Positions 1-64,000 of a stretch of DNA of 64,000 nucleotides are shown here, piece after piece. The notes below the pieces were generated by a model. The model worked only from the letters and a program-made list of their open reading frames with translations. It searched no databases and had not been told where the DNA came from. How positions within the stretch are numbered: position 1 is the first letter of the stretch; each line of letters opens with the position of its first letter. This DNA is from Patescibacteria group bacterium. Lineage in GTDB: Bacteria; Patescibacteriota; Patescibacteriia; Patescibacteriales; JAQVLT01. A program made the translations under genes and the position numbers. The DNA is taken from positions 10,102 through 74,101 of the forward strand of contig JAQVLT010000006.1 of assembly GCA_028704015.1 (NCBI GenBank), read 5' to 3'.

Positions 1-108
1 ATTTTTACTGTCAATTTTCGCCAGATTGCGAATAAGATAATAGGAATAATATTCCGTTCCTGTTTTTTTATCCCGATTCGCCCGACTGGCGTCAATGCCG
101 ATTAACAT
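1..108 (-). CDS. glycosyltransferase-like protein, N-terminal 36 codons only (gene runs off the left edge)
   Basis: Reverse complement of 1-108 starts at ATG (106-108) and reads MLIGIDASRANRDKKTGTEWYSYYLIRNLAKIDSKN, resembling GT4-type N-termini. It is truncated by the window edge, so it is absent from the ORF track. Confidence 0.4.
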   Translation of the reverse strand, partial: MLIGIDASRANRDKKTGTEYYSYYLIRNLAKIDSKN

Positions 109-209
109 ACAAAGGATAATTAAGATAATTAAGACAATTAAGATCTTTAAGGTGTATTTTTACAATCCCAATAATCTTAAAAATCTTAATGATCCCAAAA
201 ATCATAAAT

Positions 210-1217
210 CTATTTCGTCGCTAAAATGCTCCGCTTATAGCTATCCAGGTTCTCCAAAGCAATGCCTGTGCCTTTGGCCACGCAGAGCAAAGATTCGTCA
301 GCTACATAAGCCGGAACACCGGTTGTGCGAGAAAGAAGTTGGTCAATATTGCGTAAAAGCGAACTGCCGCCAGAAAGAACCATGCCTTTGTCCATAATAT
401 CTGCCGCTAATTCCGGCGGCGTTTGATGCAATACTTTTTTGGCCGCGTTAATTATCGCTTCCAATTCATTTTGTAAAGCTTCGGTCACATCATCACTTGT
501 TACAGTGATACTCCGCGGCAAGCCGGTAATCAAATCGCGGCCACGGATCTCCATGGACAATTTATCTTCTAAATATAGAGCTGAACCAATATTAATTTTG
601 ACATCTTCTGAAGTTCTTTCACCAATCGCTAAATTATATCGGCGCCTAACATATTCCAGAATCGCGGCATCAAATTTGTTACCACCGATACGCACCGAAG
701 TGGAAGCTACAATTCCCCCCAAGGATATCACGGCCATTTCTGCCGTACCGCCGCCAATATCAATAATCATATGTCCGGATGCCGAACCAATCGGAATGTC
801 AGCGCCAATAGCCGCCGCGATTGGTTCTTTTATAATATAAGCCGCTCTTGCTCCGGCGGCAATCGTTGCTTCCGAAACCGCTCTTCTCTCAGTAGAGGTG
901 ATTCCTGCCGGCACGGCAACCATTACCTCTGGACGAAAAAGCCGTACACCGCCCAAAGCTTTATTGATAAAATATCTAAGCATAGCTTCGGTTGTCCGAT
1001 AATCAGCAATTACCCCATCTTTAAGCGGCTTAACTGCCACAATAGTATCAGGCGTTCTACCTAACATATCCTTAGCTTCATTGCCAACAGCCAAAACTTT
1101 TCTATCTTCTATTGATACAGCCACCACGCTCGGTTCATTAATAACAATGCCTCTTTTAGGCAGATGAACTAATGTGTAGGTTGTTCCGAGATCAATCCCG
1201 ATGCGTTTTATAAACAT
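210..1217 (-). CDS. mreB: rod shape-determining actin-like protein MreB
   Basis: 335 aa. Actin-fold phosphate motifs GIDLGTTYT and DIGGGTAE, and typical MreB length and termini. Confidence 0.95.
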   Translation of the reverse strand: MFIKRIGIDLGTTYTLVHLPKRGIVINEPSVVAVSIEDRKVLAVGNEAKDMLGRTPDTIVAVKPLKDGVIADYRTTEAMLRYFINKALGGVRLFRPEVMVAVPAGITSTERRAVSEATIAAGARAAYIIKEPIAAAIGADIPIGSASGHMIIDIGGGTAEMAVISLGGIVASTSVRIGGNKFDAAILEYVRRRYNLAIGERTSEDVKINIGSALYLEDKLSMEIRGRDLITGLPRSITVTSDDVTEALQNELEAIINAAKKVLHQTPPELAADIMDKGMVLSGGSSLLRNIDQLLSRTTGVPAYVADESLLCVAKGTGIALENLDSYKRSILATK

Positions 1218-1287
1218 GATTATAAATTAAAATTAATAATTTGGTTAATTAATCCTAATATCTTAACGATCTTAACAATCATCCAAT

Positions 1288-3306
1288 CTAAAAATCCACT
1301 TCAAATCTCTTATCAACAGATAAATCGCTTTCCCAGCCGATTTCGTTATTCTTTTCTTTACTAACAGAAAATCCAACCGGACTATATGATTTTATCTTAT
1401 TATTGAACTTGAAGTCAACTGTCAACTTCTCTATATTGCTACCAGGTTGTTTCTGAATATACAATCCGTAAATTCCACTTTTGATTTGCGCGCTAATTTT
1501 ATCCGGCAATTTATAAGTAAAAATCAAAGATCCAATATCACCTGGCTCAATTTTTATATAACCGCCAAAATAAGTTTTATTTAATTCCTGGCCAACCGCC
1601 GCTTCGCCGTCACTTATCCCTTCAGCCCTAATTAATTCGCTTCCCAAGGGAACATACAGACGAGTATAGCTTTGATATCTGGTGGTGCGCCAATCAAAAC
1701 CGCCGTGATGGGCATAATTGATTTTTGCGGTAGCAATAATTTCGCCGTTTTTTTCTTCCAAACTGTATTTGATACTTTTGCTCATAACGGCGTCAGTTTT
1801 AAACGCGCCCATATTAGCATCAACGGCCATTAAATAATCACCCGCTGTTTCCTTCACCTCCCCCGCCCAACCTAAATTTTTGGATAAATTTTGAATTTGC
1901 GAATCATTAAAATAAAATAAAATATTTCTTTCGTATAAATTCCGACTGACGATATCAATCAACTTCGGCCATTCGGCAATCGGCAAATTGAATAATTTAA
2001 TTTTTATTTCCTTAAATATTTCGCCAATCACTTCCTTCCGCTGCCAAGAAGGAATGCCTAATTTCACATAGCTCTTCTCAACACGATACTCCAAAAGCTT
2101 GGTAAAATTGTCTTTGTTGTATTCCTCGCCTTCAATAATAATCGGGCCGGTTAAACTCAATAAATCAGAAACTAATTTTGGTGTAATGCCTATTACGCCG
2201 CTAAAATTTCCATCAAATTTATCAATTTTTTCTTTAGCGGGCAAATAGTTGTATTCCATTTGATAAAACCATTCAATATTTTTAGCCGACTCAGGCCAAT
2301 CGGGAGACCAGTTGGCATCGCGCATAAACCATTGATCGTTCAAGTATTTTTTTATTGGCGGCGGCGGCACTATATTCAATCGGTTCTCAACCGGCATATC
2401 CAAATGATAAACGTCATGGGTTGAAAAATTTAAAATATCACCGTTTTTTATGGTTAAATTTCCATAAGTTCCCAGAAATCCTCCGGTCGGCCTTAGCTCA
2501 TCACTATTTTGCAATAACACCAAAAAATTTGACTCATTTGGATAGCCCGCCAAATACGGAAGCATCTCGGCCATAGGAATAATTTCATTAAATGTTTTTT
2601 TCGCCTCATTTAACTGAACTTTGACATTGTCAATTTTATTTTTTAGCGGCCAAAGAAAACCATAAGCTTTTACCTGATTCAAGTTCAAAGCGGCAAGTTC
2701 TAAATTGGCTTTCAGGCCGTTTAATTCTGGTGTTGATTCAAAGACTAATTTAAGGATATTTTTCTTTTCCTCCTCACTGAATTGAGCAAAATTTAAATTT
2801 TTGTTTTGAGATAATAAATTGGTGAATTTTTGTCCAAAAAGAGAACTCTGATCTAAAGCACGACTTAAAGTCGTTCCGGCGTTGGCTAAATATTCCAAAT
2901 CATTAAACTGATATTCCAAAGCGGAAAAACGAGCAATAATAAAATTATTTTTAATCTCCCGAATATTTGAATAAACATTATTAAAATTTTTCTCCGCATT
3001 TTGCGAAAAAATTTGCGACTGATTAAAATTTCCGCTTTGAGCAAAAGCCAAAGCGGTTTCTAAATTATTTTTGCCTTCTATTGCTTGATAGTAAATATCC
3101 CTGAAACTAAAAAATAAAACACTGACTACGATTACAAAAACAGCAAGGGAAATAATAATGCCCAGACTGAAATACTTAAGAAAATTAGCTATTTTATTAC
3201 GCCTCCGTCTTTCTTTTACCAGAGGAATATTAGCTGCAAATTTCTCAATTTTTTCTTCAATTCCAGAAATATTAATACGTTTTTTTCTAGAAAAAATTGG
3301 CGTCAT
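1288..3306 (-). CDS. DUF4012 domain membrane-anchored protein
   Basis: 672 aa. N-terminal TM helix, and the motif LLQNSDELRPTGGFLGTYG characteristic of DUF4012 as I recall it. Confidence 0.75.
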   Translation of the reverse strand: MTPIFSRKKRINISGIEEKIEKFAANIPLVKERRRRNKIANFLKYFSLGIIISLAVFVIVVSVLFFSFRDIYYQAIEGKNNLETALAFAQSGNFNQSQIFSQNAEKNFNNVYSNIREIKNNFIIARFSALEYQFNDLEYLANAGTTLSRALDQSSLFGQKFTNLLSQNKNLNFAQFSEEEKKNILKLVFESTPELNGLKANLELAALNLNQVKAYGFLWPLKNKIDNVKVQLNEAKKTFNEIIPMAEMLPYLAGYPNESNFLVLLQNSDELRPTGGFLGTYGNLTIKNGDILNFSTHDVYHLDMPVENRLNIVPPPPIKKYLNDQWFMRDANWSPDWPESAKNIEWFYQMEYNYLPAKEKIDKFDGNFSGVIGITPKLVSDLLSLTGPIIIEGEEYNKDNFTKLLEYRVEKSYVKLGIPSWQRKEVIGEIFKEIKIKLFNLPIAEWPKLIDIVSRNLYERNILFYFNDSQIQNLSKNLGWAGEVKETAGDYLMAVDANMGAFKTDAVMSKSIKYSLEEKNGEIIATAKINYAHHGGFDWRTTRYQSYTRLYVPLGSELIRAEGISDGEAAVGQELNKTYFGGYIKIEPGDIGSLIFTYKLPDKISAQIKSGIYGLYIQKQPGSNIEKLTVDFKFNNKIKSYSPVGFSVSKEKNNEIGWESDLSVDKRFEVDF

Positions 3307-3446
3307 TGTTTGATTAATTAATTAAACAAAATATGCAAATATTATAACAATAATTTTACTGTTTGACAATCATAAAAATTTGGAGTAAATTATTTTGAAC
3401 AGCGTCCTTTTTATTGCAAAAACTACTCCGACCACATAGGAGAAAA

Positions 3447-3773
3447 ATGATACCCATCGCGATTCTAAAAACCGACAAAGACCCAATCTTCCTTTCTGGT
3501 ATCTTCAAAGGTTGCGATATCAAAATTGGAGGCCAGAAGGCATACGAGGTAATTGAAAGAAAACCGCGTCTGTTTACTTTCACACCTCTTCGTCAAAGAA
3601 CTTATTCGCGGCTGCCCACGGCCGCCATAAGAAACAATCGTGTGTGGTGTGGGAGTAAGGCATACCCCATAGTTAAATTGCTTCTCAAAGAAGCTGGTGT
3701 GAGCTTTGAAAAGGAACTTAGAACTTTTAAAACCCCCCGAGACGTGCTTGAAGCATTTCTCTCACACACATAA
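3447..3773 (+). CDS. hypothetical protein (108 aa; ORF track start 3414, internal ATG 3447 preferred)
   Basis: AGGAG lies 6 nt upstream of ATG 3447. This is a lone plus-strand ORF in a minus-strand block, followed by a hairpin and a T-run. Confidence 0.5.
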   Translation: MIPIAILKTDKDPIFLSGIFKGCDIKIGGQKAYEVIERKPRLFTFTPLRQRTYSRLPTAAIRNNRVWCGSKAYPIVKLLLKEAGVSFEKELRTFKTPRDVLEAFLSHT

Positions 3774-3779
3774 ATTTTA

Positions 3780-3818
3780 AGGGCAAGTTCGCGTATGCGT
3801 CTCCTGCCCTCTTTTTTT
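3780..3818 (+). terminator. putative intrinsic terminator
   Basis: AGGGCA...TGCCCT stem followed by CTTTTTTT. The loop is long, so the call is weak. Confidence 0.4.
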
Positions 3819-3854
3819 ATATGTTATGTGTTACGTGACATATGCTATGTGACG

Positions 3855-5129
3855 CTATTCATTTCTCAGTGCGGTAATCGGATCCAGCTTTGCGGCTTTG
3901 CGCGCCGGATAAAGACCAAAAAATATCCCAAAAATTATTGAAAAAACCAAGGCAACAATATAAGCTTTCAGAGGAATTCCGAAGCGCCAATCAAGCCCGT
4001 ACGCATTTGCCCCCCACGATATTAAAATAGCTATGGCCACGCCAGCAACAATTCCAATGACTCCACCAATCAAAGTAACTAATATTGATTCAATGAGAAA
4101 TTGCAACATAATGTCGTTATATTTCGCGCCGACCGCCTTTCTCAAGCCAATTTCCGCGGTACGCTCGCTTACAACTACATACATAATATTCATAATGCCG
4201 ACACCGCCAACAATCAAAGAAATCGCCACGATCGCCAGAAGCAAAATTGTCAAAGCATTAGTAATAGTGTCAAGCATGCTCAGCATTTCCGCCATTGTTG
4301 TAACGCGAAAATCGTCCTTGCTAAAATCTTTCGGATCAGAAGAAATAATATCATGACGTTCGCGAAGAAGAGCGCGAATTTCTTCGGCCGTATTTTCCGA
4401 ACGGCTTAAATCATTAACCTGATGAATTAAATATAAAACGTAATCCGTGCCTGTAAGACGTTTTTGCAAAGTTCTAACCGGCACATAAACATAATCATCA
4501 AAATTCATTACCATTACCGCGCCGCGTTCTTTCATCACACCAATAACTCTAAATTTTGATTTTCTGATTTTAATTGACTGGCCGATTGGATCTGAATCGC
4601 CGAACAATTTTTCTTTCATTTTTGAACCCAATACCACTACTTGCGACAAAGACTTGTCTTCCGCGTCAGTGAAAAAACGTCCGTATTCAATTTCGCTTTT
4701 ATCAATATCAATATAGCTGGCATTTGTGCCCATTAAAAATGCTTTGCGAAGTTCATTGCCATAACTCACCTGTTCCTGGCTCATCACGCCGGCATAACTG
4801 TCTTTAACATTGGACAATTTATTGATTTCTTCCATATCATCAAGCGTTAGCGTAGTAATCTGCGCGCCCTGCGCCTGAGTCATTGCTCCGCTGGCATCGG
4901 CATTACTGGTAGTTTTATTACCGGTTGGCACTTTAACTTCTGTTTCAATAATATCGGTGCCAAACGACTCAATTTGGCCTAAAATCAAACCTCTGATCCC
5001 TTCGCCGGCGGAAAAAACAATTATCACTGCGGCAATGCCAATCACAATTCCCAAGACGGTGAGTCCTGTTCTTACCAGATTTGACCTCATTGACCGAAAG
5101 GCCATTTGGAACGAAGTGATAATATTCAT
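3855..5129 (-). CDS. ABC transporter permease, MacB/FtsX family
   Basis: 424 aa. N-terminal TM, large periplasmic domain, C-terminal FtsX-type TM bundle, and the GLRKAVGA motif. Confidence 0.85.
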   Translation of the reverse strand: MNIITSFQMAFRSMRSNLVRTGLTVLGIVIGIAAVIIVFSAGEGIRGLILGQIESFGTDIIETEVKVPTGNKTTSNADASGAMTQAQGAQITTLTLDDMEEINKLSNVKDSYAGVMSQEQVSYGNELRKAFLMGTNASYIDIDKSEIEYGRFFTDAEDKSLSQVVVLGSKMKEKLFGDSDPIGQSIKIRKSKFRVIGVMKERGAVMVMNFDDYVYVPVRTLQKRLTGTDYVLYLIHQVNDLSRSENTAEEIRALLRERHDIISSDPKDFSKDDFRVTTMAEMLSMLDTITNALTILLLAIVAISLIVGGVGIMNIMYVVVSERTAEIGLRKAVGAKYNDIMLQFLIESILVTLIGGVIGIVAGVAIAILISWGANAYGLDWRFGIPLKAYIVALVFSIIFGIFFGLYPARKAAKLDPITALRNE

Positions 5130-5289
5130 AAAAATTCTAATTTCTAATATTCTTAAAATCCTAATATCTAAATACTAAACTCTAAACAAATTCAAAATTC
5201 AAATTATCAAAATTAAAAACTGTTTTGAATTTAGGATTTTAATAATTTGAATTTATTTAGGATTTAGTGCTTAGAATTTAGAATTTGCG

Positions 5290-6543
5290 CTATTCATAGC
5301 GTAACGCTTCTACCGGTTCCAACTTTGAAGCTTTCCTTGCTGGATACAAACCAAAAATTAAACCTATAATCATCGCCACAAACAAAGCCAGAAGAATTGA
5401 CCAGATAGACACGGAAAATGTCCAATCATAATCAAGCGCCTGAATGACAATTGCAATCAAAAAAGAAAAAATCACTCCGCTTATTATTCCAATAACTCCG
5501 CCGATAGAAGTAATAATTATTGCTTCTATTAAAAATTGCGTAGTAATATTAGAATTATTCGCTCCAACCGCTTTACGTAAACCAATTTCGCGAGTGCGCT
5601 CGGTCACGGAAACCAGCATAATATTCATAATGCCAATACCCCCGACAAGAAGAGACAACGCGGCCATCGCGGCAAGAAAAAAACGCAAAGCGTCGGTGAT
5701 CGTCGTGATCATATCCAACGCTTCAGCGGCACTACTTATCGTAAAATCATCGCTAGCTCCGCTCTTGTCAGTAATATCATGACGTTCGCGCAAAGTAACC
5801 ACCGCATCTTCCATTGCCTTGTCCATGTTTTCTTCATAATCAACCTTGGCACGAATCAAACCAAGATGATTAATGCCAAACAATAATTTTTGCGCCGTTT
5901 TAATCGGAATAATTATTTGGTCGTCGTAATCCTGAAAAGCGATTTTCCCGCGCTCTTTCATAACACCGATTACTTCAAAAGTATGCTTTTTTATTTTAAT
6001 ACGCTCGCCAACCGCATCTGAATTTCCAAATATTTCATCTTTTGCTTTACTACCCAATACCACTACACGCGCCAAACTATTTTCTTCTTCTTCGGTAAAA
6101 AATCTGCCTTCCGCTACTTCGCCGCCTTCAACCGCCAAATACCCAACCGTTGAACCGCGCAAGGTCGTGTCATATGAGTTTGATTGCCAGCTCGCCGTGC
6201 CGTTGCCCATGCTATAACCGGCAACTTCAACAAAATTCGGGACATTTTTTTTGTCACGTAAAGCCAAGGCATCTTCATAAGTTAATGTTGTGATTACTAC
6301 TCCCATCACAGACGCCGGCGGACCTTTTTCCTCTGATTTCCCCGGCATAATGCCGACTAAATTTGTTCCCAAACTTTTAACTTGCGCCACAATCAAACTT
6401 TGCGCTCCGGCGCCAACCGAAACTATAATAATCACCGCCGCCACGCCAATAATAATCCCGAGCATAGTCAAAAAACTTCTCGCCTTATTAGCCAGAAGCG
6501 CCACCAATGACATTTTAATGGATTGTCTGATTAGAGAAAACAT
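5290..6543 (-). CDS. ABC transporter permease, MacB/FtsX family (paralog)
   Basis: 417 aa. Same architecture as 3855-5129, with the motif REIGLRKAVGA. Confidence 0.85.
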   Translation of the reverse strand: MFSLIRQSIKMSLVALLANKARSFLTMLGIIIGVAAVIIIVSVGAGAQSLIVAQVKSLGTNLVGIMPGKSEEKGPPASVMGVVITTLTYEDALALRDKKNVPNFVEVAGYSMGNGTASWQSNSYDTTLRGSTVGYLAVEGGEVAEGRFFTEEEENSLARVVVLGSKAKDEIFGNSDAVGERIKIKKHTFEVIGVMKERGKIAFQDYDDQIIIPIKTAQKLLFGINHLGLIRAKVDYEENMDKAMEDAVVTLRERHDITDKSGASDDFTISSAAEALDMITTITDALRFFLAAMAALSLLVGGIGIMNIMLVSVTERTREIGLRKAVGANNSNITTQFLIEAIIITSIGGVIGIISGVIFSFLIAIVIQALDYDWTFSVSIWSILLALFVAMIIGLIFGLYPARKASKLEPVEALRYE

Positions 6544-6646
6544 TTAAAAAATTTAAAATGCAAAAATCAAAATGAAAAATTAATGTATTTCGTTCCGCCC
6601 GCAGGCGGGACTCAATATTTTTAATTTTTGATTTTTAAATTTTGAT

Positions 6647-7375
6647 TTATTTTAACATGTCACCATCCTTCGCTTTTCTCTTATTACTCACGGCATAATC
6701 GTCAACAATCAAACCGTCTTTAACTTTAATGATCCGATCAGCATGCTCGGCGGTATAAGTTTCGTGAGTTACAAGAATTATGGTATTTCCGGCATCATTT
6801 AAATCTTGGAGAATTTCCATAATCTGAACGCCGGATTTGGAATCAAGATTGCCGGTTGGCTCGTCGGCGAAAATTACCGACGGCTCATTGACCAGGGCAC
6901 GGGCAATTGCCACCCTCTGCTTCTCGCCGCCTGATATCTGATTGGTAAAAAAATTCAATCGATGGCCAAGGCCGACGCTTTCCAAAACCTTCCTCGCCCG
7001 CTCATCTATTTGTTTCTGATTTTTGGAATACGTCAAAGGCAATTTGACATTTTCCAAGACAGTAGTCCGGGGCAGTAAATTGAATGCTTGAAAAACAAAT
7101 CCAATTTTTTCATTGCGCAAATTTGCCAATTCATCATCGGATAAGGTAGTAACATTTTGTCCTTCCAAATTATAAATGCCGCCACTGGCACGATCCAATA
7201 ATCCCAAAATATGCATTAATGTTGATTTTCCCGAACCGGAAGGACCCATAATGGAAATAAATTCACCTTTTTTAACATTAAAAGAAAGGCCGTGCAAAAC
7301 GCTAGTCACGACCTCCTCATTAACAAATTCTTTAACTAAATCTTTAATCTCAATCAGCATATAAATAAAATTCAA
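6647..7375 (-). CDS. ABC transporter ATP-binding protein (MacB/LolD type)
   Basis: Walker [10 protein letters not shown], signature [14 protein letters not shown], Walker [13 protein letters not shown]. The true start may be the Met at 7360. Confidence 0.9.
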
Positions 7376-7433
7376 AAGTTAAAAATCAAAAATCAAAATT
7401 ACAATTCAAAAATGAAAAAATAATTAGATAAAA

Positions 7434-7967
7434 CTATAAATAACTTTTTATAAATTTAAATCTTTGATTTAATGGCATCTTTTTTACTTCAATTACCGTG
7501 CAGCCTAATTCTTTATAAATATTTTTTACTAGCTTGTTTAATTTTAAAGAATCTTTCTTATTTAATGATCTCCCGGAAAATTCTCTCTCATTAAAATCCG
7601 CCAATGTGTCGCAGACAAAAACGATGTCATAAAAAATATCTGCTAATAAAATCCTTAATGACTCGGGAACGGCTTGTCCGGCCAATTCTAGCATCGCAAT
7701 ATAATCATACACGCCTCGATCAAAAACAATGACTCTATCTTTTAAATTTTGTTCTATCTCTAATTGTTTTCTTATTATTTTTGAATAAAATTCAACGGGA
7801 TTATTTTTTCTGAATTCTTTCTGTTTATTTTTTCCTAATTTTTTATTTAATTCCTTGATAACCTCTAGTCCAACATCTTTAACCGTTTCAAATCCATTTT
7901 CCTTAAATAACTCAACAAGACTTGATTTGCCGGCATACGTTCCTCCAGTGATTACAATTTTTCTCAT
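7434..7967 (-). CDS. P-loop NTPase (AAA_28/NadR-like ATPase)
   Basis: 177 aa with N-terminal P-loop ITGGTYAGKSS. Confidence 0.55.
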   Translation of the reverse strand: MRKIVITGGTYAGKSSLVELFKENGFETVKDVGLEVIKELNKKLGKNKQKEFRKNNPVEFYSKIIRKQLEIEQNLKDRVIVFDRGVYDYIAMLELAGQAVPESLRILLADIFYDIVFVCDTLADFNEREFSGRSLNKKDSLKLNKLVKNIYKELGCTVIEVKKMPLNQRFKFIKSYL

Positions 7968-8027
7968 AAGTAATAAAAAATGCTATTGAAATTTGAAACT
8001 TTAAAATTAAAATTTTATTTAAATTTT

Positions 8028-9854
8028 TTATTTTTGGCTCTCTTTAACGTAAGTAACTACTTCATCGCCTTCGTTCAAGCCTTCAAGTATCTCAATCATG
8101 CCGCTATCGCCCTTAAGTCCGGTCTTTACCGGCACCTCAATTAATTTACCATTTTTTAAAACCCGAGCTAATTTTGTTTTTACGCCGCTGCCGTTGCCGT
8201 TTTTCTCAATTATTGCGCGCGCCGGAGCGAAAAGCGCATTTTCTTTCTTATCTGTAATAATCACCGCGTTAGCCGTCATTCCCGGTTTAATATTATTATA
8301 ATATTCCTCGCTAACTTTTCCGTCATGAACCAGCCTAATTGTCACTTTGTAATAAACCACGTCTTGAATTACGGTTTCCGCTGGCTCAACAAAAGCAACT
8401 TCTCCGGAAAACTTAACATCTTCTCCAAAAGCATCCAATGTTATCTCGGATAAATCGCCAACTTTGACTTTGTAAATATCGGCTTCAGAAATATCAATTT
8501 TTACTTCATAATCATTATTACCAACCATCGCCAACACATTTTCCGTCGCATTAACTTGCTCGCCTATTTTATAATTTGATTCAGTCACCACGCCGTCTAT
8601 CGGCGCTTTAATAATGCTGTCTTCAACTTGTTTTTTGGCAATTTCCCATGCCGCCTCCGCTTGCGTTAATTGCGCTTGATACAAAGAAATATCCTGGCTT
8701 CTGGGCGAAGCTTCTGTTTGATTTAATTGCGCCTTAGCTAAATCCCAAGCTTTCAAGGCGCCATCAACTTGAGTTTGCGCGGTAGACAATTGTTTCTCGC
8801 CGCTTTTTTCCGCTGTCGTTAAACTATTTTTAGCGGTTTTAATAGCATCATCAAGCGCCAAAATAGCATCAGTCAAATTTTGTTTGGCAGACTGCACCGC
8901 TGCTATTGCCGTATTAATACCGTTCTGATTTGTGCTAATTGTAGTTTTATAAACATCAAGTTCTGTTTGCAAAAAAGCGGAAGAAGTAATGCTTTTTTCC
9001 AAAGATTTATAGCAATAATTCAAAGCCTCATAAGTTTTATTTAGCAAAATCACGCAGTCATTAGCGGCTTGATTAATACTTGCTTCGTTTATATTTATTT
9101 CAGCTTTTGCCAGGCTGGATTGTGCCGGACTAATTAATGCCTTAGCGTCATTATAGCTTAATTTGGTGTTAGCTAAATATGAAGTGTCTAAAACACTTAA
9201 AGTATCCTCTGCGTCCGTATCTTTTAAAATAGTATTGATATTATCAAGAGCTGCGTTTGCTTCGTCAATTTTTAGTTCAATAGTAGTTAAAGCATTAGTT
9301 TTTTTATTTTCTACTGCTTGGCGATAAGAACTTTTAATTGGCGATGTGGATTCTAAATCGGCTAATTTATTTTTAGCTTGTTCAATGCTTTCACTAACTG
9401 TTTTTTCAGTTTTATCTTGCTCATCCAAGGCGGAGTAATAAGCGCTTTTTGCCTTGGAAACACTGGTTTGGCTAACTCCCAACTCCTCTACCGTCGCGCC
9501 GGCAAAAAGTTTATTTAAATTTGCCTGAGCAACCAAATAGTTTGCATAAGCCTCTTTCTCTTTTAAAACATACGAACGGTTATCCAACTCGGCTAAAATT
9601 TGATCTTTTATTACCTTGTCACCAATATTAACTGACAACTTCGCCACTTTACCGCTGACTAAAAAATTTAAATCTATTTTTTCCGCCGCCTTAATTGAGC
9701 CGGTCTCACTAACGCTTTGGATTAATTCTCCTTTTTTAACTTTTTCGGTAGTATACTCCTCCTGCGGTTTTTTATTAAAAATAAAATAACCCGCAATAAT
9801 AACTATCAATGCTACCAATATAATTATTATAATTTTTTTCTTTGTTTTTATCAT
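8028..9854 (-). CDS. HlyD/MacA-family periplasmic adaptor with long coiled-coil insert
   Basis: 608 aa. N-terminal TM, lipoyl-like segment VSGKVAKLSVNIGDKV, and a long Ala/Gln/Lys-rich coiled coil. It lies in an operon with MacB-type genes. Confidence 0.8.
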   Translation of the reverse strand: MIKTKKKIIIIILVALIVIIAGYFIFNKKPQEEYTTEKVKKGELIQSVSETGSIKAAEKIDLNFLVSGKVAKLSVNIGDKVIKDQILAELDNRSYVLKEKEAYANYLVAQANLNKLFAGATVEELGVSQTSVSKAKSAYYSALDEQDKTEKTVSESIEQAKNKLADLESTSPIKSSYRQAVENKKTNALTTIELKIDEANAALDNINTILKDTDAEDTLSVLDTSYLANTKLSYNDAKALISPAQSSLAKAEININEASINQAANDCVILLNKTYEALNYCYKSLEKSITSSAFLQTELDVYKTTISTNQNGINTAIAAVQSAKQNLTDAILALDDAIKTAKNSLTTAEKSGEKQLSTAQTQVDGALKAWDLAKAQLNQTEASPRSQDISLYQAQLTQAEAAWEIAKKQVEDSIIKAPIDGVVTESNYKIGEQVNATENVLAMVGNNDYEVKIDISEADIYKVKVGDLSEITLDAFGEDVKFSGEVAFVEPAETVIQDVVYYKVTIRLVHDGKVSEEYYNNIKPGMTANAVIITDKKENALFAPARAIIEKNGNGSGVKTKLARVLKNGKLIEVPVKTGLKGDSGMIEILEGLNEGDEVVTYVKESQK

Positions 9855-10249
9855 ATTGCTATTTTTTCTTTATTATTTATAACTTTTTTAAATCTATAAA
9901 TAAAATCATCAATACTTAATTCATTTTTGATAAAATAATATTTAACACCCAAATTTGCCCCCATGCTTCGGCTATCATTGTCGCTTAAACTGGTGAAAAT
10001 AAAAACCGGAATAGCGGAAGTTTCCAAATCTTCACGCAACGCCTTCGCCATTTTAAAGCCATCAATTTTGGGAAGAATCAAGTCCAAGATTATATAATTT
10101 GGCTTAAACTCTTTTATTTCATATAATGCATTTTCTACCGCCTCACTGCCGTTATTTATTTCCACTTCAAAACCCTCCAGGCTTAATTTCGCCTGCAAAG
10201 CATACAAAATATTAGCGTCATCTTCAATAATGAATACTTTTTTGCGCAT
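9851..10249 (-). CDS. single-domain response regulator (CheY-like receiver)
   Basis: 132 aa with the EDD...DLILP acidic pocket pattern. It overlaps the adaptor gene by 4 nt. Confidence 0.85.
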   Translation of the reverse strand: MRKKVFIIEDDANILYALQAKLSLEGFEVEINNGSEAVENALYEIKEFKPNYIILDLILPKIDGFKMAKALREDLETSAIPVFIFTSLSDNDSRSMGANLGVKYYFIKNELSIDDFIYRFKKVINNKEKIAI

Positions 10250-10360
10250 ATTATAGAATTTAGCTAATCATATTATAGCACAATACATTAAAACACAAAA
10301 GCAATCTTCATGGAAGACTGCTTTTAATACTGTTTTAATGTTTTCATGCTTTAATGATTT

Positions 10361-10972
10361 TTACGCGAATTTTCTAATCACCCCTCTAACCACCCCTTGG
10401 ATCAGCGGATCTTGAACATATATCGGCTGCATTGCAGAATTCGCCGGTTGTAAACGAATGCGATTCGGTTCGCGGTAAAATTTCTTGAGCGTCGCATAGG
10501 CATTATTAAGAAGAGCAACTACCACGTCGCCATTTCTTGGCGAGGGATTACGCTCCACGATAACAAAATCTCCGTTCAAAATTCCTTCTTCAATCATTGA
10601 CTCGCCTTTTACTTTCAAGACATAACTATTAAAACTATCAGTGACAAAATCTGCTGGCACGGCAATAGTCTCTGTATCTTCAACCGCTTCAATCGGCTCA
10701 CCGGCCGTAATCAATCCAGCTAACGGCAACTCAATCGCCTCTGCCCAATTAACCTCAGTTTTAACCAGCTCAATGGAACGCGCCTCGTTAAAAGATTTTT
10801 TTAAAAATCCTTTAGCCTTCAAATTGTCCAAATGTGATTGCACGGTCGCCGGACTGGACAAATCAAAATGCTCGCCGATTTCCCGCACTGTCGGCGCGTA
10901 GCCGTGCTTGCGCGTGAAATCATTGATAAAATCCAAAATTTGTCGTTGGCGTTTGGTGAGATTGTTGGTCAT
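10361..10972 (-). CDS. lexA: LexA repressor
   Basis: 203 aa. N-terminal wHTH (GYAPTVREIGEHF) and S24 peptidase motifs GESM and K in TLKKF. Confidence 0.9.
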   Translation of the reverse strand: MTNNLTKRQRQILDFINDFTRKHGYAPTVREIGEHFDLSSPATVQSHLDNLKAKGFLKKSFNEARSIELVKTEVNWAEAIELPLAGLITAGEPIEAVEDTETIAVPADFVTDSFNSYVLKVKGESMIEEGILNGDFVIVERNPSPRNGDVVVALLNNAYATLKKFYREPNRIRLQPANSAMQPIYVQDPLIQGVVRGVIRKFA

Positions 10973-11004
10973 ATTTTTGAAGTTAGTTATATTTTTGAAA
11001 TAGA

Positions 11005-11610
11005 CGCCCAGCCATAAATGGCCGAGCTACGTTCTTCCGCAAGCCCCATTAATGGGGCTTTGATTTTCTAGCCCAATCCGTTTACGGTTGGGCGATTGGG
11101 ATATATTCCAATATTTTTATAATATTATTTTCACCGTGATGTTTATTTTGATTCTGAATATAACTTTTAATAAATGGCGTCCCATTACTGCTTAAAGTTA
11201 AACCTCCAAATCCTTGTTGCCATTGGATGTATTTTTCTCCAAATATATTATTAATCTCGTGCGCGCTATATCCCTTTATTTGACCAACAAAATCCGATAA
11301 ACTAATTTGTGGCGGGACAGAACATAATAAGTGACAATGATCTAAATAGCTATTGAATTCAATTACTTTACTGCCCAAATTTTCACTTTTTCCGCAAATC
11401 AACCTACTTAATTTTTTGCTTATCTCCTCATCAATCAATCTCTGTCTATTTTTTGTACACCAAATTATATGGTAATATAATTTATAAAAATTATGTGGCA
11501 TATTTTTTCCTTTCACGCCGCCCAGCCATAAATGGCCGGGCTACATTTTTCCGTAAGCCCCATTAATGGGGCTTTTATTTTTATTAGCCCAATCCGTTTA
11601 CGGTTGGGCG
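11005..11610 (-). mobile_element. IS200/IS605-like unit: Y1 transposase gene bracketed by two about 90 bp triple-hairpin repeats in direct orientation
   Basis: Repeats at 11005-11094 and 11519-11610 are near-identical. Each holds three hairpins (GCCCAGCCATAAATGGCCGGGC, AAGCCCCATTAATGGGGCTT, GCCCAATCCGTTTACGGTTGGGC). Confidence 0.75.
11082..11516 (-). CDS. IS200/IS605-family Y1 (HUH) transposase TnpA, RAYT-like
   Basis: 144 aa. YHIIWCTKNR N-terminus, HUH motif DHCHLL, and C-terminal catalytic Tyr context SYIQNQ. The last codons lie inside the flanking repeat. Confidence 0.85.
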   Translation of the reverse strand: MKGKNMPHNFYKLYYHIIWCTKNRQRLIDEEISKKLSRLICGKSENLGSKVIEFNSYLDHCHLLCSVPPQISLSDFVGQIKGYSAHEINNIFGEKYIQWQQGFGGLTLSSNGTPFIKSYIQNQNKHHGENNIIKILEYIPIAQP

Positions 11611-11648
11611 AAGATGGCTAGCAATTCCTAAATCATAAATCTATTTAT

Positions 11649-11677
11649 AGTATACCCGAACAAAAAACGAACGTCAA
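11649..11677 (-). promoter_or_regulatory. sigma70-like promoter (TTGACG-17-TATACT) with a GTTC-N7-GTTC direct repeat in the spacer
   Basis: Minus strand reads cTTGACGTTCGTTTTTTGTTCGGGTATACT. On the plus strand, GAAC is at 11658-11661 and at 11669-11672. Confidence 0.55.
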
Positions 11678-11730
11678 GAAAAAAATAAAACCTTGAAAAC
11701 TTTGGCTAATATTCAAGGTTATTTTGCTAA

Positions 11731-12222
11731 TTATTTACCTAAAAATTTCAACGCTTCTTTGATTACTTTTACGCTATCCACAGAGTTATAAAATTTAATC
11801 TTATCAACCTCACCCAAGTTAATCCATTCTGCGATATCGGCATATCCTTGCTCATCTTCATCTAGATACTCTTTTGATAATTCCCCGCTAACTTTTTCGC
11901 ATAAAAAATACATAAGCTGGCAATTCCAATATCCTTTAACAAAACTCGGCGTAAAAAAAGAACTCTCGCAAACAACCGTCCGGCCGCGTTTTATTTTTAA
12001 TCCGGTTTCTTCCCAAAATTCTCTCTCCAAAGCTTCATTAATTGTTTCAGCAATCTCAACTCCCCCTCCCGGAAAATCATAGCCGTCCCATTGTTTAGAT
12101 AATAAAATTTTTCCGTCCTCAATCAAAATGCCATAAACCGAGGGACGAAAAATAAGTTCGCTCGCATCAACTTCTTTGTTTTCGCCATGCATATCTTGGC
12201 AGATTACTTTTTCTTTTGACAT
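11731..12222 (-). CDS. NUDIX hydrolase
   Basis: NUDIX box GGGVEIAETINEALEREFWEETG. Confidence 0.85.
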   Translation of the reverse strand: MSKEKVICQDMHGENKEVDASELIFRPSVYGILIEDGKILLSKQWDGYDFPGGGVEIAETINEALEREFWEETGLKIKRGRTVVCESSFFTPSFVKGYWNCQLMYFLCEKVSGELSKEYLDEDEQGYADIAEWINLGEVDKIKFYNSVDSVKVIKEALKFLGK

Positions 12223-12569
12223 ATTTTTATCTTCTTAATCATTAAATACACTAAGCAAGAAAAAAGGTAAACAGCAAAAAAGAAAAATAAAGTTTGCAAT
12301 AATCCAAAAATAAATTTTAATATAGCAGACTTAGGGCTGATGGTAGAGCACCATTCAACGAGAGGATTGCACTCACGAGGATTGGTCAGCGTGACAAATA
12401 GCATCGATACGTTTTCGCATTTTTCTTCATATTTTAATTTTCCGGAGACATCTTCCGGAAACACAATGTCGGTCCAGCATTTTTGATAAGCAGGAATAAA
12501 ATATAAAACAACTAATATTATCAAAAAAATACTTATTTTATATTTTGTAGGCCTAAAAAATCTAATCAT
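12204..12569 (-). CDS. hypothetical membrane protein
   Basis: 121 aa, two predicted TM helices, no recognised motif. Confidence 0.45.
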   Translation of the reverse strand: MIRFFRPTKYKISIFLIILVVLYFIPAYQKCWTDIVFPEDVSGKLKYEEKCENVSMLFVTLTNPRECNPLVEWCSTISPKSAILKFIFGLLQTLFFFFAVYLFSCLVYLMIKKIKICQKKK

Positions 12570-12610
12570 AAAAATAATTTAAAATTTATAACAAATTTTA
12601 TCCTATTTTT

Positions 12611-13615
12611 TTATGCTACCCCGTACTGCTTCTCATAATATTTACGATATTCTCCGCTTTTAATCTCCTTCCACCAATCCTGATTTTTCTCATACCACGC
12701 GATTGTGTCTTTGAGGCCGTCGGCTAATTTAATTTTTGGCTCCCAATCCAGTTCGTTTTTCGCTTTGGAATAATCCAGATCATAGCGCAAATCATGACCC
12801 GGCCGATCTTTGACAAACTCCAACATCTCCTCGCCCTTGCCCATCAAATTTAAAATCATTTTGGTTAAATCAATATTGGCGGTTTGATTGTTGCCGCCCA
12901 AACAATAGGTTTCACCAATTTTTCCTTTTTTAATTATCGCCTCCACGCCGGCGTTATGATCGTCAACGTGAATCCAATCGCGAATATTTTTTCCCTCGCC
13001 ATAAACCGGAACTTTTTTTCCTTCTAGTAAATTGGTGATAAAAAGCGGAATGACTTTTTCCGGAAATTGGTATGGCCCATAATTATTTGAACAATTGGAA
13101 ATGGTAATTGGCAAATTGTGCGTATGAAAATAAGCGCACACCAAATGATCGGACGCGGCTTTGGAAGCGCTGTATGGACTGCGCGGTTTGTAAATTGAAT
13201 TTTCATTTGACGCCGCATCACCAGAATTTAACGAACCGAAAACTTCATCCGTAGAAATGTGATGAAATCTGGTGCCATTAATCTTCGCGGCATCAAGGAG
13301 AACGCGCGTACCCTCAACGTTAGTTCGGATAAAATCAGAGCTATCAATGACCGATCGGTCAACATGCGATTCAGCGGCAAAATGCACAATCAAATCAACG
13401 TCTTTCACTAAATTATTAACCAAATCCGCATCGCAAATATCGCCTTTGACAAATTGGTAGTTAGCATTATTTTCAACATCTTTTAAATTTTCCAAATTGC
13501 CAGCATACGTCAAAACATCCAGATTGACAATTTTGTCTTCCGGATATTTCTTTAACCAATAATGAATAAAATTACTGCCGATGAAGCCGGCGCCGCCGGT
13601 GATTAATAATTTCAT
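12611..13615 (-). CDS. rfbB: dTDP-glucose 4,6-dehydratase
   Basis: 334 aa. TGGAGFIGS Rossmann motif, YSASK catalytic motif, typical RfbB termini. Confidence 0.9.
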   Translation of the reverse strand: MKLLITGGAGFIGSNFIHYWLKKYPEDKIVNLDVLTYAGNLENLKDVENNANYQFVKGDICDADLVNNLVKDVDLIVHFAAESHVDRSVIDSSDFIRTNVEGTRVLLDAAKINGTRFHHISTDEVFGSLNSGDAASNENSIYKPRSPYSASKAASDHLVCAYFHTHNLPITISNCSNNYGPYQFPEKVIPLFITNLLEGKKVPVYGEGKNIRDWIHVDDHNAGVEAIIKKGKIGETYCLGGNNQTANIDLTKMILNLMGKGEEMLEFVKDRPGHDLRYDLDYSKAKNELDWEPKIKLADGLKDTIAWYEKNQDWWKEIKSGEYRKYYEKQYGVA

Positions 13616-13680
13616 TTTAGCTTTGAGCTTGAAGCTTTGAGCTTGAAGCTTAAAGATTTTTAAATCTAAAAGCTAACAGC

Positions 13681-13700
13681 CCTGCCTGCCGGTAGACAGG
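13681..13700. repeat. GC-rich palindrome family member (CCTGCCTGCCGGTAGACAGG)
   Basis: Perfect or near-perfect hairpin downstream of the 13718 gene, flanked by AGCTTTGAGCTTGAAGCTT word repeats that recur at 14262-14295. Confidence 0.85.
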
Positions 13701-13717
13701 TAAACACTTAAAGCTAT

Positions 13718-14260
13718 TTACAGTTTACTATTTTTATATAGCAAATATTTATAAAATAAAGAAATAGTGTAGCCACAAGTAATTTTTTGATTTTGAATCA
13801 ACTGTTTAATTTCTGAAACTGTAAATTTTTTAATTTTAAATAATTCTGTAGGGTCGGGATTCTCCTTAACCGATACTAAATCGCTGGCGATAAAAAGATG
13901 GGCTTTTTCCGGCAATAAAAAATTAGCTGCATAAAAAAATCCGATTTTTTTCCATTTTTTAGCGCGCAACCCGGCCTCTTCTTCCAATTCGCGCTTAGCA
14001 GCCTGAAGCGGTGATTCTCCTTTTTCTTTTCCGCCAGCCGGAAATTCCCAAGAAAATTTATTGCCAATCGGATAGCGATATTGTCCAACCAAAAAAATTT
14101 TTCCTTGTTTATCTTCGGCAACAATACCAACACTATCTTGATTATCTACCCAATAATATTTTCCAATATTTCCTCGCGGCGTAATAACATCATCTTCGCG
14201 GTAAATACGCCAAGAGCTCTGGTGAATAATCTTACTTTTTATTTTTTTCCAACCCTTCAT
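13718..14260 (-). CDS. NUDIX hydrolase (ADP-ribose pyrophosphatase-like)
   Basis: NUDIX box GGKEKGESPLQAAKRELEEEAG. Confidence 0.85.
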   Translation of the reverse strand: MKGWKKIKSKIIHQSSWRIYREDDVITPRGNIGKYYWVDNQDSVGIVAEDKQGKIFLVGQYRYPIGNKFSWEFPAGGKEKGESPLQAAKRELEEEAGLRAKKWKKIGFFYAANFLLPEKAHLFIASDLVSVKENPDPTELFKIKKFTVSEIKQLIQNQKITCGYTISLFYKYLLYKNSKL

Positions 14261-14297
14261 ATAGCTTTTAGCTTTGAGCTTGAAGCTTAAAGCTATT

Positions 14298-14693
14298 TTA
14301 AATATTTTTCTTAATCTTCTCCGCTATCTCCGCCATTTCTTCTTTGCTTAAATTTTTAACCGCTTTCAAATCAATAGCTCCGCCATGGTCGTCGTTCGGC
14401 AAGCGCGGCACAAGCCAAACATGCGCGTGCGCCACTTCCTCGCCAAAAACCATCGAAACAACATAGTCAGTATTAAATGCTTGGCGGATCGCATTTGCCA
14501 CTTTACCGACCGCTTCATAATACGCGCCGATATTTTCATGATCCCAAACCCAACGATAATGTTTCTTGGGAATTACCAAAGTGTGCCCGGGATTAAGCGG
14601 ACGAATATCCAAAAACGCCAAAAAATTTTCATCTTCATAAACTTTATAACACGGAATTTCTCCAGCTATGATTTTACAAAAAATACAATCCAT
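14298..14693 (-). CDS. HIT-family nucleotide hydrolase
   Basis: Histidine triad HAHVWLVP, and GHTLVIPKKH. Confidence 0.85.
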   Translation of the reverse strand: MDCIFCKIIAGEIPCYKVYEDENFLAFLDIRPLNPGHTLVIPKKHYRWVWDHENIGAYYEAVGKVANAIRQAFNTDYVVSMVFGEEVAHAHVWLVPRLPNDDHGGAIDLKAVKNLSKEEMAEIAEKIKKNI

Positions 14694-14725
14694 AAATTTA
14701 ATAATAAGTAAACAGTAATAAGTAA

Positions 14726-15052
14726 TTAGGGAATTAATTCAAATATGATAATCTTTACTAAATCTTCACCAGTGATTTCTCTTTTGTAATATTCTGAATA
14801 CGTTTTATACATTATTTCGTCAGACGCAAATCTTTCATGGCCTTGCCAATCGTCATCATTTAAGTCTTTTATTTTCTTCTCAACAACGAAAACAATCTTC
14901 GCTTTAGCAAATTCCTCTTTCGTTTGCTTGTTTATTAAAATCAATTGATCGCCGACGGTTAAATCTTTGTCGTCAAACAATCGCCAGGTATTAGTCTTTT
15001 CACCACGCAGAATTAATTCTACTAATTTATCATCAAATTTTAAAGTTTTCAT
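14726..15052 (-). CDS. ASCH domain protein
   Basis: 108 aa with an N-terminal ...LILRGEKTNTWR pattern typical of ASCH. Confidence 0.65.
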   Translation of the reverse strand: MKTLKFDDKLVELILRGEKTNTWRLFDDKDLTVGDQLILINKQTKEEFAKAKIVFVVEKKIKDLNDDDWQGHERFASDEIMYKTYSEYYKREITGEDLVKIIIFELIP

Positions 15053-15089
15053 ACCTCTTAGTTGTATGTTATATGTTTCGCGCTATGCG

Positions 15090-15542
15090 TTACGCAATTT
15101 TATACGGCGACTCCGGATCTTTTTCCCAACGAATTTCATCAATCTCTTCTTTTTTTCCTTCGCCGCGATAAAGTTTGTCGGGCAAATTGATTGATAATGC
15201 GTCCTTATCGCCTACACATTTGTATCCGTGCACTACTCCCGGCGGCACAAAAACCGCGGCCGGATTATTCTCGCCAAAAACTTCTTTAAAATATTCTCCC
15301 TTGGTTTCCGAATCTTCGCGCCGATCCCAAAGATGCAGTTCAAAACTTCCCGGACCGACAAAAACAAAACAATCAGTCTGTTCTTTGTGTTCATGCGGAC
15401 CGCGAACTACTCCTGGTTTGGTAATACTAACATAAGACATGGCCGGTTGATATTTATCTTCATCAGCGCGATAAATTTCCGCCAGCCAACCGCGCTCATC
15501 TTCAAATTTATTTAATTTTTTAATTATTACGTCTTTGATCAT
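15090..15542 (-). CDS. cupin, dTDP-4-dehydrorhamnose 3,5-epimerase-like
   Basis: 150 aa. FEDERGWLAEIY and RGPHEH motifs resemble the RmlC/WxcM cupin family. It is shorter than canonical RmlC. Confidence 0.6.
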   Translation of the reverse strand: MIKDVIIKKLNKFEDERGWLAEIYRADEDKYQPAMSYVSITKPGVVRGPHEHKEQTDCFVFVGPGSFELHLWDRREDSETKGEYFKEVFGENNPAAVFVPPGVVHGYKCVGDKDALSINLPDKLYRGEGKKEEIDEIRWEKDPESPYKIA

Positions 15543-15556
15543 AAATATAATGCGAA

Positions 15557-15578
15557 CCTGCCTGCCGGTAGGCGGGTC
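15557..15578. repeat. GC-rich palindrome family member (ACCTGCCTGCCGGTAGGCGGGT)
   Basis: Hairpin between the 15610 gene end and the 15542 gene start. Confidence 0.85.
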
Positions 15579-15609
15579 TACAAATTATATGCGAATGCTA
15601 CGAATATGT

Positions 15610-15849
15610 TTATTGCAAATTATTTGCATCATTAGAATTTGAAGAATTTGCATTAATTCGAGGATTTGCATTGTTTATTACTAACAAAACCATAACATCA
15701 ATCAACCAAAAAATCAACACCCAGTTTATATTAACATAAGACAAAACCATACGCTCCCACAACAATTCCATTGCGCAAAAAATTACTAATGCGCCAGTGA
15801 GGATGTAAAATAATTCGGTCGTTATAATTGTAATAATTTGTTTTCTCAT
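15610..15849 (-). CDS. small membrane protein
   Basis: 79 aa, two TM helices. Confidence 0.4.
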   Translation of the reverse strand: MRKQIITIITTELFYILTGALVIFCAMELLWERMVLSYVNINWVLIFWLIDVMVLLVINNANPRINANSSNSNDANNLQ

Positions 15850-15910
15850 TAATTCAAAATGTAAAAATCAAAATGACAATGCAAAATGTAAAATTTTTAA
15901 TTTTAAACTG

Positions 15911-17362
15911 TCATTTTGCATTTTGATTTTTAAATTTTAATTTTTCCGATATTTTCTCCCACAAACTTCTCCCCTCCAATTCAACTTTTATCTCATCAAT
16001 TTCAATATTTCCTTCATTCAACCCCGGAATGGACAAAAGAAAACTGTATTTATAAAATTCCCGATAAGCGTGCTTGGTGTCAAATTCCGCGCTGGCGACT
16101 TTCCATCCGTCAATTTCTTGCGGCGGCGTGTAGCGCGCCAAAATAAAATTTATTCCCTCCGCGTCAGCATCAAAACTTCCGTCCACTTCCCGAAAATCAG
16201 GATTGATTAAACCGCCCTGGTTAAAACTAAATACCCCATTACCGCTCAAAATTATGTCGTCCTTGGCAATTTTTAAAGGCGTAATTTTATCGCTTAATTT
16301 TAAACCAAATTGTTTGTAGGTCTCGCTTAAATCTAACACGCTTTCTCCGGCATAAATCTTTTGCAAGCGTCCCGGGTTAATCGTCTGGGCATTAATCGCG
16401 CGGCTGTCCGTATAAATTGTTAGGTCTTTTTTTTCAGCATCGGCGAGCCAGACGCGATTGATAAACGCGATTTTGGTCTGTTGAGTTTCAATATCTTTTG
16501 TCACGATGTCATCGTTACAGCGCAATTCAACTTTGTACACTCCCTCAGGCAAGTTCGCTTCTTTAAATTCCAAAATTCTGGGCGCGGAGATCTTACCGCC
16601 ATCAGTTTTATCACCGTCATCGTCCAAATGCCGGCTGGAAATTAGCTGACCCTGATAATATAAATTAATATCAATCGGATCGCTATCTTGGTTAATATTT
16701 AAATCTGCAAAATCAAAATTAAAATTCAGCTCTTCACCTTTATTGAGGTAAGTATAAAATTGCCAAGGACCACGTAAACTCAAGGAGCTTAGCTCTTTAT
16801 TATTTACTGATCCGGAGCTTAGCTCTGGGTACCCAGAGCTAAGCTCCAAATTTTTCAAATCCGTGTTATACAAAGCAATCTCATCGCGCTGCGGCAATTT
16901 TTCCTGAAAGTCCGCGATACTGGAAAACTTTTTTTCACGTTGGAGTAACATCAAATTGCCTTCGCGAATCACACTCCATGATTTCAGTAAATTATCCAGA
17001 ATGTCATTTTCCAGCGGCTTCAAATCATAATGCCAAACGGTTTTGTCAGTCAAAACTCCGGCTTCAATAATCGACGCGGCGGAATTATTTTTGTATTTGA
17101 TCGTCACTTTCGTCGTATCAAATGTCCGCGGCGTACGCAGAGAAAAATACGCCGGATCGCCAATAATTTTTTGCGTGCCATTTTCCGGATCCGCTACTCT
17201 CTCTGCCGGAGTCAGCTTCAGAATAAACTCACTCGGCTTGATAAAATCATAAACATAAGTAATATCACCGCCCGGCACAATTGCCAAATAAAAAAGCCAA
17301 GCGACAATGATTGCGAGTATTGACCAAAAAATTAATCTAATTTTTATTTTAAATTTTTTCAT
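15911..17362 (-). CDS. hypothetical membrane-anchored protein (start moved to Met at 17362)
   Basis: The ORF track start 17416 reads through a repeat element (LRRSQRFASRNDK). MKKFKIKI plus a TM helix begins at 17362. Confidence 0.6.
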   Translation of the reverse strand: MKKFKIKIRLIFWSILAIIVAWLFYLAIVPGGDITYVYDFIKPSEFILKLTPAERVADPENGTQKIIGDPAYFSLRTPRTFDTTKVTIKYKNNSAASIIEAGVLTDKTVWHYDLKPLENDILDNLLKSWSVIREGNLMLLQREKKFSSIADFQEKLPQRDEIALYNTDLKNLELSSGYPELSSGSVNNKELSSLSLRGPWQFYTYLNKGEELNFNFDFADLNINQDSDPIDINLYYQGQLISSRHLDDDGDKTDGGKISAPRILEFKEANLPEGVYKVELRCNDDIVTKDIETQQTKIAFINRVWLADAEKKDLTIYTDSRAINAQTINPGRLQKIYAGESVLDLSETYKQFGLKLSDKITPLKIAKDDIILSGNGVFSFNQGGLINPDFREVDGSFDADAEGINFILARYTPPQEIDGWKVASAEFDTKHAYREFYKYSFLLSIPGLNEGNIEIDEIKVELEGRSLWEKISEKLKFKNQNAK

Positions 17363-17375
17363 TAATCTTTTCTGC

Positions 17376-17495
17376 TTGTCATTGCGAGAAGCGAACCGCT
17401 GTGAGCGACGAAGCAATCTTTAATATTTTCCCAGACCAATAAACCCAGTATTATAGATTGCTTCAGCCGGTTGCGACCGGCTTCGCAATGACAAA
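17376..17495. repeat. inverted pair of an about 40 bp element TTGTCATTGCGA-(GC-rich)-GAAGCAATC
   Basis: 17376-17418 and the reverse complement of 17457-17495 share both conserved termini. Confidence 0.8.
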
Positions 17496-17606
17496 ATATA
17501 CTAGTAAATCTTGCCATACTCATTCATTCTGTTATACTAAAATTAGTTTTATTTTACTTTATTTTACATAAAAAAACAACGGGGTTGGATATATAATTTC
17601 AAACAT

Positions 17607-18050
17607 ATGAAAGAGCAAGAAGACATAAAAGGTCATCTAAAATATTTACTACAAAATTGCCAAACCGCTTTCATAGAATTAAAACGTTTAAACAAAGAAT
17701 TAAAAGAAGCCATATCTAAAAACGTCGAAACAAAAGTAGATATAAATCAGCTAGGAGCACTCCATACAATAATTCAAGACTATCTCATAATAAGAAGCGC
17801 GGGGCTCTTTGACTCAAAAAATTATGCTGTTTCTTTTGAACAAGAATTTTCTCAAGAAAAAGAATATAAAAATATTAAAAATGAAGAAATAATAAAATAT
17901 CTACAAAAATTAAGAGGCAACTTTGTTGGGCATAAACATATAAAATCTTCTTTCCCGGAAACTTCTAAAATTTTAAACTCAAATCTTTTAAATATTTTTA
18001 ATAAACTCGATAAAATGTTAACACACAAAATGAGTAATCATGAATGGTAA
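17607..18050 (+). CDS. hypothetical protein, possible HEPN-like (RGNFVGH)
   Basis: 147 aa helical protein. It has an R-x5-H motif near the C-terminal third, which is weak evidence. Confidence 0.5.
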   Translation: MKEQEDIKGHLKYLLQNCQTAFIELKRLNKELKEAISKNVETKVDINQLGALHTIIQDYLIIRSAGLFDSKNYAVSFEQEFSQEKEYKNIKNEEIIKYLQKLRGNFVGHKHIKSSFPETSKILNSNLLNIFNKLDKMLTHKMSNHEW

Positions 18051-18078
18051 ATAAAATTATTTTATAATTTAAAAATTT

Positions 18079-18507
18079 ATGAAAAAAGAAACAATCGAAG
18101 TCTTAAGCGAAACACATCGCGATCAAAGAATAACACCTACTATATGGAAATGGTATTTTGGATGGCATCCACGAATATTATTAACAGTACCAATTTTTAT
18201 ATTTTTTATATACAGCGGACTTTGGTTTATTTGGGCTGAAATAGGTGATGTTATATATTTTTTTCAATCAAAGCCCGTAACATGGGGTGCTATTTTTCTA
18301 ATAATATTCTTAGGCAGTTTTTTACTTACGCTCATTTTAGCGCCAATATATATCTGTTTTCTTTCAATAGGTTGGCTATATGAAATAATAATTGGGGACT
18401 ATGGTGCTTGGAAAAAATTCTTATATACAACAGGAATTATCTTGCTTGTACTAATTGGAACTTCGCTTATAAGATTATTCACTGTTTGGTTCCTTGGTAT
18501 TTTATAA
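18079..18507 (+). CDS. hypothetical membrane protein
   Basis: 142 aa with 3-4 TM helices. Confidence 0.5.
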   Translation: MKKETIEVLSETHRDQRITPTIWKWYFGWHPRILLTVPIFIFFIYSGLWFIWAEIGDVIYFFQSKPVTWGAIFLIIFLGSFLLTLILAPIYICFLSIGWLYEIIIGDYGAWKKFLYTTGIILLVLIGTSLIRLFTVWFLGIL

Positions 18508-18548
18508 TATAAATCTTTTAACAGTGCGTGCGACCTTAACCACCACCT

Positions 18549-18908
18549 ATGAAAATATACATTGGACACTCAAAAGAATTTGATTACAAAAATGATTTAT
18601 ACTCGCCCATCCGAAATAGCGAGCTGAATTCCAAACATGAAATAATTTTTCCGCATGAAACTGATGAGCTTATAATCTCCCGCGATATAATAAAAACCGT
18701 TGATCTCATGATAGCGGAAGTCAGTTATCCGGCGACCGGGATGGGAATTGAGTTGGGCTGGGCGGATTCTTTTGGTCGTCCGATTATTTGTATTTACAAA
18801 AAAGGATCAAAAATATCCAAATCGCTAAAAGCAGTATGCGATAATTTTATAGAATATTCCGACGAAAAAGATTTGGTAGAAAAATTAAAAAAAGTATTAA
18901 ATAACTAA
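18549..18908 (+). CDS. nucleoside 2-deoxyribosyltransferase-like protein
   Basis: 119 aa. Motif ATGMGIELGWA matches the xGxxxExGxA nucleophile loop of the NDT fold. Confidence 0.6.
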   Translation: MKIYIGHSKEFDYKNDLYSPIRNSELNSKHEIIFPHETDELIISRDIIKTVDLMIAEVSYPATGMGIELGWADSFGRPIICIYKKGSKISKSLKAVCDNFIEYSDEKDLVEKLKKVLNN

Positions 18909-18911
18909 CCC

Positions 18912-19334
18912 ATGGCCTACTATAATAAAATTGGCTTATTAATTTTAAGCGATGACAAAACTAAATTTCTGGTTTGCGAGCCGGGTGATAAATACTTGGA
19001 AAAAAGCGTCACGCAATACTTGATGCCCGGCGGCCAGCTGGAAGAAAAATCGGATCTGGAATGTTTAGAACGCGAAATCAAAGAAGAGCTTGACTGCAAA
19101 ATCAAGAAAGATAACATTAATCTTATCGGCGAATACACCGACATCGCCGCCACTCCCGGACGTGATGTGATGATTAGATTATACGCCGGTGAAATTATCG
19201 GCGAGCCAATGCCCAATACGGAAATCGGCGCGCTTCACTGGATTGGCCGGAACGACATTACCAACGAACGCGTCTCACCGATTATCAGAAATAAAATCAT
19301 TCCTGATTTAATAAAAAGAAAAATTTTATTATAA
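18912..19334 (+). CDS. NUDIX hydrolase
   Basis: NUDIX box GGQLEEKSDLECLEREIKEELD. Confidence 0.8.
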   Translation: MAYYNKIGLLILSDDKTKFLVCEPGDKYLEKSVTQYLMPGGQLEEKSDLECLEREIKEELDCKIKKDNINLIGEYTDIAATPGRDVMIRLYAGEIIGEPMPNTEIGALHWIGRNDITNERVSPIIRNKIIPDLIKRKILL

Positions 19335-19338
19335 AAAT

Positions 19339-19587
19339 ATGTTAAATGACATCATTGGATATCTTGGCGGAATTTTTACTACAATAAGCTTTCTCCCACA
19401 AGTTATTAAATCATACCGAACAAAAAGCGCCAACGACCTATCATCGGGGATGATTTTTGCCACCTTAATAGGAACCGCTTTTTGGATAATTTATGGTTTC
19501 TTAATTAATAGTGTGCCCATCATTATAATGAACGTTATCTTTGAAATTATCGTTTTATTTCAATTATTTTTCAAGATTAAATATTAA
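19339..19587 (+). CDS. SemiSWEET / PQ-loop transporter
   Basis: 82 aa, 3 TM helices, with the PQ motif FLPQVIKSYRTKS. Confidence 0.75.
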   Translation: MLNDIIGYLGGIFTTISFLPQVIKSYRTKSANDLSSGMIFATLIGTAFWIIYGFLINSVPIIIMNVIFEIIVLFQLFFKIKY

Positions 19588-19616
19588 TATTAACAAAAAT
19601 ATTTTATTATCATAAT

Positions 19617-19763
19617 ATGCTTGATAAAGATGTTCCAGAATTAATTATTTACTCAATAATTATTTCCGATGTATTAATCGCTATCAGTATTACCCTTTAT
19701 CACCTGATTGATAATGGAATTTTTTACAATCTAAATAATATAACTCTCTCGGTAAATTGGTAA
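19617..19763 (+). CDS. small hydrophobic protein (48 aa)
   Basis: ATG at 19617 and an in-frame TAA at 19761 (MLDKDVPELIIYSIIISDVLIAISITLYHLI...). It is below the ORF-track cutoff. Confidence 0.3.
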   Translation: MLDKDVPELIIYSIIISDVLIAISITLYHLIDNGIFYNLNNITLSVNW

Positions 19764-19766
19764 AAA

Positions 19767-19802
19767 ACAAAGAGAGCTCGCCATTTGGCGGGCTCTCTTT
19801 GT
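19767..19802. terminator. bidirectional intrinsic terminator
   Basis: ACAAAGAGAGCtcGCC-ATTTG-GCGGGCTCTCTTTGT flanked by an A-run and a T-run. It sits between convergent genes (the plus-strand island and rpoC). Confidence 0.75.
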
Positions 19803-19812
19803 TTTTCTGATT

Positions 19813-22800
19813 CTAATATTTTACTCTTTCTTTATTCTTCCTATATCCAGTACCTGCCGGAATCAATCGTCCGATGATTACATTTTCTTTAAGGCCATCT
19901 AAATAATCAATTTTACCGTTTACGGCCGCGTCAATCAAAACGCGAGAAGTATCTTGGAACGAAGCGGCTGACAAGAAACTATCGGTAGTAAGAGAAGATT
20001 TGGTAATACCAAGAAACAAACGCTCTTCTTTGGCTGGTTTAGCCGCATTTTTATTGGCGCGAGCTAAAACCGCTTCTTCAACAATTTCCCCTGGCAAAAG
20101 TTCGGTATCTCCCGATTCAACAATAAAGTGTCGGGAAAACATCTGGCGAGCAATAATTTCCACATGCTTATCATTAAGCGGCTGTCCTTGCGAGGAATAT
20201 ACATATTGAATTTCTTTGATAATATATTTCTGCACGGCCAATTTATTTTTTAACTTATAAAGTTGCTGCAAATCAACGCTGCCTTCGGTTAATTGATCGC
20301 CCTTTTCAACCTTATCGCCATCGCTAACCATGATTGAAGTTCCTTTTGGTATTATATATTCTCTTATTTTATCCGCTTCACTGGACACCTTGATATATTT
20401 TGATTCAATTGACACGACGCCAGCCTTCTCGGCTTTTACAATTTTTTTATCAATAGAAAAAAGTTCTGCTCCTTTTTTCACATCCTCGCCGTCTTTCACT
20501 GAAATCTTCGGTTCTAATTTTTTGCCGCTCAAACCCTTTTCCAACTTCACTTCATTAGCGGCTTCGGCAAAATAATATTTTTCCGAATCAATGCCGCGAT
20601 ATTTAATCTTGAGAACTTTTTCTTGTTGGTTCGCAACAACGATTGTGCTGCCGTCTTCTTGCGTAATTGTCCTCTGGGCTGTCTCTATCTGCACAGTGCC
20701 TGATGATTCGGCAATTAAAGCTTTTCTTTTTGGCGGACGCGCTTCAAAAATTTCTTCCACGCGCGGCAAACCCTGGGTAATATCTTCTTGGCCGGCAACA
20801 CCACCAGTGTGGAAAGTTCTCATAGTAAGCTGGGTGCCAGGTTCGCCAATTGACTGAGCGGCAATGATGCCAACGGCCGTCCCCAATTTGACCGGCTTGT
20901 TGTAACCCAAATCATAGCCGTAACATTTAGCACAGGTACCGCGAGACAATTTGCAGCTCAAAACAGATCTAATGCATACTTCTGTAATTTCTTCATTCTT
21001 GATTTTGTTAGCGATTTCTTCGCTTATTAATTCGCCAGCGGCTAAAAACACTTTGCCATTTTTATCTTTTACATCTTGAGCGGCAAACCTGCCGGTAATT
21101 TTTTTGAAGAAATCTTCGCCGATTTTATCACTATCTTTTTTGTAAAGCACTACACCTTCTTTATCGCCGCAATCTTCTTCAAAAATAATCATATCCTGAG
21201 CCACATCCACGAGACGGCGGGTCAGATAACCGGCGTTAGCGGTACGCAAAGCTGTATCGGACAAACCTTTACGCACGCCGTGAGTGGAAATAAAGTAACC
21301 CAATACGTCAAATCCCTCTTTAAAATTACCTTTTACAGGCAATTCAATAATATCGCCGGAAGGAGAAGTCACTAAACCTTTCATGCCGATAATCTGCGTA
21401 AGTTGCGCCCAACTGCCACGAGCGCCGGATTCAATCATTGAATAAATCGGACTTTCTAATTTTAAACCAACTTTGCAAATACCAGTAACTTTTTCTTTAG
21501 TATTAGTCCAAGCTTCAATAACCTTGCTGTAACGTTCACTTTCAGTTAAAAGACCATCGTCATATTGTGATTGGATGTTTTCTACTTCTTTTACGGAGTT
21601 AGCAATCAGCTTGTCTCTTTCTTCCAAGTGCGGCAAATCACCAAAACTCCAAGACAAACCGCTTTTGGTAATAAAATTAAAACTGGTATTTTTGAGATGA
21701 TCAAGAAACTCTACCGTCATCTCTTCACCATAATGCCCTAAACATTCCTTAATCAATCCTTTCAATTTGCTTTTACCGACAACTTCATTGATGTAGCGCA
21801 ACTTTTCCGGCAATACATCATTAAATAACACTCGGCCGACAGTAGTTTGCAATAACGAGCCATTTATTCTTACTCTGATCGGTTCATGGAGAGTAATAGC
21901 TTTTGCCGCGTAAGCATATTTCGCATCCGCAATACTAGCAAAAGCTCTTAAATCTTTTTCTTCTTTTTCGGTTTTTTCTTCCGAGGTCATGTGATAAGCT
22001 CCCCAAACAATATCCTGTCCTGGCGCAACTACCGGATCTCCGGTCGCCGGTTTCAAAAGATTATGAGAAGCAAGCATTAAATCGCGCGCCTCGGCAACTG
22101 CTTCCTTGGTAAGCGGTACATGCACGGCCATTTGGTCACCATCAAAGTCAGCATTAAAAGCGGTACAAACTAAAGGATGTATCTGAATGGCTTTACCCTC
22201 AATCAAAATTGGTTTAAACGCCTGAATACCAAGACGGTGTAAGGTCGGAGCGCGGTTGAGCAAAACATAAGCCCCTTGAACTATCTCTTCCAAAATATCC
22301 CACACTTCTTCATGGCCAGCTTCAATATAGCGGGAAGCGCTGCGAACATTATGAACTATTTCTTGTTTAATTAATTTTGAAATTACAAATGGCTTGAATA
22401 ATTCAAGAGCCATTATTTTGGGTAAACCGCATTGATCCAGCTTTAATCTCGGATTAACGACGATGACACTTCTACCTGAGTAATCAATTCTTTTACCCAA
22501 AAGATTCTGGCGGAAGCGCCCTTGCTTGCCTTTCAGCGAATCAGCCAAAGACTTTAACATTCTCTTTTGACCGGTAGACGCGGTGACAGTTTTTCCATGA
22601 CGCGCGGAATTGTCCAGAAGCGCGTCAACCGCCTCTTGAAGCATTCTTTTTTCATTACGGCAAATAACTTCCGGCGCATTCAATTCAATCAATTGTTCTA
22701 AACGATTATTTCTATTTATCACGCGACGGTAAAGGTCATTCAAATCAGAAGTGGCAAAACGACCGCCATCCAAAGCTACCATTGGGCGCAAATCAGGAGG

Positions 22801-23757
22801 AATAACCGGAACCTGAGTAAGAATCATCCATTCCGGCCTAATATTATTTGCTCTAAGACTTTTTAATAATTTTAAACGCTTGGTGATTTTTTCTTTTTTT
22901 GCATCAGTCGCGCCAGGAAGAAAAGTTTCCAATTCATTGATGGTTTTATTCAGATTAATTCTTTCTAATAATTTTCTGATGGCTTCGGCGCCAATTCCAG
23001 CTTCAAAAATATGACCATATTTCAAGCTCAAATTTTGATAAACATTCTCGGAAATTATTAAAAGCGGTTTTAAATCTTTAAGTTCTTTTTGCGCTTGTTC
23101 AAAGGCGCGCATTAAATTTTCCATCTTCTCATCTTTGACCTTGGTGAGCGCTCCAATTTCTGACAATATTCCTTCTTCCACATCGCTTTTTTCCTTGCCG
23201 TCCTGAAGCATTTTTCCTTTGCTATTTTTGATTTCATCAACCTGTTTTTTATATTCGCCTTCAATATTCTTCTTTTTTTGTTTAAGCTCCTGTTTAATTT
23301 GTTCTATAGTCGCGTTTTTTAAATCATCATCAACGTCAGTGACAACAAAACTCGCAAAATAAACTACTTTTTCCATCGCTTGCATGGAAAGATCCAGGAT
23401 CAAACCAATCTTTGAAGAAATACCGCGCAAAAACCAGATATGCGAGCAAGGCGATTGCAAGCTAATATGGCCCATGCGTTCACGGCGTACAATGGAACGA
23501 GTTACTTCCACTCCGCATTTATCGCAGATAATTCCTTTATAGCGAATCTTTTTGTACTTTCCGCAATAGCATTCCCAGTCCTTTGAGGGGCCAAAAATTC
23601 GCTCGCAAAACAAACCGTCTTTCTCCGGTTTTTGCGTGCGATAGTTTATGGTCTCGGGACGAGTTACCTCGCCGTGCGACCAACGCAAAATATCATCAGG
23701 AGAAGCTAATTTTAATTTAATGGCGTCAAAATCTGTTGTTTTTATTGGAATAAGCAT
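19813..23757 (-). CDS. rpoC: DNA-directed RNA polymerase subunit beta'
   Basis: 1314 aa with the NADFDGDQM catalytic motif and zinc-binding cysteines near the N-terminus. Confidence 0.98.
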   Translation of the reverse strand: MLIPIKTTDFDAIKLKLASPDDILRWSHGEVTRPETINYRTQKPEKDGLFCERIFGPSKDWECYCGKYKKIRYKGIICDKCGVEVTRSIVRRERMGHISLQSPCSHIWFLRGISSKIGLILDLSMQAMEKVVYFASFVVTDVDDDLKNATIEQIKQELKQKKKNIEGEYKKQVDEIKNSKGKMLQDGKEKSDVEEGILSEIGALTKVKDEKMENLMRAFEQAQKELKDLKPLLIISENVYQNLSLKYGHIFEAGIGAEAIRKLLERINLNKTINELETFLPGATDAKKEKITKRLKLLKSLRANNIRPEWMILTQVPVIPPDLRPMVALDGGRFATSDLNDLYRRVINRNNRLEQLIELNAPEVICRNEKRMLQEAVDALLDNSARHGKTVTASTGQKRMLKSLADSLKGKQGRFRQNLLGKRIDYSGRSVIVVNPRLKLDQCGLPKIMALELFKPFVISKLIKQEIVHNVRSASRYIEAGHEEVWDILEEIVQGAYVLLNRAPTLHRLGIQAFKPILIEGKAIQIHPLVCTAFNADFDGDQMAVHVPLTKEAVAEARDLMLASHNLLKPATGDPVVAPGQDIVWGAYHMTSEEKTEKEEKDLRAFASIADAKYAYAAKAITLHEPIRVRINGSLLQTTVGRVLFNDVLPEKLRYINEVVGKSKLKGLIKECLGHYGEEMTVEFLDHLKNTSFNFITKSGLSWSFGDLPHLEERDKLIANSVKEVENIQSQYDDGLLTESERYSKVIEAWTNTKEKVTGICKVGLKLESPIYSMIESGARGSWAQLTQIIGMKGLVTSPSGDIIELPVKGNFKEGFDVLGYFISTHGVRKGLSDTALRTANAGYLTRRLVDVAQDMIIFEEDCGDKEGVVLYKKDSDKIGEDFFKKITGRFAAQDVKDKNGKVFLAAGELISEEIANKIKNEEITEVCIRSVLSCKLSRGTCAKCYGYDLGYNKPVKLGTAVGIIAAQSIGEPGTQLTMRTFHTGGVAGQEDITQGLPRVEEIFEARPPKRKALIAESSGTVQIETAQRTITQEDGSTIVVANQQEKVLKIKYRGIDSEKYYFAEAANEVKLEKGLSGKKLEPKISVKDGEDVKKGAELFSIDKKIVKAEKAGVVSIESKYIKVSSEADKIREYIIPKGTSIMVSDGDKVEKGDQLTEGSVDLQQLYKLKNKLAVQKYIIKEIQYVYSSQGQPLNDKHVEIIARQMFSRHFIVESGDTELLPGEIVEEAVLARANKNAAKPAKEERLFLGITKSSLTTDSFLSAASFQDTSRVLIDAAVNGKIDYLDGLKENVIIGRLIPAGTGYRKNKERVKY

Positions 23758-23806
23758 AGTATTTAGTAATTAGTAAATAGTAATTTGTAATTTGAAAAGA
23801 AAGTTT

Positions 23807-26800
23807 TTATTTTTCTTCTATATTAGCATCCTTATTTTTTTCTTCGCCGCCGTCTTGTGTCTTTTTCTCTTCAAATTTCTCGCCATATTCATCCGTCTTC
23901 TCGCCGCCCAAAAGTTCAACATCCAAACAAAGCCCTTTTAACTCGCGCACCAAAACGTTAAACGATTCCGGAACATTTAATTTTCTAATAGTCTCACCCT
24001 TAATGATTGATTCATACGCCTTGCTTCTACCCGGCACGTCATCGGATTTGATTGTTAAAATTTCTTGAAGACAATGAGCCGCGCCATAGCCTTCCAATGC
24101 CCAGACTTCCATTTCACCGAAACGTTGTCCGCCGAATTGCGCCTTGCCACCCAGAGGCTGTTGAGTGATTAATGAGTATGGACCAATTGAGCGCTGATGC
24201 ACCTTGTCTTCCACCATGTGGTTGAGTTTTAACATATATTTGATTCCCACGGTAATTCTATTATCATAAGGTTCGCCGGTTTTTCCATCATAAAGCACGG
24301 CTTTACCATCTTCGGGTAATCCGGCTTTTTTTAGTTCGTCTTTTATTTGTTCTTCTGTCACGCCATGCAAAACCGGAGTGGCTATACGATAACCCAAACG
24401 TTTAGCGGCAAAACCTAAGTGAGTTTCCAGGAGTTGGCCCAAGTTCATACGAGAAATAATACCCAAAGGAGACAAAATAATATCAATCGGAGTACCGTCA
24501 GCCAAATAAGGCATATCTTCGGCTGGAACAATTTTTGAAATAACGCCTTTGTTGCCATGTCGGCCGGCCATCTTGTCGCCTGCCTGTATTTTTCTCAAAT
24601 TCGCAACTGAAACTTGAATTGTTTTAATTACGCCAGCCGACAATTTATCGCCGTCTTCGCGGGAAAAAGTCTTAATATCAACTACTCTACCATGTTCGCC
24701 ATGCTCAAGATACAACGAAGAATCGCGCACGTCCTTGGCTTTTTCACCGAAAATGGCGCGCAATAATTTTTCTTCCGCGGATAATTCAGTCTCGCCTTTT
24801 GGCGTGATTTTACCAACCAAAATATCACCCGAAGAAATTTCAGCGCCAATGCGGATTATTCCGTTTTCATCAAGATCTTTTAATTTTTCTTCACCAATAT
24901 TCGGAATGTCATTGGTAATAATTTCCGGACCAAGCTTAGTATCGCGTACGTCAATTTTGTACTCTTCTATATGAATTGAGGAATAAGCGTCATTTCTTAC
25001 CAGCCGCTCGGAAATTATAATCGCGTCTTCATAGTTAAATCCTTCCCAAGTCATAAAAGCGACTAAAATATTTTTACCCAATGCCAATTCACCTTTGTCA
25101 ATCGCCGGACCATCAGTTAACACCTGTCCTTTTTTTACTTCATCTCCGATATTTACTATCGGTCTTTGGTTAATGCAGGTAGAAGAGTTGGAGCGTAAAT
25201 ATTTAATTAGCCGATATGATTTGGTTTTTTCTTTAAATTTTATTTCAATGGAAAATGAATCAACTTTTGTGACTATTCCATCATCTTCAGCGACGATTAC
25301 ATGTCCGGAATCTTTAGCGGCACGCGCCTCTACGCCAGTGCCGATAATCGGCGCTTCCGGATTAACAATCGGGACTGCCTGACGTTGCATGTTCGTTCCC
25401 ATGAGAGCGCGCTGTCCATCATCGTGTTCCATGAACGGAATCAAAGAAGTCGCTACGGAAATAATCTGATTAGCCGCAATGCCAAAAAGATCAATTTTTG
25501 TTATCTCTTGCGTAGCCGGCTGGCCATATTTTCTAGCTTCGCATTTTTCAACCAAAAAATATCCGTTACTATCAATAGGCGTAGTAGAAGCGGTAGAAAT
25601 ATATTTTTCTTCTTCAAAAGCGTCTAAATAAATTATTTCGTCGGTAACCACCGGCTTAATAGGTATTAAAGCGTGGCGGTCAACTTTCTTCGTCAATTCT
25701 TCAGCCGCAGATTTATCAATAACTTCTCCGGCTTTGACTATAACTTTTCCTTTTTTATCATCATCAGCTTCGCTATACAAAATGCGCCATTCATTTTTGT
25801 CGCTTATCAATCCTTTGGTTAAATCAGGCACATAATCTCGACTTAAATCTTTTACTTCGCAAATATCTTCGCGCGCAATTTTTCCTGTGGTAATTTTGGG
25901 ATTATTCTCAATATCGTGTAAAACTACGCGATAAGGCGCTTCAATAAAACCATATTTATTCAATCGCGCGTAGCTGGCTAAATGGCCGACTAAACCGATA
26001 TTCGGACCTTCCGGAGTAGCAATTGGACAAATTCTGCCGTAGTGAGTGGTGTGCACGTCGCGCACGTCAAATCCGGCGCGTTCGCGCGTCAAACCGCCCG
26101 GACCCATCGCCGACAATCTTCTTTTGTGCTCCAATTCGGCTAACGGATTGGTTTGATCCATGAATTGCGACAACTGAGAAGACATAAAAAATTCTTTTAC
26201 AACACTGATAACCGGACGAGCATTTATCAATTTATTCGGGGTCAAAGTATTAATATCTCCGGTACTCATTCTGTCTTTGATGATGCGTTCCATGCGCGCT
26301 AAGCCAACGCGGAATTTATTTTGAATAAGCTCACCAATAGCCCGAACACGGCGGTTTCCCAAATGATCAATATCGTCTTCTTTTCCCTGAGTTATGTTCA
26401 AGCGTATCACTTCCTTGATGATAGAAACTAAATCTTCTATTTTTAAAATTCTATTTTCTTTATTAATCGGGGTGTTTAATTTAAAACGTCTATTCAATTT
26501 GTAGCGACCGACTCTGTCAAAATCATAGCGATCAAAACGAAAAAACATAGAATGAATCAATTGGCGGGCATTATCAGTTGTCGCCAAGTCTCCCGGACGA
26601 ATTCTCTTGTACACTTCTTTTAAGCCCTCAGCTTCATTCTTGGCAACATCTTTGGAAATAGTCGCGTCAATATAACCGCTTTCCTCTTCGTTTTTAGTCA
26701 AATCAATATCTTTGAACAATGTTCTAATTTCTTCGTCGGTAGAAATCCCAAAAGCGCGCAATAACGAAGTTATTGCCACTTTTCTTTTGCGGTCAATGCG

Positions 26801-27340
26801 CACCCAAACAACTTTGTTCAAGTCGGTTTCAATCTCCAGCCAAGCGCCGCGGTTTGGAATAATTTTCGCGCCGTAATATTTCTTTCCTTTAATAAATTCG
26901 GAAGTAAAAATTACACCGGCGCTTCTGATTAGCTGTGAAACTACTACTCTTTCTATGCCGTTAATAATAAAAGTGCCGTTCTTGGTCATTAAAGGGAAAT
27001 CTCCCAAAAATACTTCTTGCGTTGAAGTTTCATTTAAACGCTTATTTACCAAACGCGCTTTTACTCTAAGTGGTGCTTCAAAAGTGGCATTTTTAGCCTT
27101 GCTTTCCAATTCATCAAATTTTGGCTCGTCCAAATAATAATCGTCAAAATATAATTCCAAATCACGACCGATAAAATCAGTTATCGGGGAAACCTCTTCA
27201 AAAAGTTCTTTCAGTCCCTCTTCCAAAAACCATTTATAAGAATCTTTCTGAATTTCTATCAAGTCCGGCATAGGCATTATCTCCCGGCTTTCGGAAAAAT
27301 ATTTTCTTTCACTATTTTTAGCGCGCATGGTATTAGACAT
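23807..27340 (-). CDS. rpoB: DNA-directed RNA polymerase subunit beta
   Basis: 1177 aa with conserved [13 protein letters not shown] and [10 protein letters not shown] motifs. Confidence 0.98.
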
Positions 27341-27548
27341 ATTTTTAAATATTATAATTTATAATTATTTAAAGTTTTTAAGCTGGGGTTTTGGCAAAGA
27401 CAACAAAAAATCTCAATCCGAACGAGAATTGAGTTAAATTAACTGTTAATTATTCAGTTTAGACAAGCGGAAGAAGATTGCCACAGATTGTTTAAAGGCT
27501 AAAATAATTTAAAAGCATGGGTGATACTTTTACTTTTAAAACAAAAAA

Positions 27549-27595
27549 ACGGGAGTATTGCGCATTTACTGAAAACGCAGATTATCCGTTTTTAA
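27549..27595 (-). terminator. hairpin plus T-run inside the rpoB leader (attenuator-like)
   Basis: Minus strand reads ACGGATAATCTGCG-loop-CGCAATACTCCCGT followed by TTTTTTTG. It lies between the predicted promoter (27644-27672) and the rpoB ATG (27340). Confidence 0.4.
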
Positions 27596-27643
27596 ATTTT
27601 TTCTTTTCTTCCACAGAAAAATTCAGTTTCTTTATTTCCTCTT

Positions 27644-27672
27644 ATATTAACAATAATTTTGAGTATTGTCAA
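27644..27672 (-). promoter_or_regulatory. sigma70-like promoter TTGACA-17-TAATAT upstream of rpoB
   Basis: Minus strand reads TTGACAatactcaaaattattgtTAATAT, about 300 nt upstream of the rpoB start. Confidence 0.6.
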
Positions 27673-27820
27673 GCAAAATGGCCTTAAAAATCTAAAAATC
27701 TAAAAATCTAAAAAATTTTAGCTAACATTAAATAAAATATAAACTAAAAAATATTAGTAAATTTGACAAAAAAATCTCTCCGCCGATTTATACACAGCCG
27801 ATCTAACATAATAAAATGTA

Positions 27821-27955
27821 ATTGTTAATTGTTAATTGTTAATTGTTAATTGTTAATTGTTAATTGTTAATTGTTAATTGTTAATTGTTAATTGTTAATT
27901 GTTAATTGTTAATTGTTAATTGTTAATTGTTAATTGTTAATTGTTCTCTTACCAC
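27821..27955. repeat. tandem octamer AATTGTTA x about 17
   Basis: Perfect head-to-tail repeats read directly. They overlap the last codons and the stop of the Mur-ligase gene (..LTINN*). Confidence 0.95.
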
Positions 27956-29329
27956 CCTTCTATCATCCCAAGGAATTTTCTCGCCATTAGCCACGCAAAT
28001 CGCCTGCTCGCTCCCCTTGCCGGTAATCAAAACAATATCGCCGGTTTCGGCCAAAGACAAAGCTTTTTTAATCGCTTCGCGACGATCCAAAATATTAAAA
28101 AGGTTTTCATTCTTCTTTTTTCCCGCGTGTTCGGCGCCAACTTCCACTTGATCAATGATAATTTGCGGATCGTCATCGTAAGGATCTTCGTTGGTTACAA
28201 TAACATAATCGGCATTGGCGCCGGCAACTTTTCCCAATATCGGCCGGCGCGCCACATCACGTCCCCCGCCCGCCGAACCCAGGACATGAATAATTTTATT
28301 GTGCGGAATAAATTTTACCGTCTCATACAATTTTTCCACTGCCTTTGGCTCAAAAGCGTAATCAACAATAACAACGAATTTTTGCCCCTCATCAATCTTC
28401 TCCAACCTACCGGGAATTCCCGAGACGCTTTCCAAACCTAATTTTATTTTTTCTCGCGCTATTTCCTGCGCTTCGCCCACGCAATACGCCGCCATGGCAT
28501 TTGTCGCGTTAAATTCACCGAGCAGCTGCAAAGCAATTTTATTATCCCCAACTTGAAAACTTGTACCCTTTTCGGACGCAACAATATCACTGTACTCAAT
28601 TATTTTAATATTACTAAATAAATCTTGTTTCTTGTTTCTTGTTTCTTGTTTCTTTGCATAGCCATATTTTTCTTCCGCCCAAAAATCCAAAAAATATTCC
28701 GCGTTATCGTCATCCAAATTGGCAATGATGGTTTTTTTAACGCGCTTCAAATCTAATTTACGAATATTGCTTAGCCCTGTATGCACCGCTCTATTGTCGT
28801 CGGCGTATTTTGTTTTGCATCGTTTCAGATGAGCGAACAATTCACCCTTGGTTTTCTTGTAATTAAGAAAGCTGCCATGCGATTCAATATGCTCCGGATA
28901 CAAACCGGGAAAAACCAAAATATCATAATTAATAAAACGGTGGCGATATTGCCTAATACCTTCGGAAGTAGTTTCGATAATCGCGTACTGGCAGCCGTTC
29001 TTGATCATTTTGCGTAAAATTCCCTGGGTGAAAAATCTGCCCATCATGGTCATTTTTTTATCATTCAGCCATTCTTTATTTCCATCACCGAACATTGCCG
29101 TGGAAGTATAGCCGACTTTGTAGCCGGAATTCGCAAACATCTTAGCGACCAAATAAGTGATCGTGGTTTTTCCGGTGGTGCCAGTCACGCCGATAACAAT
29201 TAAATTATCACTCGGCCAGCGATAAACGACCGAAGCAATCCAACTCATTAGAAAATGATAGACCGGCTGGAGCGCTTTGAATAGTTTTCTGGGTAGTAAT
29301 TTTTTAATTTTAACTAATATTTTATCCAT
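27923..29329 (-). CDS. Mur ligase family protein (MurE-like)
   Basis: 468 aa with P-loop GVTGTTGKTT and Mur ligase middle and C-terminal domain patterns. It contains a CTTGTTT x4 tandem at 28624-28651. Confidence 0.7.
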   Translation of the reverse strand: MDKILVKIKKLLPRKLFKALQPVYHFLMSWIASVVYRWPSDNLIVIGVTGTTGKTTITYLVAKMFANSGYKVGYTSTAMFGDGNKEWLNDKKMTMMGRFFTQGILRKMIKNGCQYAIIETTSEGIRQYRHRFINYDILVFPGLYPEHIESHGSFLNYKKTKGELFAHLKRCKTKYADDNRAVHTGLSNIRKLDLKRVKKTIIANLDDDNAEYFLDFWAEEKYGYAKKQETRNKKQDLFSNIKIIEYSDIVASEKGTSFQVGDNKIALQLLGEFNATNAMAAYCVGEAQEIAREKIKLGLESVSGIPGRLEKIDEGQKFVVIVDYAFEPKAVEKLYETVKFIPHNKIIHVLGSAGGGRDVARRPILGKVAGANADYVIVTNEDPYDDDPQIIIDQVEVGAEHAGKKKNENLFNILDRREAIKKALSLAETGDIVLITGKGSEQAICVANGEKIPWDDRRVVREQLTINN

Positions 29330-29426
29330 AATATATAATAATAATTTCTAATGCCTAAATTATAATTTCTAATAAATTTACTAATGACCAATGAACTAAT
29401 TTTTTAACATTTAATCATTTATTAGA

Positions 29427-29447
29427 TCTGCCTGCCGGCAGGCAGGA
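29427..29447. repeat. GC-rich palindrome family member (TCTGCCTGCCGGCAGGCAGGA)
   Basis: Hairpin between the FemAB-family gene end and the Mur ligase start, flanked by AT-rich inverted words (ATAATTTCTAAT / ATTAGAAATTGT). Confidence 0.85.
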
Positions 29448-29469
29448 ATTAGAAATTGTAATTTAGAAA

Positions 29470-30546
29470 TTAAACGGCTCTCCTTATTTTTCTCAACAAC
29501 CCGTAAATTCCATACCATCCTCTACTAAACACCGCGTCAAACGTCCCCGGATAATCATATTCAAATCCGGCGAAGCCTTTTTTGAACCGCGTTACGCCCG
29601 GCCATTTCGTTTCGCTGATACCATAAAAATCATAATATTTATAACCCAACTCTTTGGCTAATTTAATGCAGTGCCATTGCAAGGCGTATGGCGCCATTAA
29701 ATTTCTGAATTCGTTGGAAGACGCACCGTGCATATAAGTAACCGTGTCGCCAAAAAACGCCACAATATTTCCGGAAATTATTTTCCCTTGATACTTCGCG
29801 AGAAATAATTTTACATTTAATTCAGAATTTGTAATTCGTAACCTGCCTGCCGGTAGGCAAGGTTGATAATTCGTAATTGATAATTGCTTTTGATAATATT
29901 CTTTCTCATGTAATCTAAATTTATCGCGTGTCTTGGTTTGCTCCATGATCTTCCACCACTCATCAAAATCAGCGCTCCCCTCTCCTTGAGCTTTGTCCTC
30001 CCTCCTTACGAAGGAGGGAGATAGAGGGAGGTCCTGGGGTGAGGTTATTATCTCAATTCCCTTTTTCTCCGCCAACCGGATATTATATCTCGTCTTTTCA
30101 TGCATATCTTTCAATAATTCTTCCTCGGACTTAGACAAATCAAGAAGTAAAGTTTTAGATGGCTGAATGTCAATTGTGCGCGTAACGCGTAACGCATAAC
30201 GCGTAACGTCAAATGTTGGCTCAAAACGTAAAAAAATAATTTTCTCTTTCTTAGCTTTTTTATTAATTTCATTAAAGAAAAAAGTTATATGTTCTACGTT
30301 ATGCGTTATGCGAAAGATTGGTCCGCGTGGCGAATACCAATACTTCATTCCGAGCGGCAATCGCTTCTCAATTAAAGTCGCAGCCGCCATGAACTCTCCT
30401 TTATCTTCTACGCCAAAACGCAAAACTTTATTCCCCGCGCTTGCCTGAAATTCACCCCATTCATAGGACTCCAAAAACGCGCTATGCTCCTCGGCACTTA
30501 CAAATTTATTCAATTCTTCTTTATTTTTTATTTCAACTAAATTCAT
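29470..30546 (-). CDS. FemAB-family peptidoglycan interpeptide-bridge aminoacyltransferase
   Basis: 358 aa with the N-terminus ...FLESYEWGEFQ and the C-terminal GVTRFKKGFAG pattern. It carries at least 4 in-frame repeat-derived inserts (see findings). Confidence 0.7.
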   Translation of the reverse strand: MNLVEIKNKEELNKFVSAEEHSAFLESYEWGEFQASAGNKVLRFGVEDKGEFMAAATLIEKRLPLGMKYWYSPRGPIFRITHNVEHITFFFNEINKKAKKEKIIFLRFEPTFDVTRYALRVTRTIDIQPSKTLLLDLSKSEEELLKDMHEKTRYNIRLAEKKGIEIITSPQDLPLSPSFVRREDKAQGEGSADFDEWWKIMEQTKTRDKFRLHEKEYYQKQLSITNYQPCLPAGRLRITNSELNVKLFLAKYQGKIISGNIVAFFGDTVTYMHGASSNEFRNLMAPYALQWHCIKLAKELGYKYYDFYGISETKWPGVTRFKKGFAGFEYDYPGTFDAVFSRGWYGIYGLLRKIRRAV

Positions 30547-30689
30547 ATTATTTATCTTAGCATTTTAAAGAATAATTGCAAAAATTTATCCAAACCTGAT
30601 AATTGTTAAATTGCTTGCATGCACTAATAATTTATTGCTATAATATAAATAATAATAGGGAGGAAATTTATAAACTAACCAATAAAATT

Positions 30690-31013
30690 ATGTTTCAACC
30701 AGACGGAGTTAAACCAACTAATAAACACGAGGATCAGTCGGACCAAAGCAAAGAAACTACTATTGAGCAAGCTCTAATGAATTTTGGTAAAATACTGGAA
30801 TGGCACAAGGCAGACCCAAAATTAATTGAGCAAATAAACACATTAATAAAAAAACTGGGAGAAAACGCAAATCCAGAAGAATTAATTTCTCTTAAAAATG
30901 AAATTTTAACATCAGTATCATCACTTCAAAAAGATCTGAATTTTAATGGAGAAAGTCCTGAACTAGACGAACAACTTAGCGCATTAGCGCAGACGTTAAA
31001 GGCACAATTGTAA
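30690..31013 (+). CDS. hypothetical protein (107 aa; ORF track start 30603)
   Basis: ATG at 30690 lies downstream of a TGcTATAAT extended -10 (30636-30644). No recognised motif. Confidence 0.4.
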   Translation: MFQPDGVKPTNKHEDQSDQSKETTIEQALMNFGKILEWHKADPKLIEQINTLIKKLGENANPEELISLKNEILTSVSSLQKDLNFNGESPELDEQLSALAQTLKAQL

Positions 31014-31078
31014 TAATTTTTAAAGTAAAATTATACGGACATAAGCCTGCAAGGGTTCAATTTCAAATAAACTCATAA

Positions 31079-31897
31079 TTACAACGGACTTTTGATATTT
31101 TTTAAACTTGGTTTTGTCACCTGCGTATAAATTTGAGTAGTCCTGATATTGCAATGACCCAAGAGCTCCTGCACATATCTCACGTCTGTGCCGTTTTCTA
31201 AAAGATGCGTAGCAAAACTATGACGCAATGAATGGAAAGTTGCGTCTTTTTTTATTTTAGCTTTGGTCAAGGCATTTTCAAAAATCTTCTGCGCCGTTCT
31301 GTCGGTTAGCTTGCCGCCTTGATTACTTTCAAAAACCAAATCTTCGCCTCGCCTTCCCGCCAAATAATTTTTTAATTCTTCCCGCAATTTCTCCGGCAGA
31401 AGCGTAACCCGATCTTTTTTTCCTTTAGCTTCTTTCAAGTGAATAAAATTATTGGCGAAATCGACATCTTTTACTTTTAAATTTATGGCCTCGCTCACTC
31501 GGAAGCCAGCACCGTAAGATAAGGCAACCAATAGTTTGTGTTTGCCATTGCTTATCGCACCAATCACTTCTTCAATTTCCTCGCGCGACAAAACCACCGG
31601 CAATTTTTTGGAAGTCTTGGCAAATTTTAAATCAATCGCCACCGCGCTTTTAAAAATTTCCCGGTAAAGATGTTTAATGGCGTTGAGATGAAGATTTATC
31701 GTCTGCGACGACAAACCGCGTTCTTGTTTTTTCAGCAAATATTTTTTTATCAACTCAATCTCCGGATCTTTTTTGACTACTTTAATAAATTTAAAATAAT
31801 CAACCAAGCAACCAAGGTAGCTCTTAATCGTTTGCCGGCTGTAATTCCGCAGTTTTAATTCATTCTCAATTTTTACCAACAACTCTTTAAATTCCAT
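31079..31897 (-). CDS. tyrosine recombinase, integron-integrase-like but lacking the IntI-specific insertion
   Basis: 272 aa. Box I GAGFRVSEAINLKVKDVDF, KGKKDR, box II HSLRHSFATHLLENGTDVRYVQELLGHCNIRTTQIYTQV (R..H-x-x-R..H..Y). N-terminal SAM-like RNYSRQTIKSYL. Confidence 0.9.
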   Translation of the reverse strand: MEFKELLVKIENELKLRNYSRQTIKSYLGCLVDYFKFIKVVKKDPEIELIKKYLLKKQERGLSSQTINLHLNAIKHLYREIFKSAVAIDLKFAKTSKKLPVVLSREEIEEVIGAISNGKHKLLVALSYGAGFRVSEAINLKVKDVDFANNFIHLKEAKGKKDRVTLLPEKLREELKNYLAGRRGEDLVFESNQGGKLTDRTAQKIFENALTKAKIKKDATFHSLRHSFATHLLENGTDVRYVQELLGHCNIRTTQIYTQVTKPSLKNIKSPL

Positions 31898-32007
31898 ATT
31901 ATTATGTTATACTTAACAACAAGAGTGCTGTTACTAACAAAATACCAAAATTTCGCATAATATACAACGACAAGTAGTTAATTAACATAAAATTCGTATA
32001 AAAACTA

Positions 32008-32186
32008 GTTCCGCCGAAATCGCTCGCTTACGCTCGCTCCTTTTCGGCGGAACGGCTTCGGAATCCTTCCTCGTCCCGCTCAGTCGCTCGCTCACGCTCG
32101 CGACATCGCGGAACTCGGAATACGCGAAATTGCCTTTCGTCCCGAAGCGTCGGGACTCCGGCAACTTCGCTTATTCCGAAGCCGTT
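32008..32186 (+). repeat. 179-bp GC-rich ORF-less element, copy E1 (at the attI-like junction)
   Basis: GTTCCGCCGAAA...TTTCGGCGGAAC hairpin, then a GGCTTCGGAAT...ATTCCGAAGCC long stem, bounded by GTT on both sides. Identical to E2 and E3 by eye. Confidence 0.95.
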
Positions 32187-32290
32187 ATACGCCATAATAA
32201 AAAGCCTCTTTTATTTTTAGTAATAATTTTGGCAATTTATTTTGTGAGGTCGACGTATAATTTTTTAAGTAATATTAATTAACAAAAAAT

Positions 32291-32581
32291 ATGCGAGACA
32301 AAATTACATTTACACAAAACAACCCAGGAGGACAAACTGGATTTGACAGATTCGAAGAAATTATTACGACATTAAACCCCGATCTTCAGGCCATCCTGAA
32401 GAGAATTCCTGAAGAAAAAATTGCACAAATGCTTAAAACATTCGGTGAAGCCGGAATAACGCCTGATAAAATAAATTTCACATCTGCTCTACCTAACTTT
32501 TCTTCTAAAGATAATAATGTTATTTTTACTGGGACCAAGGCCGACGGCGAAGAAGTTAAATATGGTATTGATGTGGCTTAG
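32291..32581 (+). CDS. hypothetical protein (cassette C1)
   Basis: 96 aa. The ORF is bracketed by an about 45 bp inverted repeat (32193-32243 / 32586-32631). Confidence 0.55.
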   Translation: MRDKITFTQNNPGGQTGFDRFEEIITTLNPDLQAILKRIPEEKIAQMLKTFGEAGITPDKINFTSALPNFSSKDNNVIFTGTKADGEEVKYGIDVA

Positions 32582-32631
32582 GATAAATTAAATTGCCAAA
32601 ATTATTTTATTAATAGAGGCTTTTTATTACA

Positions 32632-32833
32632 GCGTATAACAACGCATATCTGGCTACGGAAATTGTGCATTAATAGAAACCTTGAGGTGGCACAATTTCC
32701 TCCGCCCAAATCCCGCACTAATTTTTGTGGGATTTGGATGGAGTTAAGCATTTAAAGAAGTTTGCATTAATTTATTGCTTGTTTAAGAAACAACGAAAAA
32801 TTAGCGCGGGACTTCAGATGATGCGTAAACGTT
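32632..32833 (+). other. attC-like site 1
   Basis: GCGTATAAC-AA-CGCATATCTGG ... CTTCAGATGATGCG-TAAAC-GTT. Confidence 0.65.
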
Positions 32834-33009
32834 CCGCCGAAATCGCTCGCTTACGCTCGCTCCTTTTCGGCGGAACGGCTTCGGAATCCTTCCTCGTCCC
32901 GCTCAGTCGCTCGCTCACGCTCGCGACATCGCGGAACTCGGAATACGCGAAATTGCCTTTCGTCCCGAAGCGTCGGGACTCCGGCAACTTCGCTTATTCC
33001 GAAGCCGTT
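32831..33009 (+). repeat. 179-bp element copy E2
   Basis: Identical to E1 by eye. It starts at the GTT of attC-like site 1. Confidence 0.95.
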
Positions 33010-33089
33010 AGGCGACATATTTTAAAAACGATTCCAAAAACTTTTTTTATCGCCTTCGGCGATTTGGGGGCGAAAACTTTTTTTATTTT

Positions 33090-33098
33090 TGTTATAAT
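33090..33098 (+). promoter_or_regulatory. extended -10 element TGTTATAAT, 6 nt before ATG 33105 (possible leaderless transcript)
   Basis: Sequence tttTGTTATAATgaatacATG. No convincing -35. Confidence 0.4.
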
Positions 33099-33104
33099 GA
33101 ATAC

Positions 33105-33335
33105 ATGAATACTAAACCTTACTACAAATACAAAGATTTTTCTCTTTTTCACGGCAACTGCCTTGATATTTTAGCTAAAATTCCAGAAAATTCGGTTGAT
33201 ATGATCTTCGCCGATCCACCCTACCTACTCTCAAATGGCGGTTTTACCTGTCATGCTGGTCAAATGGTTAGCGTAAATAAAGGCCAGTGGGATGTAAGCA
33301 ACGGCCTAAAGAAAGATTTTGAATTTCATCTATGA
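33105..33335 (+). pseudogene. 5' fragment of a DpnA-like (beta-class, DPPY) N6-adenine DNA methyltransferase
   Basis: 76 aa. TKPYYKYKDF...SVDMIFADPPYLLSNGGF...VSVNKGQWD closely parallels the N-terminus of M2.DpnII (DpnA) as I recall it. It stops after about 25 percent of the expected length, and its TGA overlaps the next ATG. Confidence 0.7.
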
Positions 33336-34099
33336 AAATAATTTTTAATACAGCTCTTGCAAATAAATATACTAGCTTATCTCAAAAAGCCAGAGTTTTA
33401 ACTGAAACATGGGTTGACAATGAAATATTTTGTCCGAGTTGTGGGACAAATATTGAAAATTATGAAAATAATCGTCCAGTAGCTGATTTTTATTGCCCAA
33501 ATTGCAAAGAGGAATATGAATTAAAAAGCAAAAAAGATGGTTTGTCTAAAAAAATTGTTGATGGAGCTTATAAAACAATGCTTGAGAGATTAAAAAGCAA
33601 TAATAATCCGAACTTTTTTTTCTTAAATTACAATCCGATAAAATATGAGGTTTTAAACTTCTTGGTTATCCCAAAACATTTTTTTGTCCCTGATATCATC
33701 GAGAGAAGAAAACCATTATCAGAAAACGCTAGACGAGCTGGCTGGATAGGTTGTAATATCTTGCTTCAAGCTATTCCGCAAAGCGGAAAAATATTTTATA
33801 TAAAAAATGGAAATATTGAGAGCAAAGAGGATGTCTTAAAAAATTGGCAAAAAACTTTATTTTTAAGAGACTCAGACAAAGCTGAATTAAAAGGCTGGAT
33901 TTTAGATATAATGAGTTGTATTGATAAATTGAATAAAATAGAATTCTCTCTCGATGAAATTTATAATTTTGAAAACATTTTAAGCAAAAAACATCCGGAA
34001 AATAGACACATCAAAGATAAAATAAGGCAGCAACTACAATTTCTGAGAGACAAGGGGTATTTGAAATTTTTAGACAGAGGAAAATATAAATTAGTTTAA
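33332..34099 (+). CDS. DpnI-like methyl-directed (type IIM) restriction endonuclease
   Basis: 255 aa, collinear with remembered DpnI. SQKARVLTETWV, CPSC...NNRPVADFYCPNC zinc ribbon, EYELKSKK (D-EXK), NNPNFFFL, ARRAGWIGCNI, and the C-terminal wH IRQQLQFLRDKGYL..GRGKYKL. Confidence 0.8.
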   Translation: MKIIFNTALANKYTSLSQKARVLTETWVDNEIFCPSCGTNIENYENNRPVADFYCPNCKEEYELKSKKDGLSKKIVDGAYKTMLERLKSNNNPNFFFLNYNPIKYEVLNFLVIPKHFFVPDIIERRKPLSENARRAGWIGCNILLQAIPQSGKIFYIKNGNIESKEDVLKNWQKTLFLRDSDKAELKGWILDIMSCIDKLNKIEFSLDEIYNFENILSKKHPENRHIKDKIRQQLQFLRDKGYLKFLDRGKYKLV

Positions 34100-34301
34100 A
34101 ATTATGGAAATCAACATCAGCCCTTTACTGGCAAAAAATATTTTACGAATTAATTTTCTCACAAGAATAAAAATTATGTGCCGCGGATATAGTGAAGATA
34201 AAAAAAATTTCACCGAGCTTGTTTGGCCAGACGACAAAGATCTTGATTTTTACAACAAGAAAGATTATCCGCAATTTCAACTTTGGTTTATTTGAATTTA
34301 A

Positions 34302-35144
34302 ATGAAATATTCTATGGAAACTAATCATATTGCTATTTTTAAAGGCAAATCAATTAGAAAAACTATTTTTCATAACGAGTGGTGGTTTTCGGTAATTGAC
34401 GTTGTCGAAGCTCTAACCGGTACGGGCAGACCTAGAAAATATTGGAATGATTTAAAGAAAAAGCTACTAAGCGAAGGATTTTTTGAAGTGTCCGAAAAAA
34501 TCGGACAGTTTAAATTAATGGCTTCAGACGGCAAAATAAGAGAAACTGACTGCGCCGATACCGAGACAATGTTTCGTATTATTCAATCTATTCCATCACC
34601 AAACGCCGAACCATTTAAGCGCTGGCTAGCTAAAGTTGGTTACGAAAGAACCCAAGAAATTGAGAATCCTGAGCTGGGAATTAAAAGAACAAAGACTCTT
34701 TACAAACTTAAAGGATATTCTGAGGACTGGATTGAAAAGCGCATGCGTGGTATTACTATACGTGAAGAATGGACCGATGAATGGAAAAAACGAGGCGTTA
34801 AGGAAAATATCGAGTTTGCTATCTTAACCGCCGAAATATCAAAAGCAACTTTCGGCATGACACCAAGCCAATACAAAAAATTTAAAGGCTTAAAACGAGA
34901 AAATTTGCGAGACCACATGGACGACCTTGAATTAATTTTTTCTATGCTCGGCGAAGCTTCAACTACAAAGATTACTAGAAGCAAAAATGCAAATGGTTTT
35001 ATCGAGAATAAAACTGCCGCCCAGAAAGGCGGAAAAATCGCGGGTGATGCCAGGCGAAAACTTGAGGTTGAATCCGGCGACAAGGTTATTACTAGAAAAA
35101 ATTATTTAATAGGCGCTCAAAATCTTAAAAAACTAAAAAAATAA
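34302..35144 (+). CDS. Bro-N domain protein (antirepressor/DinD-like)
   Basis: 280 aa with the N-terminus IAIFKGKSIRKTIFHNEWWFSVIDVVEAL, typical of Bro-N. Confidence 0.65.
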   Translation: MKYSMETNHIAIFKGKSIRKTIFHNEWWFSVIDVVEALTGTGRPRKYWNDLKKKLLSEGFFEVSEKIGQFKLMASDGKIRETDCADTETMFRIIQSIPSPNAEPFKRWLAKVGYERTQEIENPELGIKRTKTLYKLKGYSEDWIEKRMRGITIREEWTDEWKKRGVKENIEFAILTAEISKATFGMTPSQYKKFKGLKRENLRDHMDDLELIFSMLGEASTTKITRSKNANGFIENKTAAQKGGKIAGDARRKLEVESGDKVITRKNYLIGAQNLKKLKK

Positions 35145-35250
35145 AAAAATTTTCGCCCCAAATCTAATTCGCTTCGCGAATTATAAAAAAAGTTTTTGGA
35201 ATCGTTTTTAAAATACGCTAAAGCCACGCTGCGCTCTCGCTATCGCTCGG

Positions 35251-35348
35251 GTCGCCTAACAACCGATATCCGGTTCGGGGCTCAGCTCGCCCCTCTCCCA
35301 TATTTTTGCTCCCGTTGGTCGCAAAAACATCGGATATCGCGAAACGTT
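35251..35348 (+). other. attC-like site 2
   Basis: GTCGCCTAAC-AA-CCGATATCCGG ... CATCGGATATCG-CGAAAC-GTT. Its R'' is the exact reverse complement of GTTAGGCGAC at 33007. Confidence 0.7.
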
Positions 35349-35524
35349 CCGCCGAAATCGCTCGCTTACGCTCGCTCCTTTTCGGCGGAACGGCTTCGGA
35401 ATCCTTCCTCGTCCCGCTCAGTCGCTCGCTCACGCTCGCGACATCGCGGAACTCGGAATACGCGAAATTGCCTTTCGTCCCGAAGCGTCGGGACTCCGGC
35501 AACTTCGCTTATTCCGAAGCCGTT
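35346..35524 (+). repeat. 179-bp element copy E3
   Basis: Identical to E1 by eye. Confidence 0.95.
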
Positions 35525-35544
35525 ATATGACATTTTAAAAAAAT

Positions 35545-35922
35545 ATGAATACGGAGCAATTGAAAAACAACAAATATTTTCTAGGATGCTATACAGACCC
35601 CGGAGCGTTTAACGGGTGGCAAATTGGGTCATTTTTTCCTGAAAACCATCCGTGCAGAACTGACATGGTTGAATTATTGTATAAAGAGCATGCCGCCGGA
35701 GATACAGAAAAGCCCCATTACCACAAACAAAAAATTGAATTAATAATCATGCTCGAGGGACAAGCCAAGTATAACGTAAACGGAAAAGATGTTCTGTTAG
35801 AAAACAGCAATTTTTTATTTGTAGATACAAACAATGTTATTTACGGGGAATTTCTAAAGCCTTCGAAAATATTTGTAGTGCACACACCTAGCCTGCCTAA
35901 GGATAAAACTTTAATTGAGTAG
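35545..35922 (+). CDS. cupin-fold protein (cassette C3)
   Basis: 125 aa with the HYH..E..LEG cupin-like motif PHYHKQKIELIIMLEG. Confidence 0.55.
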   Translation: MNTEQLKNNKYFLGCYTDPGAFNGWQIGSFFPENHPCRTDMVELLYKEHAAGDTEKPHYHKQKIELIIMLEGQAKYNVNGKDVLLENSNFLFVDTNNVIYGEFLKPSKIFVVHTPSLPKDKTLIE

Positions 35923-35938
35923 AAATTTTTTTAAAACA

Positions 35939-36058
35939 TCATATAACAAAGAATATCTGGTTCAAGAATTTTTCTTGTTAATGTATAAGGAGTAAAAATT
36001 CTTTCACCCAAATTTTATTTCACTACGTTCAATAAAACTTCAGATATTCTTATACGTT
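35939..36058 (+). other. attC-like site 3
   Basis: TCATATAAC-AAA-GAATATCTGG ... TTCAGATATTC-TTATAC-GTT. Confidence 0.65.
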
Positions 36059-36232
36059 CCGCCGAAATCGCTCGCTTACGCTCGCTCCTTTTCGGCGGAA
36101 CGGCTTCGGAATCCTTCCTCGTCCCGCTCAGTCGCTCGCAAGCTCGCGACATCGCGGAACTCGGAATACGCGAAATTGCCTTTCGTCCCGAAGCGTCGGG
36201 ACTCCGGCAACTTCGCTTATTCCGAAGCCGTT
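36056..36232 (+). repeat. 177-bp element copy E4 (short variant GCTCGCAAGCTCGC)
   Basis: Same as E1 except for a 2-nt shorter inner hairpin. Confidence 0.95.
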
Positions 36233-36376
36233 AGCTGAAATATATATTTTTCTTTTGCCCTGCGGGGCAACTCTTAAAAAGAATTCAATTTTTGTTTTTT
36301 TATTAATTAGAAAGGGGTAATAAGTGTTTTCTTCGCTACGCTACAAAAACGATTTATTAATTAATCCAAAAAATAT

Positions 36377-38548
36377 ATGAAGAAACAATTAACAATTCTA
36401 CTAATTCTAACTTTTATTTTAGGGTTAGTGCCTTTCAATTTTTCAGAGGCGATTACTCAAAATCAAATTAGTGCCGAGGTTCAAATTGTTTGCCCGGACA
36501 ACTACGGAAATTGGTATAGCGGTTCGGGAACAATCATTGATCCTAAAGGAATTATTTTGACAAATAAGCACGTGGTATCCGACCAATATGGCGGAATTAT
36601 AAAAACCTGCTTTATTGGCTTTACGGAATCCATAAGCCAAGAACCAAATTTTGGTACTGAAACAAACCCAAATTTGGCAGAGGTAAAGTATTATACGACT
36701 GCAAATGATATGGATGCGGCTATCTTGTATCTCAATAATCTAACAAATAAAAGCTACGCTTATGTTGATATATGGAATTCCAACTCAAACGCTTTGCAAT
36801 TCGGCCACAAAATTGAAGCTATTGGTTTTCCCGGTATTGGCGGCTCGACAATAACTTATACTTCTGGCGATTTTAGTGGTTTTGGTAGTACGTCAGACGG
36901 AACACAAAATTACCTAAAGGCCACAACTCCACTCGAACATGGCAACTCTGGTGGTGCGGCATATAATCCAACAGGGCAATTTATCGGCATTCCAACAATG
37001 GTGGTTGCTGGCACTTTAAATTCTTTAAGTTATATCTTATCCGTCAATAGTATTAAAAGTTGGTTGTCTGGGATTTTAGGAAATAATTATCAACAAGAGG
37101 TTATCGAGCAAAAACCAATCGTAGAAAAACCAAAAGTCAGCGTGCAGAACGATATCACGCCGCCCGACATTAGTAAGTATAAACCAATTGCTACATGGAA
37201 TACGTTTATTTATTATGATTTATATAATAAAAATAATGAAACAATAAAAATGGGTCAATCAATAGATAATAAAATTATTCAAACTGGCATTTCTAACAAA
37301 ATTTCCTTATACACAAGCTACTCAGGAGATAAGACTTGGAATAAAACTATGGGTTATGACGTGGTTGAAAGTGAAAGCGGACTTTACAGTGTTTATTATA
37401 AATTCTCAAATAGTTTATCAGGATTAAACGATAAACCTTATGAAGAACAGGTGTTAAAATTAGATCTTGGCAGAACTGCAATTACTCCAATAATTGAATT
37501 ACCCGATAAAGAAGGCAGTTATTATTTTTCAATTAAATTTAAAGATAACGCAGGGAATGTTTCAAATGAATACATTTTAACGTATACATATTTAAAAGAG
37601 CATTATAAAGAATTAAAAACTTTGTATTTTTATTCTGATAAAAATTATAAAAATCTAATTGGTAGTTACGACATGAACTTTCTCTTTGATGGTTTTGATT
37701 ATTTGCGATGTATCACAAAATATAATACTGTCTATGTTCGATGGAAATATGATGATGACGATCAATTTCCTGGTTATGTAGCGAGAATCTTCCCTGACGA
37801 TATGTACGCGCTCAACCCTTCGGATACTATCAATAATAAAAACCTATCTTTAATAACAAATAATAAAATTCCCGTATATAATATAAATAAGTCAACAAAA
37901 GACGATCATGTATCCGATCTAAAAATATGCATGGATAAAAACGATACTCTGTGCAATTTAAGTGGCCAGGTAACATCGCTTTTGCTAAAACCAGTTGCAA
38001 ATAAGGACCTTTTTTTGGAAGGCAAAAATACTGTTGTAAAATTTCATTACAATTCAAATTTTGATCAAGGGTTTATGTGTGGATATCCTGATATAGAAAA
38101 TGAAAGTAAGCGCAATGCCATAGGAGAACCAAATTATTATATTCTAACTCAAGGTAATACTAATGCATCTAATGATTTATCGGAAAAGTTAAGCGGCCGC
38201 ATATTATTGCAAGTTGAAGCTCATGGTGAAGCTTATTATGTATATCCTAAAGACGGCAAAAGATACTATATGGCCAACGGTAATGAAGCATACAGAATAA
38301 TGAGATATTTAGGTGTTGGTATAACCAACAACGATTTGAATAAAATCAAAAATGATAAAAATTTCGCTAAAAAACACAGCGGAAAAATATTTTTGCAGGT
38401 TGAATCTCGTGGCGAAGCCTATTATATAGACTTTAACGGCAACGCCCATTATCTAAAGGATGGCGCCGCTGCATATACCGCCATGAGAGAATTAGGGCTT
38501 GGGATTACTAATAATAATTTAAATAAAATTCCAGAAGGAAGATTGTGA
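36377..38548 (+). CDS. secreted trypsin-like (S1/S1C-type) serine peptidase with large C-terminal extension and two terminal repeats
   Basis: 723 aa. Signal peptide or TM, TNKHV (His), DMDAAIL (Asp), GNSGGAAY (Ser). Two about 55-aa C-terminal repeats (LQVEaHGEAYY...GITNNdLNKI). Confidence 0.7.
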   Translation: MKKQLTILLILTFILGLVPFNFSEAITQNQISAEVQIVCPDNYGNWYSGSGTIIDPKGIILTNKHVVSDQYGGIIKTCFIGFTESISQEPNFGTETNPNLAEVKYYTTANDMDAAILYLNNLTNKSYAYVDIWNSNSNALQFGHKIEAIGFPGIGGSTITYTSGDFSGFGSTSDGTQNYLKATTPLEHGNSGGAAYNPTGQFIGIPTMVVAGTLNSLSYILSVNSIKSWLSGILGNNYQQEVIEQKPIVEKPKVSVQNDITPPDISKYKPIATWNTFIYYDLYNKNNETIKMGQSIDNKIIQTGISNKISLYTSYSGDKTWNKTMGYDVVESESGLYSVYYKFSNSLSGLNDKPYEEQVLKLDLGRTAITPIIELPDKEGSYYFSIKFKDNAGNVSNEYILTYTYLKEHYKELKTLYFYSDKNYKNLIGSYDMNFLFDGFDYLRCITKYNTVYVRWKYDDDDQFPGYVARIFPDDMYALNPSDTINNKNLSLITNNKIPVYNINKSTKDDHVSDLKICMDKNDTLCNLSGQVTSLLLKPVANKDLFLEGKNTVVKFHYNSNFDQGFMCGYPDIENESKRNAIGEPNYYILTQGNTNASNDLSEKLSGRILLQVEAHGEAYYVYPKDGKRYYMANGNEAYRIMRYLGVGITNNDLNKIKNDKNFAKKHSGKIFLQVESRGEAYYIDFNGNAHYLKDGAAAYTAMRELGLGITNNNLNKIPEGRL

Positions 38549-38605
38549 TAGCAAAATAGAAACGATAAATATAAATTTTAAAAAATTAGCCTTAAACAAA
38601 AAACA

Positions 38606-39811
38606 ATGATTAGTTTTGAAGTTAAAAATAATTTTCTTATACTTATCTACAATGCAGAGAGCGAAAACAATGAATGGGTTTTTAATAAAATAAAAGAGTC
38701 TGGTAAAGTTACACTCAGACAAACTTTTACTTTCACCGAGGAAGATTTACATAACATTAATCTAAAATCAGTAGATGAAAATGATTATGAAAAACCAATA
38801 AAATTTTCACTTGCGAAATTAGCAGATGGCTATTTTAAAATTGAAAAAAGAATATTACTAATAGATTATTTTGTATTTATATATAAAGACGTAAAAATAT
38901 CATTAAATTTTTTTATGTCAACAAAAAACATCTCAATATTTAAAATAATAAATAAACTAACAAGCGAAGATGTTTACATTGGGGGTAATAGCCCTGATGC
39001 CATACCCAAAAAAGTTTTTTTTGAACTTATTGAAAATTTTCCCAATAATTATGAGGTAGCTAAATACGTTAACGCACGTATTAGCTCCATTTTAAGAGAC
39101 TATTTTGACTCAACAATCGATAGCGAAAAAGAATACAATCAATACATGAATAAAAAAATAAGTCATAGGGGAAAAAATTTATCAATCCTATTTGTGGATA
39201 ATGAACTAAATAAATATAAAATCATTTTAGATAAACTCAGGGAGATGCTAAAAGATGAAGATAAATATAACGAAAAACAATGGCAAGAAGAAATCATACA
39301 AATAATATTATTTATATTTCCCAAATATATTAGAGTTTTTAACGAAGCTCCTGTAAGGGACACATACAACAACAAAACAAGACTTATTGATTACTTATTA
39401 ATTGATTCAAATGGAAATACTGATATTATTGAAATAAAAAAACCCTTTAGTCATTGTATTGTAACAAAAACCGTATACAGAGATAACTACATCCCCTTAA
39501 GAGAATTATCTGGTACCGTTATGCAAATCGAAAAATATATTTTCTATCTGAATAAATGGGGAAAAAAGGGTGAAAATAAATTAACAAATAAATATAAAAA
39601 CGAGCTTCCAAACAAATTTCAAATAAAAATTACAAACCCTGGCGGTATTATAATTATGGGTAGAGAAGATAAACTATCAACAGCTCAAAAACATGACTTT
39701 GAAGTAATAAAAAGAAAATATAAAAATATTATTGATATTATAACTTATGATGATTTACTGAAAAGATTGCAATTTATTATAGATCGATTAGAAAATTTAT
39801 CCAAAAAATAA
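38606..39811 (+). CDS. Shedu-like (DUF4263) PD-(D/E)xK nuclease
   Basis: 401 aa. C-terminal LIDYLLIDSNGNTDIIEIKKP (D...ExK), QIEKY, PGGIIIMGR, ITYDDLL, as in SduA-family proteins from memory. Confidence 0.6.
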   Translation: MISFEVKNNFLILIYNAESENNEWVFNKIKESGKVTLRQTFTFTEEDLHNINLKSVDENDYEKPIKFSLAKLADGYFKIEKRILLIDYFVFIYKDVKISLNFFMSTKNISIFKIINKLTSEDVYIGGNSPDAIPKKVFFELIENFPNNYEVAKYVNARISSILRDYFDSTIDSEKEYNQYMNKKISHRGKNLSILFVDNELNKYKIILDKLREMLKDEDKYNEKQWQEEIIQIILFIFPKYIRVFNEAPVRDTYNNKTRLIDYLLIDSNGNTDIIEIKKPFSHCIVTKTVYRDNYIPLRELSGTVMQIEKYIFYLNKWGKKGENKLTNKYKNELPNKFQIKITNPGGIIIMGREDKLSTAQKHDFEVIKRKYKNIIDIITYDDLLKRLQFIIDRLENLSKK

Positions 39812-39830
39812 TTAATTAAAATGCTATAAT

Positions 39831-39896
39831 GAGTTTTAGATTATGGGCATTCACCCCTAACCCCTCTGCCCAAAATCTAAAACGAAAAAAACAAAA
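39831..39896 (+). repeat. conserved hairpin with C-rich loop (TTTTAGATTaTGGGCA-TTCACCCCTAACCCCTC-TGCCCAAAATCTAAAA), copy 1
   Basis: A near-identical copy lies at 47763-47825. Both sit after the last ORF of a cassette. Confidence 0.85.
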
Positions 39897-39954
39897 CTGA
39901 ATTCTTTTTGCGAGTAATCCCAATAGCTATCGGGATTAAAGAAAAATATATACA

Positions 39955-40054
39955 TCAGCTAACACGGCATATCCGGTTGCGGCTTTTATACAAAAGCCTA
40001 CACCCACATTTGCCTCCGCTACGCTACGGCAAACATCAGATATGCCGAAACGTT
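39955..40054 (+). other. attC-like site 4
   Basis: TCAGCTAAC-AC-GGCATATCCGG ... CATCAGATATGCC-GAAAC-GTT. Its R'' is the reverse complement of GTTAGCTGA at 36230. Confidence 0.7.
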
Positions 40055-40228
40055 CCGCCGAAATCGCTCGCTTACGCTCGCTCCTTTTCGGCGGAACGGC
40101 TTCGGAATCCTTCCTCGTCCCGCTCAGTCGCTCGCAAGCTCGCGACATCGCGGAACTCGGAATACGCGAAATTGCCTTTCGTCCCGAAGCGTCGGGACTC
40201 CGGCAACTTCGCTTATTCCGAAGCCGTT
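40052..40228 (+). repeat. 177-bp element copy E5 (short variant)
   Basis: Identical to E4 by eye. Confidence 0.95.
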
Positions 40229-40420
40229 ATACGCAATTCAAAAAATATTTTTCTTTTAATAAGGAATTTTGACAGGCTTTTTAAAAAGGGGAATAAATTT
40301 GTTTTTTTATTTATTAGAAAGGGGTAATATTGTGTTTTTTCTGCTTTTGGAGGCGCAGAAAAAACGATTTACTTACAAGGGGAAAACGGGTACTATACAA
40401 TTACTTATTAGGAATAAACT

Positions 40421-41614
40421 ATGGCAAATAAAAATCTTACAAATGCTAAAAAGGCAAAGAATGATGAATTTTATACTCAATTTTCAGATATTCAAAAAGA
40501 AGTTGAGTCCTATCTTGAATATGACGCTAACACTTTCAAAGGGAAAGTAGTTTATAGCAACTGCGACGACCCATTTGAGAGTAATTTCTTCCGCTATTTT
40601 GTCCTAAATTTTAAAAGACTAGGGATGAAAAGACTTATTGCAACTAGTTACAAACCGTCACCAGTTGCGAATACTCAATTAGAGCTTTTTGGAAATGATA
40701 CTACTCTTAAACCCATGAAAGGACGCCCGAAAATAACTGCTAATAAATTCATTATTAACGAAGTTGGTGATGTGAATGGCGACGGTTCTTTTACGCTAGA
40801 AGATATTGCCCTACAACTTAAAGCAAACAAAAACAACGAATGGTCTCCGCTTGAGGGTGATGGTGACTTCAGGAGTGATGAGTGTGTCGAGTTACTCAAG
40901 CAATCTGATATTGTCGTCACTAATCCTCCGTTTAGTTTATTTCGTGAATATATAACTCAACTCTTTGAACATAAAAAACAATTTCTAATCATCGGAAATC
41001 TCAATGCAATAACTTACAAGGAAATTTTTCCAATGATCAAAGCGAATAAAGTTTGTTTGGGAAATAATGCAAGAGTTAATGGTGGTGCAATGTTTTATGA
41101 GATTCCAGAAGCTGTTGCAAACTTGGATCAAGTTCGTGAAATCAAAACGGATGAAAAAGGTAAAAAGGTATATATAACAAGAGTCCAGGGAGTTCGTTGG
41201 TTTACAAACCTTGACCACGGACGACTACACCAACCTATTCCCCTAATGAGTCATGCCGACGTCTTAAAGTTCAGTACAAATAAGCCATTCGTACACTATG
41301 ACAATTATGATGCTATTGAAATTGCTTTAGTAAAAAATATTCCTAAAGACTACAACGGCGTTATGGGCGTACCAATCAGTTTTTTAGATAAGTATTCACC
41401 CGATCAATTTGAGATTTTAGGGACAAGCGATAACGGTCTCGTAGATGACAAGTACAAAACATCGCTAGGTTTAAAAAAACAATTTGTAGAAGACTACTAC
41501 AAAGCTGGGGGCACTGGTGCCTACAAAGAAGGTAATCCAACAGCGGGTTTTTACGAAGACGGCATCGCAAAAATGGCTTACAAGCGAATTTTTATAAAAC
41601 ACAAGAAAAACTAA
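40421..41614 (+). CDS. N6-adenine DNA methyltransferase, EcoRI-methylase-like family
   Basis: 397 aa with N-terminal NDEFYTQ and catalytic VVTNPPFSLF (NPPF). Confidence 0.75.
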   Translation: MANKNLTNAKKAKNDEFYTQFSDIQKEVESYLEYDANTFKGKVVYSNCDDPFESNFFRYFVLNFKRLGMKRLIATSYKPSPVANTQLELFGNDTTLKPMKGRPKITANKFIINEVGDVNGDGSFTLEDIALQLKANKNNEWSPLEGDGDFRSDECVELLKQSDIVVTNPPFSLFREYITQLFEHKKQFLIIGNLNAITYKEIFPMIKANKVCLGNNARVNGGAMFYEIPEAVANLDQVREIKTDEKGKKVYITRVQGVRWFTNLDHGRLHQPIPLMSHADVLKFSTNKPFVHYDNYDAIEIALVKNIPKDYNGVMGVPISFLDKYSPDQFEILGTSDNGLVDDKYKTSLGLKKQFVEDYYKAGGTGAYKEGNPTAGFYEDGIAKMAYKRIFIKHKKN

Positions 41615-41615
41615 C

Positions 41616-42878
41616 ATGAAAAAAGTTAAAGTTTCAATTCAAGATGAAAACACGTTGGTTTTATTAGAAGATGGATCAAGGGGTGATTTAATTGACCTCA
41701 GGTCCATACATGAAGCTGATATTGATAAAACAACCATTACAAATGTGGTTAACTCCATAAAACGTGATGTTTTTAATGCTGAACTCCAAAAAGAAAAAAA
41801 TGTCATTAAGCGTGAAAATGAATTAAAGCTTGAACTCAAGGAAAAAGAGTTCAAAAGCCGCGCAAAAGAAGATTTAATGGAGAAAGACAAGGAAATTATT
41901 GCACTTAATTCAGAACTAAAAAATATCGCTGAGAAAACAGAATCAGCTATAAAACTTAAAGATATTCAAGAGAAGCAAAAGATAGAGGAGGAATACAGAG
42001 AAAAGTTGAACGAGAAAGAAATTGAGATAAATAACATCAAGCACGAGAAAGAATTAAGCGAGGAAAAACTAAAAGAACAAATCAAGTCAACAGAGACAGC
42101 TCTTGTTTCACTAAAGGAAATGCGCACCAAGATGAGTACTAAGATGATTGGTGAGTCTCTTGAAGTACACTGCGAAAATGAATTTAATCGTATTCGTCAT
42201 ATAGCATTTCCTAATGCAAAGTTTGGTAAAGATAATGCCGTATCAGAATCTGGTTCAAAGGGAGACTACGTTTATCGCGAAGTTGATGAAGATGGCAATG
42301 AGATTTTGTCCATTATGTTTGAAATGAAGAACGAGGATGACATTACCGCTACAAAGAAAAAGAATAAAGATTTCTTTAAGGAACTAGATAAAGATCGTCA
42401 GGAGAAAAAATGTGAATATGCTGTCTTGGTAAGTCTCCTTGAAAAAGATAATGAATATTATGATGACATTGTTCCTGTTTATGAATATAAACTTATGTAT
42501 GCTATCCGCCCCCAGCATTTCATTACTATCATTGGATTTCTACGACAAGCAAATATAAAATCACAGCACCTCAAGCGTGAAATTCACATACTTAACAATC
42601 AAAATGTTGACGTTTCAAACTTTGAAGCAAACATGAATGCATTTAAGGAGGCATTCTCAAGAAATTTCAGTTTGGCATCAACACAATTCTCTAACGCTAT
42701 TGCAGAGATAGATAAAACCATTGACCATTTAAATAAAGTCAAAGAAAATCTTCTAAAATCTGATAACAACCTACGACTTGCAAATAATAAGGCCACCGAC
42801 TTATCTATAAAGAAACTAACCTCCAATAGTCCAAGCGTAGCCAAAGCATTCGAAGAAATTAATAATGAAAATAAATAA
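41616..42878 (+). CDS. DUF2130 protein (coiled coil plus C-terminal PD-(D/E)xK-like module)
   Basis: 420 aa. [47 protein letters not shown] match the DUF2130 pattern from memory. Confidence 0.7.
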
Positions 42879-42880
42879 TT

Positions 42881-44044
42881 ATGAAAACCACACTAAAAAA
42901 TGACATCACGATAAAAGAAGTTTGCGATGGTTTTGTATATAATGAACTTGAAGGCAAAGGGCTGTTCGGTCTCTCGGGCAAACTAACTATTCAGCCAGAG
43001 TATCAGCGTAATTACATTTACGCTGACGGCAAATGTGACGTTGCTGTAATTGACTCAATTTTAAAAGGTTACCCAATAGGTTTAATTTATTTCAACCATG
43101 TTAGCACTGATAAATTTGAAGTGCTCGACGGACAGCAACGCATCACTAGTATTGGTCGGTTTGTGACAGGCAAGTTTGCCGTCAAAGATAAAAATGGACA
43201 TGAACAATATTACAGTGGCATGGCTACCAGTCAACGCGAGCAAATAATGAACGCTAAATTGTTAGTGTATTTGTGTAAAGGTGATGAGCTTGAGATTAAG
43301 GATTGGTTTAAAACTATCAATATCGCCGGAGTACCATTAACCGAACAAGAGATTCTCAATGCAGTATATTCTGGAACATTTGTTACTCGCGCTCGCGAAG
43401 AATTCAGTAATAGCCAAAATACCAACATTCAGAAATGGAGTACCTATATTGCAGGTGATATCAAACGCCAAGCATATTTAGAACGGGCTTTAGATTGGGT
43501 TTCTGGTGGAGAAATCGATAGCTACATGAGTAAACATCGGAACGATAAAAACATCACTGAACTGAAAAAGCATTTCGATACTGTCATTGACTGGGTTTCA
43601 ACCACCTTCACGGACGTTGAAAGTGAAATGAAGGGTCTTGAGTGGAACAGGCTTTACCAAACTTACCACAAGAAAAAATACAACCCAGCAATAGTTTCTG
43701 CTAAGGTTCAGAAACTCTATGCTGACGGCTTTGTAAAAAGTCGTAAAGGCATTTTTGAATATGTTTTAGGTGGAGAAGTAGAAACAAAACTGCTTGAAGT
43801 TCGAGTATTTGAAGACCCGACAAAACGTTCAGTGTATGAAGCTCAAACTTCCGCCGCAAAAAATAAAGGCATTTCAAATTGCTCGCATTGCGCGATTGGT
43901 CACGATGCGAACAAAACGAAAATTTGGGGTTTGAGCGATATGGATGCCGATCATGTTTCGGCTTGGAGCAAGGGCGGTGCAACAGATGTAAAAAATTGTG
44001 AGATGTTGTGTAAGACGCACAATCGAGCAAAGGGAAATCGTTAA
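42881..44044 (+). CDS. DUF262 (ParB/GmrS-like, DGQQR) plus C-terminal HNH endonuclease
   Basis: 387 aa. [19 protein letters not shown], and C-terminal [32 protein letters not shown]. Confidence 0.75.
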
Positions 44045-44145
44045 CCAAATAATTAAAATCAGTATGGAAAATGCTTAAAAAATAAATTGAGGATATAATG
44101 GAGAAAGTGAAATGTACATATATAATTTAGGCTAAAGACAGCAAT

Positions 44146-44173
44146 AAAAAACGCCTACCGGGGGCGTTTTTTG
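44146..44173 (+). terminator. intrinsic terminator
   Basis: AAAAAACGCC-TACCGGG-GGCGTTTTTTG. Confidence 0.75.
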
Positions 44174-44247
44174 TATTAATAGAGTTAAATACAGAAAGGT
44201 AAAGCATAAAAGAAAATGATAATTATTTGTTTTTGTGTCCCATTTTG

Positions 44248-44276
44248 TTGCGCTGGTGTCCCAAATATGCTAATAT
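44248..44276 (+). promoter_or_regulatory. promoter TTGCGC-17-TAATAT flanked and overlapped by a GTGTCCCA direct repeat
   Basis: tttGTGTCCCAttttgTTGCGCtgGTGTCCCAaatatgcTAATAT. It lies 40 nt upstream of the AAA ATPase gene. Confidence 0.5.
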
Positions 44277-44316
44277 ATTAAGTGTGGATAAAATAAATTC
44301 ATTTCATTTAAAATAA

Positions 44317-45363
44317 ATGTATATGCGCAAAAAAAACATTTTAAATTTAATTAAATATCATGCCGAAAAAAATGAGGCGGGTTTTAAAAATGAAGCCTAT
44401 GACATAGCAAGATATTTCGATTCTACTGGTGACTCTGAATTGGCTCAATATATTATGGCCTTACTGTCTGGCGCTAATACTTTTGTGCCGCAGGACAACG
44501 AATACAATCTTCCATTTTTTATGAAAGCAAATTTAGATAGTAGCAAATCCTTCCCACTTCCCACTCTTATAACAAACGATATAGTGGGCATTATAAATTC
44601 AATTGGACATAAGATTGGGGTTAACAAATTCTTATTTGAGGGTGATCCTGGAACAGGCAAAACTGAAACAGCAAAACAAATTGCTCGTATTCTTGAACGA
44701 GATTTATATGTGATAGATTTTGATAGTGTTATAGATAGCAAGCTTGGTCAAACGTCCAAAAACATTGCTTCCGTTTTTACAGAGTTACAAAGATTGCCTC
44801 ACCCAGAAAAAGTCATTATTTTATTTGACGAGATAGACGCAATAGCTTTAGATAGAATTAACTCTAACGATTTACGAGAAATGGGGAGAGTAACTTCTTC
44901 TGTTTTAAAAGGGTTGGATGGATTAAATGATGAAGTTGTTCTTATAGCCACCACTAATCTTTTTGGGCAATTCGATAAGGCTTTACTTAGAAGATTTGAT
45001 TCAATTATAAATTTTAATAGGTATAACAAAGAAGAATTGATTGAAGTCGCAGAATCTATGTTAAATGAGTTTTTAACAAAATTTAAATTTGCTAGTCGTA
45101 ATATGAGGCTTTTTAAAAAAATATTTTTAACATTAGACCATATTCCTTATCCTGGTGATTTGAAAAATATAATTAAAACCGCACTAGCATTTAGTGATCC
45201 AAATAATGAATATGATTACTTAAAAAAATTATATGAATCTATACAACCTAAAGACAAAAAGATAGATTTAAAAAAATTACAGTACAGCGGTTTTACGGTT
45301 AGAGAAATAGAAATATTAACAGGAGTTTCTAAAAGCCAAGTGTCGAGAGAACTAAATGTCTAA
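44317..45363 (+). CDS. AAA+ ATPase, IetA-like, with C-terminal HTH
   Basis: 348 aa. Walker A GDPGTGKTE, Walker B VIILFDEIDA, ATTN sensor. C-terminal FTVREIEILTGVSKSQVSREL. Confidence 0.75.
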   Translation: MYMRKKNILNLIKYHAEKNEAGFKNEAYDIARYFDSTGDSELAQYIMALLSGANTFVPQDNEYNLPFFMKANLDSSKSFPLPTLITNDIVGIINSIGHKIGVNKFLFEGDPGTGKTETAKQIARILERDLYVIDFDSVIDSKLGQTSKNIASVFTELQRLPHPEKVIILFDEIDAIALDRINSNDLREMGRVTSSVLKGLDGLNDEVVLIATTNLFGQFDKALLRRFDSIINFNRYNKEELIEVAESMLNEFLTKFKFASRNMRLFKKIFLTLDHIPYPGDLKNIIKTALAFSDPNNEYDYLKKLYESIQPKDKKIDLKKLQYSGFTVREIEILTGVSKSQVSRELNV

Positions 45364-47611
45364 AATTATGAACAATATTCTTCAATTAAAAGGTGTCCTT
45401 CAAGAACGTTCGCATATTGGCCGGCCAAGCTCTCGTAATGTTCCAAAAAATTCCCCAACTATAAATTCTGATAAACTAAAAAATTTGGTTAGACAGCTCC
45501 AGGATCTTGCTGATTATTGGACTAGGCAAAATATTATTAAGGGTTGCTTAGTTGATGTTTGTTATATCGACGTCATCGCTAAGAGTAATAGAATTAGTGG
45601 GTTATTATCAAGTAGTGGCTCTGTAAATGACTCTGTTGTTGGTGCAAGATTTGCTAATGAAGAGACAAGAAAACATGTGATTACGCATCATGTCAGCGAA
45701 AAAGTAATTCAGGATACAATTAAAAAATTAGAAGGCTGTATAAAGCTATTAGATGAAATATTTAGCGGAAAGATAACCCATGATTTGATTGGTGGTTTAA
45801 ATGATAAAAATATAAAGTATGAAAAATATGGGGTAACAAAAACAAATTTTCGAAATATAATTGTAGATTCACATTATGTAGAAGGTTTTACGGTTCCAAA
45901 TAACAGTGCAAACACAAATAATAGATCAATAATTACAATATATAAAACTAATGTTGGTTTAACTGAATTAATGAAAGATATCGGTATAAACGTTCAGCCT
46001 GATAAAATACTAAGTGAAACCACCTTGCTTTTATACCCAGATGAAATCAAACTCTTGTCAGACAAGGCACCATATCTAATTGCAATGTCGACAGAAGATA
46101 TATCTAAACTAAGTTTTAAAGATATTGTTGATGGCGCAAACAGCGAATCTGCTATAAAAACAATAGGATCACCCAAAGACGAACCTATTGTTGGCGTAAT
46201 AGATACTTTATTTGATGAATCAGTGTATTTTTCTGAATGGGTGGATTTTAGAAAAATGATCAATAAAGAAATACCTACGGAATCCAAAGATTATGTTCAC
46301 GGAACATCGGTAAGTTCAATTATTGTTGATGGGCCAACTATTCACCCAGAGCTAGATGATGGGTGTGGCAGATTCAGAGTTAGGCATTTTGGTGTAGCCG
46401 CACAAGGACAGTATAGCGCCTTTTCTATTATGAAAGCCATAAAAGAGATAGTTACTTCAAATCCAGATATAAAGGTATGGAATCTGTCTTTGGGATCCGA
46501 CAGAGAAATTAATCCCAATTTTATATCACCAGAAGCAGCTATACTAGATGAAATTCAATATGAAAATAATGTTATTTTTGTAATAGCAGGCACTAATAAA
46601 CGCGACGATGAAAGTAGGGTAGAAAAAATGATTGGCTCGCCCGCCGATTCAATTAATGCTATAGTTGTAAATTCGGTAAATAGTAAGGGATCTCCAGCAA
46701 CCTATTCCAGAAAGGGGTTAGTTTTATCATTTTTTAATAAACCAGACGTTAGTAGTTATGGAGGTGATAATGGCGATTATCTTAGGGTGTGTACACCAAC
46801 TGGCGAAGGTTTGTGCAGTGGTACTTCATACGCAGCTCCATGGGTAACTCGAAAAATTGCTTACTTGATAGAAGTACTCGGACTTAATCGAGAAGTCGCA
46901 AAAGCGCTAATTGTAGACGCTGCTGCTGGGTGGAATAGTATTGGCAATAATACTAAATTAGCACCCTTTGTGGGCCATGGGGTAGTACCTAAAAATATAG
47001 AAAACATTATAAAAGCGGATAATGATGAAATAAAGTTTATCATAAGTGGTATCTCTGAGAAATGGGATACATATGCTTATAATTTACCTGTTCCAACACA
47101 TAATAATAAACACCCTTTTGTTGCCAAAGCTACCTTATGTTATTTTCCCGGCTGCTCTATTAATCAAGGAGTTGATTACACAAACACAGAACTAGATATA
47201 TATTTTGGTAGAATTAAAGACAAGGGTATTAAGTCTATAAACAAGAATTGTCAAAATAATGATGACGGCGAAAAACATTATATATACGAAGGTAATGCCA
47301 GGGAATTTTACCGAAAATGGGACAACACTAAACATATAAATGAAATTCTTACAGATAGAGTTCATGCACGCGACGTTTACGATAAAGGCATGTGGGGACT
47401 AAGTATTAAATCAAAAGAAAGATTGAGTAGGCGTAGCAATGGTATTAATTTTGGTTTAGTTGTGACATTAAAGGAGATTTATGGAGTTAATAGAATTAAT
47501 GATTTTGTACATCAATGCGAATTACTTGGCTGGTTGGTAAATCGTGTAGATATAGATAATAAAATTGATATCTATAACAAGGCTCAGGAAATAGTTACAT
47601 TTGATAAGTAA
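45356..47611 (+). CDS. S8 subtilisin-like serine peptidase, IetS-like
   Basis: 751 aa with triad contexts VGVIDTLFD, HGTSVSSII, GTSYAAPWV. It overlaps the ATPase gene by 8 nt. Confidence 0.75.
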   Translation: MSKIMNNILQLKGVLQERSHIGRPSSRNVPKNSPTINSDKLKNLVRQLQDLADYWTRQNIIKGCLVDVCYIDVIAKSNRISGLLSSSGSVNDSVVGARFANEETRKHVITHHVSEKVIQDTIKKLEGCIKLLDEIFSGKITHDLIGGLNDKNIKYEKYGVTKTNFRNIIVDSHYVEGFTVPNNSANTNNRSIITIYKTNVGLTELMKDIGINVQPDKILSETTLLLYPDEIKLLSDKAPYLIAMSTEDISKLSFKDIVDGANSESAIKTIGSPKDEPIVGVIDTLFDESVYFSEWVDFRKMINKEIPTESKDYVHGTSVSSIIVDGPTIHPELDDGCGRFRVRHFGVAAQGQYSAFSIMKAIKEIVTSNPDIKVWNLSLGSDREINPNFISPEAAILDEIQYENNVIFVIAGTNKRDDESRVEKMIGSPADSINAIVVNSVNSKGSPATYSRKGLVLSFFNKPDVSSYGGDNGDYLRVCTPTGEGLCSGTSYAAPWVTRKIAYLIEVLGLNREVAKALIVDAAAGWNSIGNNTKLAPFVGHGVVPKNIENIIKADNDEIKFIISGISEKWDTYAYNLPVPTHNNKHPFVAKATLCYFPGCSINQGVDYTNTELDIYFGRIKDKGIKSINKNCQNNDDGEKHYIYEGNAREFYRKWDNTKHINEILTDRVHARDVYDKGMWGLSIKSKERLSRRSNGINFGLVVTLKEIYGVNRINDFVHQCELLGWLVNRVDIDNKIDIYNKAQEIVTFDK

Positions 47612-47762
47612 CCGTTAGTTTACAATTCCATCGGAGCTGTGTAAAAACAAAAGTACGTTTAATAGTATCACCAAAAAGTTTTAGGGATCAAACCCAAATA
47701 AAAGACAAAAATTCCCTCCCCTTAAACCCCTTCCTTTTTGCCTTTTATTTGAAAAGAATAAG

Positions 47763-47825
47763 GAGTTTTAGATTTTGGGCATTCACCCCTAACCCCTCTG
47801 CCCAAAATCCAAAACAAAAAACAAA
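47763..47825 (+). repeat. conserved hairpin with C-rich loop, copy 2
   Basis: Matches 39831-39896. It is preceded by a second AT-stem/C-rich-loop hairpin at about 47697-47755. Confidence 0.85.
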
Positions 47826-47879
47826 TTTATTATTAAGTAGCCTATCAAAATATTATTTTATTTAAAATATTTTTGAACA

Positions 47880-48005
47880 GCGTATAACACGGCATAATCT
47901 GGTTCCAGAATTTTTCATTAACAGTTAATAATAAGGAGTAAAAAATTCTTACACCCATATTTGCCTCCGCTACGCTACGGCAAACATCAGATATGCCGAT
48001 ACGTT
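47880..48005 (+). other. attC-like site 5
   Basis: GCGTATAAC-AC-GGCATAATCTGG ... CATCAGATATGCC-GATAC-GTT. Its R'' is the reverse complement of GTTATACGC at 40226. Confidence 0.7.
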
Positions 48006-48181
48006 CCGCCGAAATCGCTCGCTTACGCTCGCTCCTTTTCGGCGGAACGGCTTCGGAATCCTTCCTCGTCCCGCTCAGTCGCTCGCTCACGCTCGCGACA
48101 TCGCGGAACTCGGAATACGCGAAATTGCCTTTCGTCCCGAAGCGTCGGGACTCCGGCAACTTCGCTTATCCCGAAGCCGTT
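48003..48181 (+). repeat. 179-bp element copy E6
   Basis: As E1 with one substitution (TTATCCCGAAG). Confidence 0.95.
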
Positions 48182-48219
48182 AGACGAAATTTTTCAAAGC
48201 TACTAACAAAAATGAATAT

Positions 48220-48531
48220 ATGAAAAAAATTATTATCATTTCAACAATTATTATTCTGATTCTAGTAACTATTACTGGATTTATTTATTTTTATATGAAC
48301 CAAGGGTCTGATATTTCCGGGTTTCCAGATTATTATAAAAATTTAGCCAAAGAATGTGAATTAAAGCTAAGTCATGATTGTTGCATGTCTTCAGTAAACA
48401 TAATGACTAATGGAAATTATCAATTAGCTCCTGGCAAAACATTAGCAGAAAGCGGCTGCCCGGAAGGATATCAACCAAATATGTTAAAATGTATTGATAG
48501 CTTCAGATGGTGTGAGCCAATAAAACGGTAG
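48220..48531 (+). CDS. small secreted/membrane-anchored Cys-rich protein (cassette C6)
   Basis: 103 aa with an N-terminal TM helix and 7 Cys in the ectodomain. Confidence 0.55.
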   Translation: MKKIIIISTIIILILVTITGFIYFYMNQGSDISGFPDYYKNLAKECELKLSHDCCMSSVNIMTNGNYQLAPGKTLAESGCPEGYQPNMLKCIDSFRWCEPIKR

Positions 48532-48543
48532 TTTTGAAAAACA

Positions 48544-48595
48544 TCACTTAACACGCAATAAGCGACATTAAAACAATCGCTTATTGCGGGACGTT
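48544..48595 (+). other. attC-like site 6 (compact, no 179-bp element)
   Basis: TCACTTAAC-AC-GCAATAAGCGA-CATTAAAACAA-TCGCTTATTGC-GGGAC-GTT. Confidence 0.75.
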
Positions 48596-48660
48596 ATCGG
48601 AATTGCTCTTTTACAAAATACTTTTTAGGGGCTACATAACACGAAAAAAAGGAGGACAAG

Positions 48661-48903
48661 ATGGCCATCCAAGTCACAAGTTGGCAAGATCTAGCCGAGA
48701 AAACGTTCTTTAGCGGCTTAACTGCCCAAGAAGTTAAGGAAATGGGACTAACTTACAAACCAGGGAAAAGCTTTTCAACCCTGGCACAGACAATCAATAC
48801 TACAGGACCTCGTCCACCTTACAGTTACTGGGCAGTATTAGCCGGAAGGGAGGATGTTCTTCGAGAACATCTCGAAGGCAATCTTACAAACGACCGTGAT
48901 TAA
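48661..48903 (+). CDS. hypothetical protein (cassette C7)
   Basis: 80 aa with a strong SD, AAAGGAGGacaagATG. Confidence 0.55.
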   Translation: MAIQVTSWQDLAEKTFFSGLTAQEVKEMGLTYKPGKSFSTLAQTINTTGPRPPYSYWAVLAGREDVLREHLEGNLTNDRD

Positions 48904-48999
48904 CAGGGCTCCTTGGGGACATAAGCATGTCCCCGCCCCTAAAAAGCATTTTGTATTTTGGCTAATCGCCAAAAGGCTATCGCCTAAAAGAGCAATACA

Positions 49000-49121
49000 T
49001 CCGATAACACGGCATATCCAGCTCGGACTTTTCCGAAAGTCCTCACGCAAATTTTTGTTTCTCTTTACTTTATAATAAATAAAGGTGGAGAAACAAAATC
49101 TTCGGATGATGCCGAAACGTT
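49000..49121 (+). other. attC-like site 7
   Basis: TCCGATAAC-AC-GGCATATCC ... GGATGATGCC-GAAAC-GTT. Its R'' is the reverse complement of GTTATCGGA at 48593. Confidence 0.7.
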
Positions 49122-49315
49122 CCGCCGAAATCGCTCGCTTACGCCTGCCTACCGGCAGGCAGGCTCGCTCTTTTTCGGCGGAACGGCTTCGGAATTCTTC
49201 CTCGTCCCGCTCAGTCGCTCGCAAGCTCGCGACATCGCGTAACTCGGAATAAGCGAAATTGCCTTTCGTCCCGAAGCGTCGGGACTCCGGCAACTTCGCT
49301 TATTCCGAAGCCGTT
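49119..49315 (+). repeat. 197-bp element copy E7 (divergent; carries a nested GC-rich palindrome)
   Basis: Short variant with several substitutions. CCTGCCTACCGGCAGGCAGG (49143-49164) is inserted in the first hairpin loop. Confidence 0.95.
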
Positions 49316-49349
49316 GTACGAAATATCATTCACCTTTAATTCGTAAAAT

Positions 49350-49769
49350 ATGAAAACTGCCTACATATTCGGGCCAATTCATTTATTCGGACAAGATTAT
49401 TTACCCGTCTATAAACATCTCATGAAACTTTGTGAGCCGTATTTTGATAAAGTCATTGGCACTTATCCCGATTTTTGGGATAGTAAAGAAACTCCGCGTG
49501 AATTTTATGACCGCACCTACCAAGTTATTACTAAATGCCAGCTTTTTATCGGCGAGGTCTCAAGTCCTTCGATGGGTGTTGGCATGGAATTTCAAATGGC
49601 GCAGGAAAACAATATCCCATGTATAGCGCTTTGCAAAAAAGGAGTTGAGCCGTCGATGATGATCGCTGGCATACCTTGTACTAAAAAAGTTGTTTATTAT
49701 GAAGACTTCGCCGACTTGTCCGAACAAATGAATGAGATATTAAAAGATACGAGCTGGTTAAACGGGTGA
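49350..49769 (+). CDS. nucleoside 2-deoxyribosyltransferase-like protein (cassette C8)
   Basis: 139 aa with the SMGVGMEFQMA nucleophile-loop pattern. It differs at 2 aa from the 59818-60237 copy. Confidence 0.6.
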   Translation: MKTAYIFGPIHLFGQDYLPVYKHLMKLCEPYFDKVIGTYPDFWDSKETPREFYDRTYQVITKCQLFIGEVSSPSMGVGMEFQMAQENNIPCIALCKKGVEPSMMIAGIPCTKKVVYYEDFADLSEQMNEILKDTSWLNG

Positions 49770-49777
49770 ACGATACA

Positions 49778-49828
49778 TCGTACAACACGCGATATCCAAA
49801 ATTAGAACTTCAAATATGCCGAAACGTT
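49778..49828 (+). other. attC-like site 8 (compact)
   Basis: TCGTACAAC-AC-GCGATATCC-AAAATTAGAAC-TTCAAATATGCC-GAAAC-GTT. Confidence 0.7.
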
Positions 49829-49853
49829 ATCTGAAATTTCACCCCTCCTCACT

Positions 49854-50501
49854 ATGGTAGATAAAAAAACTTTTGAATTAGCAAACAAGTTGTGGGACTA
49901 CCACCATGTTAATCAATCTCTTGAAAAATCTGATTGCATTTTAGTTCTGGGTAGCCATGATTTGAGGGTCGCCGAAAGAGGCGCGGAATTATATCTTGAA
50001 AAATGGGCACCGCTTATTATTTTTTCCGGCGGACTCGGCAACTTAACCAAAGGTATTTGGGGTGAAGCTGAAGCTGACAAGTTCGCAGCTGTTGCTCAAA
50101 AAATGGGTATTCCTAAAAAAAATATTTTGATTGAAAATAAATCAACTAACACCGGTGAAAACATATTATTTACGCAACGGCTGCTACGTGAAAAAAATCT
50201 AGACTTTCAATCTTTCATCGTTGTTCAAAAACCATATATGGAGCGTAGAAGCTATGCAACCTTTAAAAAACATTGGCCAAATAAAAAACTAATCGTAACT
50301 TCCCCCCAAATACCTTTTCTGGAATACTATAACGATGAGATTCCGCTCGAGAAAGTAATTAACATAATGGTCGGCGACTTACAAAGAATTAAAATATACC
50401 CTGATAAAGGCTTTCAGATTTTTCAAGAGATTCCCACGGACGTATGGGAAGCGTACGAGCAACTTGTTGAGTTAGGCTATGATAAACATTTAGTGCGTTG
50501 A
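49854..50501 (+). CDS. YdcF/DUF218 family protein (cassette C9)
   Basis: 215 aa with the CILVLGSHD...FSGG...STNTGEN pattern of DUF218. Confidence 0.7.
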   Translation: MVDKKTFELANKLWDYHHVNQSLEKSDCILVLGSHDLRVAERGAELYLEKWAPLIIFSGGLGNLTKGIWGEAEADKFAAVAQKMGIPKKNILIENKSTNTGENILFTQRLLREKNLDFQSFIVVQKPYMERRSYATFKKHWPNKKLIVTSPQIPFLEYYNDEIPLEKVINIMVGDLQRIKIYPDKGFQIFQEIPTDVWEAYEQLVELGYDKHLVR

Positions 50502-50518
50502 ACCGGAGGGGCAAAACA

Positions 50519-50686
50519 TCACCTAACACCGCGATAAGCGGCTACAGAAAAGTTTCTTAATTAATATAATAATGAGTAAACTTTTCTTCCGGCCCAAATT
50601 TTGCAGATGAATAATAATTATAATAATGTATCTGCAAAACTTCGCTTATTCCGAAGCCGTTAAAACATCGCATACGCCGAAACGTT
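50519..50686 (+). other. attC-like site 9 (compound: two GTT ends, contains the 3' 25 nt of the 179-bp element)
   Basis: TCACCTAAC-AC-CGCGATAAGCGG ... ACTTCGCTTATTCCGAAGCC-GTTAAAAC-ATCGCATACGCC-GAAAC-GTT. Confidence 0.6.
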
Positions 50687-50753
50687 AGCTGAAATATTAT
50701 TCGGGGAGCGCCCCGCAAAAAAATTTATATAATTCTTAATCAATCAAAATAAT

Positions 50754-51383
50754 ATGCAACCTGATTACAACCTTGAATTCGCTCATATTTATGCAGATGA
50801 AGAATTTGGATTAGAACAACTCAAAAGTTTGGAGGTTTTGAAGAAAGTCATTTCAAAATTAAAAAAAGAAAATAAAACTTTCGTTACTTCTATTTTGATT
50901 GACGAATTTCATCCCGTAGTTTTCAGACTCGATGAAAATAAGATTATCGAAGAATTCAAAAAACATGGCATTGTTGTGGATTTTATCGGTTATGAATCAA
51001 AACTTGGAATTATAGCTGATAAAATTCTAAAAGAACTTCCAAAATCAATGTTAAAACTTGAACATTTTCATAAACCGGAGAAAGAAATTTTGATGTTAAA
51101 AGAAAATAATAAAAAAATTGGTTTAAAAGAAGACTTTGCGTTTATGTATAGACATACTTGTGCATTATTAAGTTGCTCTTGGTCACTTTGTAGATTAGGA
51201 ATTTTTAAAATTCCCAAAGATGCCATCAGAAACTTAAGCAATGCAAATTTTGATGCCAAACGAATAATCACGATTCTCCCCGAAAAATATCGTGTAGTTG
51301 AAGATAAAATCATTGAGATAATAAAATCATCAAAATACAAAAAGGCCGTACAAAATATAGAATATGAATTCTTCGAAATTTAA
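50754..51383 (+). CDS. hypothetical protein (cassette C10)
   Basis: 209 aa, no recognised motif. Confidence 0.55.
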   Translation: MQPDYNLEFAHIYADEEFGLEQLKSLEVLKKVISKLKKENKTFVTSILIDEFHPVVFRLDENKIIEEFKKHGIVVDFIGYESKLGIIADKILKELPKSMLKLEHFHKPEKEILMLKENNKKIGLKEDFAFMYRHTCALLSCSWSLCRLGIFKIPKDAIRNLSNANFDAKRIITILPEKYRVVEDKIIEIIKSSKYKKAVQNIEYEFFEI

Positions 51384-51446
51384 CTCAGCGCTCCCTGCGT
51401 CATACTGTCGCTTCGTTTCGCTCTACTCATTCGCCTTACAGGTTCA

Positions 51447-51533
51447 CCACATAACACGGCTTAAACGGAAATTTCTTACAAAAATTAACTAAATGCTCGG
51501 CTAACGCCTCGCACTTCGTTAAGCCGAAACGTT
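51447..51533 (+). other. attC-like site 10
   Basis: CCACATAAC-AC-GGCTTAAACGG ... CGTTAAGCC-GAAAC-GTT. Confidence 0.7.
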
Positions 51534-51557
51534 AGGCTAAATATTTTTTTAAATACT

Positions 51558-52187
51558 ATGAAAACATTAATTCTCGCTTCGAGCGGACAGTTTATAACCA
51601 ATAACAATGTTGATAATTTTTTGCCTAAAAAAATAGCTGATTGCAAAATCGCATATATTATAACCGCTTCAAAAAAGACTTCAGATACCGGATATATAGA
51701 CAAGCATCGACAAAAAATGGACGAATTAAATTTCTACTACGACGAAATAGACATTGCCGGTATGCATGAAAGCGAATTGAAAAAGGCACTTGACGGGCAT
51801 GATATTATTATGGTTGAGGGTGGTAACGCATTTTATTTGTTGAAAGCTATAAGAGAAAGCGGCTTTGATAATGTTATAAAAAAGTTAATTGATAACGGCG
51901 TAGTTTATATTGGCTCAAGCGCCGGTTCTTATGTTGCGTGCCCATCAATAATTGTATCAACCTATACTAATAAACAAAGAGATAGATGCGGTATTACCGA
52001 TTTTACTGGAATGAACTTAGTGCCTTTTTTAATCAAAGCACATTACACGCCAGACATGTTGCCAGACATGAAGGATCTTAGAAAAAACGTGGAATACCCG
52101 TTGCATATTTTAAATGACCAACAAGCACTATTGATTAGAGACGGAGAATTTCAACTCTTAGGTAGCGGTAAAGAAATAATATTATAA
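51558..52187 (+). CDS. peptidase S51 (dipeptidase E-like) (cassette C11)
   Basis: 209 aa with the nucleophile-elbow context VYIGSSAGS. Confidence 0.65.
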   Translation: MKTLILASSGQFITNNNVDNFLPKKIADCKIAYIITASKKTSDTGYIDKHRQKMDELNFYYDEIDIAGMHESELKKALDGHDIIMVEGGNAFYLLKAIRESGFDNVIKKLIDNGVVYIGSSAGSYVACPSIIVSTYTNKQRDRCGITDFTGMNLVPFLIKAHYTPDMLPDMKDLRKNVEYPLHILNDQQALLIRDGEFQLLGSGKEIIL

Positions 52188-52217
52188 GTATATTTATCAC
52201 GACGAAAAAAATTAAAT

Positions 52218-52340
52218 CACACAACACTATATATCTAGTTCAGAAATTTTACATTAATAAAGAGTAAAAATTTATTAATACTATATTTTATATTTTTTCT
52301 CATTTGAATAAGCAAACAAGATAAAAATATCAGACATTTT
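52218..52340 (+). other. terminal, degenerate attC-like half-site
   Basis: TCACACAAC-AC-TATATATCTAG and the shared inner module (TTCAGAAATTTT..AAGAGTAAAAATTT) are present. No matching L'-GAAAC-GTT is found. Confidence 0.45.
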
Positions 52341-52348
52341 TAAATATT

Positions 52349-52381
52349 AAAAAAAGTGTCGCCGGTTAAACCGTGCGACAC
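52349..52381 (-). terminator. intrinsic terminator of the 52388-52606 gene
   Basis: Minus strand reads GTGTCGCACGG-TTTAA-CCGGCGACAC followed by TTTTTTT. Confidence 0.8.
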
Positions 52382-52387
52382 ATTGCT

Positions 52388-52606
52388 TTACTCGCCGAAC
52401 AGACCATCATCATAACCCATGGCAAAGGTCGTCGGCTTTTTAAACACGAGGCTTTCGCCGCCGCTCCCCCTGTCCAACCTCCCTTTTTGTAAGCCTTGGT
52501 TATAAAGCTTGATCCGCCGCTCCCTCTCCCCACCTTCAACACTCATGGGACAGAGAGGATCATGGCCTTGCCCTTTTTCCCAATTGCAATACTTGCATTT
52601 GTCCAT
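52388..52606 (-). CDS. small Cys-containing protein
   Basis: 72 aa with a strong SD (AAGGAGGAT) and its own promoter and terminator. It has two Cys pairs (CKYC...C). Confidence 0.6.
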   Translation of the reverse strand: MDKCKYCNWEKGQGHDPLCPMSVEGGERERRIKLYNQGLQKGRLDRGSGGESLVFKKPTTFAMGYDDGLFGE

Positions 52607-52643
52607 ATACCTATCCTCCTTGGTATTTAAAAAGCATCAAATT

Positions 52644-52672
52644 AACATAACAGAAAATATTCTTACTGTCAA
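52644..52672 (-). promoter_or_regulatory. promoter TTGACA-17-TATGTT
   Basis: Minus strand reads TTGACAgtaagaatattttctgtTATGTT, upstream of the 52606 start. Confidence 0.55.
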
Positions 52673-52839
52673 GCAAACAAGGTAATGTGCGCATACACTC
52701 CAAGATTGATAGCCAGAACATTGTTCAAAAAATATGATAAATATTATATAATACATCGGAAGCGATTAAACACATTAAACAATACAAAAAAATAAATAAC
52801 CATAGCTAAATAAAATTTAATTACAATAAACTCAATTAA

Positions 52840-53523
52840 ATGATCAACGAAATAAAAGATGACCTAAGACGTCGGATGCAAAAAGCGCAAGAAAGTTTGC
52901 AGTCTGACAAAAAAATTGGAGTTAAACATTTGGAGCAACTAGGCGACGAAATAATGTCAGCCTTCGATCGGGCGATCGGCTCGCTTGATTTTAAAATCAA
53001 TATTTTTGAAGAACTGAAAAAAAGACGCGAGGACCTAAAAAATTGGAAAATAAGCTGGCGCAAAACTTTTTTTCCGATCAATTTCAAATATCTTCTTAGC
53101 GCTCCTTTTATTTACGGTATGATTATACCCGGAGTATTTTTTCATATTACACTAGAAATCTATCACCAAGTTTGTTTCCGATTTTACGGTATTCCTCGAG
53201 TAAAACCTGGGGACTATTTTATTTACGATCGACGTCTCCTGCCATATCTCAATTGGTTTGAAAAGCTAAATTGCATATATTGCAGTTACTTTAATAATCT
53301 ATTACAATACGCCGTTGAGATAGCGGGACGAACGGAACGTTTTTGGTGTCCAATTAAATACGCCAAACGAGTAACAAAAACTCATTCTCAGTATAACAAA
53401 TTCGTAGATTATTTGGATGCCAAAAACTTCCGCGAAAAATGGCAAGAATTGAGAGGCTTTTCTGATATTAAGCAGCTCGAAGAAAAAAAATGTGATTTTG
53501 ATAAAAATAAAGAGAAAAAATAA
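52840..53523 (+). CDS. conserved hypothetical membrane protein
   Basis: 227 aa. The central YGIPRVKPGDYFIYDRRLLPYLNWFEKLNCIYCSY...ERFWCPIKYA segment resembles a widespread uncharacterised family. Confidence 0.55.
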   Translation: MINEIKDDLRRRMQKAQESLQSDKKIGVKHLEQLGDEIMSAFDRAIGSLDFKINIFEELKKRREDLKNWKISWRKTFFPINFKYLLSAPFIYGMIIPGVFFHITLEIYHQVCFRFYGIPRVKPGDYFIYDRRLLPYLNWFEKLNCIYCSYFNNLLQYAVEIAGRTERFWCPIKYAKRVTKTHSQYNKFVDYLDAKNFREKWQELRGFSDIKQLEEKKCDFDKNKEKK

Positions 53524-53528
53524 TTTTC

Positions 53529-53846
53529 ATGATAACGCCAATACATCTTATTTTTGATTTCGGAATTTATTCCTTAGCTAATTCAGCCGGCATCATCCAC
53601 GCAAATAGCACTGATCTACTGCTTCTTTTTTCATCCGAGCTGATTGATCTGGATCACTTATTTTCTCACCCAATTTATCATCCGCGCCGCAATCCTTTCA
53701 CAACGCATTTTCTGCATAAAAATTGGAGAATTTTATTAATAATATCTATTTTAATAATTTTCTATCGACCGTTAACATTTTTCGGCATTGGCATTTTATC
53801 CCATTTTCTCTTGGATTATTTGTATAATAAAATTTATAAATTATAA
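53529..53846 (+). CDS. small polytopic membrane protein (possibly YdjM/DUF457-like)
   Basis: 105 aa, 3 TM helices, with several His. The family call is weak. Confidence 0.4.
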   Translation: MITPIHLIFDFGIYSLANSAGIIHANSTDLLLLFSSELIDLDHLFSHPIYHPRRNPFTTHFLHKNWRILLIISILIIFYRPLTFFGIGILSHFLLDYLYNKIYKL

Positions 53847-53872
53847 AAAACTCCGGATGTCCGGAGTTTTTT
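53845..53872. terminator. bidirectional intrinsic terminator
   Basis: AAAAAACTCCGG-ATGT-CCGGAGTTTTTT between convergent genes. Confidence 0.8.
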
Positions 53873-53882
53873 ATAATTTATT

Positions 53883-54455
53883 TTATCTTCCAATTGTTTT
53901 CAATGCCTCTCTAATTCTCTCGCCGCTATCTTTTATTTTTGGGTCAACGAGCTTTAAGGCCTCGCGCGCCTGCGGCATGGAATAACCCAGTGCCATCAAG
54001 GCATCAATCTCATCGGACGCAAAATTTTGCGTCCCTACTCTATTGCCATCTGCCAACTTCCCAATTTTTTCTCTTAATTCCAACACCACTCTTTCGGCGG
54101 TCTTGCGGCCGATGCCGGATACCTTTGTCAGAAGCGCTGAGTCGCCGCGCGCTATTGATTCTTTTATATCTTCAATGCTGGCAACTGACAATACCCCCAG
54201 AGCAGACTTCGGTCCGATGCCGGAAATAGTCAAAAGCAACTCAAAAAATTCTAATCCTTCAATATTTTTAAAACCGTATAAATCAAGCGCATCCTCGCGC
54301 ACTTGCTGATGCGTATAGATTTCCACTTCACTCTTCAAAGCCAAATCAGCAAAAAATGACGGGGCAACAAAAACTTGATAACCGACACCGACGGTTTCAA
54401 TAATAATATAACCTTTGCTTTTATTTATAATTTTACCTTTGAGATAACTGATCAT
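53883..54455 (-). CDS. ruvA: Holliday junction branch-migration complex subunit RuvA
   Basis: 190 aa with N-terminus MISYLKGKI...VGVGYQV and HhH motifs ISGIGPKSA / VSGIGRKTAERV. Confidence 0.9.
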   Translation of the reverse strand: MISYLKGKIINKSKGYIIIETVGVGYQVFVAPSFFADLALKSEVEIYTHQQVREDALDLYGFKNIEGLEFFELLLTISGIGPKSALGVLSVASIEDIKESIARGDSALLTKVSGIGRKTAERVVLELREKIGKLADGNRVGTQNFASDEIDALMALGYSMPQAREALKLVDPKIKDSGERIREALKTIGR

Positions 54456-54496
54456 AAACGTAGTATAAAGTAAAAAGGTAAAAATTAAAAGACTTT

Positions 54497-55846
54497 CTAC
54501 TTTCTACTTTCTACTTTTCGCCTCAGTACGCTGTATTCCGGCACGCTCTCGCCGACCTCCAAAATCACTGTTTGGCCGCCGCTACCGCCGTGCGCTTCGC
54601 TAATTTCCTTATTATTTTTAATATCAACCAATTTTTCCACCCTCATTTTTATTATATCATAAAACGGCCGGACAATCTCAATCTCATCCCCCACTTTTAC
54701 GGTATTGTGTACTTTAACTAAAATTCTGTTACGTGCTATGTGATATGTGCTATGTGAAATAACTTGTCCGCAAAACTCCCATTTACTCGACTGATGTGAC
54801 AGCTTTAGCTCTTGGTCCGCCTTGCCACCCAAAAGAAAGCCGGTAGTATAACCGCGATGCACTAATTTTTTATCCAATTCATTATAAAAATAATCCAAAT
54901 CTTTTTTTGTTATGTGTTTTATGTTATGTGTTACGTGAGAATAAATTCCATTAACCATCGCCTCATAATAAACGCTCTTGGCCCGCCCTTCGATTTTAAA
55001 GCTAGTTACACCGGCGTCAACTAATTTATCCAAATATTTTATCAAACATAAATCTTTTGAATTCAAAATATAACTTCCATGCTCCTCTTCCACAATCTCC
55101 AAGGGCTGATCAAATCTTTTTTCTTCTGCAATAAAATATTCTTTACTTTCTACTTTCAACTTCTTGTCCGCCGAAGCTTTAGCGAAGGCAGATCTACTTT
55201 CAACTCCGTAAGGCCACCGGCATGGCTGTGTGCAATCGCCTAAATTAGCGCTCCGATCATTAAAATATTTAGAAAGAAAACAACGTCCCGAATATGCCAT
55301 ACACATCGCGCCATGGACAAAATATTCCAATTCCATTTCCGGCGCGCGCCGATGAATTTCTTTAATTTCATCAAGCGTCGTTTCCCGGCCCAAGATAATC
55401 CTCTTTACTCCGGCTTTCCGCCAAAATTTAACCGCCTGCCAATTTGTGCAATTCGCCTGCGTGGAAAGATGAATTTCGCAAGCCGGCCATATTTTTTTTG
55501 CCAAAACTAAAACTCCAGGGTCAGAAATAATTAAGGCGTCAACTTTTATCTTTTTAAGCTCTTTTAAATAAGGCGGCAATTTATCAAGATGTTTGTTGTG
55601 CGCAAAAATATTTATTGTCACATAAACTTTCTTGCCTAATTCATGGGCATATTTCACCGCCTCTTTCACTCCGGCTAAATCAAAATCATTAATCCGCACA
55701 CGCAAAGAAAAATCAGGAATGCCCAGATAAATCGCGTCGGCGCCAAAAGCGAAAGCGGTTTTCATTTTTTCCAAATTCCCTGCTGGTGCGAGTAACTCAA
55801 TTTTTTTTATTTTTAATTTTTTCATAATAACCTCGTTAAAAAACAC
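54497..55846 (-). CDS. U32 family peptidase
   Basis: N-terminal ELLAPAGN..AFAFGADAIYLG pattern. The likely start is Met 55825. It contains two in-frame GTTAYGT heptad arrays. Confidence 0.8.
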   Translation of the reverse strand: MFFNEVIMKKLKIKKIELLAPAGNLEKMKTAFAFGADAIYLGIPDFSLRVRINDFDLAGVKEAVKYAHELGKKVYVTINIFAHNKHLDKLPPYLKELKKIKVDALIISDPGVLVLAKKIWPACEIHLSTQANCTNWQAVKFWRKAGVKRIILGRETTLDEIKEIHRRAPEMELEYFVHGAMCMAYSGRCFLSKYFNDRSANLGDCTQPCRWPYGVESRSAFAKASADKKLKVESKEYFIAEEKRFDQPLEIVEEEHGSYILNSKDLCLIKYLDKLVDAGVTSFKIEGRAKSVYYEAMVNGIYSHVTHNIKHITKKDLDYFYNELDKKLVHRGYTTGFLLGGKADQELKLSHQSSKWEFCGQVISHSTYHIARNRILVKVHNTVKVGDEIEIVRPFYDIIKMRVEKLVDIKNNKEISEAHGGSGGQTVILEVGESVPEYSVLRRKVESRK

Positions 55847-55921
55847 TCAAATCTACAAATGCATACAAATCTACAAATACTAATAAATTCGTAGATTTGA
55901 AAATATTTGCAAATTTGAGTG

Positions 55922-56305
55922 TTATTCGCCTAATTCTTCTCTAATTTTTTCTATTATTTCTTCGGTGGTAAAATGCGCTTTAACCAAATAATTATTCGCG
56001 CCAAATTCCATGGCTTTTTTAATATCAGTTTCTTCACCCAGATTTGAGAGCATTATTACCGGCACTTTCTTGGCGTTTTCGTCTTCTAGGGAACGTATTT
56101 TTTGCAGAACTTCAAAACCATTAATACTGGGAAGCAAAATGTCTAATAAAATTAAATCAAATTTTTCTTTGTCTACTGCCAATAACGCTTTCTCTCCGTC
56201 TTCCGCTTCTGTCACTACAAATCCTTCTTTGGCTAATCTTTTAAAAATTATTTCTCGCAAAAATGAGTCGTCCTCCACTAATAATATTTTTTTGTCTTTA
56301 GCCAT
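55922..56305 (-). CDS. single-domain response regulator
   Basis: 127 aa with the VEDD...DLILLDILLP receiver pattern. Confidence 0.85.
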   Translation of the reverse strand: MAKDKKILLVEDDSFLREIIFKRLAKEGFVVTEAEDGEKALLAVDKEKFDLILLDILLPSINGFEVLQKIRSLEDENAKKVPVIMLSNLGEETDIKKAMEFGANNYLVKAHFTTEEIIEKIREELGE

Positions 56306-56315
56306 ATTTTTAAAA

Positions 56316-58160
56316 TTATTTACTTAATGATATATCAAAAATAAATTCCGATCCCTTGCCTTCCTCGCTTGAAAAAGAAATGCTGCCGCCGTGTTTTATA
56401 ATAATATTTTTAGCGATAAACAACCCCAAGCCAGTACCCTCGGTTTCCATGCGCAAAACCTTATCGCTGCGGAAAAATTTAGAAAACAATTTTTCTTGAT
56501 CTTTCGGCGGAATGCCGATGCCGCTGTCCTTAATACTTACATAAAACCTATCACCCGCCGTCTTAAAAGTCAACTCAATTTTACCGCCAAGCGGCGTATA
56601 TTTAACAGCGTTATCAAGAAGATTCTGCATCACCATGCCGATTTTATCTTTATCAATATACACCCTGGGCAATTCTTGATTTTTTTCTATAATTAATTTT
56701 ATTTTCTTTTTCTTAATTGTCGCCTCCAAATTTTCAACCGCAATTTCCAAAATATCCGCAAATTTATAATTATTAAAATTATAGCCGAAACGGCCTTCTT
56801 CAATACGGGAAACATTCAATAAATCATCAACCAATTTTATCATTCTTTCATTGCTTTTGTAACCTTTTTTCAAAAGATCTATTTGTTCAGCATCAATTTT
56901 CCCTTTATTTTCCTTAATTACCAAATCAATAGACCATTTAATAGCGGCAAGCGGGGTGCGCAATTGATGCGCGGCCACAGTGATAAATTCCGATTTCATT
57001 TTATCAATGGTTTTTTCCCGAGTCAAATCATAAAATATTTTCATAACACCCAGATATTCGTCATCATCGCCTCGCACTTCGGAAGTAATCACCTTATAAT
57101 AGCGCGCTTCATTTTGAATTTTTAAATCCATCTCTTCAATTCCCAAATTATTATTGTTTTCCTCAACTGATTTGGCATAATTAAAATCGGCGCTAATTAT
57201 AGTTTTGAATTTGTCCAAAGAAAAATCATTTCCATCTAATACTTTTTTGCCAATATCAGAAAATTTAACTCCTAAAATTTCTTTACTGGCGTGATTGTAA
57301 ATCGCCAATTTGTTTTCATTGTCCAAAACAATAATCGGATCGGAAAAATTGGAAATAATCGCCAAGGTTTTGTATTTTTCATCTTCGGATTTTTCTTTTT
57401 CTTTTTCCAGCGCTTTGATCGTGCGATTTAATTCTGAATCGCGCTTGACTAGAAGTTTAGCAGTCCTATCCAGTTGTTTTAATTCATGAAGGCGCTTCTC
57501 CGTCTCGGCATTTAGCTTTTGCGTCTGTTCTCCCAGAAGCTCCTCGCGCCGAAAAAGCATATTGATTCCATAGCCGCTAAGAATTGCCACGATAATAAAG
57601 GCCGTGGAAATAGTTATAGATTTGGCCAAACCAACTGATAAAACTAAATAATCAACCGTCGGAACATTAAAGCGCCCGGCGTGGGGAATTATTTTATAAT
57701 ATTCCGCCAGTACCAAACCATTAACTAACAAAGAGGAGAGAATACTAGTGGACAGGGATCCTCTCAGCCCAAAAATAAGGGCGGCGGAAACAATAGAAAA
57801 AAAATAAAAAAAATGTATTATACTCTCCGCGCCGCCGGTATAATGCATAATCAAGGTAAGCGCAATTAATTCTGACCCAACTTGCCACCAGCTTAAAATT
57901 TCCAAATTTATCGCCGATTTATCCTTCTTTATATACTGCAAATACAAGTAAAAAATAAAATTTATTGCAATATAAAATAAATAAAGGATCGCCATTGTGA
58001 CCAGCGGAAAATTGACGCTGGAATAACTAAAAAACTTAGTATACAACCCAAGCACAAGAATAGCTGAGGCATAAAACCACCTGGCCTTGATAATCAAACC
58101 ATTAAATTCTATTTTTCGTTCAATCACTCTAATATTTTCCATAATAAAATTATAACACAA
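56316..58160 (-). CDS. sensor histidine kinase (polytopic N-terminus, PAS-like, HisKA, HATPase_c)
   Basis: H-box AAHQLRTPL, N-box LLDNAVKYT, G-boxes DSGIGI and GTGLGL. The likely start is Met 58142. Confidence 0.9.
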   Translation of the reverse strand: MCYNFIMENIRVIERKIEFNGLIIKARWFYASAILVLGLYTKFFSYSSVNFPLVTMAILYLFYIAINFIFYLYLQYIKKDKSAINLEILSWWQVGSELIALTLIMHYTGGAESIIHFFYFFSIVSAALIFGLRGSLSTSILSSLLVNGLVLAEYYKIIPHAGRFNVPTVDYLVLSVGLAKSITISTAFIIVAILSGYGINMLFRREELLGEQTQKLNAETEKRLHELKQLDRTAKLLVKRDSELNRTIKALEKEKEKSEDEKYKTLAIISNFSDPIIVLDNENKLAIYNHASKEILGVKFSDIGKKVLDGNDFSLDKFKTIISADFNYAKSVEENNNNLGIEEMDLKIQNEARYYKVITSEVRGDDDEYLGVMKIFYDLTREKTIDKMKSEFITVAAHQLRTPLAAIKWSIDLVIKENKGKIDAEQIDLLKKGYKSNERMIKLVDDLLNVSRIEEGRFGYNFNNYKFADILEIAVENLEATIKKKKIKLIIEKNQELPRVYIDKDKIGMVMQNLLDNAVKYTPLGGKIELTFKTAGDRFYVSIKDSGIGIPPKDQEKLFSKFFRSDKVLRMETEGTGLGLFIAKNIIIKHGGSISFSSEEGKGSEFIFDISLSK

Positions 58161-58226
58161 ATTATCATAATATAAAAATCCGCCTCAAATACTCAAGACG
58201 GATTTTTATTTAAATTTTTCTTTAAA

Positions 58227-59654
58227 TTAATTCTCAAAAAATGCTTTATAGCCAAGATAGGCGCAATAGAGATCTGCCTTGGAAGCGATTTCCAGCGGCG
58301 CGTGCATATTAAAAAGCGGCACGCCCATATCAACGATGTCCATATCACGGTTAGCCATAAACATCGCAATCGTTCCGCCACCGCCCAAATCAACCTTCGC
58401 TCCCAAATTACCGCTAACTTGATAAATAATATTTTTATTTTTATTTAAAATGTCTTTTATTTCTCTAACAAATTTAGCTGATGCCTCGGAAGTGTGAACT
58501 TTACCGCCCGCTCCGGTATATTTTTCCATTACTGCGCCAGCACCCAATCGCGGAGCACTGCGTAAATCAAATACATCTTTGTAGTCCGGATCAACTCCGG
58601 CGCAGACATCCGCTGAGATTGCTTTGGCATTTGAAAACGCGGCATAAACATTTTTTATTTTGCCTTCTTCACCGGATAGCTCCAGGAGATTGGCAATAAA
58701 ATTCTCTATAAAAATTGATTGCGCGCCGGTTGCGCCTTCGGAGCCGATTTCCTCGCGATCAATCCAAACGCATATTTTTGTAATCTCATTATTTTTTGAA
58801 TCTGCCAGGGCTTTAATAGCGGCAAATGAACAGATGCTATCGTCATGGCCATAGGCGCAAATTAATGATCGATCAAAACCCAAATCACGCGCTTTTTCAC
58901 AAGGCACGGCCTCAAGTTCGGCGCTCGCGAAATCATCTTCTTTGATGCCATATTTATTAAATAAATATTCAAGTACCGCTAATTTAACTTTTTCTTTGAC
59001 ATTTTTTTCATTCACTGGGATTGAACCAATGAGCAGGTTGAGATCTTCGCCCTGCACTTCCCGTTTTCTTATCTCTCCGCCCGGACCGGTCGGCCGATCA
59101 AGATGAGGAAGCAAATCAGTTATCATAAAAACCGGATCATTTATATCTTCACCAATATTTATTTCCATTTCTTTTCCGCCGGCAAGATAAACCACGCCAT
59201 GCAAAGCCAAGGCGATCGTCGGCCATTGGTATTTCTTGATACCACCGTAGTAATGAGTTTTAAAAAATGCTAAATTTTCTTCTTCATAAAGCGGAGTCAC
59301 TTTTAAATCCAGATGCGGCGAATCAATATGCGACATAATAAATCTAAAACCGTTGCTTATTTTTTCTTTGCCAATGGTGGCTAAAATCAAACTGCGATTA
59401 CGATGAGCGTAATACACCTTGTCGCCGAATTTTAAATTTTTTACTTCGGCAATATTCTTGAAACCATTTTGCTTAGCAATCAAAATTCCGGCGCGCGTCG
59501 CCTCTCTCTCGGTCTTTGCTTGATTTAAAAATTCCTTATACCCCTCGGCAAAAGAAAAAGCTTCTTTCTTTGTTTTATCATCCCAAACCTCCCAAATATT
59601 TTTTTTCTTCAAGGTTAATTGTTCCTCCAATTTTTTGTAATTTTTTTTAGCCAT
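58227..59654 (-). CDS. M18 family aminopeptidase
   Basis: 475 aa with SHIDSPHLDLK and the typical M18 length and pattern. Confidence 0.8.
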   Translation of the reverse strand: MAKKNYKKLEEQLTLKKKNIWEVWDDKTKKEAFSFAEGYKEFLNQAKTEREATRAGILIAKQNGFKNIAEVKNLKFGDKVYYAHRNRSLILATIGKEKISNGFRFIMSHIDSPHLDLKVTPLYEEENLAFFKTHYYGGIKKYQWPTIALALHGVVYLAGGKEMEINIGEDINDPVFMITDLLPHLDRPTGPGGEIRKREVQGEDLNLLIGSIPVNEKNVKEKVKLAVLEYLFNKYGIKEDDFASAELEAVPCEKARDLGFDRSLICAYGHDDSICSFAAIKALADSKNNEITKICVWIDREEIGSEGATGAQSIFIENFIANLLELSGEEGKIKNVYAAFSNAKAISADVCAGVDPDYKDVFDLRSAPRLGAGAVMEKYTGAGGKVHTSEASAKFVREIKDILNKNKNIIYQVSGNLGAKVDLGGGGTIAMFMANRDMDIVDMGVPLFNMHAPLEIASKADLYCAYLGYKAFFEN

Positions 59655-59680
59655 ATTTATTATTTTTAATTCGTAATTAT

Positions 59681-60274
59681 AACGTATCCAAATATCTGAA
59701 GTTTGTTGGAGTGAAACGAAAGCAAATTTGGGTTGAAAAAGTTTTTCACTCCTTAATTTAAAAATCTAATAAGGCAAAACTTTTGAGCCAGCTATTTGGT
59801 GTTGTACGATGTATCGTTCACCCGTTTAACCAGCTCGTATCTTTTAATATCTCATTCATTTGTTCGGACAAGTCGGCGAAGTCTTCATAATAAACAACTT
59901 TTTTAGTACAAGGTATGCCAGCGATCATCATCGACGGCTCAACTCCTTTTTTGCAAAGCGCTATACATGGGATATTGTTTTCCTGCGCCATTTGAAATTC
60001 CATGCCAACGCCCATTGAAGGACTCGAGACCTCGCCGATAAAAAGCTGGCATTTAGTAATAACTTGGTAGGTACGGTCATAAAATTCACGCGGAGTTTCC
60101 TTGCTATCCCAAAAATCGGGGTAAGTACCAATGACTTTATCAAAATACGGCTCACAAAGTTTCATGAGCTGTTTATAGACGGGCAAATAATCTTGCCCGA
60201 ACAAATGAATTGGTCCAAATACGTAGGCAATTTTCATAATTTACGGATTAAGGGTGAATGATATTTCGTACAAC
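59681..60274 (-). mobile_element. orphan integron-type cassette (NDT-like gene plus its own attC-like site) inserted between core genes
   Basis: Minus strand reads G|TTGTACGAA...CDS...TCGTACAAC-AC-CAAATAGCTGG...CTTCAGATATTTGG-ATAC-GTT. Homology to array cassette C8 begins exactly at GTT. Confidence 0.7.
59818..60237 (-). CDS. nucleoside 2-deoxyribosyltransferase-like protein (inverted duplicate of 49350-49769)
   Basis: 139 aa, differing from 49350-49769 at 2 residues. The 3' half of the gene is identical at the DNA level by eye. Confidence 0.6.
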   Translation of the reverse strand: MKIAYVFGPIHLFGQDYLPVYKQLMKLCEPYFDKVIGTYPDFWDSKETPREFYDRTYQVITKCQLFIGEVSSPSMGVGMEFQMAQENNIPCIALCKKGVEPSMMIAGIPCTKKVVYYEDFADLSEQMNEILKDTSWLNG

Positions 60275-60285
60275 TCTGAATTATT

Positions 60286-61170
60286 TTACCAACTCCCGCT
60301 AGATCCTCCGCCCCCCGAACCGCCACCGCCAAAACCACCAAACCCTCCACCGCCAAAACCACTGCCGCCTCGCCCACCGCCAATCCACCATGGGATAGGT
60401 CCGCCAGCTTTGTGCTTAGCATAACTCCTAGATACCACAAAATCAAACAACAAGCCAAGCGGTATTAAAATGACGATGGAAGCAATGCCGAAATATAAAA
60501 AACCTTTAATAACACCAATAATTACACCGATTATCCCACCTATAACACCACCGGCCCACCAAGACTTGCTTCTACCTAATATACTAGCTAACCACAAAAT
60601 AACAAATATTACAACCCAAAATATAAATTCCCAATTACTGTTACTCAAACCACTTGCTAGTTTTTCTTCTGGCACATATTCGCCCTTAGTCGCGGCAATA
60701 ATTTTATCAACGGCGCCGTCAATCCCGCCGTAATAATTATTTTCGCGAAATGCCGGCTTCATTATGTCATTAATAATCCAATAGCTCTGCGCGTCAGTTA
60801 AAGCGCCTTCCAGGCCATAGCCGACTTCAATGCGCATCTGCCGATCATTAATAGCGACCAAAAGCAAAACGCCATTATCTTTATTTTTCTTGCCAATTCC
60901 CCAATCCTTAAATAATTCCACGGCAAAATTTTCAATAGTGTCGCCGTCCAGGCTCGCAATTGTCACAATAGAAATTTCATTACTGGTATCTTTCTCAAAT
61001 TGTACTAATTTATTTTCCAGCGCCTGTTTTTGGTCAGCCGCCAACACTCCGGCAAAATCATTAGCATAACCAGTCGGCTGGCCAGGATTGGTATAAGCAA
61101 AAACGGGAAAAACAAGAAAACAAGAAAACAAGAAAACAAGAAAACAATTTTTTAGTAAACTTTTTTTCAT
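60286..61170 (-). CDS. TPM-domain protein with Gly-rich C-terminus
   Basis: 294 aa with signal peptide, NDFAGVL...QFEKDTSNEISIVTI (TPM), C-terminal TMs, and a GGGSGFGGGGFGG tail. AACAAGAA x4 lies in the signal-peptide codons. Confidence 0.8.
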   Translation of the reverse strand: MKKSLLKNCFLVFLFSCFLVFPVFAYTNPGQPTGYANDFAGVLAADQKQALENKLVQFEKDTSNEISIVTIASLDGDTIENFAVELFKDWGIGKKNKDNGVLLLVAINDRQMRIEVGYGLEGALTDAQSYWIINDIMKPAFRENNYYGGIDGAVDKIIAATKGEYVPEEKLASGLSNSNWEFIFWVVIFVILWLASILGRSKSWWAGGVIGGIIGVIIGVIKGFLYFGIASIVILIPLGLLFDFVVSRSYAKHKAGGPIPWWIGGGRGGSGFGGGGFGGFGGGGSGGGGSSGSW

Positions 61171-61192
61171 TCTTAAATCTTAATTCCTAATT

Positions 61193-61235
61193 CCCTGCCT
61201 GCCGCCTGCCTGTCCGGTAGGCAGGGCAGGCAGGT
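61193..61235. repeat. GC-rich palindrome family member (double-length)
   Basis: CCCTGCCTGCCGCCTGCCTGTCCGGTAGGCAGGGCAGGCAGGT. Confidence 0.85.
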
Positions 61236-61240
61236 TAAAT

Positions 61241-61810
61241 CTAAAATTTCACCGCTGGTGCATTTTCCGCTCCGGCAGCCGCTTCAAAATATGCTTTTTC
61301 ATTAAAGCCAAACCAACCAGCAAGAATATTCGCCGGCACGCGTTTGATCATAGTATTGAATGCCTGAACTTGATCATTAAATCTTTTTCTTTCTACACTG
61401 ACTCTGTTTTCCGTGCCTTCCAATTGCGCCATTAAAGTCTGGACAGTATCAACCGATTTTAATTGCGGATAATTTTCCATAACCACTAGCAATCTTGACA
61501 ATGCGCCCTCAACTTCTGTCGCCGCTTCTGCTTTTTCATTTACAGTCGCAGCGCCGGCATAACGAGTACGCGCTTCGGCTAAATCTCCAAAAACTTTAGT
61601 TTCCTGCGCCATTGCGCCCTTTACTGATTCTACTAAATTTGGAATTAAATCAAAACGCCTTTGATATTGCGTTTCTACCTGCGCCCATTGACCGGTAACT
61701 GCCTGATCAGCGGCAACCATTTTGTTATAAACGCTCCAAGCGTAGATGCCCACGACAACAACGAGGGCAAAAATGATAATAAGAGCTTTTTTCATAAAAC
61801 TTTTTCGCAT
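61241..61810 (-). CDS. lemA: LemA family protein
   Basis: 189 aa with N-terminal TM and the QYQRRFDLIPNLV and ENRVSVERKRFN motifs. Confidence 0.9.
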   Translation of the reverse strand: MRKSFMKKALIIIFALVVVVGIYAWSVYNKMVAADQAVTGQWAQVETQYQRRFDLIPNLVESVKGAMAQETKVFGDLAEARTRYAGAATVNEKAEAATEVEGALSRLLVVMENYPQLKSVDTVQTLMAQLEGTENRVSVERKRFNDQVQAFNTMIKRVPANILAGWFGFNEKAYFEAAAGAENAPAVKF

Positions 61811-61876
61811 AACGCGTAACGTAAAACGTATAACGCATTATGAAAATTTTTAATTTTGTAATTTTTAAATAATATC

Positions 61877-62227
61877 TTAATTTTTATTAACAACTTTGAC
61901 ATTATTCAAATCAAAAACTTCTTTGATTATAACTAAAATAGCATTTTTTGGCGGATATGTCATATCGCTATGAAAACATAAATCAAAATATTTTCCCTCG
62001 GAAAAAATTTCCGCCTCTCCTTTGATCCTAAAATAACCACCTATAATACAAATATTTTTATTACTTTGCAAATTCTTAAGCGTGGTGTTCATCTGAGAAT
62101 CTTTTATTAACAATTTGCCATCAACAAAACCTAATGAAGTAACTATATTCGCGTTTGGTATTCCGTCAGGCGAAACAGTTGCCAGAATAATTTCCTTTTC
62201 TTTTTGAAAATTTTCTTGCCAACCCAT
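61877..62227 (-). CDS. pyridoxamine 5'-phosphate oxidase-like FMN-binding split-barrel protein
   Basis: 116 aa with LATVSPDGIPNANIV, typical of the PNPOx-like fold. Confidence 0.5.
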   Translation of the reverse strand: MGWQENFQKEKEIILATVSPDGIPNANIVTSLGFVDGKLLIKDSQMNTTLKNLQSNKNICIIGGYFRIKGEAEIFSEGKYFDLCFHSDMTYPPKNAILVIIKEVFDLNNVKVVNKN

Positions 62228-62238
62228 ATTTATAATTT

Positions 62239-63387
62239 TTAATTGATAACCTGCCTGCCGGTAGGCAAGGTTTTTAGTTGAAAATTAACTTCCCTACCTC
62301 TCGCTTTCGGCGCATGATAACCAGCGAGGAGACAAGCGGACTTTAAAATTTCTTCTTCGCTTTTATTCTCACTTAATTTTAAATTTTCTATATTTAGCTC
62401 CTTCGGAATTTGTAATTTAAAATTTGATAATTCATTTAAAACCTGCCTGCCCTGCCTGCCGGACAGGCAGGCGGTAGGCAAGGTTGAAAATTGAAAATTG
62501 AAAATTCTAACAACAGTCAGCGGTCCTACTTCGTTCTTTAATTCTACCACAATATCTCCCTTTTTTGCCAATTTTTCTAATGCTTCATTATCTCTTTTAT
62601 CTCTACCCACTATAATTAATATATATTTTTTATCCATCTTTGCCCAAAAAGGCCGTCCATATTTAAGCAACTCTACATCTTTAGGCCCACACTCCGGCCA
62701 ATTCTTTATCATCTCTCGTAATTTATCACAAAATTGCGCTTCAGTTAGCAAACATCCGCCAGCAGGAGCAGGATATTTTTTGATGCCAAATTTTTTTGCG
62801 AGTTTCATCTGCCTTTCCCGGCCGCGGCCTTCAATGTCCAATAATTTTTTTCTGTTTATCAAGCCTATTTTTTCATAAATTGTCTCTGGCAATAATTTCG
62901 CGGAAAGTGGACGCAAAACTTCCACCCCGGCTAATTTTTCCACTCGTCCAAGCGACTGTTTATTTTGCGACATCGGACGCTGGCCCAAAACTTCACCCGT
63001 AGCAATAACCTCTCCCGCCCCCTCTCTCCTGCCTCTCCCCGACTCGCTATCGCTCGTCACCCCTCTCCTAATTAGGAGAGGGGTCGGGGGAGAGGTGAGG
63101 ACGGACGCTTTTTTTATCATGAACGCATGGCAATCAATACAAGGATTTAGACATTTGCCATGTCCACACTTGGGATTTTTTACTATTTCCAAAAGTTCTT
63201 TACTAATATTAATAACTTCCAATGGAACTTTAAGTTCTTCAACCGCTTCACGCGCTTTATTGGCGTTAAAAAAATTACTCTCAAAAGCAACCGCGGTCAC
63301 ATCAATTCCTTGCGCTTGTAAAATTTTTACCGCGAGCATTGAGTCCAATCCGCCGGATAATAAAACTAGAGCTTTAATCTTTTTCAT
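62239..63387 (-). CDS. PP-loop ATP pyrophosphatase (ThiI/MnmA-like tRNA thiolation-type) carrying three in-frame repeat inserts
   Basis: N-terminal SGGLDS PP-loop and CIDCH Cys pair. Inserts lie at 62248-62272, 62441-62485 and 63009-63100. Confidence 0.6.
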   Translation of the reverse strand: MKKIKALVLLSGGLDSMLAVKILQAQGIDVTAVAFESNFFNANKAREAVEELKVPLEVINISKELLEIVKNPKCGHGKCLNPCIDCHAFMIKKASVLTSPPTPLLIRRGVTSDSESGRGRREGAGEVIATGEVLGQRPMSQNKQSLGRVEKLAGVEVLRPLSAKLLPETIYEKIGLINRKKLLDIEGRGRERQMKLAKKFGIKKYPAPAGGCLLTEAQFCDKLREMIKNWPECGPKDVELLKYGRPFWAKMDKKYILIIVGRDKRDNEALEKLAKKGDIVVELKNEVGPLTVVRIFNFQFSTLPTACLSGRQGRQVLNELSNFKLQIPKELNIENLKLSENKSEEEILKSACLLAGYHAPKARGREVNFQLKTLPTGRQVIN

Positions 63388-63454
63388 ATTTAAACTTTTG
63401 ACAAGCGTGGTGGGGGCTAAGACTGCTAGCCCCCGATTTATTTATCCTCTCCTC

Positions 63455-63670
63455 TTAATAATAGAGGTATACAACCTCCGCGGCATACCATGGAACAAAC
63501 AACATACTCATGGTAATTTTAAAAGATTTTTTGACCTTACAATGATCGGGGTTAACAAGATACCCCCGCGTTTCCCCCATCGAACCAGCGACGGCATAGA
63601 GTATCGGGTAGCCCGCCACTCCCTTGAGTTGGATCAGAAATAAACTCACGTTCCCCTCCTTTCTCTTCAT
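63455..63670 (-). CDS. possible small protein (65-71 aa) in a GC-rich intergenic block
   Basis: AAGGAGG lies 6 nt before GTG at 63649, and the ORF runs to TAA at 63455. There is no recognisable family, so the region could instead be structured RNA. Confidence 0.3.
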   Translation of the reverse strand: MKRKEGNVSLFLIQLKGVAGYPILYAVAGSMGETRGYLVNPDHCKVKKSFKITMSMLFVPWYAAEVVYLYY

Positions 63671-63696
63671 CTGAAGAAATTTGAAGGAACAATATC

Positions 63697-64000
63697 TTAA
63701 ACTCGCTTAATCCCCAAAATACATTTCTCGCCATTCACATTAACTTCTTTCTTATTCTCTCCGCCCTCGCCTTGAGTTAAACTAACCGATAGAGTATCTT
63801 TTAATATTTCATCTTTAAATAATTCAAATGCCTCTTTCACGCCCGCGCCATCACTCTGCCAATAGATTTCCACGCGATCTTGAATTGATAATCCAGCATC
63901 TTTGCGCAAAGCATTGACAAAGCGAACAATTTCGCGCTTCACGCCTTCCAATTTTAATTCTTCGGAAATCTCCGTGTTCAGTTCAACCGCAATCTCTCCG
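63697..64000 (-). CDS. class I aminoacyl-tRNA synthetase C-terminus (IleS-like), partial (continues right of window)
   Basis: The frame is open to the window edge (..GEIAVELNTEISEELKLEGVKREIVRFVNALRKDAGLSIQDRVEIYW..), resembling IleRS C-terminal domains. Confidence 0.5.
   Translation of the reverse strand, partial: GEIAVELNTEISEELKLEGVKREIVRFVNALRKDAGLSIQDRVEIYWQSDGAGVKEAFELFKDEILKDTLSVSLTQGEGGENKKEVNVNGEKCILGIKRV

Follow-up and report, generated by a model that had tools for sequence, protein, structure and literature searches.

We report that a gene for a Y1 HUH protein in a Patescibacteria MAG lies between two direct copies of a three-hairpin module, and that gene and modules form a 607-bp unit (positions 11005-11611 of the window, i.e. 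the whole 64-kb stretch of DNA analysed here) in what is probably the leader of lexA. By its motifs the protein is TnpAY1 subclass 1.2-like, the cysteine of its HuH motif apart. What is new is that this subclass is linked, in Patescibacteria and widely across metagenomes, to a defined multi-hairpin module resembling a REPIN; this runs against the 2018 description of the subclass (PMC6006769) and accords with the hint given by the IS200 'Group 3' of Bertels 2017 (PMC5581495). On balance, we consider it probable that the unit represents a hybrid of IS200 and REPtron whose modules serve the enzyme as single-strand DNA sites and which arrived whole at its present position. The cassette is then best read as self-contained, with a Y1 HUH single-strand DNA endonuclease/ligase placed between copies of its cognate cis element.

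Table 1. Features of the Y1 HUH cassette and its surroundings (positions in the 64-kb window)
Feature	Position	Strand	Remarks
lexA	10361..10972	-	203 aa; starts 32 nt after the downstream module
Downstream module	11005..11095	-	91 nt; direct orientation; first hairpin carries the last gene codons and the stop
Y1 HUH gene	11082..11501	-	139 aa plus stop; ATG at 11501
Upstream module (gene orientation)	11519..11611	-	93 nt; ends 17 nt before the ATG
H1	11006-11027 (1 mismatch) and 11520-11541
H2	11041-11060 and 11555-11574
H3	11071-11093 and 11587-11609
Upstream module, first hairpin, gene sense	11609-11587	-	GCCCAACCG-TAAA-CGGATTGGGC
Upstream module, second hairpin, gene sense	11574-11555	-	AAGCCCCA-TTAA-TGGGGCTT
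Upstream module, third hairpin, gene sense	11541-11520	-	GTAG, then GCCCGGCCA-TTTA-TGGCTGGGC
Promoter-like TTGACG-17-TATACT	11649..11677	-	Upstream of the cassette; near-same sequence precedes lexA in L221 and L226
GTTC-N7-GTTC	11658-11672		Within the promoter spacer; only one in the window
Hairpin AACCTTGAA...TTCAAGGTT plus T-run	11684..11725	-	3' of the NUDIX gene; probable terminator
NUDIX gene	11731-12222	-	Upstream of the cassette

The two module copies were compared by repeat search and blastn over the 64-kb window and are 91.4% identical with one 2-nt indel; the G+C content of the window is 36.9%, and both copies are GC-rich. The first-pass annotation, which was made from the sequence alone, had described near-identical modules of about 90 bp that bracket the gene on the same strand, each with three hairpins. 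The two direct copies and the three hairpins in both of them are borne out by our analysis, and so is the statement that the hairpins have no other copies in the window, where the covariance model R1 (see below; filters off) detected only these two sites and no third module, the next match having 12.6 bits (E ~0.8). The module that the annotation placed on the right-hand side (11005-11095) lies there when the gene is read in its own direction, and the stop codon is located inside it as claimed; of the last four to five codons also assigned to it, however, it holds three in full (A-Q-P) together with 2 nt of the Ile codon. These A-Q-P codons form one arm of the first hairpin of the downstream module, and the TAA stop (11082-11084) constitutes the first three bases of its TAAA loop.

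Read in gene sense, the module starts with TC-GCCCAACCG-TAAA-CGGATTGGGC, an A-rich spacer and AAGCCCCA-TTAA-TGGGGCTT, and ends with a spacer closing in GTAG followed by CCCGGCCA-TTTA-TGGCTGGG-CG. The outer hairpins are diverged inverted copies of each other (GCCCAACCG..TAAA versus the reverse complement GCCCAGCCA..TAAA), each with TAG at the 5' foot on its own strand, while the centre of the module is a perfect palindrome with a TTAA loop. The third hairpin follows GTAG in both window modules and NTAG in 10 of the 12 modules that were aligned (see below); for the first hairpin, [CT]TAG is found on the other strand. The cassette has no terminal inverted repeats.

As single-stranded DNA, each module is predicted to form three stem-loops (z = -3.4 to -5.2 relative to shuffles), and H1, H2 and H3 gave 0 matches each in dinucleotide shuffles of the window. 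Because of G:T pairs the minus (gene-sense) strand folds better, with -26.3 and -23.0 kcal/mol versus -23.8 and -19.9 kcal/mol on the plus strand. R1 scored the upstream module with 91.9 bits on the minus strand versus 66.9 bits on the plus strand, a preference that in part reflects the orientation in which R1 was built, and the downstream module with 89.7 bits; the opposite-strand scores of 63-67 bits are due to the pseudo-symmetry of the module. On the gene-sense strand none of the hairpins is followed by a T-run; H2 resembles a terminator on the opposite strand. When compared with genome contigs, its 16-mer core, GCCCCATTAATGGGGC, matched more than 115 unrelated terminator-like palindromes, and H1/H3 were present in none among the matches listed. 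Searching Rfam gave no match for the module; the best, Acido-Lenti-1, had 20.7 bits versus a gathering score of 37, and this sub-threshold score was treated as chance. An assembly artefact or a recent tandem duplication was rejected because the 2-kb region shows 100% identity among three independent assemblies (L001-L003) and the same layout recurs in unrelated loci.

The ATG at 11501 is the likelier start of the Y1 HUH gene, with AGGA 6-9 nt upstream and the same protein annotated by NCBI; a longer ORF (11082..11516, minus strand) encodes 144 aa from an alternative GTG start. The protein has a complete Y1 HUH domain (Pfam Y1_Tnp PF01797, 99.7 bits) with the motifs YHIIW, DHCH (HuH), WQ and YIQNQNKHH, the latter including the catalytic Tyr114 and Gln118. 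It also scored 89.3 bits with the NCBIfam model IS200 NF033573 (cut-off 55), in keeping with its NCBI annotation. A sequence search of the PDB revealed full-length similarity to 2xm3 ('transposase', E = 3.5e-13), which we take to be ISDra2 TnpA, and to TnpA of ISHp608 (IS608; 2a6m, E = 1.3e-11), and no match to the E. coli RAYT structure at E <= 1. That the gene might encode a RAYT, as had been raised in the first-pass annotation, is ruled out by the score of 22.9 bits with the RAYT model REP_Tyr_transpos NF047646, which is below the cut-off of 80, and by the absence of a Y---NP motif, the Y motif being YIQNQ.

The motifs reported for TnpAY1 subclass 1.2 are DH[IV]H, WQ and YIKNQKEHH (Quentin, Siguier, Chandler, Fichant 2018, PMC6006769). 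Since the protein has the Y---Q--HH of subclass 1.2, a classical IS200/IS605 TnpA of subclass 1.1 was also rejected. The earlier assignment to an IS200/IS605-type Y1 transposase consequently stands for the Y1 HUH domain and the IS200 superfamily (99.7 and 89 bits, respectively) and not for the typical subclass 1.1, and 'IS200/IS605 family transposase' is probably too specific an annotation for such genes. In a library of 1.84 billion proteins, Y---Q--HH is common to 144 of the 150 cluster representatives nearest to the window protein. The cysteine in HuH is limited to a small clade, composed of the window protein, P0002, P0003, P0005, P0009, P0161 and P0167, with NHCH in P0162; other members of the family have V, I or L at this variable residue. 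Judged from these searches the window protein appears to be rare, with three close relatives in a word-indexed search of 5.8 billion proteins and nine representatives below 1e-30 in the 1.84-billion-protein library. We found no relatives on viral contigs and no second copy of the gene in the 64-kb window.

The gene order on the minus strand is NUDIX, cassette, lexA, response regulator and a 608-aa HlyD-like gene. Two features, the short distance between the downstream module and lexA and the promoter-like site upstream of the cassette, whose counterpart precedes lexA in L221/L226 (Table 1), place the cassette inside the lexA leader in sense orientation. This promoter-like site is probably the lexA promoter, since the orthologous sequence precedes lexA in cassette-free relatives, and the hairpin with a T-run is probably the NUDIX terminator and thereby the upstream limit of the leader. 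GTTC-N7-GTTC has one match in the window, about one being expected by chance and the motif on its own falling short of statistical significance, and it is through its conserved position in the promoters of relatives that it is singled out as a possible LexA box. The Y1 gene may be co-transcribed with lexA and under SOS control.

The order NUDIX-lexA-response regulator is kept in the relatives L226 (LexA 95% identical) and L221-L223 (91%), where the Y1 gene is absent and no modules were found in the fetched DNA (R1, filters off; best <14 bits). As these loci lack both gene and modules, the unit that was gained or lost is the entire 607 bp including the two modules. Given that near relatives keep the NUDIX-lexA synteny without them, the unit appears to have been inserted into the lexA leader; a deletion in the relatives could in principle give the same pattern. 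An empty site upstream of lexA, which the first-pass annotation had suggested looking for, is therefore present in relatives with 91-95% identical LexA, and this favours mobility. Neither insertion into a pre-existing solo module nor excision leaving one module behind fits these loci, which have no module at all. The lexA leaders of L221/L226 carry an unrelated inverted-repeat element (TGTCATTCC...GGAATGACA), and the insertion junctions and a target motif could not be mapped because this leader is too diverged and holds the different element. In a relative whose LexA is 87% identical, another gene lies upstream and the spacer measures 94 nt.

We surveyed about 90 loci, i.e. metagenome contigs scanned with the DHCH-clade alignment and contigs encoding individual homologues. 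GC-rich hairpins with the 4-nt loops TAAA/TTAA/TTTA are present at most ~300 nt from the gene in almost every relative with at least 42% identity, and the module architecture beside the gene recurs in relatives that are 30-58% identical, the number of modules per side varying between 0 and 4. L149 has the same arrangement as the window, module-gene-module in direct orientation with 94% identical modules and the stop in the first loop (PAHP*), and the C-terminus of P0005, PAQP, suggests the same stop-in-loop layout. In L142 (58% identity) two tandem modules are located upstream and none downstream, and a complete solo module, 95% identical to the proximal module, is found 2 kb from the gene beyond two other genes. 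L004/L147 have at least three modules on each side of the gene, and what is repeated in L142, L149 and L147 is the module as a whole. L198 and L201 (33% identity, 53-54% G+C) carry four-hairpin modules on both sides. The distance from the last upstream hairpin to the start codon is always 11-25 nt, and downstream the first hairpin extends over the stop codon.

In all samples read, the P0161 gene (52% identity) is found in one fixed setting, tRNA_edit-Y1-scpA-scpB. It overlaps scpA at its 3' end and lacks a module downstream, and its upstream array consists of a 67-nt hairpin unit in three copies in most samples and two copies in two. Hence this locus looks domesticated rather than mobile, and P0017 likewise resides in a fixed context across many samples.

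Twelve modules from seven loci were aligned over the three helices, and R1 was built from this alignment. In this alignment 93.8% of the cells are paired, compared to 72% in shuffles and 26-52% when the partners were slid; compensatory double changes are present in 16 of the 23 pairs, with no variation in the loops T(A/G)AA, TTAA and TTTA. In the 369 kb covered by the relatives' loci, R1 identified 64 non-redundant sites with scores of 35 bits or more. Loci used for building it match by construction; it also matches loci outside its alignment (L183, L166, L130, L158, L169, L198 and L201). The median distance between these sites and the Y1 gene is 90 nt, 31 being upstream and 33 downstream, and 51 of the 64 are co-oriented with the gene. 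Four sites are separated from the gene by over 500 nt, all of these within 2 kb. Modules from the same locus share 65-94% identity and those from different loci 58-69%, which would be expected if they co-evolve with their enzyme. No conserved flank motif is evident across loci. Mismatches of the G:T type on the sense strand amount to 8 cells versus about 5 for A:C, an excess too small to decide on strand asymmetry, and conservation of the structure on its own fits a role as RNA and a role as single-strand DNA equally well.

The Y1 HUH enzymes of both neighbouring branches act on single-stranded DNA hairpins, TnpA of IS608/ISDra2 on the ends of the IS and TnpA-REP on REPs (PMC6006769). That the module is the cis site of the enzyme would be the simplest account of a conserved, covarying structure that tracks the gene. 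Binding and cutting of the hairpins by the enzyme, the strand that is used and any current activity are here proposed by analogy with these systems. A dimeric enzyme would bind the hairpins while the gene-sense strand is single-stranded, e.g. at a replication fork or during repair, and would cut and rejoin at the hairpin feet using Tyr114 and the H-C-H metal site. As both ends consist of one and the same module, cuts at equivalent positions could either move the whole unit or copy and delete modules singly, and the tandem arrays, the variable module numbers and the solo copy in relatives would follow from such gains and losses. In the present case the unit would have been inserted into the lexA leader, downstream of the lexA promoter, and because the hairpins lack a U-tract in this orientation read-through into lexA is possible and the Y1 gene may be co-transcribed.

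Among the alternatives, we regard as unlikely a classical and currently active IS200-group IS, in which the modules would be LE and RE and which would have several identical copies and move by peel-and-paste like IS608. In its favour are the score of the NCBIfam IS200 equivalog (89 bits, above the cut-off) and the agreeing NCBI annotation, but the motifs are those of subclass 1.2 (Y---Q--HH), which is reported to be low-copy, with 36% mean identity between within-genome copies, and to be without IS properties (PMC6006769). Same-strand hairpins are indeed present at both ends, yet these ends are 91% identical over 91 nt instead of being a distinct LE and RE with separate cleavage sites, and relatives have tandem, solo or one-sided modules. 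The fact that close relatives have neither the unit nor a solo module at the syntenic site and the different genomic context of each homologue speak for an active IS, while the fixed contexts of P0161 and P0017 across many samples, the three close matches among 5.8 billion proteins, the single gene copy in 64 kb and the lack of relatives found on viral contigs speak against it. Several relatives, being in a fixed context or having one-sided modules, do not fit the plain LE/RE insertion sequence considered in the first-pass annotation.

In IS200, hairpins at the left end block read-through and sequester the ribosome-binding site. It is accordingly conceivable, if improbable in our judgement, that the hairpins studied here act on transcripts or transcription rather than as DNA substrates, either as stabilisers or translation controls in the UTRs of the Y1 mRNA or as insulators at which antisense or incoming transcription ends. 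The positions of the hairpins 11-25 nt before the start codon and across the stop codon would suit such a role, H2 with its T-run on the antisense strand is a textbook terminator, and the covariation suits RNA as well as single-stranded DNA. Left unexplained would be the tandem multiplication, the solo copy between unrelated genes and the identical two-sided modules, as well as why the structures track one enzyme family whose known relatives all act on DNA hairpins; moreover, the module matches no Rfam family.

Finally, a domesticated RAYT-like REPtron, i.e. an immobile host-maintained gene whose enzyme propagates the hairpins as a dispersed REP/REPIN family, is in our view very improbable, for although the REPIN/BIME-like symmetry of the module, whose 5' feet carry TAG (GTAG here), the module arrays and the one solo intergenic module in relatives, the single-copy P0161 in its fixed context and the IS200 'Group 3' without duplicates and with abundant flanking 16-mers (Bertels 2017, PMC5581495) would fit it, the RAYT model score (22.9 versus 80 bits), the missing Y---NP, the lack of a match to the E. 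coli RAYT structure at E <= 1, the absence of dispersed copies in the other 63 kb of the window, the 4 of 64 module sites in relatives that are more than 500 nt from the gene with none beyond 2 kb, and the gene missing at the syntenic site in near relatives, unlike vertical housekeeping behaviour, all weigh against it. The likeness to REP/BIME clusters pointed out in the first-pass annotation is nevertheless retained for the inverted TAG-footed hairpins and for the arrays and solo copy in relatives; dispersal was not seen in the 64 kb.

With the IS200/REPtron hybrid as our preferred reading, subclass 1.2 gains a candidate DNA substrate, i.e. a covarying module at the gene in the window and in dozens of metagenomic relatives. 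The locus sits between the paradigms of the selfish IS200/IS605 elements and the domesticated RAYT-REP systems, and this intermediate position could inform how these evolve into one another. Moreover, the presence of the cassette in the lexA leader hints that DNA damage, single-stranded DNA and the activity of the enzyme may be connected. A bolder suggestion, which we put forward tentatively and with more doubt than belief, is that subclass 1.2 enzymes constitute a third hairpin-repeat system next to IS200/IS605 and RAYT-REP, having a cassette of ~0.6 kb with copies of one portable three-hairpin, REPIN-like site as its two ends, and that in the present genome the cassette is wired into the SOS regulon through its position between the lexA promoter, with its possible GTTC-N7-GTTC box, and lexA. 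Such a system would be characterised by fixed TAAA/TTAA/TTTA loops and by a cassette that either moves whole or multiplies its sites locally. On this reading the cassette, if still active, would be smaller than any autonomous mobile element so far described from bacteria, and none would have been characterised in Patescibacteria before it.

Compared to known systems, the cassette shares with the IS200/IS605 elements (IS200, IS608 and ISDra2) the Y1 HUH core with Y---Q and the best matches among solved structures, same-strand hairpins at either end and a syntenic site that is either occupied or empty, and with the IS200 group also the lack of tnpB. It differs from them in that its ends are 91%-identical three-hairpin composites of 91-93 nt and not a short, distinct LE and RE, in that the modules also occur solo and in tandem, and in having one copy in the 64-kb window. 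IS200 is about 0.7 kb long, and the cassette with its 607 bp is shorter.

Like the genes for RAYT/TnpA-REP, the Y1 gene is situated amid cognate GC-rich hairpins with a (G)TAG foot (PMC6006769); as in REPINs and BIMEs, two hairpins face each other in inverted orientation across a linker, the hairpin sequence co-varies with the enzyme lineage as for REPs, and the gene is usually single-copy. In contrast to the RAYTs, however, the window protein belongs to class 1 and not class 2. Furthermore, the linker is here a conserved palindrome, which gives three hairpins, the great majority of modules stay close to the gene, mostly in its orientation, and no high-copy dispersal was seen in the 64-kb window or in the loci of relatives.

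The closest likeness in motifs is to subclass 1.2, with WQ and Y---Q--HH (YIQNQNKHH versus the consensus YIKNQKEHH; PMC6006769), a length of 139-144 aa versus the subclass median of 148, a conserved short C-terminal tail (..ILE.IP) and a low copy number. Differences are DHCH versus the consensus DH[IV]H, and the Patescibacteria host, the subclass being mainly from Cyanobacteria and Bacteroidetes (PMC6006769). Subclass 1.2 was described as low-copy and without IS-like ends, REPs or a known role (PMC6006769), whereas cognate multi-hairpin modules surround the gene here and in most of the relatives examined. With respect to the IS200 'Group 3', which has no duplicates, is not on plasmids and has abundant flanking 16-mers (Bertels, Gallie, Rainey 2017, PMC5581495), that study describes neither a hairpin module architecture nor Patescibacteria; what the two have in common is the RAYT-like behaviour of an IS200-family group (PMC5581495), and 'Group 3' and the window protein may represent the same lineage.

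Upstream of the gene for P0161, a Y1 protein that is 52% identical to that of the window and is found in a fixed tRNA_edit-Y1-scpA-scpB context, the copy number of a 67-nt unit with the hairpin GCCCAACCATTTATGGTTGGGC is polymorphic between metagenome samples (L120-L129). Three copies are present in 8 of the 10 places shown and two in L123 and L128, and the flanking sequence is identical throughout.

In relatives without the Y1 cassette (the Y1 gene and its two flanking three-hairpin modules), L226 and L221-L223, the lexA leader is filled by an inverted-repeat element of 130-210 nt, TGTCATTCC(G/C)G...C(C/G)GGAATGACA. A hotspot for small structured insertions seems to lie between the lexA promoter and start codon. 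In the window, 18 nt spanning the lexA start are duplicated in tandem (in gene sense TTCAAAAATATAACTAAC, then TTCAAAAATATGACCAAC); the first copy lies directly 3' of the module adjoining lexA and has ATA at the position of the second copy's ATG. This is not a target-site duplication, since the cassette has both copies, adjacent to each other, at the same end and not one at each end.

Location of repeats and genes in the window and in related loci
Feature	Sequence	Position
Inverted-repeat element, lexA leader	L226	1136-1267
Inverted-repeat element, lexA leader	L221	2741-2951
18-nt tandem duplication, lexA start	Window	10964-10999
CCTGCCTGCCGGTAGGCAGG-type palindromes	Window	13681, 15557, 29427, 29842, 49144, 62250, 62451
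TAATTGT microsatellite	Window	27819-27945
GC-rich repeat, whole stretch	Window	31987-50662
GC-rich repeat, copies near	Window	31987, 32810, 35325, 35993, 39989, 47940, 49076, 50638
Double-Y1 gene	L227	2501-3376
Palindromes flanking double-Y1 gene	L227	~2262-2377, ~3402-3667
28-bp inverted repeats	L145	545-572, 1070-1097

The window has other repeats. One is GC-rich, intergenic and ~220-240 nt long, contains several hairpins, e.g. GTCCCGA-AGCG-TCGGGAC (7 copies) and AACTTCGCTTATTCCGAAGCCGTTA (8 copies), and is scattered between genes across 19 kb; it is far more abundant than the Y1 modules and represents a separate family. Short intergenic palindromes of the type CCTGCCTGCCGGTAGGCAGG are present in at least six copies, and a similar motif lies within the L221 lexA-leader element. 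The microsatellite has a 7-nt unit and ~18 repeats.

Among the 150 nearest representative clusters of homologous Y1 proteins, approximately 28 (P0004, P0006-P0008, P0010, P0011 and others) have a tandem pair of Y1 domains in a single-chain "dimer" of 266-321 amino acids, and in some of these one half has a degenerate HuH or Y motif. Unexpectedly long proteins have previously been discarded as gene fusions or annotation errors (Quentin 2018, PMC6006769). On either side of the double-Y1 gene in L227 there are long nested palindromes (AACGTGTCGCCCCTCCGGGGCTA ... TAGCCCCGGAGGGGCGACACGTT), where R1, our covariance model of the three-hairpin module, gave no match.

Finally, perfect 28-bp inverted repeats (CGGCTCTTCGCTATCTATGGTAGGTAAA) enclose the 55% identical Y1 gene of L145, a contig of only 1.5 kb, and the gene has a single hairpin upstream. 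The layout is reminiscent of TIR-associated Y1 genes ("TIRYT"), or of insertion at a palindromic target site.

Follow-up and report, generated by a model that had tools for sequence, protein, structure and literature searches.

An IS200/IS605-type element probably inserted between a predicted LexA operator and lexA in a Patescibacteria group bacterium

Introduction

LexA control of mobile-element genes is well known. Among insertion sequences the cases are few: the HUH transposase genes of ISCR1 and ISCR8 are repressed by LexA, as established by EMSA and reporter assays, whilst LexA control of Tn5 and IS10 is debated (PMC13393415). In the IS200/IS605 family, TnpA recognises subterminal hairpins formed on one strand of the element (PMC5027513, PMC6006769). 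For IS608, insertion occurs into the lagging-strand template, and stalled forks at repressor-operator complexes as well as highly transcribed DNA attract the element (PMC5027513). Transposition of ISDra2 is triggered by irradiation, an effect attributed to the supply of its ssDNA substrate (PMC2806898).

Patescibacteria LexA is listed, in a passage of PMC7739468 citing the work of Sanchez-Osuna, Barbe and Erill (Environ Microbiol 2017, doi 10.1111/1462-2920.13826), among the LexA proteins that evolved to recognise a direct repeat. The same patescibacterial SOS study is also cited in PMC8565304. GTTC-N7-GTTC is given in PMC8565304 as the direct-repeat LexA motif of Alphaproteobacteria, and it is also the LexA box of Acidobacterium according to the introduction of that paper and reference 53 of PMC7739468.

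Here we describe the lexA locus in a 64-kb stretch of patescibacterial DNA (64,000 nucleotides, hereafter the window). Lineage, regulator and direct-repeat type are those of the 2017 study, a likeness that rests on the papers citing it together with our comparative data, and the location of the repeat within the lexA promoter is what autoregulation in that SOS network would predict. Its core is identical to the alphaproteobacterial and Acidobacterium box, a direct GTTC repeat with a 7-nt spacer, although the phylum differs. At the patescibacterial sites, unlike the alphaproteobacterial box, conservation extends further (TTCG, a T-rich spacer and GTTCG), in a position fixed between the -35 and -10 hexamers, and one patescibacterial subgroup has three GTTCT repeats with an 11-nt period.

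A transposase gene of the HUH superfamily lies behind this operator. As in ISCR1 and ISCR8, the operator overlaps the promoter predicted to serve the transposase gene. Those elements carry their own LexA box and promoter, whereas the element in the window has no box and would borrow the host lexA promoter by virtue of its insertion site. With ISDra2 and IS608 (structures 2xm3 and 2a6m) it shares the Y1 TnpA fold and motifs, hairpin ends in direct orientation and membership of a family that depends on ssDNA. It differs from them in lacking tnpB and in having ends built as 91-93-nt modules of three hairpins rather than a single subterminal hairpin. Moreover, ISDra2 is induced via ssDNA supply and not through LexA control of tnpA, whereas LexA control is predicted for tnpA in the window. 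Both the class of operator motif and SOS-controlled transposases were already known; what is new is an IS200/IS605 element without a LexA box of its own in the lexA operon, downstream of the host operator. This is a further instance, confined to one population, of a known kind of system.

Results and discussion

The lexA promoter and the insertion behind it

Coordinates of the features at the locus are collected in Table 1. An initial annotation of the window had proposed a near-consensus promoter on the minus strand, TTGACG and TATACT separated by 17 nt, with GTTC-N7-GTTC in the spacer. Both proposals hold. The minus strand reads cTTGACG-TTCGTTTTTTGTTCGGG-TATACT, which a promoter scan scored as matching 10 of 12 consensus positions, and a pattern search located the core, GTTCGTTTTTTGTTC, at 11658-11672 as the sole copy in the window. 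The core starts at the last G of the -35 hexamer and occupies most of the spacer. An operator placed between the -35 and -10 hexamers is the classical geometry for repression by promoter occlusion. The annotation had also likened the box to the form known from Alphaproteobacteria. The identity of the core stands, and no borrowing needs to be invoked since this form is conserved across Patescibacteria. From the comparison with relatives given below, the segment is very probably the normal, ancestral autoregulatory lexA promoter of the lineage, with a predicted LexA operator.

Table 1. Features of the lexA locus, in coordinates of the window
Feature	Position	Strand	Evidence or sequence
Terminator-like hairpin beyond lexA	10326..10296	(-)	promoter/terminator scan
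lexA, 203 aa	10361..10972	(-)	Pfam LexA_DNA_bind and Peptidase_S24, NCBIfam TIGR00498
18-nt tandem duplication of lexA start region	10964..10999	(-)	TTCAAAAATATAACTAAC then TTCAAAAATATGACCAAC; direct repeat, 89% identity
Right-end module, same three hairpins as left end, direct orientation, 91 nt	11005..11095	(-)	repeat search
tnpA, Y1 (HUH) transposase, IS200/IS605 family, 139 aa	11082..11501	(-)	PF01797, 99.9 bits
Left-end module, three stem-loops, 93 nt	11519..11611	(-)	GCCCAACCG..CGGATTGGGC, AAGCCCCATTAATGGGGCTT, GCCCGGCCA..TGGCTGGGC
lexA promoter, sigma-70-type	11649..11677	(-)	-35 TTGACG 11677-11672, 17-nt spacer, -10 TATACT 11654-11649
Putative LexA operator	11656..11673	(-)	CGTTCGTTTTTTGTTCGG; direct repeat GTTCG-N6-GTTCG; exact motif and PWM of relatives
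Hairpin and T-run after Nudix gene	11684..11725	(-)	inverted-repeat arms 11684-11697 and 11712-11725
Nudix hydrolase gene, conserved upstream neighbour of lexA	11731..12222	(-)	PF00293; synteny in L087, L088, L090
DnaA box, one mismatch	11774..11782	(-)	TGTGGATAG; inside Nudix 3' end, about 100 nt upstream of -35

The lexA product passes the TIGR00498 equivalog model with 192.8 bits (cut-off 110.95), and its DNA-binding and peptidase domains score 72.9 bits (PF01726) and 100.8 bits (PF00717). The motifs AGEP from residue 90 (A90-G91), GESM from residue 123 (Ser125) and LKK from residue 162 (Lys164) are present, which we take, by the pattern of E. coli LexA, to be the cleavage site and the catalytic Ser/Lys dyad. 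The protein thus has both the self-cleavage site and the dyad expected of a LexA repressor. Upstream, the hairpin and T-run that follow the Nudix gene have a homologue in L087/L088 and in L085, and are likely a terminator insulating the lexA promoter from upstream transcription.

The promoter is separated from lexA by the transposase gene and its two end modules. The leader between the promoter and the left module is 37 nt long, and only 32 nt lie between the edge of the right module at 11005 and the lexA ATG, in agreement with the spacing first annotated. GCA_028707515.1 and two Logan assemblies contain the 2 kb around this region at 100% identity. The transposase is missing from the closest relatives, in which the order Nudix-lexA-response regulator is the same: L087/L088, with 91% LexA identity, and L090, with 95%, which comes from a sister run of the same study. 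The promoter-operator of L087/L088 is nearly identical to that of the window (gCCTTGACGTTCGTTTTTTGTTCGGTTATAAT), whilst L090 keeps the operator and the -10 hexamer with a diverged -35 and spacer (ctCTTGTTGTTCGTATTATGTTCGTGTATAAT). A tblastn search with TnpA against the leaders of 42 related loci with a located operator gave matches only in the window's own species. Of the 42 leaders measured, 18 place the operator about 28-75 nt from the ATG; in the window the distance is 700 nt. With 11005-11611 deleted, the -10 hexamer would stand 70 nt from the ATG, inside the range of the relatives.

Because the closest syntenic relatives keep the promoter-operator without the transposase, we conclude that the 607-bp unit 11005-11611 is very probably an insertion into the lexA leader that is specific to this lineage, and it is oriented as lexA is. 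This agrees with the initial annotation, which had proposed that a Y1 unit inserted into the lexA leader and that its removal would place the promoter about 70 nt from lexA. It had also suggested a comparison with relatives lacking the insertion, and these (L087/L088 and L090) retain the promoter-operator, with no Y1 gene in the leaders of the GTDB relatives. We considered a 118-aa Y1 protein in L002/L003 as a decaying copy and rejected it, since the DNA is 100% identical to the window and gene calling alone differs.

The element is flanked by ...CCATCT-element-TCTATT..., with no clear target site or duplication, and the leaders of the relatives are too diverged to give an exact empty site. 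In the 18-nt tandem duplication of the lexA start region, the upstream copy has ATA at the position of the ATG; the duplication directly adjoins the element's right end, where it lies in the 32-nt spacer and runs over its edge. Target duplication is not expected of IS200/IS605 elements.

Co-transcription of tnpA and lexA

We put at roughly 0.7 the probability of the whole reading, in which an ancestral LexA-controlled promoter received an IS200/IS605-type insertion and tnpA-lexA would now be under LexA control. In this scheme, LexA would bind the direct repeat in the promoter spacer and block RNA polymerase. Upon DNA damage, RecA filaments would stimulate LexA self-cleavage and so free the promoter. 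Transcription from the lexA promoter would then cross the whole element, both modules and tnpA, before reaching lexA, making tnpA a member of the SOS-induced lexA operon. Transposase would consequently be made when its ssDNA substrate is abundant. Binding of the site by LexA and damage-induced transposition are both what we infer from the sequence. If true, the locus is an example, anchored by comparison, of a host SOS promoter captured by an ssDNA transposon, with the transposase timed to its substrate.

That tnpA and lexA are co-transcribed seems fairly likely. In the scans the element showed neither a recognisable promoter of its own nor, on the lexA strand, a strong terminator. On that strand, no sigma-70 match of at least 10/12 turned up in the stretch from the operator promoter to lexA. 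The initial annotation had argued that the gap between the element and lexA leaves no room for a separate lexA promoter, and the scan indeed gave no convincing promoter there. In relatives, the same promoter is followed by 100-550 nt of leader that is rich in hairpins or carries a gene, which indicates that lexA can be expressed in this lineage from behind a long structured leader.

It is unlikely, by comparison, that lexA has become uncoupled from its old promoter. Under such uncoupling, lexA would be driven mainly by a cryptic promoter in the tnpA ORF or the right end. The hairpins would terminate or process the transcripts begun at the old promoter, which would then serve tnpA alone, or nothing useful. 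The hairpins at both ends are indeed very stable (RNA folding gives -50.9 kcal/mol, z -4.2, for the left module and -45.7 kcal/mol, z -5.4, for the right), and three of them per end could pause transcription or be processed. In Salmonella IS200, the left-end hairpin blocks incoming transcription, which counts in favour of uncoupling. In the window, however, no T-runs follow the left-module hairpins on the lexA strand, and only the opposite strand gives the H2 hairpins a terminator score. The third hairpin of the right module and its flank (GTCTATTTCA / GUCUAUUUCA) do form a weak intrinsic terminator on the lexA strand, at 11027-11006 just before lexA. As for a new promoter, there is a 9/12 promoter-like match at the start of tnpA (11501-11474), and cryptic promoters could be hidden in the AT-rich tnpA ORF. 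Promoter-like matches in the region are at chance density (12 found against 9.9 expected), and both the lack of any match of 10/12 or better downstream of the operator promoter and the long leaders tolerated by relatives argue against uncoupling and for a shared tnpA-lexA transcript.

Identity of the inserted element

TnpA scored 88.6 bits against the NCBIfam IS200/IS605 model NF033573 (cut-off 55). Its motifs are intact, the HUH motif being DHCHLL and the catalytic Tyr lying in SYIQNQ. The best solved relatives are ISDra2 TnpA (2xm3, the top match) and IS608 TnpA, and both motifs align with them; in the ISDra2 alignment DHCHLL pairs with DHVHLL and SYIQNQ with KYIESQ. The protein is thus a Y1 HUH transposase with an HUH motif and a single catalytic Tyr, as in the IS200/IS605 family. 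The ends also have the form of this family, with subterminal hairpins on the same strand at both ends and no terminal inverted repeats, although three hairpins per end are unusual. The two modules are direct repeats, 92-94% identical, and the tnpA stop codon sits within the first hairpin of the right one.

Close relatives of TnpA are few: a word-indexed search gave three proteins, and an exhaustive search gave nine clusters below 1e-30. Many of the top-scoring homologues (P0124, P0126-P0128, P0130, P0131 and others) are 270-300 aa long with two tandem Y1 domains. These may be single-chain forms of the obligate TnpA dimer.

Modules of the same kind occur at other loci. In L091 (2460-3990), a 54%-identical TnpA lies between tandem arrays of modules whose three-hairpin layout is the same but whose stem sequences differ. 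L182 (1030-1128) has a solo three-hairpin module without a gene, and L094 (1290-1690) has two copies of a related module. They suggest a family of modules, PATE-like or REP-like, that accompanies this TnpA clade. When six modules were aligned, 10 of 17 predicted pairs showed compensatory changes. Taken together, the sharing of modules with L091 and L182 and the compensatory changes suggest that the ends belong to a structure-conserved family tied to this TnpA clade. The middle hairpin, when sought in a metagenome scan, proved to be a common terminator-like palindrome in unrelated soil contigs, with only L182 and L094 of relevance.

Such arrays and the solo copy resemble REPs, and raise the alternative that the Y1 gene and its modules are a resident, domesticated REP/RAYT-like system that maintains dispersed hairpin modules and lies beside lexA by chance. 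The single tnpA copy in the 64 kb, and the finding of the exact protein at this locus only, would fit such a system. We nevertheless consider this improbable. The RAYT model NF047646 scored 23 bits against a cut-off of 80, compared with 88.6 against 55 for the IS200/IS605 model. The modules are in direct orientation, as for IS200/IS605 ends, whereas those around RAYTs are inverted. Furthermore, the window holds no further copy of the module, and the gene is missing at this locus in the closest relatives. A RAYT/REP identity was rejected on model score and repeat orientation, as the element lacks the features that define RAYT membership, and we retain its assignment as an inserted IS200/IS605-type element.

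No Rfam family scored above threshold in 10800-11900. A sub-threshold match to the Acido-Lenti-1 sRNA (11521-11573 on the plus strand, 20.7 bits against a gathering score of 37, E = 0.04) lies opposite tnpA's strand across hairpins 3 and 2 of the left module, and is probably a resemblance of hairpins only. The gene tnpA is on the G-rich strand, GC skew being about -0.2 on the plus strand. If the G-rich strand is the leading-strand sequence, the active strand of the element would be on the lagging-strand template, as reported for the family (PMC5027513).

The operator across patescibacterial relatives

Taken by itself the bare motif is not significant, because GTTC-N7-GTTC was found once in the 64-kb window against 1.05 matches expected by chance, and 70 of 100 shuffles contained at least one. 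It is the comparison with relatives that takes the site beyond chance. We compared 80 lexA loci from GTDB species representatives, together with the loci of the three closest LexA proteins. A near-identical sequence, cTTGACnTTCGnTTTTTGTTCGnnTATAAT, was found upstream of lexA in about 50 patescibacterial loci. The consensus cTTGAC(t/a/g)TTCG(t/g)TTTTTGTTCG(t/g)nTATAAT occurred, one copy per locus, in almost all patescibacterial loci down to about 60% LexA identity. The LexA of the window is 75-83% identical to many Patescibacteria LexA proteins, making a shared DNA specificity a reasonable assumption.

A position weight matrix (PWM) was derived from the lexA-upstream sites of the relatives, leaving out the window's own species. 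With the 22-nt PWM the window site scored 35.5 bits, against 15.3 for the runner-up in the window and a maximum of 17.2 over 50 shuffles. The 18-nt operator-only PWM gave 30.0 bits for the same site. This shorter matrix found a site of at least 20 bits at the lexA promoter in 44 of 53 related loci. Outside lexA promoters, it gave just two matches of at least 16 bits in the 314 kb scanned. Unrelated metagenomic DNA (759 kb) contained two matches at 16.4-16.5 bits and none that reached 20 bits. About 50 uncultivated genomes thus independently confirm the form and position of the patescibacterial LexA operator.

There is accordingly next to no chance that the repeat is a coincidence in a T-rich spacer, or that the promoter belongs to the transposon: the bare count would allow it, but the 29-nt promoter-operator is conserved upstream of lexA in dozens of transposon-free genomes and the PWM score is far beyond the range of the shuffles.

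The PWM scan found no second operator in the 64-kb window, and no other SOS genes were found in it. Amongst the relatives, operator-to-ATG distances range from 28 to 550 nt in about 50 loci, and in several a second operator follows the first at about 33 nt downstream. L021 (2489-2870) and L023 (about 200 nt upstream of lexA) have a second operator in opposite orientation, with its own -10 hexamer. It precedes an 81-aa ORF with a weak DUF6504 match and a gene with a Bro-N domain (DinD-like), divergent from lexA. This Bro-N/DinD-like gene, in L021 and L023, was the only context other than lexA in which the operator was found among the loci examined. It is likely an additional member of the SOS regulon, a hint that the motif serves other damage-inducible genes. 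A Patescibacteria LexA operator is expected to be conserved upstream of lexA and of other damage-inducible genes and to overlap the promoter, and the sites found agree with this, at lexA and at this one further gene.

A different arrangement was seen in L029, L031, L039, L041, L042, L046, L051 and L052, in which GTTCT is repeated two to three times with an 11-nt period and the series ends 2-3 nt before the lexA ATG. In L039, L042, L046 and L051 the full GTTCT-N6-GTTCT-N6-GTTCT abuts the start codon. This proximity to the ATG implies a nearly leaderless lexA mRNA and a multi-repeat operator.

Plasticity of the lexA leader and DnaA boxes

The median gap in front of lexA is 250 nt, compared with 90 nt for the other gaps of the same loci (Mann-Whitney p = 1e-5; a crude test, as operon-internal gaps are included). 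The lexA leader is unusually plastic in this radiation, which bears on how streamlined episymbiont genomes house mobile DNA whilst keeping an essential regulator.

Several kinds of insert were observed in these leaders. In at least seven relatives (L026, L027, L030, L036, L044, L047 and L085), a 23S_rRNA_IVP gene (four-helix-bundle, bAvd-like) lies between the LexA-controlled promoter and lexA; for L026 and L047 the assignment was made from sequence reading and leader distances. The proteins are 41-55% identical among those compared, and the genes would be SOS-regulated. In L085 (2524-2907) the gene is flanked by the inverted repeats agacagctagacagctag ... ctagctgtc..gtctagctgtct. MITE-like elements with terminal inverted repeats (TIRs) are present in the leaders of the two closest relatives without tnpA, at L087:2730-2960 and L090:1160-1280, their TIRs being TGTCATTCCCGCG...CGCGGGAATGACA and TGTCATTCCGG...CCGGAATGACA. 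Elements of the form AAAATTCCC-hairpin-GGTCAAAA occur in at least nine lexA leaders. The recurrent pattern AAAAATTCCC - GC-rich hairpin - GGTCAAAA lies between promoter and lexA in L005-L008, L014, L015, L017, L020 and L025, and could represent either a small mobile element with a hairpin or an RNA structure conserved in the leader.

A tentative and rather doubtful extension is that the lexA leader serves in Patescibacteria as a preferred docking site for small hairpin or ssDNA-type mobile elements and small genes, the cargo gaining SOS-inducible expression. If LexA on the operator acted as a roadblock to forks or transcription, ssDNA could become exposed in the leader, as shown with IS608 at repressor-operator arrays (PMC5027513). 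This leader-hotspot pattern, together with that of the DnaA boxes, is the part of the analysis most deserving of dedicated study.

A perfect DnaA box (TTATCCACA / TGTGGATAA) was found no more than 80 nt from the operator in 39 of 51 relatives (promoters of L005-L054). It takes one of two fixed geometries, at +33 to +47 or at -19 to -45 from the start of the operator. The 9-mer is usually the sole such copy in the 6.6-kb locus, its overall density being 0.16 per kb. This suggests that DnaA may also act on lexA expression in Patescibacteria. In the sub-lineage of the window the DnaA box lies further out, 100-130 nt upstream of the operator and within the Nudix 3' end; it has one mismatch in the window and is perfect in L085, L087 and L090.

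Follow-up and report, generated by a model that had tools for sequence, protein, structure and literature searches.

Four segments of a FemAB-family gene in a Patescibacteria genome are probably coding sequence that was written by DNA repeats and not by protein selection. The segments are of repeat origin, keep the reading frame intact and lie at hot spots of the protein, where insertion has a clear polarity and repeat units change in concert. An intact frame with conserved sequence on either side suggests that the segments are translated, and they may be tolerated as passengers rather than being useful. The gene lies in a 64-kb stretch of DNA that was analysed at full length and is referred to here as the window.

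The host gene and its integrity

The gene that hosts all four segments (29470-30546, minus strand; 358 aa) is an intact open reading frame (ORF) of the lipid II / peptidoglycan bridge aminoacyl-transferase type. The host is an ultra-small Patescibacteria cell, and FemAB is a cell-wall enzyme. Membership of the gene product in the family follows from a Pfam profile match (PF02388 at E 2.7e-50), and its profile also matches the solved structures 6snr, 1lrz and 1ne9. The AlphaFold model (pLDDT 84.7 overall) has the tandem GNAT-like FemX fold, with FemX 6snr as the best Protein Data Bank match in Foldseek (E 2e-22, TM 0.77). Homologue searches returned 6124 homologues at E<=1e-10 and one Patescibacteria MAG protein that is 100% identical to the window protein. 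At the DNA level, FemAB is 100% identical in three assemblies made independently for one organism, so an assembly artefact is ruled out.

A first-pass annotation had reported four repeat segments inside this gene, and all of them were found within 1-7 nt of where it had put them. The translations that it offered were correct when checked against the intact ORF, and its reading that the frame is preserved through all four segments is borne out, given that the ORF is intact and aligns with its orthologues end to end with no break. Five variable loop or linker sites (R1-R5) were recognised in FemAB, and the window gene is repeat-bearing at four. In the predicted structure, the segments fall in variable loops and linkers, segments 1 and 2 in low-confidence coil. 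The orthologue alignment divides the earlier proposal of lineage-specific insertion into two parts. Insertion holds for segments 1 and 2, which form long loops and are absent in the syntenic orthologue L001, and it does not hold for segments 3 and 4, which have normal length.

It is extremely unlikely that the segments are excised, as intervening sequences, at the RNA or protein level to leave a mature enzyme without them. Such a reading would fit their palindromic or repetitive character and the fact that orthologues can do without segments 1 and 2. However, the segments are far too short to be inteins, the frame is kept throughout, which is a constraint required only under translation, and the R1 site of segment 4 overlaps a confidently predicted helix (H84-100). 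Furthermore, an Rfam scan of the entire window gave no family above threshold, so the segments are unexplained by a known intron or other RNA element.

Palindromic inserts in loops R4 and R3

The core of segment 1 is a 21-nt GC-rich palindrome, CCTGCCTGCCGGTAGGCAAGG (29842-29862, minus strand), translated as PCLPAGR (aa 229-235). It is surrounded by the R4 heptamer array of AATTNNN units (29819-29898, minus strand; aa 217-243) and splits one unit of that array (AA/TTACG), with AATTCGTAA flanking it on both sides (29833-29841 and 29868-29876). Comparison with solved structures identifies R4 as the place of the coiled-coil arm in S. aureus FemA/FemX. The loop has 25 aa in the window protein vs a median of 9 in 76 orthologues, and the residues of segment 1 (227-238) are modelled as coil with pLDDT <50. 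At R4, L001 carries an uninterrupted array of four AATTACG units in which the palindrome is absent.

The possibility that the palindrome had created the heptamer flanks as target-site duplications was rejected on the L001 array without palindrome and on a filled/empty pair of sites without duplication (described below). The position of the palindrome in phase with the heptamers was discarded as independent evidence, because 21 = 3 x 7 makes it automatic.

Segment 2 is a 72-nt nested CT/GA-rich palindrome (29974-30045, minus strand) in loop R3, translated as SPQDLPLSPSFVRREDKAQGEGS (aa 168-192), with a core hairpin CTCCCTCCTT/AAGGAGGGAG at 29998-30020 and a GC content of 0.61 vs 0.40 for the whole gene. 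The R3 loop has 28 aa vs a median of 8 in the 76 orthologues, and segment 2 residues 172-189 are again coil with pLDDT <50. The insert is missing from L001, L083, L084 and L085; judging from the aligned sequences, it is a lineage-specific insert in R3. No second DNA-level copy was found within the 64-kb window, and a regex scan for CT/GA palindromes across all loci yielded five weak matches only. Its closest relative inside the window is a 94-nt nested CT/GA-rich palindrome (63009-63102, minus strand), which lies in frame (..SPPTPLLIRRGVTS..) inside the ORF at 62239-63387. Segment 2 shares its build with this palindrome and, via homologue peptides, with inserts in the FemAB of other species. 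The 24-nt core CCCCTCTCCTAATTAGGAGAGGGG of the 94-nt palindrome is identical to the R2 insert of one of these proteins (P0111, locus L089). The putative family assignment of segment 2 is made from shared build and short shared cores. The earlier statement that the segments are copies of repeat families stands for segments 1, 3 and 4; segment 2, with no second window copy, is putative kin by build.

Heptamer arrays in linkers R1 and R2

Segment 3 is the R2 array (30178-30210, minus strand), with the units GTTACGC, GTTATGC, GTTACGC and GTTACGC, translated as VTRYALRVTR (aa 113-123). Segment 4 is the R1 array (30284-30312, minus strand), with the coding-strand units CGCATAA, CGCATAA, CGTAGAA and CATATAA, translated as RITHNVEHIT (aa 79-88); its unit is the reverse complement of the R2 unit. 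Both linkers are at the family norm (R1 14 aa vs a median of 14, R2 13 vs 14; 76 orthologues), and R2 is an indel site relative to solved structures. In many orthologues the R1 and R2 linkers are also heptamer-coded, with different units. Lag-7 DNA self-identity reached at least 0.55 in 7/76 orthologues at R1 and 13/76 at R2, vs none in six control blocks, and no other period was comparable at these two sites in the 76 orthologues. Since 3 x 7 nt equals 21 nt, the arrays are read as 7-residue-periodic peptides, and among the 120 closest homologues most have an R2 peptide with this periodicity. Modules made up of heptamers, 21 nt and further heptamers were found in L030 and L007 (R1) and in L002 (R2), and palindromes in R5 of L004, L028 and L041. 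Concerted change is visible in R2 of L084, where three units have exchanged C for G at unit position 7 (VTGYGLRVMR vs VTRYALRVTR).

These data bear on whether the segments are ordinary protein loops whose DNA patterns are coincidental or arise from protein selection for repeated peptides, a reading that is very improbable. It has in its favour that orthologues carry equal-length segments at R1 and R2 and that R2 peptides have a loose alternating hydrophobic pattern in common. However, protein selection would produce a 21-nt period and not three near-identical 7-nt units in three frames, and the periodicity at R1 and R2 is specific to lag 7. Spacers and unrelated genes contain the same units, one unit position has changed in concert, and the exact palindrome is found outside coding DNA as well as in at least 120 other, metagenomic contigs. 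Coincidental codon patterns, raised beforehand as the counter-explanation, are excluded by period 7 at these sites, by the concerted units and by the presence of the same families elsewhere.

A phase-variation switch, in which one 7-nt unit gained or lost would turn the FemAB frame off or on, is hardly credible. Seven is not a multiple of three, and a perfect TAATTGT array near FemAB has 18 vs ~50 copies between assemblies. However, this variable array lies at and past the stop codon, where copy number has no effect on the protein. The R1 and R2 arrays are imperfect, with at most two identical adjacent units, and the in-gene arrays are the same in three assemblies; R2 remains stable between genomes at a FemAB protein identity of 54-64%.

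The repeats could instead be functional nucleic-acid elements under nucleotide-level selection in the gene, with the peptide as a by-product. The inverted R1 and R2 arrays might pair into an mRNA stem, for instance, or a DNA-binding protein might have its sites in such arrays. This reading is judged unlikely, and it is compatible with the best explanation. Segment 3 is 94% identical to L001 in nucleotides and 91% at third positions (10/11) vs 69% and 51% gene-wide, a synonymous-site comparison of 11 codons only, and the R2 DNA is conserved in four genomes with rare, GC-rich codons. The predicted R1:R2 duplex has an energy of -26.7 kcal/mol (z = -6.6), and complementarity at z < -3 was found in 5/76 orthologues. 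In L084 both arrays have changed together, and its own R1:R2 pair reaches -32.6 kcal/mol vs -18.5 to -21.8 for cross pairs. Beyond the gene, a perfect ACAATTA array 3' of the Mur ligase gene shares unit and position with L001, and GTTAYGC arrays are also present in spacers of distant genomes. Against these points, L083 has the R2 array with the R1 partner absent, and most orthologues have unrelated units and no R1:R2 complementarity (median z -0.1). Pairing on the L001 sense strand needs A-C mismatches, the antisense strand pairing better, and gene conversion between inverted arrays also yields covariation. The Rfam scan of the window, as noted above, returned no match.

Repeat families across the window

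Period 7 dominates the repeats of the window, with 13 regions vs 0.2 in shuffles and 0-4 for other lags; lag 14 is a harmonic. These regions were called by a windowed lag test; strict tandem-repeat scoring missed most arrays. GC-rich hairpins number 42 vs 11-13 in shuffles. The palindrome pattern of segment 1 occurs at 6 sites vs 0.00 (100 shuffles), and there are two nested variants of it (61205-61234 and 62442-62471). The spacers between window genes consist mostly of heptamers, with or without the palindrome. The families had been described as otherwise intergenic, which was wrong: about half of the period-7 bases in the window and several palindrome copies fall within other ORFs. Among five copies only, the palindrome has 21 nt in ORFs vs 20 nt outside.

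One non-coding copy of the palindrome, TCTGCCTGCCGGCAGGCAGG (29427-29446, no strand assigned), has degenerate heptamer flanks and lies in the spacer between FemAB and the Mur ligase gene; the corresponding spacer of L001 is without palindrome. Another (49143-49164, no strand assigned) sits in a 190-nt dispersed repeat, of which one of seven copies is filled and six are empty. Alignment of the copies revealed a precise 20-nt palindrome insertion, with at most 2 nt of ambiguity between filled and empty copies and duplication absent. An identical 21-nt palindrome, heptamer-flanked and translated as LPTGRQ (62250-62270, minus strand), occupies the C-terminal end of the PP-loop ATPase-like ORF at 62239-63387, and a 39-nt stretch around it is 92% identical to segment 1 including its flank.

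Heptamers also occur at other genes. A copy of the GTTAYGC family (61803-61834, no strand assigned) spans the start of the LemA gene and is 90.6% identical to segment 4 over 32 nt. The same heptamer family yields RITHNVEHIT in FemAB and VTHNIKHIT in a U32 peptidase ORF. The neighbouring Mur ligase gene carries an in-frame array of 4.6 AAACAAG units in a variable linker (28623-28654, minus strand), translated as KKQETRNKKQ. Logan contigs that end within the Mur ligase heptamer array were set aside, as their ends reflect a k-mer graph break and not biology. A Pfam scan of 21 window ORFs found no mobilising enzyme, transposase or RAYT-like gene.

Proposed origin of the segments and its significance

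This genome, like many Patescibacteria genomes, holds at least three kinds of short repeat. One is the heptamer, arranged in tandem; another is a GC-rich palindrome of 20-21 nt, CCTGCCTRCCGGYAGGCAGG, which enters sequence that is already there and frequently lands within a heptamer array; the third is formed by longer nested CT/GA-rich palindromes. Under the explanation preferred here, that the segments were written by repeats, those in genes would survive only if their length preserves the frame and at places where the fold tolerates them, which in FemAB would be the variable loop and linker sites R1-R5. At R4 the heptamer array probably expanded first and the 21-nt palindrome arrived later, and R3 would have gained its 72-nt palindrome insert. 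Arrays would change via concerted evolution of their units and palindromes would come by insertion, so that the loop peptide would be a passive read-out of the DNA.

A separate observation is that the synonymous conservation of R2 and the inverted R1 and R2 arrays, which covary in L084, hint at a DNA or RNA constraint beyond what a pure passenger model would predict.

The proposal may be extended, with much less confidence, to a phylum-wide repeat system of Patescibacteria (heptamers, palindrome and nested CT/GA elements) that has its own spreading and homogenising machinery and a nucleotide-level function even in essential genes. This extension is tentative and rather doubtful; if it were true, the loops of conserved enzymes would be continuously rewritten at the DNA level.

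For protein evolution, a repeat origin would mean that DNA repeats found genome-wide, and not protein selection, dictate part of the sequence of a conserved cell-wall enzyme, with the same FemAB loops rewritten repeatedly in different lineages. For annotation, it would offer a simple explanation of why Patescibacteria proteins vary in length and have odd loops of low complexity, and peptides such as LPxGRQ, FKIQNSK and ITHNxxH would be repeat-derived and should not be taken for motifs. The palindrome is widespread, its filled and empty sites are clear and no mobilising enzyme is known for it, which also makes it a target for the study of a new mobility or repair mechanism.

Comparison with known repeat systems

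The FemAB repeats resemble the Rickettsia palindromic elements (RPEs) and the heptamer and SDR repeats of cyanobacteria, and appear to be members of neither. A literature search for heptamer, tandem or palindromic repeats in Patescibacteria or CPR found no description. RPEs are palindromic repeats that lie in frame in unrelated conserved genes at fold-compatible positions; they are ~150 bp long and form ten families, each with a conserved peptide (PMC10969869). The likeness to RPEs proposed in the first-pass annotation extends to the outcome, as segments 1 and 2 are in-frame palindromic inserts that leave the frame intact and are absent in the syntenic orthologue. It does not extend to size, peptide or membership: the 7-nt units and the 20-21-nt and 72-nt palindromes are set apart by the descriptions of RPEs, the phylum is another one, and segments 3 and 4 leave the protein length unchanged.

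REP and REPIN elements, mobilised by RAYT, are short GC-rich palindromes with many dispersed copies, chiefly intergenic (PMC3116915; PMC3733652). The short GC-rich palindrome described here is likewise dispersed (6 sites and two nested variants in the window, at least 120 contigs), but several of its copies lie in translated frames. REP palindromes bear a GTAG or CGTC tetranucleotide at one end; here GTAG is confined to the interior of the 3' arm in the G-T variant and is not at the head, and the perfect variant is without it. A RAYT-like (Y1 transposase) gene is absent from the 21 ORFs scanned in the 64-kb window. In Borg proteins, fast-evolving tandem DNA repeats are described as creating disordered regions (PMC9879509). 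Tandem DNA repeats produce new protein segments here too, but in conserved bacterial housekeeping enzymes. Furthermore, unlike in Borg repeats, the 7-nt unit is not a multiple of three, so an array is read in three frames with a 7-residue period.

The palindrome does not behave as a MITE, given that the filled/empty pair has no target-site duplication and the heptamer flanks are pre-existing arrays. The arrays in FemAB, being imperfect and identical in three assemblies, do not form a simple-sequence contingency locus.

Heterocyst-forming cyanobacteria are reportedly abundant in 7-nt tandem arrays (STRR), and are said to carry 21-27-nt hairpin-capable dispersed elements (SDR), often within heptamer arrays and sometimes in genes. 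Abundant 7-nt tandem arrays are equally found here (13 lag-7 regions vs 0.2; TRF), as are 21 nt between in-phase heptamers in R4 of the window gene, R2 of L002, and R1 of L030 and L007. The phylum differs, however, and so apparently do the sequences, judged by description only. The recurrence of repeats at the same enzyme loops across many species is a feature of Patescibacteria FemAB.

Repeat-derived segments of the FemAB-family gene

The ORF at 29470-30546 (minus strand, 358 aa) belongs to the FemAB family (Pfam PF02388, E 2.7e-50); its product is 100% identical to a protein of a Patescibacteria MAG and has thousands of homologues, with lengths mostly of 320-330 aa. Four segments noticed in the first-pass annotation are present as described: a 21-nt palindrome with AATTCGTAA on either flank (segment 1; 29842-29862), a GC-rich palindromic block (segment 2; 29974-30045; GC 0.61, compared with 0.40 gene-wide), (GTTACGC/GTTATGC)x4 (segment 3; 30178-30210) and a related array in reverse orientation (segment 4; 30284-30312). 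The observation is real, and the FemAB DNA is identical in NCBI MAG GCA_028707515.1 and two independent Logan assemblies, so these features are not assembly errors. Two Logan contigs of the window organism (L087 and L088) both end at the equivalent of window position 28625, inside the AAACAAG array that the Mur ligase gene carries in frame; the probable cause is that the k-mer graph broke at this perfect repeat of 32 nt.

Comparison with orthologues and predicted structure

Orthologous DNA was compared for 80 species representatives and eight further homologue loci. When 31 close homologues were aligned, segments 4, 3, 2 and 1 all fell in indel-rich, poorly conserved regions (R1 to R4, respectively). 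The syntenic orthologue L001 (integrase, FemAB, Mur ligase, rpoB, rpoC; FemAB protein 64% identical) has (CACATAA)x4 in R1, where the window has (CGCATAA)(CGCATAA)(CGTAGAA)(CATATAA), and (GTTACGC)(GTTGTGC)(GTTACGT)(GTTACGC) in R2, where the window has (GTTACGC)(GTTATGC)(GTTACGC)(GTTACGC). Its R3 is without the 72-nt palindromic insert of the window. Its R4 is an unbroken (AATTACG)x4, compared with ...(AATTATC)AA[21-nt palindrome]TTACG(AATTACA)... in the window, and the palindrome therefore lies within one unit of a pre-existing array. Median lengths of R1 to R4 across 76 orthologues are 14, 14, 8 and 9 aa, against 14, 13, 28 and 25 aa in the window; thus segments 1 and 2 occupy expanded loops, whereas the regions of segments 3 and 4 are not lengthened. 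The initial interpretation was partly right: all four segments are repeat-derived and in frame, but only segments 1 and 2 enlarge their loops.

The AlphaFold model (mean pLDDT 84.7) has the FemX fold. Residues 172-189 (within segment 2) and 227-238 (segment 1 palindrome) have pLDDT <50 and no secondary structure. R1 (segment 4) overlaps the start of helix 84-100, and R2 (segment 3) is a linker of moderate confidence. Confidence is low in a third stretch, the conserved loop at 312-320, which is unrelated to the repeats. Against solved structures, R4 is the exact insertion site of a ~55-residue coiled-coil arm in S. aureus FemA and FemX, and R2 is also an indel site.

The same regions carry repeats in other lineages. 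Self-identity at lag 7 reaches at least 0.55 in R1 of 7 and R2 of 13 of the 76 orthologues, and in none of six control blocks; other lags gave nothing comparable in FemAB of these orthologues. Heptamer units in R1 and R2 vary by species (ATTTCCA, AATTGAA, GAGTTAC, ATTGGAA and others), and R2 peptides are 7-residue-periodic in most of the 120 closest homologues (e.g., FKIQNSKFKIKP, FPISNFQFPIFK and LRITNYELRIIK), as expected of a 7-nt unit read in three frames. Modules of heptamers, 21 nt and heptamers occur in R1 of two loci (L030, L007) and R2 of a third (L002). Relatives of segment 2 sit in R2 of other species: CCCCTCTCCTAATTAGGAGAGGGG in homologue P0111 is identical to window core 63060-63083, and CACCCCCAGCCCCTCCTTAGTAAGGAGGGG in homologue P0033 is close to the segment 2 core. 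A fifth hot spot, between RFKKGF and YPGTFD, is empty in the window, whereas three other species have a palindrome (CTGCC...GGCAG) there (L004 2185-2202, FLPASRQD; L028 3823-3841, FLPSQQAG; L041 828-842, FLPRRQAG).

Repeats across the window

The palindrome pattern occurs at six window sites, compared with none in 100 shuffles, and the family numbers eight once two nested variants are counted. Lag-7 self-similarity marks 13 regions (0.2 in shuffles), with other periods far lower except the harmonic at 14, and GC-rich hairpins number 42 (11-13 in shuffles). One set of hairpins (GCCCAGCCATAAATGGCCGGGC, AAGCCCCATTAATGGGGCTT, GCCCAATCCGTTTACGGTTGGGC) is duplicated at 11041-11093 and 11520-11609, flanking an ORF at 11082-11516. 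Degenerate heptamer arrays make up most of the short intergenic spacers, sometimes with the palindrome mid-spacer. About half of the lag-7 bases fall within ORFs, so the description of these families as otherwise intergenic was wrong in detail. The Mur ligase ORF contains AAACAAG x4.6, read as KKQETRNKKQ. The U32 peptidase ORF (54497-55846, minus strand) has in-frame arrays at 54727-54760 and 54488-54523, and its VTHNIKHIT resembles FemAB RITHNVEHIT, both coming from the CACATAA/CGCATAA unit family; its C-terminus and stop codon come from the second array. The PP-loop ATPase-like ORF (62239-63387, minus strand) carries, in frame, a 94-nt nested palindrome (63009-63102; ..SPPTPLLIRRGVTS..) whose 24-nt core is identical to an insert in FemAB of another organism (L089), a self-nested palindrome (62442-62471) adjoining heptamers at 62478-62512, and, at its C-terminus, a 21-mer identical to that of segment 1 (62250-62270). 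Segments 3 and 4 have matches at 61803-61834 and 15079-15095; no second copy of segment 2 was found in the window.

Insertion, concerted change and spread

A 190-nt GC-rich dispersed repeat, which includes hairpin GTCCCGAAGCGTCGGGAC, has seven window copies (32008-32200, 32831-33019, 35346-35533, 36056-36233, 40052-40237, 48003-48186 and 49119-49320). These are 97-99% identical except for one copy (86% with the gap counted), which bears a precise 20-nt palindrome insertion (≤2 nt ambiguous); filled and empty copies revealed no target-site duplication. No transposase was found among the window ORFs scanned. Copies of the 190-nt repeat are interspersed among the genes of a defence island at ~32-48 kb (DpnI, Shedu SduA_C, EcoRI-type methylase, GmrSD, AAA ATPase and subtilase), and several small ORFs called across them are probably spurious.

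At least 120 metagenomic contigs contain the exact palindrome 20-mer. Among the matches listed, median contig GC is 0.43, heptamers flank 13 of 83 copies, long stop-free frames hold 18 of 83, and many copies are self-nested or at the apex of longer hairpins. Self-nesting (CCTGCCTGCC[palindrome]GGCAGGCAGG) occurs in the window (61205-61234, 62442-62471) and in four contigs (L134, L135, L139, L141), and apices of longer unrelated hairpins are occupied in three (L108, L114, L100), which suggests that the palindrome inserts at the tips of hairpins or the centres of palindromes.

A perfect TAATTGT array overlaps the Mur ligase stop codon (C-terminus ..QLTINN*), with 18 copies in the window; the NCBI assembly of this organism has ~50, and the array length may be unstable. 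The TAATTGT/ACAATTA array lies at window 27819-27945, L086 8236-8589 and L001 3686-3793. L001 has ~15 copies of ACAATTA in the same place, although the adjoining FemAB is only 69% identical in nucleotides. In another homologue (L084), the R2 units are GTTACGG GTTATGG GTTACGG: one position has changed alike in the three units, so that the peptide reads VTGYGLRVMR instead of VTRYALRVTR.

The peptide in these FemAB loops, its translation being presumed, is thus likely to be a passive read-out of DNA repeats. Heptamer arrays and palindromes would arise and spread genome-wide at the DNA level, and within genes only copies in frame and in tolerant loops would survive, the loop protein sequence simply following the DNA. 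A nucleotide-level function of the R1 and R2 repeats, compatible with this explanation, seems unlikely, but some features of these arrays sit badly with a purely passive model. The two arrays (30284-30312 and 30178-30210) flank 73 nt of conserved coding sequence and are inverted copies of one unit, with a predicted mRNA duplex of -26.7 kcal/mol (z = -6.6). R2 of the window is 94% identical to that of L001 in nucleotides and 91% at third positions, compared with 69% and 51% gene-wide (10/11 third positions at background 0.51; p ~0.007 by our binomial estimate). Both L084 arrays have shifted together (CGC to CCC), their own pair reaching -32.6 kcal/mol, whereas cross pairs give -18.5 to -21.8; however, gene conversion between inverted arrays is a possible source of this covariation, most orthologues lack R1/R2 complementarity, and L083 has the R2 array but no partner for it in R1. 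In L001, the antisense strand pairs much better (-44.3 vs -25.2 kcal/mol).

Comparison with known repeat systems

Events of this kind are known, but this variant has, as far as found, no earlier description; no paper in the literature searched links heptamer repeats with Patescibacteria. What sets the variant apart is that arrays of 7-nt units are read in three frames, that a 20-21-nt palindrome is shared, apparently phylum-wide, and that the same five loops of a single enzyme have been colonised repeatedly. Cyanobacterial SDR elements of 21-27 nt reportedly often lie inside STRR heptamer arrays; compared by description only, these are the nearest in build to the window repeats, though from another phylum. 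REP/RAYT systems share a short dispersed palindrome and are characterised by a GTAG head and a RAYT gene; in the window, GTAG lies only within the 3' arm of one palindrome variant, and the scanned window ORFs included no RAYT-like gene. Borg tandem repeats give disordered protein regions (PMC9879509) and are in that respect an analogue. The likeness to RPEs proposed in the first-pass annotation holds for the outcome, both being in frame, palindromic and compatible with the fold, but does not extend to membership, given that RPEs are about 150 bp long with conserved peptides (PMC10969869).

Follow-up and report, generated by a model that had tools for sequence, protein, structure and literature searches.

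A probable gene-cassette capture platform with an integron-like layout and Xer/dif-like parts in a CPR bacterium

Introduction

Integrons share a recognizable layout, in which a divergent recombinase gene and an attI site accompany an array of co-oriented cassettes, with AAC...GTT hairpins and crossover at G|TT. The integron integrase carries an IntI-specific I2/ALER domain of ~36–49 aa, and work on IntI1 describes both cassette capture and single-strand recombination as requiring I2 (PMC7790495). Xer recombinases can be drawn into related transactions, as when CTX-phi uses XerCD via a folded single-strand site.

Here we analyzed a window of 64,000 nt, the whole stretch of DNA under study, in which an initial annotation had read positions 31079–52340 as an integron-like platform. 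That reading is supported, every element holding with the amendments given below, as does the assignment of the host, a tiny uncultured bacterium, to the CPR (Patescibacteria). The locus is probably a chromosomal gene-cassette capture platform that combines an integron-like layout with Xer/dif-like parts.

Results

Layout of the locus

Besides a divergently oriented tyrosine recombinase gene and a conserved attI-like site, the block contains 11 cargo cassettes and copies of a structured 177-nt unit, c0. As first described, the long ORFs between 32291 and 52187 all lie on the plus strand, and the block begins opposite the recombinase gene, which is on the minus strand together with both flanks. 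GC skew in the window changes sign nowhere but within the block. The original count of 11 cassettes was too low: seven supposed spacers are copies of c0, each with its own site, and the array totals at least 18 units (11 cargo cassettes and seven c0 copies) plus one c0 remnant. The c0 unit is a conserved class of cassette without an ORF. The features are as follows.

31079–31897, minus: tyrosine recombinase, IntI/XerA-like, 272 aa, without I2/ALER domain (Pfam PF00589 and SAM_4)
31886–31913, plus: predicted Pc-like promoter TTTAAA-16-TG-TATACT from a promoter scan, oriented toward the array; overlaps the start codon of the recombinase gene
31951–32010, plus: attI-like region; TTCGCATAATATAC motif 31951–31967, core TTCGTATAAAAAC-TAG|TT 31993–32010
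32008–32186, plus: c0 copy 1; head GTTCCGCCGAAA, R''a TTTCGGCGGAAC, X/X' GGCTTCGGAAT/ATTCCGAAGCC, inner R''b ACATCGCGGAAC, end ..AAGCC-G|TT
32184–32833, plus: cassette 1; 96-aa ORF 32291–32581; 200-nt attC 32632–32833 with bulged G in L' (strict scanner match)
32831–33009, plus: c0 copy 2
33007–35348, plus: cassette 2; methyltransferase N-terminal fragment 33105–33335, DpnI-like methyl-directed restriction enzyme 33332–34099, 63-aa ORF, Bro-N/PDC-S13 protein 34302–35144; attC 35252–35348
35346–35524, plus: c0 copy 3
35522–36058, plus: cassette 3; cupin protein 35545–35922; attC 35939–36058 (strict scanner match)
36056–36232, plus: c0 copy 4, GCAAGC variant
36230–40054, plus: cassette 4; trypsin-like protease 36377–38548, Shedu SduA 38606–39811; attC 39955–40054 (strict scanner match)
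40052–40228, plus: c0 copy 5, GCAAGC variant
40226–48005, plus: cassette 5, 7.8 kb; type II methyltransferase 40421–41614, DUF2130 protein 41616–42878, GmrSD-N/HNH restriction enzyme 42881–44044, IetA 44317–45363, IetS 45356–47611; attC 47880–48005
48003–48181, plus: c0 copy 6
48179–48595, plus: cassette 6; 103-aa ORF 48220–48531 with hydrophobic N-terminal stretch; short attC 48544–48595 (strict scanner match)
48593–49121, plus: cassette 7; 80-aa ORF 48661–48903; attC 49000–49121 with bulged G (strict scanner match)
49119–49315, plus: c0 copy 7, variant with an 18-nt insertion in hairpin 1
49313–49828, plus: cassette 8; 139-aa ORF 49350–49769; hybrid, non-folding attC 49778–49828
49826–50686, plus: cassette 9; DUF218 protein 49854–50501; attC 50519–50661, then a collapsed 25-nt unit 50659–50686
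50684–51533, plus: cassette 10; 209-aa ORF 50754–51383; attC 51447–51533
51531–52340, plus: cassette 11, array end; S51 peptidase 51558–52187; decayed terminal attC from 52217
59681–60274, minus: second, isolated copy of cassette 8, beyond the array; intact attC, AAC 59803 to GTT 59681

The cargo is rich in defense genes, as had been claimed: PADLOC calls the DpnI-like enzyme, Shedu (SduA at 512 bits), a type II restriction-modification pair, IetAS and PDC-S13. Cassettes 4 and 5 have their 5' leader and tail in common, and cassette 2 carries a perfect 33-nt inverted repeat between head and tail (33018–33050 and 35183–35215). In cassette 3 the start codon lies 23 nt past the junction, so a promoter of its own would not fit. 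The predicted Pc-like promoter probably serves this role for the array; an extended -10 resembling TGCTATAAT occupies the equivalent place in most CPR loci.

The attI-like site and the recombinase

The first crossover of the array is G32008|TT. In 21 of 28 sequences, extraction yielded an attI core, AAACAC-TTCGCATAWWAAC-GAG|TT and then a cassette head, located 67–167 nt (mostly 82–121) upstream of where the recombinase gene starts, and inspection by eye adds further copies; in the window the distance is ~90 nt. The core comprises an L arm TTCGCATAW, a centre of ~7 nt and an R arm TTAnnnnGAAAT ending at G|TT, and the attI region holds three copies of the arm motif.

The recombinase has the R, K, HxxR, H and Y motifs, at positions invariant across the alignment. 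Its top NCBIfam match is XerA_Arch (218.9 bits, cut-off 220), and the integron integrase model TIGR02249 reaches 216.4 bits, below its cut-off of 265 and split into two stretches. Among solved structures in the PDB, comparison by sequence and fold places the integron integrase VchIntIA (2a3v) first and archaeal XerA next. The window protein has nothing equivalent to residues 212–243 of the 2a3v chain, and the IntI1 insertions of 25 and 11 aa, including ALERKYP, are missing from all aligned CPR homologues. To our knowledge, an I2-less enzyme in such a role is without precedent. Homologues number more than 7,500; the 120 listed are 267–401 aa long, mostly 272–278 aa, and 68–100% identical across CPR groups, with those of 272–278 aa at 68–86% identity. 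This conservation is unusually high, about 70% across CPR classes.

Because the recombinase is XerA-like and conserved throughout the CPR, it could double as the housekeeping Xer. In the strong form of this alternative, which we regard as possible but doubtful, the enzyme is the cell's dimer resolvase (a single Xer like XerA, XerS or XerH), the attI-like site is dif, and the cassettes are IMEX-like hitch-hikers that exploit Xer in the manner of CTX-phi. The near-threshold XerA_Arch match and the broad conservation fit a housekeeping enzyme, the arms of attI and attC are dif-like, and xerS adjoins its dif site too. Yet dif is expected at the terminus, and neither gene orientation nor GC skew switches at this locus, where the two flanks are alike minus-strand with negative skew. 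With three arm-motif copies and an array-facing promoter, the attI region is closer to attI1 than to a plain 28-bp dif. Two such loci, L009 and L019, also occur in one MAG, whose bin may be mixed. This alternative overlaps the capture platform that we favor, the sole difference being whether the enzyme serves the array exclusively.

Anatomy and placement of the attC-like sites

Every unit terminates with an imperfect hairpin, ACATC-nnnT-AAC-A-(11-bp stem)...(stem)-RAAC-G|TT. The 11-bp stem consists of four variable, covarying base pairs plus ATATCTG or ATATGCG, and the R''/R' duplex reads TC-nnnn-TAAC / GTTA-nnnn-GA. The hairpins first proposed are real, and their R box needs correction to effectively 9 nt, TC-nnnn-AAC / GTT-nnnn-GA; R boxes in the array are mostly pairable through AAC/GTT alone. 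The junction between R and L is asymmetric, with 1 nt opposite 4–5 nt and a bulged G in some sites.

Of three sites originally named, 48544–48595 (z -7.4; 50 bits with model R1) and 51447–51533 (z -2.7) fold; 49778–49828 exists, but as a hybrid with unpaired arms (z +0.8). Several sites in all are hybrid or decayed, and hybrid breakpoints fall at the R''/L'' border. By sequence reading, the 3' half of the cassette 9 attC is a c0-type end; the terminal attC of cassette 11 retains a recognizable R''/L'' and has an eroded 3' half. For the inner site of c0 copy 1, bottom-strand folding gives -31.6 kcal/mol (z -5.6). Stem pairing holds in 95.9% of cells, versus 17–40% in slid controls, with compensatory changes at 8 of 10 pairs, a covariation that is partly circular because the sites had been selected for pairing.

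A strict scanner (AAC, 1 nt, a 10-nt stem in which 9 or more positions pair, 4–5 nt, GTT and flank motifs) found 10 plus-strand sites, all within the array, and one on the minus strand, the lone cassette copy; it found zero further sites in the 64 kb. Applied to a further 23 CPR loci that encode homologous recombinases, it gave 19 sites in the 81 kb lying upstream of the recombinase gene, all pointing away from it, none upstream in the opposite orientation, and none downstream in 390 kb on both strands. In 11 CPR loci the sites lie solely upstream and in a single orientation. No strict site occurred in 636 kb of non-CPR loci, both strands. Metagenome loci anchored on c0 gave 115 sites in one orientation versus 0 in the other.

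The dif-like character of both site halves, the 5' (R''-L'') half having, as read from its letters, the canonical 6-nt dif spacing, raises a second alternative: that units move like Acinetobacter pdif modules by ordinary double-strand Xer recombination that uses 28-bp sites, with hairpins that are incidental. Hybrid breakpoints at the R''/L'' border hint at exchange there as well. However, pdif modules alternate in orientation, and the sites here are all direct. Neither L''/L' covariation nor cassette-specific R''/R' pairing is needed by double-strand sites, and stems are preserved despite loops of 46 to 196 nt. We consider this alternative improbable.

Cassette heads match their own tails

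In 7 of 11 cargo cassettes, the head is the exact reverse complement of the cassette's own R'' box; in cassette 1, for example, GTTATACGC pairs with GCGTATAAC. The seven pairs, at the coordinates first listed (32184/32632, 33007/35251, 35522/35939, 36230/39955, 40226/47880, 48593/49000 and 49313/49778), are exact over 9–10 nt. The other four, cassette 6 among them, show no such complementarity; the head of cassette 10 is that of cassette 4 and matches R'' at 39961. Over the six variable positions, 54 of 66 match, versus a permuted mean of 38.4 (P = 4e-5), and seven perfect pairs were reached in none of 100,000 permutations. Among independent units from other loci, 23 of 64 are perfect (permuted mean 2.8, maximum 11), including the compensatory pair GTTATATTC / GAATATAAC. 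Complementarity between head and tail reaches 23–33 nt in places. The original observation is confirmed and lies far outside what chance would give.

Evidence of cassette mobility

The isolated second copy of cassette 8 sits at a secondary GAG|TT site between two housekeeping genes, and its homology with the array copy begins exactly at GTT (GTTGTACG) and ends past R''. In 58 metagenome contigs, at least 28 different heads follow the GTT of a single conserved 22-nt site end. G|TT cassette edges, proposed earlier as crossover scars, are borne out in both settings. The closest relative syntenic on the FemAB side (L113) carries different cassettes, and another locus (L067) has the head and tail of cassette 7 around a different ORF. 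Neither circular cassette junctions nor empty sites were recovered. Sequence identical to this population's is present in SRR22315503.

These data bear on whether the hairpins are non-mobile REP-, MITE- or terminator-like repeats of a variable genomic island, with the recombinase unrelated or a whole-island integrase. Terminator-like elements do occur at 39826–39889 and 47758–47821, c0 is multicopy, GC-rich and palindromic as REP or MITE elements are, and contigs end at these repeats: CPR contigs repeatedly stop 100–800 nt upstream of the recombinase gene, as expected from the adjoining repeats, a pattern that fits the capture platform too. Against this stand homology breaks exactly at GTT, the upstream-only placement and uniform orientation of sites across the CPR and metagenome loci, and a cassette-specific head/R'' complementarity that would be useless to a terminator or REP element. 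The window contains neither a tRNA nor any other site where an island could attach, and no phage relatives were found; the platform is not phage-borne. Static repeats are therefore a highly unlikely account.

Discussion

Our best reading is that the locus is an integron analogue that is Xer/dif-like, lacks I2, occurs widely in the CPR and is rich in defense genes. The window recombinase is probably the enzyme that moves the cassettes. The substrate would be single-stranded: an attC-like site folded in this way would rebuild the two arms of attI, the R''/R' duplex forming the R arm and the 11-bp stem the L arm. If the parallel with integrons and CTX-phi holds, the folded site may exchange one strand with attI or another attC at G|TT, which would be the standard cleavage position at the edge of the R arm, and replication would resolve the resulting junction. 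Repeated events could yield a co-oriented array read from the Pc-like promoter beside the recombinase gene. Weighing against this reading are the missing I2 domain, the XerA-like score and unusual conservation of the recombinase, the four cargo cassettes without head/R'' complementarity, the hybrid or decayed sites, the R boxes that mostly pair through AAC/GTT alone, and the failure to recover circular junctions or empty sites.

A classical integron, with a true IntI and canonical attC sites callable by IntegronFinder, is very improbable despite the shared layout, the VchIntIA structural match and the TIGR02249 score, and it is refuted on the recombinase, since an enzyme without the IntI-specific domain does not make a bona fide integron.

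The attI-core arms resemble those of E. coli dif (sequence verified in MG1655), with TTCGCATAA.. / TTATnnnAAAT in the attI and attC arms against GCGCATAA / TTATGTTAAAT in dif. Site geometry also speaks against a classical integron: in the dfrA17 and aadA5 attC sites, read in a class 1 integron, the L box is flanked by 5 nt and 5 nt, whereas CPR sites have 1 nt + 4–5 nt flanking an 11-bp stem, and a scanner for the CPR geometry finds zero sites on the integron that carries them. Cassettes as large as 7.8 kb, with five genes, are likewise atypical of integrons. Taken together, this is probably a gene-capture platform whose recombinase lacks a domain thought essential for integrons, in a design that recurs in many CPR lineages.

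A one-directional cassette array diverges from a tyrosine recombinase gene

Every credible ORF from 32291 to 52187 lies on the plus strand, opposite the minus-strand recombinase gene, and on this reading of the ORFs the one-directional block proposed in the initial annotation stands. Minus-strand housekeeping genes occupy both flanks, where GC skew is negative, and the change of skew sign is confined to the block. A search of the window returned no tRNA or tmRNA gene, and thus no tRNA-type island attachment site. A repeat search also revealed a component absent from the earlier reading: c0, a GC-rich unit of ~177 nt that occurs in seven copies (91-100% identity) plus a 24-nt remnant, interleaved with the gene-bearing segments.

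Features of the block and its surroundings
31079-52340: the block as a whole
31079-31897, minus strand: tyrosine recombinase gene, 272 aa
32008-32186: c0 copy; further copies start at 32831, 35346, 36056, 40052, 48003 and 49119
50638-50661: c0 remnant
32291-52187, plus strand: credible ORFs of the array
52388-52606, minus strand: 72-aa Cys-rich ORF, just past the array end
52451-52537: G+C-rich direct repeat GC(T)TTCGCCGCCGCTCCC.., just past the array end
59681-60274, minus strand: lone second copy of cassette 8

With C1-C11 denoting the cargo cassettes, the units run in the order attI-like site, c0, C1, c0, C2, c0, C3, c0, C4, c0, C5, c0, C6, C7, c0, C8, C9, a collapsed unit, C10 and C11. At every unit junction read in the window there is a GTT.

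Cassette heads carry the complement of their own R'' box

Seven cassettes had been singled out as having a head (the 5' start at GTT) complementary to the R'' box at the far end of the same cassette, and all seven pairs are exact reverse complements over 9-10 nt. This complementarity goes beyond shuffled controls, the comparison called for at the outset: 54 of 66 variable positions match, against a mean of 38.4 when R'' boxes are permuted among the window cassettes (P = 4e-5), and seven perfect pairs were reached in 0 of 100,000 permutations. In other loci, 23 of 64 units are perfect, with 2.8 expected and a permuted maximum of 11. In one pair among these 64 units, GTTATATTC / GAATATAAC, the usually conserved GA/TC is altered on both sides. 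The R box itself is 9 nt long, and head-tail complementarity runs 23-33 nt beyond it. Together, these sequence relationships support a crossover at G|TT, after which a cassette would keep the complement of its own R''.

Cassettes end in hairpin sites with a conserved structure

The end of each cargo cassette reads ACATC-nnnT-AAC-A-[stem]...[stem]-RAAC-GTT. We located such sites with a strict scanner (AAC, 1 nt, a 10-nt stem with at least 9 pairs, 4-5 nt, GTT and flanking motifs) whose criteria were drawn from the window, so that it overlooks sites of greater divergence and its site counts are minimum values. It replaced a looser hairpin scanner (AAC...GTT, 9-nt stem) whose background was ~10 hits per 64 kb of Markov-shuffled sequence and 0.06-0.10 hits per kb of control flank. 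A covariance model of trimmed sites (R1) gave whole matches for short-loop sites only, split long-loop sites into weak halves, and was not used for counts.

Pooling the window with related loci gave 127 distinct sites, 76 with a 4-nt spacer (46-196 nt long, median 116) and 51 with one of 5 nt (median 85). Although it was no search criterion, the ACA of ACATC occurs in 59-63 of the 76. The stem comprises 11 Watson-Crick pairs: four on the junction side, which vary and covary, and then a conserved ATATCTG or ATATGCG. In an alignment of 17 sites, 95.9% of stem cells are paired, as opposed to 17-40% in slid controls, with compensatory changes in 8 of 10 pairs; these sites were selected for pairing, which makes the paired fraction, though not the variety of pair types, partly a product of construction. 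The cassette ends are imperfect palindromes (R''-L''...L'-R') with conserved AAC and GTT, in which structure is conserved above sequence. Rfam returned nothing meaningful, either for the whole window at the gathering threshold or for 35200-36420 at E <= 1.

The attC-like palindromes described in the initial annotation are borne out by their bottom strands, which fold at z -2.3 to -7.4, with the exception of 49778-49828, which is a hybrid site. There, L'' and L' are unpaired in the array copy of cassette 8, and homology between the two copies of this cassette stops directly after R''+AC, which hints at exchanges or deletions ending at the R''/L'' border. Stem mismatches that bear on the folding strand are few, eight G.T versus three A.C.

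The CPR sites do not have canonical attC geometry, with unpaired spacers of ~5 nt on both sides and extrahelical L-box bases. Their junction is asymmetric, 1 nt opposite 4-5 nt, around an uninterrupted 11-bp stem, and a bulged G in L' (CAGAT[G]ATGCC) occurs in 11 of the 76 sites, across several lineages. The dfrA17 and aadA5 attC sites of a class 1 integron have 5/5-nt spacers, and a scanner for the CPR geometry finds 0 sites in that integron. A naive canonical scan (5/5 spacers) missed both of these known sites and is uninformative.

c0 is an ORF-less mini-cassette with two R'' boxes

The 5' part of c0 consists of a head, GTTnnnnGAAA, then a loop, then R''a, the exact 12-nt complement of the head. 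A segment X follows R''a directly, without a spacer, and pairs over 9-11 bp with X' just before the final GTT. In the interior lies a second ACATC-nnnn-AAC (R''b), which has an L''/L' of its own and a spacer of 5 nt; c0 has two R'' boxes for one R'. The same design, with other sequences and compensatory changes, is found in two further loci (L021 and L022); pairing is imperfect in L001, and partial copies were seen by eye in L011, L020 and L023. Often c0 is the first unit after the attI-like site, and often the last recognisable site. A coding role was rejected, as no ORF is conserved between c0 families, and so was a promoter role, with no sigma-70-like match. Rfam gave no match to c0.

The attI-like site is built from dif-like arms

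A core of the form AAACAC-TTCGCATAWWAAC-GAG|TT, with a cassette head directly after it, was extracted in 21 of 28 sequences, and further copies were seen by eye upstream of recombinase genes. It lies 67-167 nt (mostly 82-121) upstream of the recombinase start codon. One direct and one inverted copy of a TTCGCATAAWATAC motif are found upstream of the core, and an extended -10 element before it is directed toward the array. The core, next to the recombinase and at the array head, probably serves as attI.

E. coli dif, verified in MG1655, reads GGTGCGCATAA-TGTATA-TTATGTTAAAT; the CPR attI core reads TTCGCATAT-AAACGAG-TTAGGCGAAAT, with dif-like arms around a centre of ~7 nt. CGCATAA matches the XerC-side dif arm, and cassette heads such as TTATGCAAAAT or TTATATGAAAT agree with the XerD-side arm in as many as 9 of 11 positions. 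As we read the cassette sites, the folded attC restores both arms, the R arm through the R''/R' duplex and the L arm through the conserved stretch of the stem. The arms are spaced by 6 nt on the R''-L'' strand, as in dif, and by 9-10 nt on the L'-R' strand, giving a 3-4-nt bulge. Judged within the 64-kb window, the site is not a plain 28-bp dif (two 11-bp inverted arms, 6-bp centre) at a terminus; gene orientation and skew are uniform around the locus, with no terminus-like switch.

The recombinase is XerA-like and lacks the IntI-specific domain

The recombinase matches PF00589 (E = 1e-42) and carries an N-terminal SAM-like domain, and its alignments show no variation at the conserved R, K, HxxR, H and Y positions. 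XerA_Arch (NF040815) is its top NCBIfam model, at 218.9 bits (cut-off 220), while the XerC and XerD models give 184.7. Pyrococcus XerA is its second PDB match by sequence, and the XerA structural alignment by Foldseek is collinear over 270-272 columns. The enzyme could double as the housekeeping Xer of its host, a reading favoured by its conservation and its XerA score; against the attI-like site being the dif of such an enzyme stand its non-terminus position and the elaborate attI region.

The best PDB match by sequence is VchIntIA, the V. cholerae integron integrase (2a3v), in two stretches that leave chain residues 212-243 without a counterpart. VchIntIA is also the top Foldseek match of the AlphaFold model (pLDDT 82), with 312-318 columns for 272 residues. 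Both curated integron-integrase models are missed by the window protein: TIGR02249 scores 216.4 bits against a cut-off of 265, again in two stretches, and NF011946 scores 143.5 against 435. In direct alignment, IntI1 from an E. coli plasmid has insertions of 25 and 11 residues, including ALERKYP, and both are missing from the window protein and four CPR homologues. The IntI-specific additional domain (I2 helix / ALER, near patch III) is absent. As an integron integrase is by accepted definition PF00589 plus the IntI-specific domain (PMC9668308), the recombinase is not an integron integrase.

Homologues number more than 7,500. The 120 listed are mostly 272-278 aa long and 68-86% identical, with source names spanning Parcubacteria, Moranbacteria and Pacebacteria; several are named 'site-specific tyrosine recombinase/integron integrase' at source. 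Locus titles add Falkow-, Uhr-, Kuenen- and Brennerbacteria, WWE3, Saccharibacteria and Gracilibacteria. One MAG labelled Bdellovibrionales (CAYTIK01) holds two different recombinase-plus-attI loci, L009 and L019, with 72% and 61% identity to the window protein; either this genome carries both platforms, or the bin is a mixture or wrongly labelled. Several further CPR-type loci bear Gammaproteobacteria labels. The closest non-CPR relatives (40% identity) are plasmid XerA-like genes of Clostridium, which lie beside IS91 transposases without an array, so linkage to an array does not extend to the XerA-like family as a whole. On Clostridium estertheticum plasmid pCF007-B, for example, 8001-10038 (L122) holds a 'tyrosine recombinase/integron integrase' and an IS91-family transposase, with no cassette array. 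A phage origin was rejected: IMG/VR holds no close relatives of the recombinase, the nearest being only 23-28% identical, or of c0, which is absent from it.

Sites are linked to the recombinase and cassettes vary between genomes

In the window, the strict scanner finds 10 sites in the array, all in one orientation (10 vs 0), together with the lone cassette and nothing else. Across 23 CPR loci, 19 strict sites lie in the 81 kb upstream and are directed away from the recombinase gene, with 0 in the opposite orientation there and 0 on both strands of the 390 kb downstream. The 636 kb around non-CPR homologues yield 0 sites. Metagenome contigs anchored on c0 give an orientation count of 115 vs 0. 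Contigs of the fetched loci very often stop 100-800 nt upstream of the recombinase gene, as expected from the adjacent repeats.

The lone second copy of cassette 8 is flanked by two housekeeping genes, one coding for 294 aa and the other for an M18 aminopeptidase. It carries a 139-aa ORF, about 96-100% identical to the array copy, and an intact hairpin site. Homology to the array copy starts exactly at GTTGTACG, with unrelated sequence upstream, and the insertion point reads ..CAGAG|TT.., similar to the attI core. In 58 metagenome contigs that contain the exact 22-nt 3' end of c0, the GTT leads into no fewer than 28 different 12-mer heads, each of the GTT-R-nnn-GAAAT type.

Related genomes carry different cassettes, as the initial annotation expected. 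The closest relative, L113, has a recombinase with 86% amino acid identity and a syntenic FemAB-like gene on the far side (71% nt identity). Its array holds other cassettes, with a methyltransferase, a short-chain dehydrogenase, and DUF4268 with an EcoRI-like MTase; the arrays of L001, L003 and L022 are all different as well. The fetched contigs contain no circular-cassette or c0-c0 junctions, apparent matches being the palindrome read on the opposite strand. A c0 circle junction would read ..TTCCGAAGCCG|TTCCGCCGAAATC, and that of cassette 8 ..ATGCCGAAACG|TTGTACGAAATATC. The run SRR22315503 contains 100% identical sequence, and c0 also occurs in JGI groundwater samples.

The array carries a defence-rich cargo

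The initial description of the cargo as defence-rich is accurate: the array carries Shedu, IetAS, restriction-modification, a DpnI-like enzyme and PDC-S13.

Cargo of the window array
C2: DpnI-like methyl-directed restriction endonuclease and Bro-N protein (PADLOC PDC-S13)
C4: protease and Shedu SduA (512 bits)
C5: type II methyltransferase and restriction endonuclease, DUF2130, IetA/IetS
Remaining cassettes: cupin, DUF218, S51 peptidase, and small ORFs without assigned function

Many start codons lie 23-40 nt past the junction, leaving no space for an own promoter in those cassettes. The Bro-N gene (34302-35144; PADLOC candidate PDC-S13, 385 bits) recurs at 70-77% nt identity in the arrays of four other CPR lineages (L001, L003, L027 and L028). 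The S51 peptidase cassette (51558-52187) has a homologue in L024, with 66% nt identity over 406 nt, at a contig end ~430 nt upstream of the recombinase. Directly upstream of the DpnI-like restriction gene, and overlapping it, a 76-aa ORF (33105-33335) encodes the N-terminal portion, DPPY motif included, of an N6-adenine DNA methyltransferase.

A conserved 5' leader is shared by two window cassettes (36291-36370 and 40298-40385) and also occurs in L001, L013, L018 and L026. It has the form ..TTTGATTTTTT..ATTA-(T)AGAGGGGGTAAWA-GTGTTTTCTCC..loop..GGAGAAAACGATTTAT, with hairpin arms that covary between loci, and matches no Rfam family at the gathering threshold; it may act as a promoter/leader or as a regulatory RNA. 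Cassettes 4 and 5 have a 64-nt terminator-like hairpin in their tails (39826-39889 and 47758-47821; 94% identical). These two cassettes have leader and attC in common and different genes, and window cassette 7 shares head and tail, not the ORF, with a cassette of L067. One 'frame' can therefore hold different cargo.

A candidate mechanism and its meaning

The layout and logic of an integron are present at this locus; the recombinase lies outside the integron-integrase definition, and the sites lack canonical attC geometry. By analogy with integrons and CTX-phi, the substrate would be the cassette site folded as a single strand, one strand would be exchanged, and the product would be resolved by replication. 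Going by the established Xer mechanism, G|TT would be the point at which the tyrosine recombinase cleaves on the R arm. A purely double-strand mechanism is disfavoured because both palindrome halves are needed, the stem covaries, the loop is variable and R''/R' pairing is cassette-specific.

I2 is held to have enabled single-strand recombination, and no intermediates are known (PMC7790495). We regard the following broader reading as an even call. CPR bacteria as a whole would rely on an integron that has never gained I2, or can do without it, in which a XerA-like recombinase acts on folded, single-stranded cassette sites that mimic dif. It would be either the missing intermediate from Xer/dif (with ss-IMEX hitch-hikers) to modern IntI/attC or a case of the integron having been invented a second time, independently. 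Either way it would serve a cassette pool common to CPR lineages, with much phage defence, and c0 would be a new accessory component without a counterpart in known integrons.

The open-access literature searched, including the papers on IntegronFinder 2.0 and on archaeal integrons and a metagenome study, does not describe integrons or similar platforms in Patescibacteria, CPR, Parcubacteria or Saccharibacteria. For IntegronFinder to call an integrase, the IntI-specific profile must match as well (PMC9668308); with that domain absent, CPR platforms would not be reported as complete integrons, and surveys may undercount. A natural, widespread, I2-less platform with dif-like arms would make the origin of integrons directly testable. 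CPR bacteria have tiny genomes and few known mobile-element systems. For them, the platform would be a general route of gene acquisition and exchange, here of Shedu, IetAS, restriction-modification, DpnI-like and PDC-S13 genes. Compact at 272 aa, and with sites that are short and structured, the recombinase might be developed into a new recombination tool.

Comparison with known systems

The pdif modules of Acinetobacter are likewise small gene modules bounded by Xer-type sites and shuffled between replicons. pdif sites are plain 28-bp double-strand sites, alternating in orientation and plasmid-borne; the CPR sites, in contrast, are all direct (115 vs 0 in metagenomes, 10 vs 0 in the array), form hairpins, are chromosomal and adjoin the recombinase gene.

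IMEX (CTX-phi attP(+), XerCD/dif1) similarly bring two inverted dif-like half sites together in a hairpin that mimics the recombinase target, and exchange one strand with resolution by replication, a step that the CPR platform would share. Such folded-strand integration matches the integron-origin scenario discussed in PMC7790495. Unlike IMEX, the CPR units are not phage genomes but gene cassettes without replication or packaging genes, and many different units are stacked in one array.

The single-recombinase Xer/dif systems (archaeal XerA, XerS/difSL, XerH/difH) resemble the platform in protein size and fold, in the collinear XerA alignment, in XerA_Arch being the best NCBIfam model, and in the dif-like site arms. 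The xerS gene adjoins its site, as the recombinase gene does here. The CPR site differs in lying off any terminus-like switch, in its extra arm motifs and in being followed by a hairpin-ended cassette array; to our knowledge, no Xer system has such an array.

Integrons, for example those of class 1 and the Vibrio cholerae superintegron with VchIntIA, share the divergent orientation of the tyrosine recombinase gene, a primary site beside it that has several recombinase-arm motifs, a promoter toward the array, and a co-oriented array of mostly promoterless cassettes. Common to both are cassette ends that are imperfect palindromes with conserved AAC...GTT, conserved structure and a variable loop, a G|TT crossover that leaves the complement of the cassette's own R'' at its 5' end, single cassettes at secondary GTT sites, and a defence-rich cargo; among solved structures, VchIntIA is closest to the CPR recombinase. 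The platform departs from integrons in a recombinase without I2/ALER and below the TIGR02249 cut-off, in a 9-nt R box with complementarity extending to 23-33 nt, in a junction of 1 nt opposite 4-5 nt rather than the ~5/5 of the class 1 dfrA17/aadA5 sites, and in an 11-bp L stem with an ATATCTG or ATATGCG core and dif-like arms. Its arrays interleave cargo with conserved, ORF-less, double-R'' mini-cassettes (c0), window cassettes reach 7.8 kb, and the host is a CPR bacterium. We conclude that the platform is an integron analogue built on Xer/dif-like parts.
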